Shown here piece by piece: positions 1 to 38,081 of a stretch of 38,081 nt of DNA (within the stretch, counting starts at the first letter, position 1; every line of letters starts with the position of its first letter). The stretch comes from Candidatus Hydrogenedentota bacterium (GTDB taxonomy: Bacteria; JBFMHD01), in assembly GCA_040752395.1 (NCBI GenBank), contig JBFMHD010000003.1, positions 1-38,081 of the forward strand, in the 5' to 3' direction. Both the position numbers and the translations under genes were made by a program. The notes under the pieces are model-generated. The model searched no databases and was not told the origin of the DNA. It saw only the letters and a program-made list of their open reading frames with translations.

Positions 1-86
1 GAAATAATACTTACATTTGCTAAAAAGACAACTATAAACTCCAGGACAATCAACTTTGGGGGTAAAAACAACAGCATTATTATTCT
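1..86. repeat. Exact 86-bp inverted copy of 254-339 at the window/contig end (probable chimera or fold-back artefact)
   Basis: Reverse complement of 1-86 equals 254-339 (agaataataatgctg...gtattatttc) base for base. Confidence 0.92.
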
Positions 87-87
87 G

Positions 88-399
88 GATATAGGGTTGA
101 GACTGGATGAATATCTATCATTTATAAGTAGAAGTAGCTATTTTATAGGGCCGAGTACAGGTCCCACTCAACTTGCAGCTGCGCTTAACATCAAAACAGT
201 GGGTATCTATTCACCAGTAAAAGTTCATAGTGAAAAAAGATGGGGTTTTTACGAGAATAATAATGCTGTTGTTTTTACCCCCAAAGTTGATTGTCCTGGA
301 GTTTATAGTTGTCTTTTTAGCAAATGTAAGTATTATTTCTGTATGGAGCAGATTAAACCTGAAGATATCGTTGAGTATATAAGGCAGGACAGGAGATAG
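88..399 (+). CDS. C-terminal fragment of a GT9 (ADP-heptose:LPS heptosyltransferase-like) glycosyltransferase; 5' end lost at the 86/87 junction
   Basis: FIGPSTGPTQLAAALNIKTVGIY resembles the GT9 motif (DSG.MHLAAA.G.P.V.LF); C-terminal C...C...C...CM..I.PE.V is typical of RfaF-like proteins. Confidence 0.75.
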   Translation, partial: DIGLRLDEYLSFISRSSYFIGPSTGPTQLAAALNIKTVGIYSPVKVHSEKRWGFYENNNAVVFTPKVDCPGVYSCLFSKCKYYFCMEQIKPEDIVEYIRQDRR

Positions 400-403
400 T
401 GGA

Positions 404-1213
404 ATGGCAAAGATTTCAAGTGTTGTTATAACAAAAGACGAAGAGAGTAATATTAGAGAGTGTCTTGAATCATTAAGATTTACAGATGAGATAATTATTA
501 TTGATGCAGGCAGCACAGATAAAACCCTTGAGATAGCTAAAGAATACACAGACAAGATTTATAATAACAGATTTGAAGGTTGGGTAAGACAGAAGAATTT
601 TGGTATAGAGAAAGCGCAACATAATTGGATATTGTCAATCGATGCTGATGAAAGGATAAGTTTAGAATTAAAGAATGAGATTTTAAGAATAAAAGAAAGA
701 CTTAACGATGAAATTGCAGGATACGAGGTACCGATTCTGCCATATTATATGGGCCGATGGATACGGCACTCGAACTGGTACCCGGGTTATAAAGTTCGAT
801 TATTTAACAAAAAATTTTGCAGATGGGATGGTGATTTCTCGCATGAGTTTGTAAAGGTAAACGGGATGACAGCAAGATTGAAAAGTAATATTTTACATCT
901 TGCTTTTATAGATTTTGATAAACATTTAAATAAGATGGGATACTATACGACATATTCAGCGATTGAACTTTCAAAAAAAGGTATTAAATTTTCAGTAACT
1001 CAGCTGATTTGCCGGACCATATACTCATTTATAAAACATTATTTAATAAAACGTGGGTTTCTCGATGGAATACAGGGACTTGTAATTTCCTATGTCTCTG
1101 CTTTTTCGGTGTTTGCTAAATACGTAAAACTTTATGAGTTGAATAAGTACCAGGCTGTATCTGAAGAAAATAAGGATGACAAAAAAGATGAGAGTATTAA
1201 TTTGTCTTACTGA
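404..1213 (+). CDS. GT2 glycosyltransferase (KdtX/WaaE-like LPS core glucosyltransferase)
   Basis: ISSVVITKDEE, IIIDAGSTDKT, WILSIDADE (DxD), RLF...HE, GFLDG..G..IS motifs. Confidence 0.88.
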   Translation: MAKISSVVITKDEESNIRECLESLRFTDEIIIIDAGSTDKTLEIAKEYTDKIYNNRFEGWVRQKNFGIEKAQHNWILSIDADERISLELKNEILRIKERLNDEIAGYEVPILPYYMGRWIRHSNWYPGYKVRLFNKKFCRWDGDFSHEFVKVNGMTARLKSNILHLAFIDFDKHLNKMGYYTTYSAIELSKKGIKFSVTQLICRTIYSFIKHYLIKRGFLDGIQGLVISYVSAFSVFAKYVKLYELNKYQAVSEENKDDKKDESINLSY

Positions 1214-2300
1214 ACCGTATGATAGCGCAATAACTTATTATGGTTTGTGCATTGCCAAAATACTGAAAAAATATAACATAGATTTTGCAATTATCACTCT
1301 GAAAGATAAATATCCGGAAACCATAGCAAAACAGGCGGGATATAGTATTATAAATCTTGATTTCAGGACGTATAATCCTATCAGGTATTTTAAAGAGACC
1401 AGGAAACTATATACTCATCTAAAAGATAAAGAAAAAAATATCGTTATTTTACTACGTGCTGAAATGACTCTTGCTTTATATCTTCTTTCGAGATTTACAG
1501 CCGTAAGGTTTAAAACCATCAGGGTAAGAGGAGAAGCTCGAGATATAAGAAAAAATTATATTAATAAAAAACTTTATACAAAATTTTATGATAGGGTGGT
1601 TTTTACTTCAAAAATTATGCAGACAAGACACATCAGCATAATACCCACCCCTTTTGTGAATTCTTGTGTAATATATTCACCAGTTGATACTGATTATTAT
1701 AATAAAGTTAATGACTTAAAAAATATAAGAGGTATATATGGTTTAAAAGATGACGAAAAACTTATCACTATTTATGGCAGATTAGACCCTGTAAAAGGAC
1801 ACCAATATTTTATAGAAGCGATGAATAAAGTTTTCAGGGAATATAAAGGAGGATTAAAGGTAGCAGTTATAGGAAGAGAAGAAAATGTTAAGATACATGA
1901 CCTTAAAAAGGGCTGTGAAAAATACGGTATCATTGATAAATTTATTTTTACAGGTCATATTGATAACCCGCTCCCTTTGTTATCAATAACTGATATTGGT
2001 GTAATTTCTTCAATAGGTTCTGAGACTGTATGCAGAGTTGCTGTTGAATTGTTGTCTCTTTCGATCCCTCTTGTGAGCACGGATGCAGGTGTTTTACCCG
2101 AGGTTGTAAAGAATAACGAGACAGGATTTGTTGTTCATCAAAAAGATACTGATGCTATGAAAGACAAAATCCTTGAACTATTAGATAATGATGAATTAAG
2201 AAAGAATATGGAAGAAAAAGCACGCCGTGATGCTGTTTTAAGATTTTCTATTAATGTTTTTGAAAAGGAGTGGATGGAGTTATTAGACTCTTTGTTATAA
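1188..2300 (+). CDS. GT4 (GT-B fold) glycosyltransferase
   Basis: GRLDPVKG, E-x7-E (ETVCRVAVE), PLVSTDAG..PEVV..G; start at 1176 or 1188. Confidence 0.88.
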   Translation: MRVLICLTEPYDSAITYYGLCIAKILKKYNIDFAIITLKDKYPETIAKQAGYSIINLDFRTYNPIRYFKETRKLYTHLKDKEKNIVILLRAEMTLALYLLSRFTAVRFKTIRVRGEARDIRKNYINKKLYTKFYDRVVFTSKIMQTRHISIIPTPFVNSCVIYSPVDTDYYNKVNDLKNIRGIYGLKDDEKLITIYGRLDPVKGHQYFIEAMNKVFREYKGGLKVAVIGREENVKIHDLKKGCEKYGIIDKFIFTGHIDNPLPLLSITDIGVISSIGSETVCRVAVELLSLSIPLVSTDAGVLPEVVKNNETGFVVHQKDTDAMKDKILELLDNDELRKNMEEKARRDAVLRFSINVFEKEWMELLDSLL

Positions 2301-2455
2301 TGGTACAGCAGTTATCAAATGGCAGAAAGGGTTGAGGCACTGCCTCATCCGTCTCTTTGTCAAAGAAGGTTTTTGCTTTTTCCAAGTAGAATTTGCTTTT
2401 GCTGTATGGCATAGCAGTTATCGAATGGCAAAAAGGGTTGAGGCACTGCCTCATG
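2300..2455. repeat. ~106-bp tandem unit (about 1.5 copies) containing the palindrome TGAGGCA-C-TGCCTCA
   Basis: agcagttatc(a/g)aatggca(g/a)aaagggttgaggcactgcctcat occurs twice, palindromes starting at 2333 and 2439; homologous to 37952-38081. Confidence 0.85.
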
Positions 2456-2460
2456 GATTA

Positions 2461-3231
2461 ATGGATATTTTATTTATAGTTCTTATAGTCGTTCTCGGTA
2501 TTTTTTCTCTACGCTTTAGCTGGTGGAAACCACAAAGAAAAGGGATACCTGTTTTATTGTACCATAATATAACCGATGAATTGTATTCTGATTCTGATAG
2601 AAAAAAAATGAATATTTCTATCTTGCAATTCAGGAAACAGCTTAGATTTTTACAGGAACAGGGATATAGAAGCATTACATTTAAAAGCGTGGTATATCAA
2701 GAAGGGTTGCCATCTAAACCTGTGATTATAACTTTTGATGATGGTTATAAAGGTTGTATTGATAATGCGATGCAGATATTAAATGAGTTCGGGTTTAAAG
2801 GAATTTTATTTGTACCCGCTAATTTATTTAATAATAAGACTAAAATAAAAGGGCTTCTTTTTGATGTTATGAATAATGATGCTTTAGTGTGGTGGAGCAG
2901 AGATGGAAATGAGGTCGGGTCACATGGACTACAGCATAAAAATTTCTTAAACTTGAAAAAAGAAGAAAAAATTAAAGAACTAAAAGATAGCAGGAAAATT
3001 CTTGAAGATATAATACAGGAATCTGTGGTATCTTTCAGTTTTCCGTATGGAAGATTTACTGAAGAAGACATTGATTTAGCACTTGAAGCAGGATACAGGT
3101 TCGTCTGCATTATTAAAAGAAAGATAGCAGATTACACTTTAACCAATCCTGTTCCGAGAGTATATATAAGAGGCGATGACACGATGTTAGACTTTTATTT
3201 TAATATTACAAGAGGAGCAAGCAGAGTTTGA
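2461..3231 (+). CDS. Polysaccharide deacetylase (CE4/NodB family) with N-terminal membrane anchor
   Basis: VLLYH, ITFDDGY, GSHGLQH, FSFPYG motifs; hydrophobic N-terminus from ATG 2461 (the ORF extension to 2332 lies in the repeat). Confidence 0.88.
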   Translation: MDILFIVLIVVLGIFSLRFSWWKPQRKGIPVLLYHNITDELYSDSDRKKMNISILQFRKQLRFLQEQGYRSITFKSVVYQEGLPSKPVIITFDDGYKGCIDNAMQILNEFGFKGILFVPANLFNNKTKIKGLLFDVMNNDALVWWSRDGNEVGSHGLQHKNFLNLKKEEKIKELKDSRKILEDIIQESVVSFSFPYGRFTEEDIDLALEAGYRFVCIIKRKIADYTLTNPVPRVYIRGDDTMLDFYFNITRGASRV

Positions 3232-4292
3232 TTATTAATAAAAAAAGAATTATAATATGGGTTATAATAGTAATACTTGGAATAATATCTGTTTATTCTA
3301 TCTGGTATTCTTATAAAAGATATCTGGATAGTCATAGCGCTTTTATTAACAGGATGCAAAACATAGATAAAAAGATAGCAAAAGAGCCGATGAATGCGGA
3401 CTTATATTTAATGAAGGCTAATTTAATATACTTTAAAGCATTAAAATTACTGGAAGAGATATTCTCAGCAGGTGAGAATGTTGTAGAGGGGAGCGATACA
3501 GGTTTATACAGTGAACTGGATAATAGTGTTATTGAGATTGCAAAATTCTGGATTAACTCAGGGTATCTAAACAAGAGTGCAATTTATGATGTTAGTAGTA
3601 TTAATGATGAGGTTCTGGCAGAAGTGATAAGAAGTATGTTTGAAAAAGCAAAAGACCTCTATTTATTTGGCCTTCCATTGGCTGAAAAAGTCGATGGTGT
3701 ATATCAGTTCAGAATTGGAGAGTGCTATTTCAGAATGGGTAGAAATTATTTTGATGAGGCTGAATTAATGTTCAAGTACGCACAGGAGTTAGGTATAAAA
3801 GAAATAAAGATTTATGTTTTTCTTGGAAATATAAAATTTATAGAAAAAGATATTGATGCGAGTATCGATTATTATGACAGGGCATTAAAACTGCAACCTG
3901 ATAATATGTTAATAAAGTTTAACAAAGCGATTGCACTAAAAGAGAAGAATGAACTTGATAAAGTGATTGAACTTTTAAATGAGATTATAAAAACGTATGA
4001 GACATCCGAGAGAGTAACCTCTGAAGAATACAGCGTGTATTTAAAGTCAATCTATACTTTAGGCAGAGTTTATTATTTAAAAAAAGAATTTGATAAATCA
4101 AGAGAAGTCTTTGAAATGATGATAGAGCGTGAATCAGAGATGGCACCGGTACTATACTGGCTTGGTAAAACGTATATGAAAGAAGGTGATGACACCTTTG
4201 CTTTAAGTATATTTGAGCGGCTGGAAAAGATAAAACCAGATTATAAAGATACAAGACAAAATATCAGGTTATTACGAAAGAAAAGAAAATAA
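3228..4292 (+). CDS. Membrane-anchored TPR-repeat protein
   Basis: N-terminal TM helix; TPR patterns LGNI...A..YY.RAL.L.P.N, LGRVY, LG..Y...G....A...F. Confidence 0.8.
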   Translation: MIINKKRIIIWVIIVILGIISVYSIWYSYKRYLDSHSAFINRMQNIDKKIAKEPMNADLYLMKANLIYFKALKLLEEIFSAGENVVEGSDTGLYSELDNSVIEIAKFWINSGYLNKSAIYDVSSINDEVLAEVIRSMFEKAKDLYLFGLPLAEKVDGVYQFRIGECYFRMGRNYFDEAELMFKYAQELGIKEIKIYVFLGNIKFIEKDIDASIDYYDRALKLQPDNMLIKFNKAIALKEKNELDKVIELLNEIIKTYETSERVTSEEYSVYLKSIYTLGRVYYLKKEFDKSREVFEMMIERESEMAPVLYWLGKTYMKEGDDTFALSIFERLEKIKPDYKDTRQNIRLLRKKRK

Positions 4293-4297
4293 ATCTA

Positions 4298-4335
4298 TTG
4301 ACTTTTTAATATCCCATCAGTTATAGGTGTATAAC
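4298..4335 (+). promoter_or_regulatory. Candidate sigma-70 promoter upstream of tRNA-Ser
   Basis: TTGACT at 4298-4303, with TTATAG/TATAGG 17-18 nt downstream; weak -10. Confidence 0.3.
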
Positions 4336-4422
4336 AAGTAAAAAGTTAAAAGCTAAAAGTGAGAGAGGTGTTCGTAGGAGCACATTGTGGTCGGCCGAGG
4401 CAGGAAGCAAGATAACGGAAAA
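4336..4422. repeat. Partial composite element (AAAAGTT heptamers plus GAAGCAAGATAACGG module)
   Basis: aagtaaaaagttaaaagctaaaagt matches 12703-12734; gaggcaggaagcaagataacggaa matches 5040/5086/25730. Confidence 0.7.
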
Positions 4423-4478
4423 CCGTTGTAGTGGTGGGCGTATGTGTCTGGCCGTAGGGGATTTTTGATTATTTTATT

Positions 4479-4571
4479 GGAGAGGTGGCCGAGCAGGTCG
4501 AAGGCGGCACCCTGCTAAGGTGTTGTCCGGGGAAACCTGGACCGGGAGTTCAAATCTCCCCCTCTCCGCCA
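4479..4571 (+). tRNA. tRNA-Ser (anticodon GCT)
   Basis: Acceptor stem GGAGAGG/CCTCTCC + GCCA; anticodon arm GCACC-CTGCTAA-GGTGT; long variable arm; T-loop GTTCAAATC. Confidence 0.96.
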
Positions 4572-4712
4572 TTTCTTGTAAAGCCAATTTTCCTGAAACA
4601 ACACTCCAAAAATTCGGTGGCTCACATTCGGCGAGTGAACAATAGTAATTTTGATTTGTGGATAACCAGTCATTCATAAGCATCATATATGAAAAACAGT
4701 GGTGATTAACAA

Positions 4713-4742
4713 GAAAAATTAGTTCAGGATAGTCTGAACTAA
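4713..4742 (-). terminator. Possible intrinsic terminator for the - strand ccdA operon
   Basis: Stem TTAGTTCAG/CTGAACTAA (4719-4727/4734-4742) followed by a T run on the - strand. Confidence 0.4.
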
Positions 4743-4999
4743 AAAAGAGTATTTAAAACTGTACTGGTTTATAATCATCGTTGAGCAAGGATACGGTAAA
4801 CGGCAAAATAGACAAAAGAGCACAAAGGAATATTGTGGCTGCGTTGAGAGAGTGATTACCAGGCATCAGCCCGGGGCTGTTTATCGTCACATAGTACATA
4901 AGAATAAATAGTTTCTTGTGGTGGAGGACCACGTGCAGTGGTTGTTTGGTTGAAATATCCGGTTCAACTCATAGCGGCACTTTGGACATCGAAGCCATT

Positions 5000-5342
5000 C
5001 CTCCTCTGAAAAACATTGTAACTCTAATGATATCAAGTAGAGGCAAGAAGCAAGATAACGGAAAAGAAAGATAACGAAAGAAGCAAGAGGCAAGAAGCAA
5101 GATAACGGAAGAAGTGAGAGGTGTCAGGACAGGCTACAGGCTACGGACTACAGCCGGCTGGAGCCCCCTATGAAAAGTCTTGAGTCTTGAGTCCTGTTTT
5201 GACTCACGACTTGCGACTCACGACTCTTTTTATATCATCTTTAGTTTTTTATCCTTTGTGTAGAGCGCAAAAACGCAATAACCCAAGAACCCAAGAACCT
5301 AATAGTGTAGAGCGCAAACGGCACTCATAGTGACCCCTCTGA
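5000..5342. repeat. Composite heptamer/hairpin element (modules A-A'-B-C)
   Basis: Near-identical blocks at 11165, 15913, 21763 and 33346. Confidence 0.92.
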
Positions 5343-6027
5343 TCAATAAGTATAGTGCAATGAGAATAAAAATAATACCTGCAATTTTTTTGAATACGAT
5401 TCCTGTCCATTGTATTGAACGTGATTCAACAATTCGTTTCACCCATCCGGTTGATGTTCCTGCAATAAGAATCGGGATGCATTGACCAAGCGCAAATATT
5501 ATGATAAGCGAAATCCCGCGGAGTGCGGTTTTCTGCAAAGCAACCATTGCTAACATTGGTGCGATAAACCCGAAGGTACATGGTCCTGAGACAATACCAT
5601 AACTGGATCCCAGAAGCAGTGCACCAATCATCCCCTTGCGTGTCGCCCGCAGTTTTTCAAGTCCGGGAATGGAGATTGGTAAAAACCCTAACAGATGAAT
5701 GCCGATAATCAAAAAAAACACGCCGATGATAAGGTAGCAGATGCCGCCAGTTAAACCCAATATCTGTCCCGCCAGTGATGTAATCACGCCGATAAGAGCG
5801 ATCACAATGAACAGTCCGAGCGAGAATAGGGCAGAATACCAGAACGCATTTTTTATTTTTTTATCCTCTGTAAACCCGCTAATGTAAGCAATAACGAGCG
5901 GGATACATGCTATAAAGCAGGGACAGAATATCACGCTGCAGATTCCCCACACAAAAGAAGCTGCAAACGCAATAAAGCCGCTGTCGGTCAAGGATAGATT
6001 GATTATGGTAAAAAAATTGTCAATCAC
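5299..6027 (-). CDS. ccdA: Cytochrome c biogenesis/thiol-disulfide transporter CcdA (DsbD TM domain)
   Basis: About 6 TM helices; conserved PC motifs (FCPCF..IP, SGPCT). Confidence 0.85.
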   Translation of the reverse strand: MIDNFFTIINLSLTDSGFIAFAASFVWGICSVIFCPCFIACIPLVIAYISGFTEDKKIKNAFWYSALFSLGLFIVIALIGVITSLAGQILGLTGGICYLIIGVFFLIIGIHLLGFLPISIPGLEKLRATRKGMIGALLLGSSYGIVSGPCTFGFIAPMLAMVALQKTALRGISLIIIFALGQCIPILIAGTSTGWVKRIVESRSIQWTGIVFKKIAGIIFILIALYLLIRGVTMSAVCALHY

Positions 6028-6551
6028 TTAACCCCTCGCCGGTTAAGTATCTTTATAATTTCTTTTTCCGAGAGATATCCTTCGTGTCGAAAGAATTCTT
6101 TACCGTTTTCATCAAGAAATATCTGAGTGGGAATAAGTCGTATGTCGTACTGTTCAGCCATCGGTTTACCAAGCGGAGTCCAGACATCAAAGGTCTGAAC
6201 CTCGACCTGTCCGGCATATTTTTGCCTGATTGATTCTATTACCGGTTCCATCATCCGACAGGGCATACAGCGTTTGGACATAAGTTCAATTAACGTCACT
6301 TTGATTTTTGGTTTGCTCTGTTCCTGCAGCATCTGCGTTATGGTTTCAGCAGCAGGTTTATCAGCTATCGGCTGATGTACAGGTTCTGGTGCTGTCACCT
6401 GTTTAGTATCTGATACAGTAACCAGAGCCGAGGTATCGGTGGCAGGAAGAGCTGGTTGTTGAACCACTGTTGTGACCGGAGTGGTTGTTTTTCCGCAGGC
6501 GAGGAGTAAAGAGAAGCAGAAGTATAAGTAAATTATCTGTTTTATAATCAT
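6024..6551 (-). CDS. Thioredoxin-family lipoprotein with Pro/Thr-rich linker
   Basis: Lipobox LLACG; CMPC active site; cis-Pro IPTQIF..G.E..RH.G. Confidence 0.85.
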   Translation of the reverse strand: MIIKQIIYLYFCFSLLLACGKTTTPVTTVVQQPALPATDTSALVTVSDTKQVTAPEPVHQPIADKPAAETITQMLQEQSKPKIKVTLIELMSKRCMPCRMMEPVIESIRQKYAGQVEVQTFDVWTPLGKPMAEQYDIRLIPTQIFLDENGKEFFRHEGYLSEKEIIKILNRRGVK

Positions 6552-6727
6552 TGTTGCCTCCTATATGATTTTTTATGCACTTTATTATATGCCTGGCAAA
6601 ACGGGCAATATCGTTCTATGCGGCTGATGTGCTGTGTGGTTTCTGACTGTGCGTGGCGCCGGCGCCAGATGCAGAAGGGGCAGATCGTACAAACAAGCGC
6701 AAGCAGTTTCAGCCAGGCCATTCTCAT
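6548..6727 (-). CDS. Small (59 aa) Cys-rich protein with two CPFC motifs
   Basis: GGAGG RBS upstream of ATG 6727; CTICPFC...YCPFC; stop overlaps the next start. Confidence 0.7.
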   Translation of the reverse strand: MRMAWLKLLALVCTICPFCIWRRRHAQSETTQHISRIERYCPFCQAYNKVHKKSYRRQQ

Positions 6728-6740
6728 GTTATGCCTCCCT

Positions 6741-7766
6741 TTATTGCGCAACGAGAAATACCATGCCAGCAAGCAGTCCGACAATGATGTTTATCAGTTT
6801 GATAATGACAAAATCCTTGCGCGACAGCGAAAGCATCGGCAACATGGCGTGACCATCCTGAACAATCGAGTTGCAAAGCAGTATCGCAAACGGCAGAACA
6901 CCCTTGGCATACAGGGTGACAAACAGAAGGTGCGGACCGGATTCCGGGATAATGCCAACGACCGCGGAAAGCAGGAGTACCGCATAAACATTGTCGCTAA
7001 TAAACGATTCAATGGCAAAGGTTTTAATCAAGCAAGATGACAGCAGTAGTGCACCGAAGGTCCACGCAAAGATCGGGGCGATATGCTCCTTGAAAATATG
7101 ATTCCAGAGATGCTCTTCGAGAAAATGCTCTGGCGTCACCGTCACCAAGGCCAGGCTAATCACCGAGGTCAAGAGGGTAGTGACTCTCACCCAGTTCCAG
7201 CCACCGTGCTCGCCGATATAACCGGAGAGTACACCCAGAGCAAGGAGTGACAGGCAGATGATCAGCACCCCGCGCTGCAGGGTCATATGTTTCAAATTGC
7301 TGATGATCTGGTTTTTAGCGAACCCGATGAGTTTTTCTTCCTTGTGGATTATGAGACCACGGCAACAGGTATCAGTGAATGAACGATTTTTGAAAAGATA
7401 ATCGACAGTCTTTGCCGCGACAATCCCAATGACAAACAACAGGATGTGAAGAACTATTGTCTGGACTGGGAACAGAGTTAGCATAACAAACGCTTCGTCG
7501 CCAGAAGTGGCAATCATTGTGCAGACCAGGGCACCAAGCGTAATCTGGTTGTGCGCATAGAGGGTAACGCTCACGAACGAACCGAGACAGCCCGGGATAA
7601 TGCCCAGGATGCCGGCAATGATGTATTGAGAGAAGCCGGTACGGATTCTATTCAGGATGATACCGCTGGTGACGGTATTAATGTATTCCACAATCAGCAT
7701 CATGCAGAACACGAACACCGTGATAAAAATCGAATGGTTGAAACTTTCCCGAATCAGTTCAATCAT
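6741..7766 (-). CDS. Multi-pass permease, putative manganese/arsenic efflux transporter family (ArsP_2-like)
   Basis: PGCLG, IATSGDEAF, GIIPESGPH, SIVQDGH motifs; about 10 TM segments. Confidence 0.78.
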   Translation of the reverse strand: MIELIRESFNHSIFITVFVFCMMLIVEYINTVTSGIILNRIRTGFSQYIIAGILGIIPGCLGSFVSVTLYAHNQITLGALVCTMIATSGDEAFVMLTLFPVQTIVLHILLFVIGIVAAKTVDYLFKNRSFTDTCCRGLIIHKEEKLIGFAKNQIISNLKHMTLQRGVLIICLSLLALGVLSGYIGEHGGWNWVRVTTLLTSVISLALVTVTPEHFLEEHLWNHIFKEHIAPIFAWTFGALLLSSCLIKTFAIESFISDNVYAVLLLSAVVGIIPESGPHLLFVTLYAKGVLPFAILLCNSIVQDGHAMLPMLSLSRKDFVIIKLINIIVGLLAGMVFLVAQ

Positions 7767-7778
7767 ACCTTAATCATT

Positions 7779-7854
7779 CCTAACTTCGAAAAACTTCGCA
7801 ACTATAATTAATAATATCAAATAGAAGCAAGAAGCAAGATATTTGGTTATCGGT
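7779..7854. repeat. Partial composite element (module A variant)
   Basis: taataatatcaaatagaagcaagaagcaagata; 7822-7854 is inverted at 9706-9738. Confidence 0.8.
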
Positions 7855-7856
7855 AC

Positions 7857-8642
7857 TTATGGCGCGATGTTTTTTCCTCTCCGCCTAATGGTCTCCGCGC
7901 TGCTGATCGGCTGAATCTGTTTTACCTTAGCGTCATACACCATGACAACTTGCTGATTTTTAAAGTATCTTTTTATAACGTCCATATCCTGCTGTGAAAG
8001 CGGCCGAACGCCGCAAGGACGCAACGGTGTGTTTAAATGTGCTTCATCAGGCTTGATTTCATCAGCAAGAGCCGCCAGTTGTTTCACCTGGTGCTGATTA
8101 TGCTCGATAAACATAATCTGTAGCACCAGCTGGCCCGTGTATTCGTTCCTGAAATCTTTTATACCACGGATAATATCATTCAACCGAATACGTTTTACTG
8201 GCTTGTTAACTGCCTCAAAAATCTCCTGCGTTGCCGCGTCAAGTTTCACGGCGACTAAATCAGCTGCCAGCAAATCCTGGCGGACAGCGGTCTGCGACAG
8301 CAGAGATGCGTTAGTCAGCACCGCGATTTTCTCGGGACGGACATTTTTTATCTTCAGAATCAGTCTGCCAAGATTCTTTGCCAGTGTCGGTTCACCGGTG
8401 CCGGACAGGGTGATATAGTCAATCTGCAGTGGTGGTAGACTTTTTAATTCTTTTATGATTTGCTCAATCGCAACAAATTCTTTCCGCTGATCCGTGCACG
8501 TTTTCGTTTTTCCGAGCTGGCAGTAAACGCAGTCAAAAGAACATATCTTGTGTTTCCGCGAAATCGGGTCAATGCCAAGTGAACTGCCTAATCGCCAGGA
8601 CGGCACAGGGCCGTAAACGTATTTCAATTTCGACGTAGCCAT
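7857..8642 (-). CDS. Radical SAM protein (Fe-S oxidoreductase, function unknown)
   Basis: YGPVPSWRLG.SLGID, CSFDCVYC (CxxxCxxC), SGTGEPTL. Confidence 0.9.
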   Translation of the reverse strand: MATSKLKYVYGPVPSWRLGSSLGIDPISRKHKICSFDCVYCQLGKTKTCTDQRKEFVAIEQIIKELKSLPPLQIDYITLSGTGEPTLAKNLGRLILKIKNVRPEKIAVLTNASLLSQTAVRQDLLAADLVAVKLDAATQEIFEAVNKPVKRIRLNDIIRGIKDFRNEYTGQLVLQIMFIEHNQHQVKQLAALADEIKPDEAHLNTPLRPCGVRPLSQQDMDVIKRYFKNQQVVMVYDAKVKQIQPISSAETIRRRGKNIAP

Positions 8643-8652
8643 AATGCATCTC

Positions 8653-8973
8653 TCACCGCAGGTGCGGTTTAATTCTTTCCTCGAGCGCCGATTTTTTCAT
8701 CACGCCAATCATAGTATCAACGACCTTTCCCTGCTTGAAGATCATCAGAGTCGGGATACTCATAATGCCGAATTCCGAAGCTGTACGTAACGCTTCATCG
8801 ACATTTAGTTTGCCGACTTTCAGTTTGCCCTGGTACTCTTTCGAAATCTCCTCGATCACCGGTTCCATCATCCGACAGGGCCCGCACCAGGGCGACCAGA
8901 AATCCACCAGCGCCGGGATCGGCGACTCAAGTATATCTTCCTTAAAATTATCATCGCGTAACTCGATCTCCAT
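8653..8973 (-). CDS. trxA: Thioredoxin
   Basis: VDFWSPWCGPC, SIPTL; GGAGGA RBS before ATG 8973. Confidence 0.93.
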   Translation of the reverse strand: MEIELRDDNFKEDILESPIPALVDFWSPWCGPCRMMEPVIEEISKEYQGKLKVGKLNVDEALRTASEFGIMSIPTLMIFKQGKVVDTMIGVMKKSALEERIKPHLR

Positions 8974-8993
8974 TGGATAATCCTCCAAGCTTT

Positions 8994-9668
8994 TTATATA
9001 CAACAATCTTCGACCCCTACTTCTTTGACAATATTAAAAGCTTTATCAATAAATTCCTCTCGCTTAATATTAAGCAGGTCTTTCACACAGGTAAAACGCT
9101 CTCGATTATAATCGCTCCCGTATACCTTAATATATAGATCTTCTGGTATAGAATATAAAATAGACCCATGCTGTAAAGAACCGAACCTGGTTCTATATTG
9201 AGCACTGCCCATTATCTTTTTACCGTTAACCGCTATCTCATTGTATGAAATAGAATCAAAACAATGCCTTCCTTTACCTTTTTTCTGTTTACCACAAATT
9301 TTAGCCTTTATTCCAAGGTTAAAAAAAATTCTTAAAAATATCCTGTGGATAGCTTCAGTTAGCCCCAAGATAGTTGTATCTTGCGGATAAAATTTTGTGG
9401 GGATTGCCAGACAATAGCTTATATCATCAGTATGTAAAACACTCCTGCCACCTGTCGGCCGTCTCACTATATCAATACCATTTATGGTCTTCTGCCACTT
9501 TTCAAATTTACCAATCGATAAAGTAGGCTTAATCCAGGTATAAAGCCGAAATATGATTTTATTTATTTTTATCGCGTGCTCAAACATCTGTAAATCCTTT
9601 TGCATATTACAAAAGCCAGTATCAGAACAATCTTTTGTTAAAATTAGATTATTATTTATAATTTCCAT
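8994..9668 (-). CDS. Lipoate-protein ligase A/octanoyltransferase (LplA/LipM family)
   Basis: RLYTW..PTLSIG, RRPTGGRSVLH, KKIMGSAQ, LQHGSI. Confidence 0.88.
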   Translation of the reverse strand: MEIINNNLILTKDCSDTGFCNMQKDLQMFEHAIKINKIIFRLYTWIKPTLSIGKFEKWQKTINGIDIVRRPTGGRSVLHTDDISYCLAIPTKFYPQDTTILGLTEAIHRIFLRIFFNLGIKAKICGKQKKGKGRHCFDSISYNEIAVNGKKIMGSAQYRTRFGSLQHGSILYSIPEDLYIKVYGSDYNRERFTCVKDLLNIKREEFIDKAFNIVKEVGVEDCCI

Positions 9669-9705
9669 ATCTTTGCTAGTGTTTCATAAGTTCGATGTTC
9701 GGTTC

Positions 9706-9738
9706 ACCAATAACCGAATATCTTGCTTCTTGCTTCTA
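9706..9738. repeat. Inverted copy of module A variant
   Basis: 31/33 match to the reverse complement of 7822-7854. Confidence 0.8.
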
Positions 9739-9744
9739 ATTTCA

Positions 9745-11121
9745 TTAACCTGTTTTTAAAAAGAATTTCCAGTTTGTTTCAAAAGTATCAAGGTCAATAA
9801 AATATATCTTTTTAAATGCTTCCCCAAATGTGTCACCCTGATGTATCGTGTCAAGTAGCCTTATAAATGAATATTCACCATAGGTTTTACTCAAATAGTA
9901 TGCTACAGAATATGATTCTTTATAAGCTTGAGCTGCCTTTTTCGCATCTTCAAATTTAACAAAAGTCGTGTTGAGGGTCTTTAATGGCAACCAATCAGGT
10001 GTATCAATAGTCAAAGCAAGCTCTTTTCTATATTCATCAGACCAGGTTCTGCTCGGCTCAAAATACTGCGCAAGCCCTTCATTCATCCATACCGTTATCT
10101 CGTTTCCCACCCTTTCATGAATAAGTGCGTGAACATATTCGTGATAAAGAATATCTTTTAGCTGTTTTTGATTTCCTGATATATCACCCTCTTTAACACG
10201 AATCTTACCATCATATAAACCACCGGACCAATCAGGTACCCCGGAGACTGTTTTATATTTTTCGCCGGTATAAATAATAACAGTGAGTTTTTTTGCAGAC
10301 CAGAACCCTATCTTGTTCCTTAATAAATAATATGCTTCATCAAGAATATTTAACACCTGCCAGGCTAAATCAGACCGCTCAATGCCTTCATACTTAACTG
10401 TAAACCGAACCCGTTTGGTCTTTTTATAATTTTTTTCCTGGCTATACTCCTTTTTAGCTTTCTCATATTTATATCTAATCATATCGTTATCCGGGTCATA
10501 TTTCAAAGTCTCTCCATAATACTTTATAGCATTTTCCAGGTCATCCTCATCATAGTATATGTTTCCGAGGCCGGATAAAGCAGTAACAGAATCAGGTTTG
10601 TATTTTAATACGTTTAATAAAGCATTCTTTCTTAGGTCACCATCAACACTGAAGGCATAATTCAGCGTAAGATTAACATAATTGTCTTTCAATGTTTTAT
10701 TAGAAGGATCGTACTCTATAGCTTTATAAGCATAGGAGATAGCGTCATTAAGTTTGCCTTTGGAAGCTATATAAACAGCATAATTACCATAAAGGATCGC
10801 TAAAGTTTTTGATACTTCTTTATTATTCTTAAGTTTGCGGGCTCTTTTAGCCCATTTCAATGCATCATTAAACTTCTTTTTCTCTATTAAATAACTTGCA
10901 AGACTTAAATAACTCTTGAATAAATTTTCTTTAATAATCTCTTCATCTGGTTTTAAGCGATACGCCTTTTCAAAACACTTAACCGCCTCATTCCAATCTC
11001 CCTTTTGTGTTGCCTGGACACCTTTCTCATTCCAGTAAGAAGCAGATTCCTCACCCAAAAGAACAACATTGAAGATAAATACTACTAAAATTATACTGTA
11101 TAGAAAATATCTTATCATCAT
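9745..11121 (-). CDS. Exported TPR-repeat protein with C-terminal peptidase MA-like (gluzincin) domain
   Basis: Signal peptide; TPR repeats; HEYVH...WMNEGLA zinc motif. Confidence 0.85.
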   Translation of the reverse strand: MMIRYFLYSIILVVFIFNVVLLGEESASYWNEKGVQATQKGDWNEAVKCFEKAYRLKPDEEIIKENLFKSYLSLASYLIEKKKFNDALKWAKRARKLKNNKEVSKTLAILYGNYAVYIASKGKLNDAISYAYKAIEYDPSNKTLKDNYVNLTLNYAFSVDGDLRKNALLNVLKYKPDSVTALSGLGNIYYDEDDLENAIKYYGETLKYDPDNDMIRYKYEKAKKEYSQEKNYKKTKRVRFTVKYEGIERSDLAWQVLNILDEAYYLLRNKIGFWSAKKLTVIIYTGEKYKTVSGVPDWSGGLYDGKIRVKEGDISGNQKQLKDILYHEYVHALIHERVGNEITVWMNEGLAQYFEPSRTWSDEYRKELALTIDTPDWLPLKTLNTTFVKFEDAKKAAQAYKESYSVAYYLSKTYGEYSFIRLLDTIHQGDTFGEAFKKIYFIDLDTFETNWKFFLKTG

Positions 11122-11138
11122 ATCAGATCCTATGAAAG

Positions 11139-11331
11139 AAGTTAAAAGTAAAAAAATATCTCTTCGGGCTACAGGCTAGAGGCTACGGACTACAGCTGGC
11201 TGGAGCCAAAAGCCCAAAGCCTGCTGAAAAGTCTTGAGTCTTTGAGTCTCGAGTCCTGTTTTGACTCACGACTCTTTTCATATCATCTTTAGTTTTTCAT
11301 GCTTTCAACATTTTTATCTTCTGTCTCCTCT
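11139..11331. repeat. Composite element (modules D-B-I)
   Basis: ggctacaggctag..ggctacggactacag..aaagtcttgagtc..gactcacgactc..catctttagtttttcat. Confidence 0.9.
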
Positions 11332-11332
11332 C

Positions 11333-12616
11333 TTATATCATATCTTCAAAGATTTCTGCAAGACTTGGATGCAATGAAATATATTTATTCCTTTTTAATA
11401 TAGCTGCGGGTATATGTATCAACTCAGTTGCATTATATGAGACAATGGCTACGCCGAGGATATCTCCTTGTTTACTTTTTATTACCTTTAACATACCCTC
11501 GGTCTCATCCTCACAATGACTTCTTGAGATAGTCCTGAAAAACCTTTTTGTAACAATATAATCTCTTCCTTCTTTCTTGCAAGTCTCTTCTTGTAACCCG
11601 AAATAAGCTATCTCAGGAAAAGTATAAATCCCATCAATTAAAATATGGCTCTTGATTTTATCATTCTTACCAGCGATAAAACCTGCTATTTCTCTTCCTT
11701 CAAAGATTGCTCTTGCTGCGGTCATAGGTCCATTTGCAGCATCACCGATGATATACACATTTTTATACTTAAAAGCCCTATAATTTGAATCTCTATCAAT
11801 CTCTGTGTTCTTTTTTCTACCTGTTGAAAATAATATCGTATCTGATATTATGCTGCACTCTTTTTTATCATCTGTAGAACAGGATGATGCCGAAATCTTA
11901 AAATAACCATTATACGCGATATTATCAATCTCTGTTTTTTCATACAAAATTATGCCGTTCTTTATCATCTTGCGCCTGATAATATTTACAATATCAGAAT
12001 CAATACCAGGTAATATACTTTTACAACTCTCAATAAGCTGAACCTTTACGCCAAAAGCATTAAATATAAAAGCGAGCTCACAACCAGCTGCTCCGGCACC
12101 AATGATTGAGATACTTGAAGGAAGCTCTCTCATCTGAAAAATAGTTTCTGAATTATATACAGATGGATTATTTTTTAAACCTTCAAACTTAAAAGGAATA
12201 AGAGGTGTGCTACCTGTACCAAGTATTATAGTATCACACTCTAATATTTGATCATTTACTCTAACACTCCTGTCATCTATAATTTCACCCTTGCCATAAA
12301 TTATTTCAACTCCTTCTATTTTTTTTAATAATCCCTTTTTATTTATCTCTATAACTTCTTTTACTCTATCAAGCGATTTCTTGTAATCTATATTTTTTAG
12401 TTCTAATTGTATCCCAAATTTATCGCTTTTTTTAATATTAAATAAAATTTCAGCTGTCTTTCTTAAGGTTTTGGTAGGGATACACCCCCTGTTTAAACAT
12501 ACACCGCCTATTTCATTCTTTTCAATAATAGCAACTTTATAGCCATATCTTATCAAATAAGCCGCTGCTGTACATCCTGCTGCTCCTCCACCGATTATAA
12601 CAATATCATGACCCAT
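11333..12616 (-). CDS. lpdA: Dihydrolipoyl dehydrogenase (glycine cleavage L protein), somewhat shortened
   Basis: GGGAAG FAD motif, GGVCLNRGCIPTK redox disulfide, GAGAAG.E, HPSLAE. Confidence 0.85.
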   Translation of the reverse strand: MGHDIVIIGGGAAGCTAAAYLIRYGYKVAIIEKNEIGGVCLNRGCIPTKTLRKTAEILFNIKKSDKFGIQLELKNIDYKKSLDRVKEVIEINKKGLLKKIEGVEIIYGKGEIIDDRSVRVNDQILECDTIILGTGSTPLIPFKFEGLKNNPSVYNSETIFQMRELPSSISIIGAGAAGCELAFIFNAFGVKVQLIESCKSILPGIDSDIVNIIRRKMIKNGIILYEKTEIDNIAYNGYFKISASSCSTDDKKECSIISDTILFSTGRKKNTEIDRDSNYRAFKYKNVYIIGDAANGPMTAARAIFEGREIAGFIAGKNDKIKSHILIDGIYTFPEIAYFGLQEETCKKEGRDYIVTKRFFRTISRSHCEDETEGMLKVIKSKQGDILGVAIVSYNATELIHIPAAILKRNKYISLHPSLAEIFEDMI

Positions 12617-12633
12617 AGTTTTTTATCATCTTC

Positions 12634-12848
12634 CTTCGAAAAAGTTCGAAGTTCGGAGCTCGTATCTATTATTACGAACTCCTAACTTCTAACTCCTATG
12701 ACAAGTTAAAAGTAAAAAGTCAAAAGTTAAAAGTAAAGAAAGCGAAAATATACACTTCCTTGCCGTATCTTTCAATTTTTTAATCTTTCAATCTTTGTGC
12801 CTTTGTGCCTTTGTGCCTCTGTGCCTTTCCATTCTGTCTCCTGTCTTC
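12634..12848. repeat. Composite element of 7/8-mer arrays (GAAGTTC/CTAACTT, AAAAGTT, CTTTGTGC x4, TCTCCTG)
   Basis: Visible tandem degenerate repeats shared with 4336, 7779, 11139, 16776 and 33551. Confidence 0.85.
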
Positions 12849-14284
12849 TAAGTGGGTTTTGGGGAGAGCTCTTTATTCCATCTAAGAACAGGGTTTCGGG
12901 CTGCAAAAACTTCATCGACACGACGAACAGGGGTATTATGTGGTGCTTTTTTAATTAAGTCAGGATTAGTCTCTACTTCATTCATTATCTGTTCAAAACT
13001 CTTTGCAAATTCATCAAGCGTTTCTTTGGTCTCTGATTCAGTTGGTTCAAACATCATTGCTTCAGGAACTATTAAAGGGAAATAGATTGTAGGTGCATAA
13101 AACCCGAAATCAAGTAGACGTTTAGCTACATCAAGTGTTTTTACGCCTTTTTCTTTTAATCTCTCTCCACTTAAGACAAATTCATGCATACATTCTCTAT
13201 CAATTGCTGGCGGTAGCAGATTCTTTAATTTTTCTAATAAATAATTGGCATTTGTAACAGCTTTAAAAGAGGCTTCTTTTAATCCCTCTTCTCCAACACT
13301 TCTTATATAACAAAAAGCCTTAACTATAACACCGATGGGTCCATTAAAAGCACTAATATTACCTATAGTTTCAGGACTACAAATTTTATGATACTTATTA
13401 TCTTTAAATATCACTCTTTGACCCGGGAGATATTTTACTAAAAAATCTTTACAGCCACAGGGTCCTGCTCCTGGTCCGCCACCACCGTGCGGTGTGCCGA
13501 AGGTTTTATGTAGATTTAAATGCACAACATCAAACCCCATATCACCCGGCCTCGCATACCCAATAATAGCATTAAAATTAGCACCATCATAATATAAAAG
13601 ACCACCGCTACTATGTACTAACTCAGTTATCTCTAATATATGCTCATCAAATAAACCTAAGGTATTAGGATTTGTTATCATTAACCCTGCAACATTATCA
13701 TTTAATTTACTTTTTAAATCCTCTAAATCAATATTACCACTCCTGTCACTCTTTACAGTAGCAAGTTCAAATGAGGCGAGCGCTGCTGATGCAGGATTAG
13801 TTCCATGAGAGGAATCCGGGATTAGAATAATTTTTCTTTTCTCTTTTTTGTCTTTAAAATATTTAGCAAATATTAACATACCGGTTAATTCGCCCTGGGC
13901 ACCTGCTGAAGGCTGAAAACTAAAGCCATCCATACCTGTAAGCTCGCATAAATATTTATCCATTAAATATAAAATCTCAAGCACTCCCTGAGCATCGTCA
14001 TCAGAAGCTGACGGATGTAAGGAGGTGAGTTTCTCCTTTTTTGCAATTTTTTCACTTATTTTGGGGTTGTATTTCATTGTGCAGGAGCCAAGTGGATAAA
14101 AATTCGTATCAACGCAATAATTTAGTTGCGAAAGATTTGTATAATGTTTTACGAACTCGCGTTCAGTAATATCCGGTATATTAATATCATCTGTTCTAAT
14201 AAATTCTTTACCGAAATAATCTTTGATATTAGTTAAATCAATCGGCTCTCTTTTATCTTGAACCAGCTCAAATATTGTTTTCAT
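12848..14284 (-). CDS. gcvPB: Glycine dehydrogenase (decarboxylating) subunit 2
   Basis: YPLGSCTMKYNP, SHGTNPASA, HLNLHKTF.TPHGGGGPG (PLP lysine), EPTESE. Confidence 0.95.
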   Translation of the reverse strand: MKTIFELVQDKREPIDLTNIKDYFGKEFIRTDDINIPDITEREFVKHYTNLSQLNYCVDTNFYPLGSCTMKYNPKISEKIAKKEKLTSLHPSASDDDAQGVLEILYLMDKYLCELTGMDGFSFQPSAGAQGELTGMLIFAKYFKDKKEKRKIILIPDSSHGTNPASAALASFELATVKSDRSGNIDLEDLKSKLNDNVAGLMITNPNTLGLFDEHILEITELVHSSGGLLYYDGANFNAIIGYARPGDMGFDVVHLNLHKTFGTPHGGGGPGAGPCGCKDFLVKYLPGQRVIFKDNKYHKICSPETIGNISAFNGPIGVIVKAFCYIRSVGEEGLKEASFKAVTNANYLLEKLKNLLPPAIDRECMHEFVLSGERLKEKGVKTLDVAKRLLDFGFYAPTIYFPLIVPEAMMFEPTESETKETLDEFAKSFEQIMNEVETNPDLIKKAPHNTPVRRVDEVFAARNPVLRWNKELSPKPT

Positions 14285-15531
14285 AAAGTTTCCTTTAATA
14301 TTCTATGATATTTTCTGCAATCTTCCTCAGTTATTTTTTCAGTCACAGCCACAAGTAAAGAATCTTTATATCCATCAAGCATAAAGCCCGGACTTATCCC
14401 TTCATTTTTCATCTTTGTAATAACTTTATCCAGATCTCTTTTACAATCAAAAGTTATCACAAATTCATTAAAAAATTTATCATGATACAATTTTATTTTG
14501 TTTATGGTTTTGAGCAATCCATATAAATAATGAGCTCTTTTAAAATTGGTTACAGCGAGCTCTTTTAATCCTGTTTTGCCAAGATATGTAATATACATTA
14601 AAAACCCGATGGCATTGAGCGCTTGATTAGTGCAAATATTTGAGGTGGCTTTTTCACGTTTTATATGCTGCTCCCTTGTCTGCAGTGTAAGAGTAAAGGC
14701 TCTGTTATCATTAGCATCTTTTGTTAAACCAACAAGTCTGCCAGGAAGCTCTCTTAGATAATCAATTTTACACGCAAAAATACCAAGTCCAGGCCCTCCA
14801 TAAGATAATGGAATACCGCAACCTAACCCCTCACAAATAGCAATATCTGCACCATAATCTGATGGCTTCTTCAGTATCACTGAAGATAGCGGTTCAAATA
14901 TATAGATAATCTTTATATCATTTTTTTCATTCTGTATCTTAAGTAATATATCAAGATCGCATACCCGACCTAAAAAATCGGGCTGCTGGACTATTATGCA
15001 AAGAGTATCATCTTTTAAACTTTCATTTGATAATTCATCATCACTCTCAACAATAATCCACTCAATCTGCCTTGATTGGGTATAGGTTCTGGCTACATTT
15101 AGAAAAAAAGGATTTATCTCTTTTTTAATTATGATTCTATTGTTTGGGTAATATTTTCTAAATAAAAGAAGTATAGCTTCAGAAAGCGCTGACCCGCCAT
15201 CATAGAGTGAAGCATTTGAAACGGCAAGCCCTGTTAGCTCGCAAACCACACTCTGATATTCAAATAAAGCCTGTAATATACCCTGTGATACCTCAGCTTG
15301 ATAAGGTGTATATGGGGTAACAAATTCGCTTCTTGATAAAAGATACTCGCAGGCAGCTGGTATATAATGATCATATACACCTGCTCCAATAAAATTTTTA
15401 TATACTTTATTATTATTAAAAATCTTATTCGACAACATATCGAGATCTATCTCGCTTAATGGTTTTCCGATATCCTTGATCTCTGCCTTTTTACGGATTT
15501 CTTCAGGTATAACGTTAAAAAAATCTTTCAT
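14281..15531 (-). CDS. gcvPA: Glycine dehydrogenase (decarboxylating) subunit 1
   Basis: FIGAGVYDHYIP, YTPYQAEVSQG.LQA.FEYQ, TREQHI.REKATSNICTNQ. Confidence 0.94.
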   Translation of the reverse strand: MKDFFNVIPEEIRKKAEIKDIGKPLSEIDLDMLSNKIFNNNKVYKNFIGAGVYDHYIPAACEYLLSRSEFVTPYTPYQAEVSQGILQALFEYQSVVCELTGLAVSNASLYDGGSALSEAILLLFRKYYPNNRIIIKKEINPFFLNVARTYTQSRQIEWIIVESDDELSNESLKDDTLCIIVQQPDFLGRVCDLDILLKIQNEKNDIKIIYIFEPLSSVILKKPSDYGADIAICEGLGCGIPLSYGGPGLGIFACKIDYLRELPGRLVGLTKDANDNRAFTLTLQTREQHIKREKATSNICTNQALNAIGFLMYITYLGKTGLKELAVTNFKRAHYLYGLLKTINKIKLYHDKFFNEFVITFDCKRDLDKVITKMKNEGISPGFMLDGYKDSLLVAVTEKITEEDCRKYHRILKETL

Positions 15532-15905
15532 TCTATTAGTTCTCTGTATTTTGAGGGTGTAAGTAAATCGTTTATTTCATCAATATTGCTCAATTTAATT
15601 TTAAATAGCCATCCGTCGTTGTATGGGTTTTTATTCACGGTTTCAGGAGTAACTTTAACCTTCTCGTTAATCTCAATAACTTCGCCTGTTACAGGTGAAT
15701 AGATATCCGATGCGCTCTTTACACTCTCAACAACACATACAGTCTCTCCTTTTTTTATCTTTTTACCTATAACAGGTAACTCAAAATAAACTATATCGCC
15801 GAGCTGGTCCTGAGCATAATCAGTAATGCCAACAATTCCAATATCTCCTTCAATCTTAATCCATTCGTGTTCTTCTGTGTATTTTAAATCTTCAGGTATT
15901 AACAT
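15528..15905 (-). CDS. gcvH: Glycine cleavage system H protein
   Basis: YTEEHEW, GITDYAQDQLGD, VESVKSASD lipoyl-lysine, PYNDGW. Confidence 0.96.
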   Translation of the reverse strand: MLIPEDLKYTEEHEWIKIEGDIGIVGITDYAQDQLGDIVYFELPVIGKKIKKGETVCVVESVKSASDIYSPVTGEVIEINEKVKVTPETVNKNPYNDGWLFKIKLSNIDEINDLLTPSKYRELIE

Positions 15906-15912
15906 ATACTAT

Positions 15913-16240
15913 CTCCTCTGAAAAACGTTGTAACTCTAATAATATCAAGTAGAAGCAAGAAGCAAGATAACGCGAGAACGCAAAAACGCAATAACCCAAT
16001 AACCCAAGAACACAATAACACAATAGTGTAGAGCGCAACCCGCGCTCATGTTGACTCCTCTGAAAAAAGTAAGAAGTAAGAAGTGAGAAGTATGAGGACA
16101 GGCTACAGACTACGGGCTATGGACTACAGCCGGCTGGAGACAAAAGCCCAAAAGTCTGCTGAAAAGTCTTGAGTCTCGAGTCCTGTTTTGACTCACGACT
16201 TGCGACTTTTGACTCTTTTCATATCATCTTTAGTTTTTCA
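15913..16240. repeat. Composite element (modules A-C-A'-B)
   Basis: Same modules as 5000-5342 in a different order. Confidence 0.92.
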
Positions 16241-16687
16241 TATTAATTTTTTAGAGTCAAGAATGATAGTAACTGGTCCATCGTTCTTTATTTCAACGAG
16301 CATCTTTGCACCGAATCTGCCTGTCTGAACTTTAAGCCCCAAACCCTTTATCTTCTCAACATATTTATTATACCATATCTCGCCTTCAAGTGGCGGTGCT
16401 GCATCATCAAAACTCGGTCTTCTGCCTCTTCTACAATCAGCAAGGAGTGTAAATTGACTAACTATAAGAATCTCTCCCTTTATGTCAAGGAGAGATAGAT
16501 TCATTTTACCCTCATTATCTTCAAATATCCTTAAATTAATCGTTTTATCAACAAGATAATTTAAATCATTCTCTGTATCGTTCTTTTCCGCGGCAAAAAG
16601 CACAACCATACCCGCAGATATCTCTCCCACGGTATCGCGATGGATTATTACTTTTGCCTCTTTAACTCGCTGTATCACTATTCGCAT
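16238..16687 (-). CDS. dtd: D-aminoacyl-tRNA deacylase
   Basis: MRIVIQRV, SQFTL, GRRPSF, NDGPVT. Confidence 0.96.
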   Translation of the reverse strand: MRIVIQRVKEAKVIIHRDTVGEISAGMVVLFAAEKNDTENDLNYLVDKTINLRIFEDNEGKMNLSLLDIKGEILIVSQFTLLADCRRGRRPSFDDAAPPLEGEIWYNKYVEKIKGLGLKVQTGRFGAKMLVEIKNDGPVTIILDSKKLI

Positions 16688-16702
16688 TGTCGTTTTGCTC
16701 CA

Positions 16703-16828
16703 TTGTAAATTGTAGATTGCAAATTGCTTTATTTAGAAGCGAGATAACGGAAGAAGTGAGAGGTATCGGGACGGGCTTTGTGCCTCTGGCTGCCTGCCGC
16801 GGTGGAGCGCGGCGCGGGCAGGTACCTT
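16703..16828. repeat. Partial composite element plus GC-rich CCTGCC...GGCAGG hairpin
   Basis: gaagcgagataacggaagaagtgagaggtatcgggac matches 33394-33429; hairpin 16793-16822. Confidence 0.8.
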
Positions 16829-17977
16829 TCAATCATTGATAACAATTCTCGGTATCAAGGGGTTGAGTCTTGACACAACCTCATAATTAATTGTTCCCGT
16901 CATTCTGGCGATGTCATCTGCTGTAATAGATTCATCAGCTGATCTTCCAATAAGTATAACCTCGTCTTCAACAGAGACACCAAAAATATCAGTTACATCA
17001 ACTATGGTAATATTCATACAAACTCTGCCGCATACCGGTGCCCGTTTTCCGCGAATTATTACAAAGCCCTGATTAGAAAGTTTCCTATCATAACCATCAT
17101 AATAACCGATGGGTAAAATCGCAAGTTTAGTTTTATTAGTTGTTTTGTAAGTGCATCCATAACCGACGTATTTACCATGCGATACATTTTTAAGCTGAAC
17201 TATTTTAGTTTTCCAGGATAGAACAGGCTTCAGTTCAACTATATTTTTGTGTTTTAGAAGGCAGCTAAGATAAGTCTCTTTTGATGGCCAGAGACCATAT
17301 AAAGAGATACCAAGTCTTATAAAATTATAATGCGTATCAGGGAATAACAGTCCTGCGGCACTGCAGGCGATGTGTTTACAGTGGATATCTATTTTATTTT
17401 TCTTAAAGAGTTTTAAAAATTTTTTATATTCATTCTTTTGTTTAAAAGCGTAGGTATGATTTGTTGTATCTTCGATATTTGCGAAATGAGTGCTTAATCC
17501 TTCAAGTCTGACAAAACGGCTCTTTTTAAAAAATTCTAAAAACCCAGCTATCTCATTAAAATCCACGCCCTGTCTATTGGTACCTGTTTCTACTTTAAGG
17601 TGAACTTTGATAATTTTATTTTTTTTTGCACCTGTATCTTCAAGAAACTTGAGGGTATCTATTCTGAATACAGTTGGTTCAAGATTATATTCAAAAAGAA
17701 AATGAAGCTCAGAATTAAGCAGACCACCAAGTAGTATTATTCGGTTACCGCACAATTTTCTTACTTCTATTCCTTCTTCTAAAGAATTAACCCCAAACCC
17801 GAAAATATCCTCCCCCTTTAATATAGTAACTACTTTTTCTAAGCTATGTCCATAAGCATTAGCTTTTACGACAGGCAAAATCCCTGTATTTTTTTTCAAT
17901 ACTTTTTTAATACATTTTAGATTCCATAAAAGATTTTTTCTATCAATCTCTATAAAATTAAGGTAGTTATTCTTCAT
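16829..17977 (-). CDS. alr: Alanine racemase
   Basis: VVKANAYGH (PLP Lys), HLKVETG.NRQG, VGYG, GRVCM, GTINYE. Confidence 0.96.
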   Translation of the reverse strand: MKNNYLNFIEIDRKNLLWNLKCIKKVLKKNTGILPVVKANAYGHSLEKVVTILKGEDIFGFGVNSLEEGIEVRKLCGNRIILLGGLLNSELHFLFEYNLEPTVFRIDTLKFLEDTGAKKNKIIKVHLKVETGTNRQGVDFNEIAGFLEFFKKSRFVRLEGLSTHFANIEDTTNHTYAFKQKNEYKKFLKLFKKNKIDIHCKHIACSAAGLLFPDTHYNFIRLGISLYGLWPSKETYLSCLLKHKNIVELKPVLSWKTKIVQLKNVSHGKYVGYGCTYKTTNKTKLAILPIGYYDGYDRKLSNQGFVIIRGKRAPVCGRVCMNITIVDVTDIFGVSVEDEVILIGRSADESITADDIARMTGTINYEVVSRLNPLIPRIVIND

Positions 17978-20148
17978 TTTATTTGTTCCTGCTTATCTCT
18001 CAAACTTTTTAATACAGATGTTATAGAGTATTTCTGGGTTTCTGTTTCCAATTCTTCATCTATGTCTTTTTCAATCTCAATCATACCTTTCTCACCAAGT
18101 CCAAGTATAATTCTGAATGCTTCTTTTTTTAACTCATCTTTAGTCTGTGAAATAAGACTTTTAACTGCGTCGGTTTTTACCCTTGCCTCTGGGTCCTGCA
18201 GAAGAAACCCTGCCAGACGCAATGCTTTAACATCCTCTACCTGACCACATACCCACGCCGCTGTGGCTCTCATCCATTTATCATCACTTGATGCCATCTT
18301 TTGAAGTATTTTATAACACTCCGGCGCCATAAATTGATAGAGGAGTTTACAGGCATTGCCTTTAACCCTGTTATTATCTGATTCAAGTAACGGTGAGATA
18401 CTAATAACAACTTTATTTTTATCTATTATAGGCACTATGGTTCGTTCAATCGCTTCAATTGCATTAGCACAAACTCGTGGATCCTCATCTTTAAGAAGTT
18501 TGAGGAATTCATCAAGCAATCTCCTATCTTTAAGAAGCCCGAGTTGAGTAACAGCAGTGGCTCTAATTTTTTTATCATCATCCTTCAAACATCTTTTAAG
18601 ATGTAGGATTTTACTTTCTTCCTCAAAATTCGATATGCTTAAACAGGCAGCATATCTTATATCAGGATCAGGTTCTGTTAAAGCCTTGATTATAATTTTT
18701 AAGCTATCTTTATTTTTTAACTTACCAAGTCCGATCAAGATTTCTTTTCTTTCTTCAATATTAACAGTTATCTGATATAATCTCATAAAAAAATCTGTTA
18801 CTTTAATATCTTCTATATTTGAGAGAGCCTGTAATATAACTATTTTCTCATTTTCATCTATTGTATGTGTATAGATATCAATAAGTATCTCAACCCCTTC
18901 CTTTGATTTTAATTTACCCAGGAGTTTTGCATAATTTAATAAAGAATACTCTTCTTTTTTTATTTTTTTTTCTTTTATGTCTCTGATAATAATGTTGAAT
19001 AATCTATTTTTCTGCCATTTATAACGTAAATTAAAAATCTCGGAAAATAAATATTCTTTATCTTCTTTTCCTCTCATCTCAAGATAACCATAAATTTTTT
19101 GTTTCAATCCCTCAATATCAATATCTTGTTCACTCTTTAAAAAATCGAGAATCGAGCCCAGAATTTCTTTATCTTTGATATCTGTCATAATGTTTTTAAT
19201 TTCTTTTCCCAGCAAGTCAAGACCATCAGGGGCACCTGTTTCCTCTTTTTCCTTTTCACCTTTCTTTACCTTTATATTTTTAATTTGCTGATAATAATTT
19301 ATTACGAAGGCGATGAGTTCTTCTCTGTCTTTTATAAGTCTATAGACTGTCTCCATCAAAACATTTGAGAATAACTCGTCAGCTTTTAACATTTCATCAA
19401 TAAACACTTTAATAATATGTGATGTAGCTCTGTTTATCTTACGTAAAACAGCGATTTTAATAATTTTCTCTTTGGTATTAAAAACTTCTAAAAGAAAGTC
19501 TAATGAACGTATATCATCTATTTTTGAAATAACATCTATAATACTTACCTTTTCTGCTAAAGTAGCGGTTGTCCATAAGCGTTTCATAGCATCGAGTAAT
19601 TTCAAATCTGCGTAAGAAGCAAGTAATCTGATAGATAGTATCCTGACCTTTTCAGAAGCGGTCGGTAAAATCTTGAAAACCTCGTTTAAAATTCTAATAT
19701 TTTTTTTACCCATCAACGATTCGAGCGCTGCTTCGACTAAAGTTTCATCTTTATCTTTTACAAATCTTAATATCGCATTCAATGATTCTTCAGTATCAAA
19801 TCTTTTAAGCCCCTGGATAGCTTCTCTTACCACTTCGTTATCATTATCTGATAGAGCTTTAAAATAAATAGCTTGGTTATTATAATCCGGCAGTAACCTC
19901 AAAATAAATAAAGCGGTTTTTCTTAAGAGCGGTTCTTTATCGGAGCAGCTTAATTCAAATATATTTCTTACCGCAGCCGAATCGTACCAGGCAAGATATT
20001 TCAGACTCAAAGCCCTTGTCTCAGTATCGCCTTTATCCCATAATTCAAGAAGATATTGATAAGCATCGGTTGTTTTAAGACTCGCGAGGTTCTGTAACAG
20101 TTCTCTGTTTTTATTCCAATCCATAGTTTCTGCCTGTCCTTCACTCAA
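17974..20148 (-). CDS. HEAT/PBS-lyase repeat protein
   Basis: Repeated L.D.D..VR..A...L units throughout 724 aa; TTG start. Confidence 0.85.
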   Translation of the reverse strand: MSEGQAETMDWNKNRELLQNLASLKTTDAYQYLLELWDKGDTETRALSLKYLAWYDSAAVRNIFELSCSDKEPLLRKTALFILRLLPDYNNQAIYFKALSDNDNEVVREAIQGLKRFDTEESLNAILRFVKDKDETLVEAALESLMGKKNIRILNEVFKILPTASEKVRILSIRLLASYADLKLLDAMKRLWTTATLAEKVSIIDVISKIDDIRSLDFLLEVFNTKEKIIKIAVLRKINRATSHIIKVFIDEMLKADELFSNVLMETVYRLIKDREELIAFVINYYQQIKNIKVKKGEKEKEETGAPDGLDLLGKEIKNIMTDIKDKEILGSILDFLKSEQDIDIEGLKQKIYGYLEMRGKEDKEYLFSEIFNLRYKWQKNRLFNIIIRDIKEKKIKKEEYSLLNYAKLLGKLKSKEGVEILIDIYTHTIDENEKIVILQALSNIEDIKVTDFFMRLYQITVNIEERKEILIGLGKLKNKDSLKIIIKALTEPDPDIRYAACLSISNFEEESKILHLKRCLKDDDKKIRATAVTQLGLLKDRRLLDEFLKLLKDEDPRVCANAIEAIERTIVPIIDKNKVVISISPLLESDNNRVKGNACKLLYQFMAPECYKILQKMASSDDKWMRATAAWVCGQVEDVKALRLAGFLLQDPEARVKTDAVKSLISQTKDELKKEAFRIILGLGEKGMIEIEKDIDEELETETQKYSITSVLKSLRDKQEQIK

Positions 20149-20161
20149 TTTGGTTCACCAG

Positions 20162-21754
20162 TCAATCTTCTACCTCCACTACCTCTCCACCAAGTATATC
20201 CTTTAGCTTTTTTACTGTGGGATGTTTTTTTGCTTCAAATATTTTATCGTCAATTTTATTACTCTCTTTTTCCTGTGATATCGTTTCATCTTTATCAATC
20301 GTTAATTTAAAGTTATATTTAGAAAGATATTTTTTAAAAATTATCTCAAGTATATCCATTCTTCTCTCAACCTCCTTTTTATGTCTATCAGATGCCACGG
20401 TAAAAATAATGTTATTCTCTCTGATAACATATTTTACAGGGTTTAGCCAGGCTCTTAAAATAGGGTTTTCTCTGTCAATCTCTTTTAAGAAAAGGTCGAT
20501 TAAATTTAATTCGTTTTCATCTTCACAAGAGTCACTATCAATATCAATTAATTTTGTTTTTTCCCTGAAATCCATCATTTTTTCATTACTTGCCAGTCTC
20601 GTTGTTGCTGTGCTACCAACCTCATAGTATAACTCCATCATCTTCTCGGTTATTTCTTTTAAGGTGAGTGGTTCGACCCCAAATTGAGATATCCTGTGCA
20701 ACGAAAACAATAGAACATCTTCAGGGAAAGTAGATTTTTTACACCACTCATATGCTCTCAGTATGTTTTCGAGTACCTCCTCAATAAATCTTAAATTCAT
20801 TCCAAGGGCTAAGTCTTTAATCCTGTCATTATCTATAAACGGATATTCTATACTATCAAAATTCTTTATTACTTTTACCTCAAGCAGTGTTCTTAAAAAA
20901 TGTATAAATCCTTCAATAAAACTCAGGATATTAGCAGAATGTTTTGATACATCATTTATTATCTCTAAAACTTTTTTACTTTCATTTTTATTAATAGCTG
21001 TTAAAAGTTCAGGATACAATTCGGTTTTTGTAAAACCAAGCACTGTTTTAACAGCTTCTGTTTTTATGTCTTTTTCGCAATAAGATATAACAAGGTCAAG
21101 GAGACTTAAAGCGTCTCTCATACTCCCATCAGAAGCAAATGAAATAATATCAAGTGCCCCATCTTCAAAATTAATTTTCTCTTTTATTAATATCTCTTTA
21201 AGCTGAGAATAAATTAGCGTTTTTGATATCCTGTGAAAATCAAATCTCTGACATCTCGAAATGATAGTAGGTGGTAACTTTTCAGGAGCAGTTGTAGCAA
21301 GAATAAATACAACATAGAATGGCGGTTCCTCAAGTGTTTTAAGTAATGCATTAAACGCCTCAGGAGTAAGCATATGAACCTCATCTATTATATAAATTTT
21401 ATACTTTGAGTTAAGCGGAGATACCCTCACCTTCTCTTTTAATAGCCTTATCTCATCAATCCCGCGATTAGATGCACCATCAATCTCATATACATCTAAA
21501 GCCCTGTCCTCATTTATTTCAGTACATTTTTCACATACATTACAGGGTCTATCTTTAGATGAGAGACAATTTAGCGCTTTTGCAAGTATCCTCGCAGTTG
21601 AAGTTTTCCCTATGCCGCGACATCCTGAAAATAAATAAGCATGATGAACCATATCAAGTTTTATAGCATTCTTTAGCGTTCTTGCAGTAAAATCCTGGCC
21701 TATTAGAGTGTCAAAATCCAAAGGCCGATACTTCCGAGCAAGCGCTAGATACAT
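20162..21754 (-). CDS. dnaX: DNA polymerase III subunit gamma/tau
   Basis: LARKYRP, G.RGIGKTS, Zn cluster, IIDEVHML, NALLKTLEEPP, SRC. Confidence 0.96.
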   Translation of the reverse strand: MYLALARKYRPLDFDTLIGQDFTARTLKNAIKLDMVHHAYLFSGCRGIGKTSTARILAKALNCLSSKDRPCNVCEKCTEINEDRALDVYEIDGASNRGIDEIRLLKEKVRVSPLNSKYKIYIIDEVHMLTPEAFNALLKTLEEPPFYVVFILATTAPEKLPPTIISRCQRFDFHRISKTLIYSQLKEILIKEKINFEDGALDIISFASDGSMRDALSLLDLVISYCEKDIKTEAVKTVLGFTKTELYPELLTAINKNESKKVLEIINDVSKHSANILSFIEGFIHFLRTLLEVKVIKNFDSIEYPFIDNDRIKDLALGMNLRFIEEVLENILRAYEWCKKSTFPEDVLLFSLHRISQFGVEPLTLKEITEKMMELYYEVGSTATTRLASNEKMMDFREKTKLIDIDSDSCEDENELNLIDLFLKEIDRENPILRAWLNPVKYVIRENNIIFTVASDRHKKEVERRMDILEIIFKKYLSKYNFKLTIDKDETISQEKESNKIDDKIFEAKKHPTVKKLKDILGGEVVEVED

Positions 21755-21762
21755 CGATATAC

Positions 21763-22150
21763 CCTCCTCTGAAAAACGCTGTAACTCTGATAATTCGGGC
21801 TACAGGCTACGGGCTACGGACTACAGCCGGCTGGAGCCAAAAGCCCAAAGCCTGCTGAAAAGTCTTGAGTCTTGAGTCTCGAGTCCTGTTTTGACTCACG
21901 ACTTGCGACTCACGACTCTTTTTATATCATCTTTGGTTTTTCATATATTGTGTAGAGCGCAAAAACGCAATAACCCAAGAACCCAAGAACCCAATAGTGT
22001 AGAGCGCAACCCGCGCTCATGAGTACTCCTCTGTGCCTGTCTATAGATGGGTAAACCCGGCTCTACTACGGGTCTTGTGACCCTCACTACTGGACTGATT
22101 TCATTTTGCGATCTGCATTTTGCATTTTTCAATTTGCAATTCGACATTCG
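21763..22150. repeat. Composite element (modules A(part)-B-C-F-G) between SRP RNA and dnaX
   Basis: Shares B and C with 5000/15913; gggtcttgtgaccc with 31332; TTTGCAT heptamers. Confidence 0.9.
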
Positions 22151-22165
22151 CAAGAATGTCGTCTA

Positions 22166-22442
22166 ACGGTTGTGCACCTGAAACTCGACCAGTTGGGATA
22201 AGCTCAATCAAAATAAGAGGTCTCCGGTCCAGCACCTCTGCGGCTCACAGGTAAAATTGTTTATGGCTGCTCGGTTCCCCGCCTGACCAGGTTCACAAAT
22301 AACCTGTAGCACAGAACCAGACCTTCATCGACCCACAATCTTAATTGCTTTTTACCTTGCCTTGCCTCATATCAGGAATTAAGCCCTGCTATGGCGGGTT
22401 GCAGGTTCAGGGCACCGCCAGCTCCCCGCTTAGCACAACCGT
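22166..22442 (-). ncRNA. ffs: Large bacterial signal recognition particle RNA (Alu + S domains)
   Basis: Terminal helix ACGGTTGTGC/GCACAACCGT; Alu region GCGGGGAG..GCGGTGCCCTG.ACCTGCAA.CCGC; helix 8 GTCAGGCGG-GGAA-CCGAGCAGC; upstream of dnaX as in Bacillus scr. Confidence 0.92.
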
Positions 22443-22491
22443 AATCATATCTCATACATCATCGCCATTGAAAAGTGTGCCTATAAAAATT

Positions 22492-22522
22492 ATTGTATAT
22501 CATAATTTAATTTTATAGTCAA
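22492..22522 (-). promoter_or_regulatory. Candidate promoter for SRP RNA/dnaX
   Basis: TTGACT...TACAAT on the - strand, 19-nt spacer (long). Confidence 0.3.
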
Positions 22523-22596
22523 AAATATTATTTTTTATAACGAGTGTTTATAGATTTTTTCTCTTTCTTTAAAAATGTCTATTAAGGTTTCTTTTG

Positions 22597-23760
22597 TCAG
22601 TCGGATTCTTTTAATTTATTCCAGAATAGTTTCTCAGCTTCCTGATATTTGTTTAAACTCTCGTTTAATACCTGCAGCGTATTCTTATATTCTTCACTTT
22701 GCGGAGCCAATGTTTTTAAACTCTCAACGGTCTCATTAATAATCTCGGCCTGCTCTGACATTATTGTGACTATATCATATATTGTAATCTGTGTTCTCTC
22801 TTTTTTATCAGGTTTGTGAAGCAGTCTCCAGGGTCTATGTCTTAATTCCTGGGATAAAGCATTCACATTATTCGTAATACTAACAACATTGTCTATTATC
22901 TTATCTATATCAGCTCTATTCTCTTTTACTAAACTATTAAGTGTATCAAGTGTAGTTTGTAATTTACTACCAGCTTGATTCAGGTTGGTTATTAATTCTT
23001 CTATATCGTTCTGTTTCTTTTTTAATATTTGATAGATTACTTTAATAGCCTCGGAGAGATTAGAAACTGTTATAGATAGTGTATCAGAATTTTTACTGAT
23101 AAAATTATTAGCTTTCTCTGTTAAGGAATTAATGTTTGTAATAGTGGACGAAATTTTAGGTTTTTCTTTAGATAACAAATCTTTAGCATCTTTTAATAAA
23201 ATCTTTGCATGGTTAGATGCATCATTTAAATTAGCAAGCATCTCATCAACATCGCCACTCTGGTCTACTCTGCCGAATAAATTGTTTAAATGGTCAAGTA
23301 GACTCTCTACTTTTGTAATAACATCACTGGCACCAGAGGTTAATTCAGAGAATTCAAGCGGTGGTTTGCCAATAATAATATCTTCCTTTTTAATATTACC
23401 TTTACCTGCTTTAATAACAAGCGAGGTTACGCCTGTTAAAGTAGCAGAGATAGTAGCTTTAGAATCATCTCTTATAATAACATCCTTTGTTACCTCGCAA
23501 GAAACTTCTACATGTGTAATTGTTTCTTTATTTATTTCAAGCGGTACAAACTTCATCTCTTTTACACTGCCGCTTTCTACACCTGCATAAAACACTGGGT
23601 CACCAATTTTTAACCCTTTTGCATCATAAAAATAAATTTTAACAATCTTTTTATCTTTAAACATCTCACCATAATCACCAACAATAATCAGAATAGCAGT
23701 AAATAATATTACACACACAAGTACCATAACACCGACTTTGAACTCGTTACTTATTCTCAT
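22597..23760 (-). CDS. mlaD: MCE/MlaD family protein with long helical C-terminal region
   Basis: EFKVG N-terminal TM, F.DAKGL..GDPV.YAGV..G.V MCE motif; coiled coil; P..LL tail. Confidence 0.88.
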   Translation of the reverse strand: MRISNEFKVGVMVLVCVILFTAILIIVGDYGEMFKDKKIVKIYFYDAKGLKIGDPVFYAGVESGSVKEMKFVPLEINKETITHVEVSCEVTKDVIIRDDSKATISATLTGVTSLVIKAGKGNIKKEDIIIGKPPLEFSELTSGASDVITKVESLLDHLNNLFGRVDQSGDVDEMLANLNDASNHAKILLKDAKDLLSKEKPKISSTITNINSLTEKANNFISKNSDTLSITVSNLSEAIKVIYQILKKKQNDIEELITNLNQAGSKLQTTLDTLNSLVKENRADIDKIIDNVVSITNNVNALSQELRHRPWRLLHKPDKKERTQITIYDIVTIMSEQAEIINETVESLKTLAPQSEEYKNTLQVLNESLNKYQEAEKLFWNKLKESD

Positions 23761-24581
23761 TTTCGTTTCTCCTCTTCCAACCCCAGTAAATCCTGGAGAT
23801 AATCTTTACTCGACCTTGACAAAGGTATTGGTCCATCAGCAAGCCCTTCAATAAACTGGTTTACATAGGGATTAGTTTTAGCTTCGTTCTGTATTTGGGT
23901 TGGTGGTCCTTCAGCCAGTATCCTACCATTAAAAAAGTAGATAATGTTATCAGCTATCCTGAAAGTGCTTTTCATATCATGGGTTACAACAACATTAGTC
24001 ATATTCATAGTTTCTTTAAATTTTATAATGAGTTCATCTATAACCGCGGTCATAACAGGGTCAAGTCCTGCACTCGGTTCATCATAAAATATTATTTCAG
24101 GGTCCATAGCGATAGCTCGCGCGAGTGCTACCCGTTTCTTCATACCACCGCTTATTTCAGCTGGTATCAGTTTTTCAAAATCCCGAAGGCCTACCATCTC
24201 AAGCTTCATTTTTACCATAATCTCTATAACATCATCAGTCAGATTAGTATGCTCTTTAAGAGATAGCGCAACATTTTCACCCAGAGTCATAGAGTTATAT
24301 AAAGCACCTGATTGAAAAAGTATGCCAAACCGCTTCCTTATATGATCAAACTCTTTGCTTGACATACCTTTAATATCATTCCCAAAGAGTTTTACTACGC
24401 CTACATCGGCTTTCTCTATGCCTACAAGGATCTTAAGTAAAGTACTTTTACCGCAACCACTCCCACCAAGTATAACAAGTGTCTCGCCCTTTTTTACTTT
24501 GAAATTAACATTATCAAGAACCTTACGGACACCATCAAAACTCTTTGATAACCCCTCAACCTCAATTATATATTCAGCCAT
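23757..24581 (-). CDS. mlaF: MCE-system ABC ATPase (MlaF/Mkl)
   Basis: GGSGCGKST, LFQSGALY.SMT..ENVA, ISGGMKKRVALARA, YDEPSAGLDP, VTHD. Confidence 0.92.
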   Translation of the reverse strand: MAEYIIEVEGLSKSFDGVRKVLDNVNFKVKKGETLVILGGSGCGKSTLLKILVGIEKADVGVVKLFGNDIKGMSSKEFDHIRKRFGILFQSGALYNSMTLGENVALSLKEHTNLTDDVIEIMVKMKLEMVGLRDFEKLIPAEISGGMKKRVALARAIAMDPEIIFYDEPSAGLDPVMTAVIDELIIKFKETMNMTNVVVTHDMKSTFRIADNIIYFFNGRILAEGPPTQIQNEAKTNPYVNQFIEGLADGPIPLSRSSKDYLQDLLGLEEEKRK

Positions 24582-24585
24582 ATTT

Positions 24586-25380
24586 TTACCATATATAATA
24601 AAATAAAGCTGCGAAATAACAATCAGCTACTATAATAAACACTATGGATAAAACTACAGTGATAGTCGTACACTTACCAACACCCTCGGCACCACCCTTT
24701 ACCTTAAATCCTTCATAACACGCGATTAAAGTAATGATTATAGCAAAGACCTCGCTTTTGATTAATCCTTGAAAAAAATCAGAGAGTGTCAAATCCTCAA
24801 GTGTTTTATTCCAGTAAAGAACAGGTCCGATATCAAGTATCGTTGTTCCAATAATAAATCCACCTAACACTCCTATCAAATCACCAAGTATCACAAGACA
24901 GGGCACCATAATCATAGTAGCAAGCAGCCGTGGCACCACAAGAAATCTTACAGGGTCAATAGCCTGAGTACGTAATGCTTCGACCTCTTCACCAACAACC
25001 ATAGTCCCTATCTCAGCAGCAAACGAAGCACCCACAAAACCTGACATTACAATACAGGCAAGTAGTGGTCCTAATTCTCTAAAAATAGAGACAGAGATAA
25101 CATTCGCAACATACTCAAGAACACCAAAGTCTTTAAGGATACCTGATAACTGAAAAGCTAAGATCATCCCTACAAAAAGTAAAACAAGCGCAACGATTGG
25201 GATAGAATTAACCCCAACCCTTACCATCTGAAAGAAAAGATTCGATAACTGAAACCTCACCTGACGACTAACTATTTTTGTAAACCAATACGACGAAGCA
25301 AAAAATAACGAGAATAAACCACCACAATAAGAGATAAAATCTACAGTATTTTTACCAATGTATTCTACCAGTACCCTCAA
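24586..25380 (-). CDS. mlaE: MCE-system permease MlaE
   Basis: RELGPLL, AAEIGTM.V.EEVEAL, DP.RFLVVPR, GAEGVG..TT..VV. Confidence 0.92.
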   Translation of the reverse strand: MRVLVEYIGKNTVDFISYCGGLFSLFFASSYWFTKIVSRQVRFQLSNLFFQMVRVGVNSIPIVALVLLFVGMILAFQLSGILKDFGVLEYVANVISVSIFRELGPLLACIVMSGFVGASFAAEIGTMVVGEEVEALRTQAIDPVRFLVVPRLLATMIMVPCLVILGDLIGVLGGFIIGTTILDIGPVLYWNKTLEDLTLSDFFQGLIKSEVFAIIITLIACYEGFKVKGGAEGVGKCTTITVVLSIVFIIVADCYFAALFYYIW

Positions 25381-25694
25381 TTTGACCTCTCAATCTTAAA
25401 AACACTCTGTAAACGAGCTATACCAAATACATCCATAATTTTATTAGAAGGGTTATAAAGAATTAGTTCACCCTTTTTCTTATTAATATGTCGCAACCCA
25501 TCAATAAAAATGGCTATCCCTGAACTATCCATATATACAACTTCACTCATATCAATATATATCTTATCACCATTTGAGATTGACTCAATAATCTCTATTA
25601 AACTTTTATGTACTGTTGAAGCGGTATGCATATCAATCTCGCCTTTTACTTTAATCCCTTTTTTTGATTTTATCTCTACTTTTGTAATTTCCAT
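25377..25694 (-). CDS. STAS-domain protein (anti-anti-sigma RsbV/SpoIIAA-like; MlaB-like position)
   Basis: KGEID, DMSEVVYMDSSG phospho-Ser motif; GAGGGG RBS before ATG 25694; stop overlaps mlaE start. Confidence 0.88.
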   Translation of the reverse strand: MEITKVEIKSKKGIKVKGEIDMHTASTVHKSLIEIIESISNGDKIYIDMSEVVYMDSSGIAIFIDGLRHINKKKGELILYNPSNKIMDVFGIARLQSVFKIERSN

Positions 25695-25716
25695 AAGATA
25701 AACCCCTCTAATATAA

Positions 25717-25780
25717 AAGCAAGATACAAGAGGCAAGAAGCAAGATAACGGAAGAAGTAAGAAGTGAGAACTAAAGAAGT
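25717..25780. repeat. Partial element (GAAGCAA and GAAGTAA heptamers)
   Basis: gaggcaagaagcaagataacggaagaagtaagaagtgagaa. Confidence 0.8.
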
Positions 25781-25781
25781 A

Positions 25782-26207
25782 TCAGGGAACAGATGGTGGT
25801 AGTTTTTTGGTTAATCTTAAAAGATTACCAGGTGTAAAACTTTCGTCGTATTCCCAGGAATCCATAATGGTTCTTATAAAATGGACACCAAGACCATGCG
25901 GTCTTATATCATCCAGGTCACGCGGTCTAATTTTCGAGACATCAACTTTGGGGCCATAATCGATAATTTCTATTACCAGTCTGCTACTATTGGGTTGAAA
26001 AGATATCTCGATAGGACTATTACAGTCACCTTTATAACAATGTCTGATTATATTTGTTACAGCTTCATCTACACAGAGTTTTATCCGATTAACATCTTCT
26101 TCAGAAAATTTTAATGTAGTAGTAATTTCTTCTGTTACTCGTCTCACAGAAGATAGATATTTAGACTTACCAGGTATCTTAATTACTATTTTTTCAGCAT
26201 CATCCAT
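25782..26207 (-). CDS. Anti-sigma factor/Ser kinase (RsbW/SpoIIAB-like HATPase_c)
   Basis: VDEAVTNIIRH N-box, IIDYG, GLGVHFI...MD, PGN.L.LTK. Confidence 0.88.
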   Translation of the reverse strand: MDDAEKIVIKIPGKSKYLSSVRRVTEEITTTLKFSEEDVNRIKLCVDEAVTNIIRHCYKGDCNSPIEISFQPNSSRLVIEIIDYGPKVDVSKIRPRDLDDIRPHGLGVHFIRTIMDSWEYDESFTPGNLLRLTKKLPPSVP

Positions 26208-27492
26208 TTTTTTTCTCTACTATCAACAGAGTAATGTCATCCTTCTGTTTCGTTCCTTTACAAAAGTCATCGATACTCTTCAAAATATTATTAATAAGTT
26301 CCTCACCATTTTTATCAATATTTTTAATTAAAACATCTTTCAATCTCTTAACACCAAACAATTCTTCTTTATAATTGGAGGCTTCACTAATACCGTCACT
26401 GTACATTAATAACAAGCTTCTTTCCTGTATGGTGATATTTCGGGATTCGTAATTAGCGTATTCAACAATTCCAAGTGGTGGCCCACTTGCCTCACATATC
26501 TCTATAACTTCTTTTTTGATTTTATCAAGTAACATCACTGCACAATGTCCTGCATTAGCGATACTAATATCGCCGTTTAGCGGGTTAATAAACCCTATCA
26601 CAGAAGTAATAAACATACCGCGATGACTTCTTGGACAAAGGATTTCATTTAAGGCGTTCAGTAATTTATCAGGTGAAGAATAATGTGAAGCCATATGACG
26701 TAAATCAGATATAAACCGTGCCATAAATAATGCTGCAGAAACCCCTTTGCCTGATACATCACCTATAACAAAACAGATCTCACCATTTGCTAAATTAAAA
26801 ACATCATACAGATCACCGCCAACCTCCAACGCGGTTTTATTATAAGCATAGATATTAAATAAATTAGATTCAGGAAAACTTTTGGGTAGAAACGATTGTT
26901 GTATCTCTTTACCGAACTCAAGTTCGCGGATAACTCTGTCCTTCTCAATCTCCACTTTATGAAGCCGCGCATTCTCAATGGCAACTGCGACAAGGTTGCA
27001 AAATGCAGTAAACATCTGAAGGTCTTCTTTATCAAATATCCTGTCCCCCCTTTTATTTATCACCTGACCTGTACCGATAACTTTATTTTTAGCTTTTAAA
27101 GGTACACACATAATACATTTTGTTCTAAACCCTGTCTCATCATCAAATTTTCTGTGAAAGCGCGGGTCTTTATAAGCATCTTCTATAAGCAATGGTTCGC
27201 CATTCTCTGCAACCCAGCCTGAGATACCCTGACCTACTTTTAATCTGAACTTATTTTTTAATTCATCAGCCACCTCACCGCGCGCCACCTCAAAATATAG
27301 CTCCTGTCTTTCTTCATCAAGCAGCATAAAAGACGAGGCATCAGCTTCCATAATCTCCTCAGATAACTTTAATACATTCGCTAATATCTCCTGAAGATTA
27401 AAACTTACACTGATCGACGCTGTCAACGATATCATCTCGTATATCTTATCTACTATCTCTCTGTACCTTTTTAATGTTTCATTGTTTGTCAT
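26200..27492 (-). CDS. GAF + PP2C (SpoIIE/RsbU-like) Ser phosphatase
   Basis: GAF with GISGWVA, FD.ETGF.TK, INK; PP2C VGGDLYD, IGDVSGKG, NAGH, YSDGISEA, DDIT. Confidence 0.92.
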   Translation of the reverse strand: MTNNETLKRYREIVDKIYEMISLTASISVSFNLQEILANVLKLSEEIMEADASSFMLLDEERQELYFEVARGEVADELKNKFRLKVGQGISGWVAENGEPLLIEDAYKDPRFHRKFDDETGFRTKCIMCVPLKAKNKVIGTGQVINKRGDRIFDKEDLQMFTAFCNLVAVAIENARLHKVEIEKDRVIRELEFGKEIQQSFLPKSFPESNLFNIYAYNKTALEVGGDLYDVFNLANGEICFVIGDVSGKGVSAALFMARFISDLRHMASHYSSPDKLLNALNEILCPRSHRGMFITSVIGFINPLNGDISIANAGHCAVMLLDKIKKEVIEICEASGPPLGIVEYANYESRNITIQERSLLLMYSDGISEASNYKEELFGVKRLKDVLIKNIDKNGEELINNILKSIDDFCKGTKQKDDITLLIVEKKNG

Positions 27493-27823
27493 TTCTTTGC
27501 TCCCACCAGTCTTTCCATTTTTCTATAATAAGCTGTTTCTTATTTTGACTTAAATATACTCTAAACCCAAAATCCACTCCTGTCAAGTCAATTAATGCAT
27601 TATTTGCAAAAGTCTGGACCGTTGTCTCATCATCATTCAATAAATCTATAAGTTTAGGGATATCTGAGGTTCTGTTTTTCTCAACTATATATTGTATCGC
27701 CTCTATTTGTTTAATCGGGTCTTTAGAACTCAATCTCGAACTATGGATATATGGATCATATCTGGAACAAGAAGCAAGAAGCAAGAAAATCGGGACAGCT
27801 CTTAATAAAATATTTTTTTTCAT
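27479..27823 (-). CDS. Putative internally initiated HEAT-repeat lipoprotein (114 aa), in frame with the neuB-like ORF
   Basis: AAGGGA upstream of ATG 27823; MKKNILLRAVPIFLLLAS-C lipobox; IPKLIDLLNDDETTVQ..A..AL..LTG..FG...W..WW. Confidence 0.65.
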   Translation of the reverse strand: MKKNILLRAVPIFLLLASCSRYDPYIHSSRLSSKDPIKQIEAIQYIVEKNRTSDIPKLIDLLNDDETTVQTFANNALIDLTGVDFGFRVYLSQNKKQLIIEKWKDWWEQRNDKQ

Positions 27824-28768
27824 TATATTCTTCCCTTTTGTTATATTAGCTATCACTTTCGCACCGATGATTTCTAATAAAGGCTTTATACCATCCTGTG
27901 GTCGAAGTATCGATATATCTTCTTTCTTAATCACCTCACCCTTTTTTAAATCTCTTATAGCCACAGGGCTGCGCCGGGAAGTGTATCTTAAGTTTAATTC
28001 TTCTGCAATGAAATCTTTTGTGAAATTTTTTATATTCTCCTCGAGCTCTCTTATTTTCTTAACCATTTCCTTAAATTCGACTGGCGTTATCGATGCAGTA
28101 TGGTCAGGCCCTTTCAGTCTTTTATTCAGCGTAAAATGTTTTTCTATGACAGAAGCACCGCAAAATACAGCAATAATCGCAGATTCCAAAGAAGTAGTAT
28201 GGTCAGAAAAACCAACAGGAATTCTATATCTTTTTATCAAATACTCAATCTTTCTCAGGTTTGATTTAGAAAAAGAACAGGGATATAATGAGACACAATG
28301 CATTAAAACAAAATTCACTTTATTTTTTTTCAAAAAGTTTACGGTTTTATCAGCCTCTTTTATTGTACTTGCACCTGCCGAAATAAATACAGGCAGTTTT
28401 TTCGATATGACCTCTTTTATAAAAATAAAATTATTAAAATCGCCTGAGGCTATCTTTAAAAAATCAGGTTCTAATTTTACGGCATTATCAAGGGTATCAA
28501 AACAAAATGGCGTTATACCAAAATCAATTTTATATCCATAAACAAAATCTCTTATCTTCTGCCACTGTTTAAAAGTAAAAGTATATTTACTTAAAATTTC
28601 AAATATCTTTTCGTCTCTTTTTACAAGGTTTTCAGGTATAAAATATTGGAACTTTACAGCATCAGCACCAGACTCTTTTGCTTCCTTTATAAGTTCTCTG
28701 GCTAACTTAATGCTACCATTATGATTAATTCCTATCTCTGCAACTATATACGTTCTTTTAAATCTCAT
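27479..28768 (-). CDS. N-acetylneuraminate synthase family (NeuB/SpsE/PseI-like, with SAF domain) read through in frame into a HEAT-repeat lipoprotein
   Basis: IVAEIGINHNG, GADAVKFQ, KIASGD, LMHCVS.YP, GFSDHT, IEKHFTL, GPDH; SAF domain ends near residue 320. Confidence 0.88.
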   Translation of the reverse strand: MRFKRTYIVAEIGINHNGSIKLARELIKEAKESGADAVKFQYFIPENLVKRDEKIFEILSKYTFTFKQWQKIRDFVYGYKIDFGITPFCFDTLDNAVKLEPDFLKIASGDFNNFIFIKEVISKKLPVFISAGASTIKEADKTVNFLKKNKVNFVLMHCVSLYPCSFSKSNLRKIEYLIKRYRIPVGFSDHTTSLESAIIAVFCGASVIEKHFTLNKRLKGPDHTASITPVEFKEMVKKIRELEENIKNFTKDFIAEELNLRYTSRRSPVAIRDLKKGEVIKKEDISILRPQDGIKPLLEIIGAKVIANITKGKNIMKKNILLRAVPIFLLLASCSRYDPYIHSSRLSSKDPIKQIEAIQYIVEKNRTSDIPKLIDLLNDDETTVQTFANNALIDLTGVDFGFRVYLSQNKKQLIIEKWKDWWEQRNDKQ

Positions 28769-29669
28769 CTTTTCTTCTCAACCCCTGTCTTCTGTCTTCT
28801 ATTATTCCCCATATTTCTTCTTCATTACTAATAACTATCTTTTTTTCTTTTTTAAACCAAATCTTTTGTCTTCTTGCATACTGACGTGTGCGAATATATG
28901 TTCTATGCATAGCCTCATCCAACCCTATCTCACCTTCTAAATAACTTATCGTTTCTTTATATCCTATGCCACTCATAGATTCAAGATTTTTATTATAACC
29001 AATATCAAGTAATCTTTTTGTCTCATCAATCAGACCAAGTTTATAAATGTTTTCGGTTCTCTGTTTAATTCTTTTATCAAGTGTTTGTGGATCAGGGTTC
29101 AAATAAAGATGGACGAAATCATAGGATGGCTTTTGTCTTTTATCCCATAACTCAACAATGGAGAATCCTGTCTTTTCTTTTATCTCAATCGCTCTTATAA
29201 TTCTACGCTGGTTATTAGTATCAATTCTTTTAAATGTCAGTGGGTCTTTTTCTTTAAGTAATTTTTTTAGTTCGTCAATTGTCATCGAATTAAGCCTTTT
29301 TCTATATCCATTATCAATTTCGCCTCTTTCTTCAAATATCCCCTCCTGTAAAATTTTTATATACAACCCTGTCCCTCCTACTATCAGCGGAACTTTTGCT
29401 CTCTTTATAATATCTTCCACTACGTCTAAAGCTAATTTATAAAACTCATACACACTAAATCTTTCATCAGGGTTTTTTATATCAATAAGGTGATGTTTTA
29501 CCAGGTTTTGCTGTTCTTTAGTTGGTTTAGCTGTGCCTATATCCATATATCTATAAATCTGTCTTGAATCAGCTGATATAATCTCGGTATTGATTTTTTT
29601 ACTTAAATTAATTGCTGTCTCGGTTTTGCCTGATGCTGTTGGACCTGAAAGTATAATAACTTTTTTCAA
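28758..29669 (-). CDS. miaA: tRNA dimethylallyltransferase
   Basis: GPTASGKT, IISADSRQIY..MDIGTAKP, VGGTGLY, IGYKE, YARRQ..WF. Confidence 0.96.
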   Translation of the reverse strand: MKKVIILSGPTASGKTETAINLSKKINTEIISADSRQIYRYMDIGTAKPTKEQQNLVKHHLIDIKNPDERFSVYEFYKLALDVVEDIIKRAKVPLIVGGTGLYIKILQEGIFEERGEIDNGYRKRLNSMTIDELKKLLKEKDPLTFKRIDTNNQRRIIRAIEIKEKTGFSIVELWDKRQKPSYDFVHLYLNPDPQTLDKRIKQRTENIYKLGLIDETKRLLDIGYNKNLESMSGIGYKETISYLEGEIGLDEAMHRTYIRTRQYARRQKIWFKKEKKIVISNEEEIWGIIEDRRQGLRRKDEI

Positions 29670-29677
29670 ATCTTAAA

Positions 29678-29908
29678 TTAGCCCCCGGAGAGTATAGGAA
29701 ATATAAATATCTCATTACAAACACCAATGGTTTCATCATTTCCTTTTTTTCTACCCTCTATCACCACTTGCATAATTTCACCCTTGGGAAGATTAAGAAA
29801 AGATATTAGCTTTTTAATCTTCATATCAGGTTCAAGTTCAAGTATCTTTATCTCTTCACCATTATTATAGTGTCTTAAACTTGCTAAAAAATTAATTTTC
29901 ACTTGCAT
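29678..29908 (-). CDS. MoaD/ThiS-family sulfur carrier
   Basis: Beta-grasp pattern MQVKINFLASL... ending FPILSGG; near AOR. Confidence 0.85.
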   Translation of the reverse strand: MQVKINFLASLRHYNNGEEIKILELEPDMKIKKLISFLNLPKGEIMQVVIEGRKKGNDETIGVCNEIFIFPILSGG

Positions 29909-29913
29909 CTTGT

Positions 29914-31188
29914 CTACGTTTCCCTCAAAAGCCATTTCCAGAGAGGAATAAACCTTATCTTTTTTTCCTTAAATTTCTCCTGGGCTTCATAATCCCAACT
30001 TATAACTTGTAAATTATTACAGCTTAATTCTTCCGAAGCTCTTATTAAACTCTTTAATTCTCTTTCTTTAGTAGAAAAATCTTCTATCTCATAACAAACT
30101 TGAATTAATTGTTTAATTTTTAACCCATCTTTTAAAAGAAAATCTACTTTTTTGCTATTAGAACTCTTGAAATAATAAATCTCTATTAGAGGATTTTTAT
30201 TTGTTTTTCTTAGAAGTTCTAAGAATACAACATTTTCCATTAATTTTCCTAAATCTGGAAAAAATCTTGAGATTTTAGAAATACCTGTATCTGCTATATA
30301 TATTTTTTTTGGCCAACTTTCTCTGGTATATATTTTCGAAGAAAATCTATTAAGAAAGAAGATAGCTACGGAATCTTGTATTTTATCTATGTAGTCATAA
30401 ATTGTATTTTTACCAAAATTTTTCCCTTGAGATTTAAAAAAATTTAAAATTTTATTAACACTTATTTCTTTAGCAAAATTTTGAGCAGAATAGGAAAGAA
30501 GAAATCTCGCCAAACTTATATTTCTTAAATTATGCCTTTCTATAACATCTCTAAAAAGTATAAGATCGTAAAATTCTTTTAATATCCTCTCTTTTTCTTT
30601 TTCTAAAACAACTTCAGGGAACCCCCCAAATTCTAAATATTCTTTGAGTTCTTTTCTTATTAAAGCTTCCTCGTCTTTTGAAAGAAGATCAGAAGAAATC
30701 CCCTTTGCTTTAAGATATTCTAAAAAACTAAAGGGAAGTAAAATATAGGTTAATGTTCTCCCTCTTAAAGAAGTAGCTATTTCTTTGCTCAATAATTTTG
30801 AAGAAGAACCTGTTATAAAAATTTCATATTTTTGGAGATCTAAAATTTCTCTTAAAGCGGATTCCCATTTTTTTATATTTTGAATTTCATCAAAAAATAA
30901 GTATTCCGGCTCATTCCCGGCTATTTCTCTGTAAATCCTTATCAAATCTCTTATCTCCCTAAAATTAATATCAATTAATCTTGTATCTTCAAAATTTAGA
31001 TAGAGGCTCTTTTCTTTGTTTTTTTCGATTAATTGATAAAAATAATAAGTTTTTCCAGCTCTTCTTGGACCAATTATAGAAATTATTCTTCTTTTTGTTT
31101 CTGCTACCTTTAATTCCCTTTGAACAAACCAGGGTGGCTTCTTGTTTTTGTATTCAATAAGATAATCTTTTACTGAAGATTTTTCCAT
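29914..31188 (-). CDS. AAA+ ATPase (AAA_14) with C-terminal DUF4143 PD-(D/E)xK-like domain
   Basis: GPRRAGKT, YLNFED, FFDEIQ, ITGSSS, LRGR, GGFPE, KKIY.AD.G, ENVV, VDF. Confidence 0.88.
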   Translation of the reverse strand: MEKSSVKDYLIEYKNKKPPWFVQRELKVAETKRRIISIIGPRRAGKTYYFYQLIEKNKEKSLYLNFEDTRLIDINFREIRDLIRIYREIAGNEPEYLFFDEIQNIKKWESALREILDLQKYEIFITGSSSKLLSKEIATSLRGRTLTYILLPFSFLEYLKAKGISSDLLSKDEEALIRKELKEYLEFGGFPEVVLEKEKERILKEFYDLILFRDVIERHNLRNISLARFLLSYSAQNFAKEISVNKILNFFKSQGKNFGKNTIYDYIDKIQDSVAIFFLNRFSSKIYTRESWPKKIYIADTGISKISRFFPDLGKLMENVVFLELLRKTNKNPLIEIYYFKSSNSKKVDFLLKDGLKIKQLIQVCYEIEDFSTKERELKSLIRASEELSCNNLQVISWDYEAQEKFKEKKIRFIPLWKWLLRET

Positions 31189-31238
31189 AGGTAATCCTGG
31201 AAAGATAATTTATTAGTTTTTTTCTCTCCTATTGAGAA

Positions 31239-31268
31239 ATTTTAGTGAAGATTAGAAAACCTGTCAAG
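31239..31268 (-). promoter_or_regulatory. Candidate sigma-70 promoter of the ATPase gene
   Basis: TTGACA (31263-31268) - 18 nt - TAAAAT (31239-31244) on the - strand. Confidence 0.45.
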
Positions 31269-31510
31269 AAAATTTCAGGAGATTTCTTGGAAAACCTCAT
31301 TTTTTAAAGACAGCTCTAAAGTCTAAAGAACGGGTCTTGTGACCCTCTTTACATTATATTGATTATATTGAAATTACAAAAAATAAAAAATGTGTAGTGA
31401 GCATCTTTAGATGCGATGACCAGGTTTTTCAGAACTCTCTTCAGCAGGTCTTGTAATCCCTTAGTTATAGGCGGGAGTAAGAAGCAAGAAGCAAGAGATT
31501 TCATTCCGGC

Positions 31511-33340
31511 TCAAGGGATACCAAGTTCTCTAAGTTTCTCTTTTGTTGGTATCCCGAACTCGTCCCACTTCCTTATATTATAGTATGCATACAACATATT
31601 CCCTAAATCTGCAAGCACACCTTTTGCTTTACCATCAGGTTTTGCACCTGCAAACATCCTCGGTGGCAGCACATCATCTTTTCTACTTATCCCAAGCCTT
31701 ACATCAAACATCCGCTTCAAATTAACAAGCCTCTCACCTGTTCTCATAACATCATCCATCGTAAAATCAAAACCACATACAGCATTGAGCCACTGAGCTA
31801 TTATTTTAGGACCTACTCTACCTATGAATAAAAATTTACATAATCCAAGCGGATTAAAACAAGAGAGATAATTCTGCATATTAACTACAATCTGGGGTTT
31901 ATCATCGGATCTATGGGAGTCAGGGGCCACGGTATAACCCAGGTCTTCTACAGGAATCCCTCTATCAAGGAAATAAGTCAAGGCTTCAAGATGACAACCG
32001 CCACGAACAGCTGTGGCATAATTAAGCGACATACCAACATGTGCTCGCGGGTCATGGCCGGGTATCTCAAGCCCCTTTACCTCAACAGCCAGTTCTTGTG
32101 CATTCTTCCCTATCGTTAAAGCAGCTCTCCTGACACCAAGAGCTAATATATCACCTATGTGCTCCCTTTTTCCTATCATCTTAACAAGCTCAACAACAGA
32201 TTTTCCACCCCATTCTAATTTTAAACCACCTGTCTCCTTCTCAGTAATTATACCTCTTTCAAAAGCTTCGATAGCAAATGACACAAGATGACCACAGGAG
32301 ATAGTATCCATACCAAATTTATTACATAACTCATTTGCTTCAATCAAATCAAGCGGGTTGTCATTCAAACAATTTGAGCCGAGCATACCGATTGTTTCGT
32401 ATTCAGGACCATGACCATAGAGGTTTCTCTCTGGTACCTTATAAATTTTAGCACAACGTATGGGACAGGAAAAACAGGAATAATGTCGATCAAGATAAAG
32501 CGGTTGCATAGCCTGACCCGCAATCTTTTTCGCACCCTCTTTCCACGAACCAAGCTGCCAGTTCTTTATCGGTAAATCACCATACATCTCAACTGTCTCA
32601 ACACCACCAGATGTACCAAAGTTTGTAAGTCCAACTGTAAATTCTTTTATTTTCGGTATCTGTGCTTTAAGAAGTTCTTTGAGCAATTCTTTATTTGCGA
32701 TATTCGGGATTTTCTTACCTTTTACAGCTATGGCTTTTAAGTTTTTACTACCCATAACAGCACCTATACCACCACGAGCAGCAACCCGTGAGATTGGCGG
32801 ATCAAATATAATGCTTGCAAAAAAGGTAAGGTTTTCACCAGAAGGACCTATGGTACAAATCTTAAAATCATCACCTAATTCTTTAGCTAATATTTCTCCT
32901 GTTATGTAGGTATCTTTGGCCCAAAGATGAGATGCATCTCTTATTTCAATTTTTTCTTCTGTTATGCAAAGATAGACAGGTTTCTCGGATTTACCTGTTA
33001 TTATCATCCCATCAAAACCAGTAAATTTGAAAGTTGCAGGCCAGTGACCACCAACGGTTGCTTCGTTCCATATACCTGTAAGCGGCGATTTAGCACATAC
33101 AGAGAGTTTTGAAGAAGCTGGTATTGTCGTTCCTGTAAATAAACCCGCCATAAAAATTAATTGGCTTTGTGGAGATAATGGTTCTATATTTTCTATATCT
33201 TTCCAGTGGCTGAGTATCTTTGCACTGAGTCCTGAACCCATAAAATATTTTTTCACGTCTTCTTCATTGATAGGTATCTCTTCAGTCTTTTTATTGGATA
33301 AATCAATCTTCAATATTTTACCGTGATAACCATTTGTCAT
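31511..33340 (-). CDS. Tungsten/molybdopterin aldehyde:ferredoxin oxidoreductase family protein
   Basis: GY.GKIL.IDLS, KSPLTG, RGG.GAVMGSKNLKAI, C..CPI.C, PEYET, GMDTIS, DPR, RGGCH. Confidence 0.93.
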   Translation of the reverse strand: MTNGYHGKILKIDLSNKKTEEIPINEEDVKKYFMGSGLSAKILSHWKDIENIEPLSPQSQLIFMAGLFTGTTIPASSKLSVCAKSPLTGIWNEATVGGHWPATFKFTGFDGMIITGKSEKPVYLCITEEKIEIRDASHLWAKDTYITGEILAKELGDDFKICTIGPSGENLTFFASIIFDPPISRVAARGGIGAVMGSKNLKAIAVKGKKIPNIANKELLKELLKAQIPKIKEFTVGLTNFGTSGGVETVEMYGDLPIKNWQLGSWKEGAKKIAGQAMQPLYLDRHYSCFSCPIRCAKIYKVPERNLYGHGPEYETIGMLGSNCLNDNPLDLIEANELCNKFGMDTISCGHLVSFAIEAFERGIITEKETGGLKLEWGGKSVVELVKMIGKREHIGDILALGVRRAALTIGKNAQELAVEVKGLEIPGHDPRAHVGMSLNYATAVRGGCHLEALTYFLDRGIPVEDLGYTVAPDSHRSDDKPQIVVNMQNYLSCFNPLGLCKFLFIGRVGPKIIAQWLNAVCGFDFTMDDVMRTGERLVNLKRMFDVRLGISRKDDVLPPRMFAGAKPDGKAKGVLADLGNMLYAYYNIRKWDEFGIPTKEKLRELGIP

Positions 33341-33345
33341 CGAAA

Positions 33346-33581
33346 CCTCCTCTGAAAAACATTGTAATTATAATAATATCAAGTAGAAGCAAGAAGCAAG
33401 ATAACGGAAGAAGTGAGAGGTATCAGGACAGGCTACAGGCTACGGACTACAGCCGGCTGGAGACAAAAGCCCAAAGCCTGCTGAAAAGTCTTGAGTCTTG
33501 AGTCCTGTTTTGACTCACGACTCTTTTCATATCATCTTTAGTTTTTCATCCTTTGTGCCTTCTCCTCCTGTCTTCTGTCTC
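33346..33581. repeat. Composite element (modules A-B-E-I)
   Basis: Closely matches 5000-5255 and 15913-16240. Confidence 0.92.
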
Positions 33582-34856
33582 CTAATATAATTCCAACTCA
33601 TTCGGGTCTATGATATAGCCTGTAATAGCAGAGGCGGCTGCAACTGCAGGGTTCGCCAGATAAACCTCACTCTCAGTATGACCCATTCTTCCAACAAAAT
33701 TTCTGTTTGTTGTCGCAATAGCACGTTCTCCCTTTGCAAGGATACCCATATGTCCTCCGAGACAGGGTCCACAGGTTGGCGTGCTTATAGCACACCCCGA
33801 ATCTATAAGTTTTTCAATATAGCCATCTTTTAAAAGTTGTAAATATATTTTTTGCGTCGCAGGAATAATTATTGTTCTTATATTTTTATCAACCTTTTTA
33901 CCATCAAGTATTTCAGCCGCTAATTTGATGTCTCGATACCAACCATTAGTACAGGAACCAATAACCACCTGATCTATTTTAACATCTTTTAATTCTTTTG
34001 CAAATTTAACATTTGATGGTAGATGCGGGCAACTGACCACAGGCTCAAGATTATCACAATCTATCTCAATGATTTCTTTATAATCAGCATCTTTATCAGG
34101 ATATAATATAGTGCCAACCTCTCTGTCTTGATTATGCTTATTCAGATAATCAATAGTTTTATCATCAGCAATAAATAGTCCGCATTTAGCCCCGGTTTCT
34201 ACAGCCATATTTGAGATGGTCAGTCTATCAAAGATTGTTAAATTATCAACAACTTCTCCAGAAAACTCTATAGCTCGATAATTAGCTCCATCAACACCTA
34301 TCCTTCCAATTGTGTAGAGTATTAAATCCTTTCCATAAACATATCTGTTTAATCTCCCTTTATAAACAACTTTTATCGTTTCTGGTATTTTAAGCCATAT
34401 TCTACCGTTTGCGAAACTACAACCCACATCAGTTGACCCCACGCCTGTGGCAAAGCAGGATAAAGCGCCATAGGTACAGGTATGACTATCAGCACCGATT
34501 ATTAAATCACCACAATGAACAAACCCTGATTCAGGTAATAAAGCATGTTCAATCCCTACTCGACCTATCTCCCAGAAGTTCTCTATACCCTGCTCCTTTG
34601 CAAATTCTCGGACAAATTTTACCTGAAGAGCGGATTTGATGTCTTTGTTTGGTGTAAAATGGTCACAAACAAGGGCTATCTTTTTTTTGTCAAAAACTTT
34701 TTTAACTCCTGTTTCGTAAAATGCTTTTATAGCTAACGGTGCTGTGATATCATTTGCTAAAACTAAATCTACCTTTGCTTCGATGATCTCCTGTGCTTTA
34801 ACATTTCCTTTAGCGACTTTTAAACTTAAAATTTTTTCAGCAAGTGTTAAACCCAT
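33582..34856 (-). CDS. leuC: 3-isopropylmalate dehydratase large subunit (LeuC/HacA short type)
   Basis: DHFTP, GIEH, GADSHTCTYG, GSCTNG, CGPCLG, TNRNF.GRMG. Confidence 0.9.
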   Translation of the reverse strand: MGLTLAEKILSLKVAKGNVKAQEIIEAKVDLVLANDITAPLAIKAFYETGVKKVFDKKKIALVCDHFTPNKDIKSALQVKFVREFAKEQGIENFWEIGRVGIEHALLPESGFVHCGDLIIGADSHTCTYGALSCFATGVGSTDVGCSFANGRIWLKIPETIKVVYKGRLNRYVYGKDLILYTIGRIGVDGANYRAIEFSGEVVDNLTIFDRLTISNMAVETGAKCGLFIADDKTIDYLNKHNQDREVGTILYPDKDADYKEIIEIDCDNLEPVVSCPHLPSNVKFAKELKDVKIDQVVIGSCTNGWYRDIKLAAEILDGKKVDKNIRTIIIPATQKIYLQLLKDGYIEKLIDSGCAISTPTCGPCLGGHMGILAKGERAIATTNRNFVGRMGHTESEVYLANPAVAAASAITGYIIDPNELELY

Positions 34857-34872
34857 GTTTTTAAAACTCCGT

Positions 34873-34913
34873 TTGACTTAATGAAAGAATATGTTATTAA
34901 ATAAAAATGTCAA
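34873..34913. promoter_or_regulatory. Overlapping divergent sigma-70 promoter candidates (leuC and 34944 gene)
   Basis: + strand TTGACT 34873 with TATTAA/TTAAAT; - strand TTGACA 34913-34908 with TATTCT. Confidence 0.4.
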
Positions 34914-34943
34914 TGTTATAAAAATGAGAAATAACAGAAAGAA

Positions 34944-35369
34944 ATGAAAAAGAGAGTTATTTTAGGTATCAGTTTAATAGTAATAACAGTATTTGTGTAT
35001 AAATATCTTGAAAGAAGAAATATTAAAAATGAGGTTTATATAATCTCTCATTTATTGCAAGAAGAACAGATAAAGGAATTATATGATTACATCTCAGATA
35101 ATTATTCGGACTCGTTTGGCTATACAAAGGACGATTTAATAAGAAGCATTGATGTTTTTTTGAGTGAATACGATATTAAAATCAGGATAGAGAAGATAAA
35201 AATATCAATAAAAACCAGACCTGCGGTTGTATATGTTAGAGGTAAAGTAGACTACCTTGGTCGAGATTTTAATATTGTGGCTGTGGTTGAAGATATAAAT
35301 CTGGTTTTAAAGAAAGAGAAAGATTTATGGAAGATAATATCAATTTTATCAGATAAACACCTGAGGTAG
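34944..35369 (+). CDS. Membrane-anchored hypothetical protein, possibly NTF2-like fold
   Basis: N-terminal TM; ISDNYSD..G and L.KE...WKI pattern typical of NTF2-like domains. Confidence 0.65.
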   Translation: MKKRVILGISLIVITVFVYKYLERRNIKNEVYIISHLLQEEQIKELYDYISDNYSDSFGYTKDDLIRSIDVFLSEYDIKIRIEKIKISIKTRPAVVYVRGKVDYLGRDFNIVAVVEDINLVLKKEKDLWKIISILSDKHLR

Positions 35370-35380
35370 TGCCATAACTA

Positions 35381-36523
35381 CTATTCCTGAAGATAAAGTT
35401 TTAATTCTTTCTTTGTTCTATAGAACCTCATCCGCCTGAGAGCTTGTTTCTCAAGTTGTCTCACTCGTTCTCTTGTAATACGTAAAACATTTCCTATTTT
35501 TTCAAGAGTCATAGGTTCTTTGCCATCAAATCCATACCTCATCTTGATAATCTCTTTTTCTTTGCCTTTCAATACTTTAAGCAAACGTTCATGAACGAAC
35601 TTTTTCACCATATCAGACTCAACAATTGAATAAGGTGAGATGCTCGTATGGTCAGCTATAAAATCAGCAAGTTGTATATGCGGTGAATCATAAATGGGGC
35701 TGTCAAGACTTGCAGAGTCCTGCATAATATTACTCCATAAAATAATCTTTTCTGATGGAACTTCAAGTTCTGATGAGAGTTCATCATGCGTTGGTTCTCT
35801 ACGTAGTTTCTGAGTCAGCTCCTGTTTAGTTTTAGAGAATCTATTTAGCTGGTCAACAAGATGAACAGGTAATCTGATGGTTCTACCCTGGTCTGCAAGA
35901 GCCCTTACTATTGATTGCCTTATCCAATAAGTTGCATACGTCGAGAATCTATAATTTTTCCTGTGATCAAATAAATCAACTGCTTTTAAGAGACCAAGGT
36001 TTCCCTCATTAATAAGGTCAAGTAACGGTAAACCACGATTTTGATACTTTTTAGCTATAGATACAACGAGCCTCAGATTAGCCTCAATGAGCCTTCTTCT
36101 CGCTTCCTCATATTGAGTCTCAAGAATATTTTTCTGTTCCTTTATATTCTTTCGAGTAGCAGATTGCAATGTCTTCCTTTTTCTGAAAGATATTTTTCTA
36201 GCTTTTAGGTTACTTATCTTTATTTTAATTTTTTTTTCAATTTTCTGTAATTTAATTTTAACGTTTCTAATTTTTCTGGCGAGTCTTATTTCTTCTTCAA
36301 AGCTTAATAACTTTACCTTGGAAATTTCATTTAAAAATAATTTCAGTGTATCATCAACAACGATGCTTTCTGTTTTAATATCTTCTTCTGGTTCTTCTGT
36401 TTTGGGCGTTGTTTCAGCAACCTCTTCAATAAATTCCTGTACCTCTGAATCGGTTTTAGTAGCAAGGAATTCATCAATTTTACCATAGGATATTCTTTTT
36501 GTTTTTTTAATCTTTTTTCTCAT
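35381..36523 (-). CDS. RNA polymerase sigma-70 factor, RpoD/RpoS-like (group 1/2)
   Basis: Region 1.2 LL..EEE..LA; ANLRLVVSIAKKY; DLINEGN.GL..AV..FD...YRFSTYATYWIRQ; TRERVRQ.E; downstream of nlpD-like gene. Start 36523 or 36574. Confidence 0.92.
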   Translation of the reverse strand: MRKKIKKTKRISYGKIDEFLATKTDSEVQEFIEEVAETTPKTEEPEEDIKTESIVVDDTLKLFLNEISKVKLLSFEEEIRLARKIRNVKIKLQKIEKKIKIKISNLKARKISFRKRKTLQSATRKNIKEQKNILETQYEEARRRLIEANLRLVVSIAKKYQNRGLPLLDLINEGNLGLLKAVDLFDHRKNYRFSTYATYWIRQSIVRALADQGRTIRLPVHLVDQLNRFSKTKQELTQKLRREPTHDELSSELEVPSEKIILWSNIMQDSASLDSPIYDSPHIQLADFIADHTSISPYSIVESDMVKKFVHERLLKVLKGKEKEIIKMRYGFDGKEPMTLEKIGNVLRITRERVRQLEKQALRRMRFYRTKKELKLYLQE

Positions 36524-36600
36524 AGTTAATATTCCTCTAACTCGGCATAGCCCGTTAGAGAGTTGATTTATCATCCTATCGCAATAACATCGCTAATCTG

Positions 36601-37296
36601 TTATCTGTGCCGGGGTAAATATTTAAGGGGGTCAACCGGCTCACCATCGATCCTTATCTCAAAATGTAAATGTGAACCTGTAGTATGACCGCTCATACCA
36701 ACCTCGGCAATCTTCTCTCCTTTTTTAACTCTTGTATTATAATTTGCAAGATTTTTTTTATTATGTGCATATACTGTAATAACCGAATTGTTATGTTCTA
36801 TCATTATAACATTGCCATAACCTCTCATAACATCAGAATAAATAATGAACCCATCTGCTGCTGCAAGTACCGACTTACCTAATGCCGCCTGTATATCTAT
36901 GCCTTGATGATACCCGCCATTATCCCCAATCCCAAAATAAGAACTGATTTTACCATCTACAGGCCAGATAAACTTTAATCCCATTAAATCAGGTGTTTCA
37001 TTTTTTTCTTTGGATCCCTCATCCCTCTGACCTTCATCAATTATTATAATTCTTCCTTCATATGGGATATACAATTTCTGTCCCGTATAAATATTAGAAT
37101 GGTCTTTTAAATGATTAACCTTAACTAATGTATCAACACTGATCCTATAAATCTGGGATATACGCCAGAGTGTCTCGCCTCTTCTAACTGTATGATACCT
37201 TCCACCCCTTTGTATAGTGAACCTCGGGTATGCTAAACAGGACGATAAAAGAATAATAATAAAAAATATATTAAAATAACGAATATATTTATTCAA
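36601..37296 (-). CDS. LysM + M23 peptidase lipoprotein (NlpD-like)
   Basis: Lipobox LLSSC; LysM HTVRRGETLWRIS; M23 HQGIDI, YAHN, HLHFE. Confidence 0.92.
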   Translation of the reverse strand: MNKYIRYFNIFFIIILLSSCLAYPRFTIQRGGRYHTVRRGETLWRISQIYRISVDTLVKVNHLKDHSNIYTGQKLYIPYEGRIIIIDEGQRDEGSKEKNETPDLMGLKFIWPVDGKISSYFGIGDNGGYHQGIDIQAALGKSVLAAADGFIIYSDVMRGYGNVIMIEHNNSVITVYAHNKKNLANYNTRVKKGEKIAEVGMSGHTTGSHLHFEIRIDGEPVDPLKYLPRHR

Positions 37297-37936
37297 GGTT
37301 AGCTAACCCTTCACGTAAAGCAAATAATGTAGCCTGAGTTCTATCATGCACATCTATCTTCTTGAATACACTGCTTAAATGATTTTTAACAGTCCGCTCA
37401 CTAATAAAAAGACGGTTAGCAATATCTTTATTTGAACATCCCGAAGCAACAAGTTCCAGAATTTCAACCTCTCTATCAGTTAAGCCCTTTTCATCTATAA
37501 CGTTTTTCTTTTCCTGAATAATATTCTGTAGCATTCGGCTCGCAATATTTATATTTATTAATGACTGACCGGTAGAAACCTTAATGATAGAATCTACAAG
37601 ATCTTCATATTTAATATCTTTTAACAGATAACCCATTGCTCCTGCTCGTATGGCCTCCAGAACATAATTATCATCATCATAAACAGTTAAAATTAATATA
37701 GCAAAATCAGATCGTTTCTGCATAATCTGTCTTGTAGCTTCAAGACCGCTCATCTTTGGCATATTTATGTCCATTAATATTACATCAGGGAATTCTTTAA
37801 AAGCCAGAGCAATGGCTTCCTCACCATTGGTTGCCTCACCCACAATAATTATATCTTTTCTTGCGGAAAGCATTTTTCTTAATCCCTCTCTTACCATTGT
37901 ATGGTCATCAGCAATGAGAACTTTAATGAATTGCAT
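37289..37936 (-). CDS. NarL/LuxR-family response regulator
   Basis: IADDH, DVILMDINMP, GYLLK, LTDRE.EIL..VA.G.SNK.IA..L.ISE.TVKNH. Confidence 0.95.
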   Translation of the reverse strand: MQFIKVLIADDHTMVREGLRKMLSARKDIIIVGEATNGEEAIALAFKEFPDVILMDINMPKMSGLEATRQIMQKRSDFAILILTVYDDDNYVLEAIRAGAMGYLLKDIKYEDLVDSIIKVSTGQSLININIASRMLQNIIQEKKNVIDEKGLTDREVEILELVASGCSNKDIANRLFISERTVKNHLSSVFKKIDVHDRTQATLFALREGLANLE

Positions 37937-37951
37937 TTGTAAAACCTCGGT

Positions 37952-38081
37952 TCATCCCTCTCTTTGCCAACAAGGCTTCTTTTTTTGCAAAAACACTTCA
38001 GTTTCGCAGTATAGCATAGCAGCTAGCTGATGGCAGGATGGCTTGAGGCACTGCCTCATCCGTCTCTTCGCCAAGAATTTT
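37952..38081. repeat. ~104-bp tandem unit with TGAGGCA-C-TGCCTCA palindrome, running off the window end
   Basis: ttgaggcactgcctcatccgtctctt identical to 2332-2357; flanks homologous to 2345-2454. Confidence 0.85.

Follow-up and report, generated by a model that had tools for sequence, protein, structure and literature searches.

Bacterial heptamer tandem repeats have been known for decades and are unexplained, as the excerpts cited here present them (PMC4692102, PMC4679880). According to these, the STRR of Calothrix and Nostoc are intergenic heptanucleotide tandem repeats, heptamer repeats are over-represented in many bacteria, and as of 2015 no detailed literature on heptameric repeats existed (PMC4692102). 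A further case is the TAACTGA direct repeat of marine Beggiatoaceae, some Cyanobacteria and Bacteroidetes, which occurs in sets of 2–6, mostly 'forward', just upstream of the start codons of unrelated genes; the repeats were suspected of having spread horizontally, although no mechanism was found, and trans-acting regulation was proposed (MacGregor 2015, PMC4679880, in excerpt). That study contains neither the term 'helix bundle' nor 'intervening sequence' (PMC4679880). Separately, Coxiella burnetii carries a 23S rRNA intervening sequence, described as a selfish element, with an S23p (PF05635) ORF that is under reductive evolution and with excision by RNase III (PMC4990558, in excerpt), and PF05635 resembles Avd, the accessory protein of diversity-generating retroelements (PMC10053308, in excerpt).

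Here we analyze a 38,081-nt stretch (the window) from an uncultured, deep-branching bacterium, Candidatus Hydrogenedentota (GCA_040752395.1). An earlier note on this DNA proposed that about 12 intergenic sites are assembled from a shared kit of repeat modules and hairpins and constitute one modular family without a transposase. The named arrays and modules are indeed present at these sites (see the table), a blind mask of the window composed of 12-mers occurring at least 40 times in the genome recovers them, and Pfam searches of the 35 window ORFs found no transposase. The genes downstream of the modules have unrelated functions. The gene order gcvH-gcvPA-gcvPB-lpdA spans composites in the window.

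Table. Repeat modules and arrays in the window, with the 12-mer mask segment at each site.
Feature	Positions	Strand	Mask segment	Setting	Source
Module A copies	5000-5122, 15913-15975, 33346-33424				Tandem Repeats Finder and direct reading
Module B copies	5129-5258, 11167-11300, 16098-16237, 21798-21945, 33428-33548				Tandem Repeats Finder and direct reading
Module C copies	5268-5320, 15967-16050, 21950-22030				Tandem Repeats Finder and direct reading
(AAAAGTT)n, then GGAAGCAAGATAACGG fragment, GAAGCAA left-arm type	4336..4422	+	4404-4422	Directly past TPR gene stop (4292), upstream of tRNA-Ser	Tandem Repeats Finder, mask
Full composite, gene sense C - B (two hairpins) - A	4999..5298	-	4999-5319	Ribosome-site end 5001-5012 faces 4572-4999, where the only ORF has 9 codons	
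Diverged module A: (TTGCTTC)2, AT-rich box, leader	7767..7856	-	7809-7841	Immediately upstream of ArsP_2-type gene 6741-7766	
Gene sense (GAAGCAA)2 GATATTCGGTTATTGG	9669..9744	-	9719-9739	Just past stop of gene 9745-11121	
Module B (hairpins B2 and B1) and AAAAGT-type array	11122..11332	-	11139-11300	Between lpdA-like gene and TPR/peptidase gene	
Arrays (CTTTGTGC)4.5, (ATCTTTCA)3.8, (AAGTTAA)4.6; hairpin with CGGAGYT / AACTCCT arms	12617..12847	-	12632-12849	Between gcvPB and lpdA-like gene	
Gene sense B, second ribosome-site motif with module C mini-ORF start, C, A	15906..16237	-	15911-16242	Ends 7 nt ahead of gcvH start	
(ATTGTAA)n, fragment of module A upstream part, GC-rich hairpin	16688..16828	-	16742-16788	Between alr and dtd	
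(TTTGCAW)n, hairpin GGGTCTTGTGACCC, modules C and B, short-form A	21755..22169	-	21763-22030	Spacer SRP RNA (ffs)-dnaX; short-form A ends 9 nt ahead of dnaX start	
GAAGCAA / AAGAAGT arrays with GATAACGG	25717..25786	-	25727-25786	Between RsbW-like and STAS genes	
(CTTCTTG)3 within coding sequence	27768..27788	-		Encodes FLLLASC core and lipobox of a lipoprotein signal peptide	
Hairpin GGGTCTTGTGACCC at 31332-31345, (AAGAAGC)2.6 at 31479-31496	31330..31497	-	31330-31497	Upstream of neighbour of AOR gene	
Gene sense (CAGRAGA)n, then B, A	33341..33581	-	33345-33580	(CAGRAGA)n directly past stop of aconitase-family gene; A ends 6 nt ahead of aldehyde:ferredoxin oxidoreductase gene start	

With moderate confidence, we regard the window sites as copies of one modular, lineage-specific, gene-polar intergenic composite family. 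The abundance of kit modules in the host genome is far beyond chance. The whole assembly, a 2.84-Mb MAG, contains 1,725 period-7 and 610 period-8 tandem arrays; among 80 unrelated metagenome loci analyzed with the same settings, 31 and 17 of 255 rows, respectively, had these periods. The unit lengths of 7 and 8 that had been read from the window also predominate genome-wide, with 1,489 period-7 and 416 period-8 arrays among 2,442 intergenic ones, and the period-7 arrays, with a mean of ~3.5 copies and 1,489 of 1,725 intergenic, belong to the heptanucleotide (STRR-like) class. A 22-nt pattern for module A matches 301 times (none for the reversed control or in 40 other genomes), a 23-nt pattern for module B matches 319 times, and high-copy kit makes up at least 25% of 330 of the 1,017 spacers, about a third of the gaps between genes.

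Like STRR and other heptamer repeats, as excerpted, the kit comprises short 7-nt arrays with few copies each, many per genome and mostly intergenic, and both are unexplained in function (PMC4692102). Unlike STRR, it occurs in a non-cyanobacterial host, includes at least 25 unit types, 8-mers among them, and has its arrays inside a collinear, gene-polar composite. Dimers of the three units taken as those of STRR occur 0, 0 and 1 times in this genome, giving no sign of shared units, and TAACTGA dimers occur 0 times. The TAACTGA system has a single unit, and its repeats replace the ribosome-binding site (PMC4679880, in excerpt), whereas this kit has many units, lying upstream of a strong GGAG site.

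Module order, which had appeared freely shuffled, proved mostly collinear: in gene sense, modules run C-B-A to the ATG, and variation comes from truncations and deletions. The common forms among 777 composites are nested subsets of the string 'C w c-3 2 T 1 g-U t P R', every one of them terminating at the gene end of the string, and 747 of 1,014 adjacent array pairs have unrelated units. The modules are also less uniform than the near-identity claimed for them, with median identities of near-full-length copies of 92% for A, 84–88% for B and 89% for C. The shared orientation does hold for nearly all of the window, 9669..9744 being the sole array that runs the opposite way (its positions 9707-9736 are an inverted match, 28/30, to 7824-7853), but it arises because nearly all genes between 5299 and 34856 are on the minus strand; genome-wide, the module B core is co-oriented with the downstream gene in 222 cases and opposed in 33, and the ribosome-site end in 220 and 18.

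Contrary to the claimed lack of terminal inverted repeats, module B is predicted to fold as two adjacent bulged hairpins, B2 and B1, with repeat-array arms, so that inverted repeats do exist; in the minimal B2 element, the stem is perfect over 9 bp at its base, TATGAAAAG/CTTTTCATA. The B1 palindrome hairpin is present in 319 copies, and three minimal hairpin insertions showed no target-site duplications. The 21755..22169 spacer has a fold z of -5.5, whereas a 241-nt spacer, taken in full length, shows no stronger folding than its shuffles (z = -1.3). In most classes, the arrays stand alone instead of forming hairpin arms, with paired arms accounting for 6 of 323 GAAGCAA arrays (the remainder being solo), 2 of 106 GTGCCTTT arrays and 0 of 56 AACCCAAT arrays. 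The assembly contains one RNase III gene.

Module A opens with 'ctcctc', which is the downstream gene's Shine-Dalgarno site in reverse complement, and 'ctcctctgaaaaac' corresponds in the same way to GTTTTTCAGAGGAG, a leader together with the Shine-Dalgarno. This ribosome-site motif lies 2–15 nt ahead of an ORF start in 227 of 329 copies, counting ORFs of at least 60 codons. The 3'-terminal gene-start module of ~40 nt, TTGATATTAT-TAKAGT-TACARYGTTTTTCAGA-GGAG, contains a -10-like box together with a short leader. Its end coincides with GGAG, which is the Shine-Dalgarno of the downstream gene, and sequence conservation ceases right past this point. The same module runs directly up to the 5' GGAG of tRNA-Ser(tga) and tRNA-Tyr, accounting for two of the four tRNAs that begin with GGAG and 0 of 38 others, and a TATTAAAATTACA box lies 6–7 nt ahead of the first base in all three tRNA-Pro genes. 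The box keeps the form TA-A-T in 243 of 255 copies (TAGAGT 168, TATAGT 60, TATAAT 15); a TTGCTT -35-like hexamer is spaced 14 or 21 nt from it instead of 16–18, and module A is not among the 60 best sites listed in a consensus sigma-70 scan.

The earlier note also stated that similar arrays flank TIGR02436-type four-helix-bundle and GxxExxY genes. The former link stood up to direct examination: all five PF05635 genes of this genome lie between co-directional genes and between arrays of kit units, with inverted arms in each of the four for which both flanks are assembled; the fifth has one assembled flank, which carries GCGTTCTT 8-mers. One of the proteins scores 116 bits against TIGR02436 (cut-off 24). 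The five proteins are mutually 24–47% identical, the arm unit is different for each, and two genes are visibly decaying, one cut off by its right arm and the other with an internal deletion. We know of no catalytic activity of PF05635 proteins. The GxxExxY link finds no support, with 0 matches to PDDEXK_3 (PF13366), the family to which we take GxxExxY proteins to belong, in the 94%-complete assembly, and a small-gene cassette of this type is thus rejected.

Window arrays match the arms of gene-bearing cassettes in both unit and polarity for GAAGCAA/TTGCTTC, GAGTCGT/GACTCAA (also the arms of the module-B hairpin) and GGCACAAA/TTTGTGCC. Furthermore, solo arrays keep the left-arm/right-arm layout of the cassette: across the genome, arrays of the left-arm type, taken in gene sense, are found close to the upstream stop, with solo (GAAGCAA)n a median of 36 nt past it (n=42) and solo (TTGCTTC)n a median of 46 nt ahead of the next start (n=101), and the B2 arms have sense:antisense ratios of 40:4 and 60:3. 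An automated test found only 33 of 2,490 ORFs bracketed by inverted arrays. The suggestion that the sites are empty cassettes accordingly stands in part: several arrays share cassette arm units, but no gene-bearing form of the terminal gene-start module (~300 copies), the B1 hairpin or module C occurs in the assembly, so that an empty cassette explains only part of the kit. No window copy encloses a PF05635, GxxExxY, RAYT or reverse transcriptase gene, and since PF05635 is absent from all 35 window ORFs, these copies are at most gene-less derivatives.

The pairing of cassette and heptamers recurs elsewhere. At 15 of 22 PF05635 loci from unrelated genomes, flanking inverted repeats exceed the 95th percentile set by 141 shifted controls, and 23 period-7 arrays occur in 9.7 kb of PF05635 flanks versus 16 in 55 kb elsewhere in the same loci. 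In each of three genomes compared, amplification of the local cassette's arm unit is confined to the genome concerned (94, 130 and 30 matches versus 0–4 in the others). As in 23S intervening sequences, a small four-helix-bundle ORF resides in a stem-forming insertion in a transcribed region (PMC4990558, in excerpt), and inverted repeats enclose the ORF in 4/4 judgeable genes, with stem cleavage by RNase III putative on this analogy; unlike those sequences, the cassettes here lie between protein-coding genes, their arms are tandem 7/8-nt arrays, and gene-less derivatives number in the hundreds. A 23S rRNA contig was not found in the assembly. The cassette protein shares a fold family with Avd, scoring a sub-threshold 42.7 bits against NCBIfam Avd (cut-off 80); a diversity-generating retroelement is rejected on this score, on 0 reverse transcriptase (RVT_1) matches in the 94%-complete assembly, and on the lack of a template/variable repeat pair.

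Building on the observed anatomy, polarity, copy numbers, arm identity with cassettes and gene decay, we propose, with a probability of roughly 50%, that the composite combines two kinds of parts, cassette-derived arrays and a gene-start module, and that it spreads through homology and punctuates transcripts. Some of the array parts, runs of 3–5 units of 7 or 8 nt, pair inverted into long bulged hairpins, and others stand solo, left arms by the upstream stop codon and right arms by the downstream start; all would be relics, gene-less or halved, or else miniature derivatives, of small cassettes in which a PF05635/TIGR02436 gene lies between inverted arrays, wedged between co-directional genes. 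Composites may spread via homology-driven copying, by gene conversion or template switching, with the arrays and the GGAG end as anchors rather than a dedicated transposase. The hairpins could punctuate the transcript as RNase III sites or in the manner of terminators, by analogy with 23S rRNA intervening sequences, and the terminal module would supply a promoter and a ribosome-binding site. Against this reading count the prevalence of solo arrays and of adjacent pairs with unrelated units, the kit parts that lack a gene-bearing form, the gene-free window copies, the -35 spacing of module A and its absence from the best sigma-70 sites, the unremarkable folding of the 241-nt spacer and the lack of a known catalytic activity in PF05635 proteins.

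Conceivably, although we consider this unlikely, the arrays are the older component and the genes moved in later: arrays of heptamers and octamers, with their hairpins, would arise and spread alone by slippage and gene conversion, PF05635 genes would preferentially insert into, or survive only in, hairpin loops, and the kit would not derive from cassettes. The numbers lend themselves to this account, with ~2,300 period-7/8 arrays, mostly solo, to five PF05635 genes, hundreds to one, and with one genome (G011) that has a single PF05635 gene but 130 arm-unit matches; moreover, one array occurs in frame within a histidine-kinase ORF and others within signal peptides, so that arrays can arise without a cassette. 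Yet five divergent genes with five arm units are easier to explain if gene and arms travel together, and two genes are caught decaying into their own arms, while solo arrays have kept their cassette positions.

Enterobacterial BIMEs/REP and pneumococcal BOX elements are mosaic hairpin-forming intergenic modules in hundreds of copies, often between co-transcribed genes, and REPs are tied to RAYT (Y1) transposases; the kit resembles them as a mosaic of few modules, hairpin-forming, in hundreds of intergenic copies. To our knowledge, neither has a strict Shine-Dalgarno end, tandem-array arms or an associated PF05635 gene. It is rather improbable that the kit is an ordinary MITE or REP/BIME non-autonomous element whose transposase is unassembled, lost or of an unrecognized family. 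Palindromic hairpin units with the 9-bp base stem and mosaic composites would fit such an element, and contig ends lie inside repeats for 237 of 698 ends versus 76 of 2,000 control windows, indicating that repeat-rich regions are missing from the assembly; however, the 94%-complete assembly has neither a reverse transcriptase nor a Y1/RAYT transposase (0 PF01797 matches, the genome-wide transposase search having covered the Y1 family only), strict gene polarity with a GGAG-exact end is atypical of MITEs or REPs, and PF05635 is the only associated gene family. REP/BIME (REPIN-RAYT) membership is rejected on the PF01797 result, and MITE membership because the hairpin ends come without duplications at the three insertions and without a transposase in the window.

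Selection for coordinated control offers another, quite improbable, account, in which the arrays and leader form a regulon rather than a mobile element and would be bound in trans by a protein with affinity for nucleic acids, be it CsrA, S1, a cold-shock protein or one of the four-helix-bundle proteins. Position and polarity beside start codons, the presence of a CsrA gene in the assembly and the published analogue of heptamer repeats mostly just upstream of start codons (PMC4679880, in excerpt) are what it would predict, but binding-site selection leaves unexplained the ~40–330 nt of collinear similarity with nested truncations, the diversity of units and the module ahead of tRNA genes, and the downstream genes are functionally unrelated. 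That the mosaic is an artefact of collapsed or chimeric short-read joins is very improbable: the assembly does break at repeats, but the modules recur, in unique surroundings, on hundreds of different contigs, the SRP RNA-dnaX neighbourhood spans a composite here and ffs adjoins dnaX in 6/11 loci of distant relatives, the gcv-lpdA neighbourhood runs across composites, and the same composite occurs on a contig that was binned into a different MAG.

As a case of heptamer repeats, this genome is extreme and also unusually easy to read, in that the same repeat units surround intact, decaying and absent four-helix-bundle genes, tying the heptamer repeats of bacteria to a gene cassette. The shared units, the kept arm positions and the recurrence in unrelated genomes turn a descriptive puzzle into testable questions, namely, whether each protein binds its own arms, whether the hairpins are cleaved in the transcript, and by what route a unit is copied to a GGAG site. 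The repeat kit also explains the fragmented assemblies of such organisms, and one repeat family is able to supply near-identical gene-start signals to about a tenth of the genes in the genome. Extending the cassette-derived reading, we raise the speculative and rather doubtful idea that the heptamer repeats of bacteria generally are traces left by a single, widespread system of cassettes. The repeat arms of a cassette would be recognized by its own Avd-like four-helix-bundle protein, and copying would place arm, gene and arm together, with precision, in the gap from a stop codon to the following ribosome-binding site; in this lineage, gene-less derivatives would have fused with a promoter/leader module ending in GGAG and been copied to hundreds of genes. 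If true, a selfish element would now supply much of the transcript punctuation and gene-start signals of this organism.

The window is contig C223 of a 2.84-Mb metagenome-assembled genome (349 contigs, 35% GC, 94% complete). Its 35 main ORFs encode ordinary housekeeping functions, among them the glycine-cleavage system, dnaX, alr, dtd, miaA, an Mla transporter, an RsbW/STAS/SpoIIE set, aldehyde:ferredoxin oxidoreductase and rpoD, and the minus strand carries nearly all genes between 5299 and 34856. None of the 35 encodes a transposase, a reverse transcriptase or a four-helix-bundle protein, and no Y1/RAYT transposase or RVT_1 gene was found in the assembly, in agreement with the earlier note, which had seen no transposase. 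Only tRNA and SRP RNA were matched in Rfam, and no 23S rRNA contig was found in the assembly. Single genes for RNase III and for CsrA are present. Separately, GC content is 0.44-0.48 at 5001-9000 (DsbD-type, thioredoxin, ArsP_2-type, radical-SAM and thioredoxin genes) compared with ~0.33 elsewhere, and this may be a horizontally acquired block. The listed 429-aa NeuB-family 'gene' (27479-28768, minus) probably joins two genes that share a frame, the NeuB-family ORF continuing stop-free into a small lipoprotein ORF.

The arrays and modules that the earlier note had described are present in the spacers it listed, and its sites were recovered by a blind mask of 12-mers with at least 40 genome occurrences. 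A tandem-repeat search of the whole genome, proposed by the same note and run with Tandem Repeats Finder, showed the array family to be genome-wide: among 4,059 non-redundant tandem arrays, periods 7 (1,725 arrays, 1,489 intergenic) and 8 (610 arrays, 416 intergenic) dominate, and every other period accounts for at most 326. About 25 units predominate, with a mean array of 3-4 copies, the commonest being GAAGCAA (323 arrays), the GGCTACA type (214), GAGTCTT (178), GACTCAC (106) and GTGCCTTT (106). A 22-nt piece of module A, which comprises a TTGCTTC array and a gene-start module ending at GGAG, has 301 matches in the genome and none in the reversed control or in 40 other genomes; a 23-nt piece of module B, the hairpin pair B2 and B1, has 319. 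Near-full-length copies number 151 for module A (median identity 92%), ~170 for module B (84-88%) and 98 for the third module, C (89%). Under a strict 12-mer mask this kit of hairpins and arrays occupies 27.5% of non-coding DNA versus 2.2% of ORF-covered DNA, and makes up at least 25% of 330 of the 1,017 internal spacers that are 50 nt or longer. Contig ends are repeat-rich in 237 of 698 cases versus 76 of 2,000 random internal windows, and because the assembly breaks at kit repeats, these counts are lower bounds.

The kit is a gene-polar, collinear composite family. On the gene strand the order runs from the upstream stop codon through module C, module B and CCTCTCACTTCTTCCGTTATC (TTGCTTC)n TAC TTGATATTAT TAKAGT TACARYGTTTTTCAGAGGAG to an ATG 4-12 nt further on, and the 'ctcctc' with which the earlier note opened module A is the Shine-Dalgarno site reverse-complemented. 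Conservation is near-complete up to GGAG and gone at the following base. Among 329 TTTTCAGAGGAG motifs, 227 lie 2-15 nt upstream of an ORF of 60 or more codons, 73 precede a short ORF only and 29 precede none; in the window, three of five stand upstream of gcvH, dnaX and the oxidoreductase gene, one before a module C mini-ORF and one before a 9-codon ORF. Genome-wide, the ribosome-site end is co-oriented with the downstream gene in 220 cases and opposed in 18, and the module B core in 222 and 33, respectively. When 777 composites were delimited by 12 anchors, the frequent forms with several modules all nest within one common order and keep its gene end (in anchor notation, with R at the gene, '1 g U t P R' occurs 18 times, 't P R' 16 times and '2 T 1 g U t P R' 11 times). 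The earlier claim that module order differs from site to site mostly gives way to collinear nesting. Some internal deletions also occur, such as '1 g R' (10 composites), and 68 composites mix strands; the site at 15906-16237, read as A-C-B, is a tandem pair, B with a ribosome-site motif and then C with A. As a side observation, the ~430 nt after tRNA-Ser (4572-4999) lack an ORF and an Rfam match; a complete composite aims into them, its ribosome site preceding only a 9-codon ORF, and a neighbouring frame reads WLRCPKCRYEL...HC, which is zinc-ribbon-like; this stretch may be a broken small gene.

In RNA folding, module B forms two neighbouring long stems with a one-base bulge per seven positions. 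In the first, (GAGTCGT)n and (GACTCAA)n close a 7-nt loop; in the second, the palindrome CAGCCGGCTG lies between a GGCTTTK run and its partner (GTAGCCY)n. By inspection, the one mismatch in each B2 unit reads G-A or C-U, depending on the strand. The 415-nt spacer between ffs, the SRP RNA gene, and dnaX folds better than 100/100 shuffles (z = -5.5), and the 241-nt spacer at 33341-33581 no better than shuffles (z = -1.3). Three minimal copies elsewhere consist of a lone B2 unit on a perfect 9-bp base stem that spans the interval from stop codon to ribosome-binding site, with no target duplication visible. Adjacent array pairs (n = 1,014) comprised 192 inverted, 65 direct and 747 unrelated. GAGTCTT/GACTCAC and AACTCCT/CGGAGTT are mostly paired, while GAAGCAA (6/323 paired), GTGCCTTT (2/106) and AACCCAAT (0/56) form solo arrays.

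Long-range inverted array pairs surround ordinary genes in 133 cases, and by an automated criterion, inverted arrays of related units bracket 33 of 2,490 ORFs, tsf, rpsH and efp among them; the small ones apart from PF05635 are ordinary genes. Composite transposons were rejected as a reading of these brackets, array density being judged enough to expect them. In the window, a 28/30 inverted repeat, (GAAGCAA)2GATATTYGGTTATYGG (7824-7853 and 9707-9736), encloses radical SAM, thioredoxin and lipoate-ligase family genes, and since ordinary genes elsewhere are similarly bracketed, it too may be a mere effect of array density.

Some kit sequences are themselves translatable. Module C starts with its own ribosome site and ATG upstream of the hairpin GAGCGCGGGTTGCGCTC, opening a hydrophobic mini-ORF (MSAGCALHYW...) of 10 aa in 7/24 sites and 31-32 aa in 10/24; the ribosome site and ATG are real, but length and frame vary with the 8-mer copy number, and we rejected a conserved small gene. 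Elsewhere in the window, (CTTCTTG)3 within coding sequence (27768-27788, minus) encodes FLLLASC, the hydrophobic core and lipobox of a lipoprotein signal peptide (MKKNILLRAVPIFLLLASCSRYD...), and several large secreted-looking ORFs of this genome (contigs C123, C144, C15, C196 and C302) have N-termini translated through TTGCTTC arrays; the repeats may have been co-opted as signal peptides. On contig C92 (~3380-3420, minus), a (GGCACAGA)4 array lies in frame within a histidine-kinase ATPase domain, adding ~8 residues, and the same ORF also extends through the left arm of the adjoining decayed cassette.

The gene-start module suggests a promoter, on the basis of its box and of its placement at tRNA genes. 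The box keeps a -10-like TA-A-T in 243 of 255 copies (TAGAGT 168, TATAGT 60, TATAAT 15). At all three tRNA-Pro genes the same box, TATTAAAATTACA, ends 0-1 nt before the first base, TAAAAT thus lying 6-7 nt upstream. The whole module adjoins tRNA-Ser(tga) and tRNA-Tyr, where a ribosome-binding site would be useless, which suggests a promoter function; there the module GGAG is the tRNA's own 5' GGAG, suggesting that the 3' junction is set by GGAG itself, as target or microhomology. The module abuts two of the four tRNAs that start with GGAG and none of the 38 others. A standard promoter is disfavoured: other tRNA genes have clear TTGACA-17-TAtAaT promoters, module A is absent from the 60 sites listed by a consensus sigma-70 scan, and the TTGCTT hexamers nearest the box are 14 or 21 nt away.

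Locations of RNA genes, module C mini-ORFs, four-helix-bundle cassettes and comparison hairpins
Feature	Sequence	Position	Strand	Details
tRNA-Ser	window	4479-4571		
Large SRP RNA	window	22170-22438	minus	
Module C mini-ORF starts	window	16040-16066; 22006-22032		24 sites genome-wide
PF05635 gene	contig C347			arms GAGGCAA/GAAGCAA ... TTGCTTC (module A array); gene intact, 121 aa
PF05635 gene	contig C284			arms (GAGTCGT)3 ... (GACTCAA)2 (B2 hairpin arms); ORF enters right arm, ends at profile position 75 of 106
PF05635 gene, second	contig C92			arms GGCACAAA ... TTTGTGCC (CTTTGTGC arrays of the earlier note); internal deletion
PF05635 gene	contig C146			arms CCACAGT/CAACAGT ... GTGGACT; gene intact, 124 aa
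PF05635 gene, first	contig C92			GCGTTCTT 8-mers upstream; downstream flank beyond contig
tRNA-Pro genes, different anticodons	contigs C5, C304, C97			TATTAAAATTACA directly 5' of mature end
Hairpins	metagenome locus L024	2399-2488; 4128-4199		SRP RNA-dnaX spacer, with (GTGACTG)4...(CTAGTCA)4, and right after dnaX
Heptamer-arm hairpin	metagenome locus L016	2410-2487		SRP RNA-dnaX spacer; arms unlike the window's

Kit and four-helix-bundle cassettes have their arms in common, and two of the five cassette genes are decaying. The genome has five PF05635 matches, at 24-47% identity to one another, each with a different arm unit; one scores 116 bits on TIGR02436 (cut-off 24), and the TIGR02436-matching protein has the PDB relatives 2RLD and 2GSC and a sub-threshold match to the DGR protein Avd, to which PF05635 is related (PMC10053308). 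All five genes are flanked by same-strand ORFs. In the four with both flanks assembled, the left arm comes straight after the upstream stop codon or reaches back into the 3' end of the upstream ORF. Inverted arrays of kit units make up the arms of all four, bearing out the link to four-helix-bundle genes that the earlier note had drawn from other genomes. Its companion suggestion, GxxExxY genes, was not supported, with no PDDEXK_3 (GxxExxY-type) match in the assembly. The cassette geometry is preserved in solo arrays: (GAAGCAA)n in gene sense lies a median 36 nt downstream of the preceding stop (n = 42), (TTGCTTC)n a median 46 nt upstream of the next start (n = 101), and the B2 arms are sense rather than antisense by 40:4 and 60:3. 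The main rival explanation, that the arrays are older and the PF05635 genes lodgers in them, seems to us unlikely.

The association of gene and arms recurs in unrelated genomes. PF05635 occurs in 17 of 40 sampled, and in 15 of the 22 loci fetched the flank inverted-repeat score exceeded the 95th percentile of 141 shifted control positions; period-7 arrays numbered 23 in 9.7 kb of PF05635 flanks versus 16 in the remaining 55 kb of these loci. When the local cassette's arm unit from each of three genomes was searched against five genomes, it had 94, 130 and 30 own-genome matches versus 0-4 in each other genome; the reversed control of the third carries no information because the reversed unit is its own rotation. 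The ffs-dnaX spacers of several distant DnaX-bearing metagenome contigs contain heptamer-arm hairpins with other units, and this gap is 18 nt at locus L090 versus 415 nt in the window.

The composite modules themselves are common to no other indexed genome, the genomes compared including no second member of the source phylum. Searches by blastn-short found no modules in metagenome DnaX relatives (at most 53% identity), and viral contigs gave no exact match to the 23-nt B core. In species-representative genomes, at least two loci matched among the matches listed. One, a 2.2-kb contig binned in another MAG (L010), is 98.5% identical to copies of the source genome over its first 140 nt and carries one composite copy, the sole copy in that 2.9-Mb genome, upstream of a gene that, like the remainder of the contig, has no match in the source genome; it is probably a misbinned contig of the source organism or of a closely related strain. 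The other, a single match in a Chlorobiaceae MAG, was dismissed as within the estimated chance for a 21-nt pattern against a collection of such size.

Heptamers are reported to be over-represented among bacterial simple repeats, and detailed literature on these heptamers is said to have been absent at the time (PMC4692102). In Beggiatoaceae, Cyanobacteria and Bacteroidetes, sets of the TAACTGA heptamer stand directly before start codons; the paper describing them finds no mechanism and, by a term search, mentions neither helix-bundle genes nor intervening sequences (PMC4679880). In the open-access literature searched, we found no paper tying PF05635/TIGR02436 genes to heptamer arrays.

Our preferred reading, to which we assign a probability of about 0.5, combines cassette descent, homology-driven copying and a role of the hairpins in the transcript. 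The array parts would descend from PF05635 cassettes, rather than the genes having lodged in older hairpins. Because no mobiliser is evident, copies may have spread through homology-driven copying, with the arrays and GGAG as anchors. RNase III excises S23p-bearing intervening sequences (PMC4990558); by analogy, the hairpins would be processed or would terminate in the transcript, and the terminal module would supply a promoter and ribosome site to the gene that follows.
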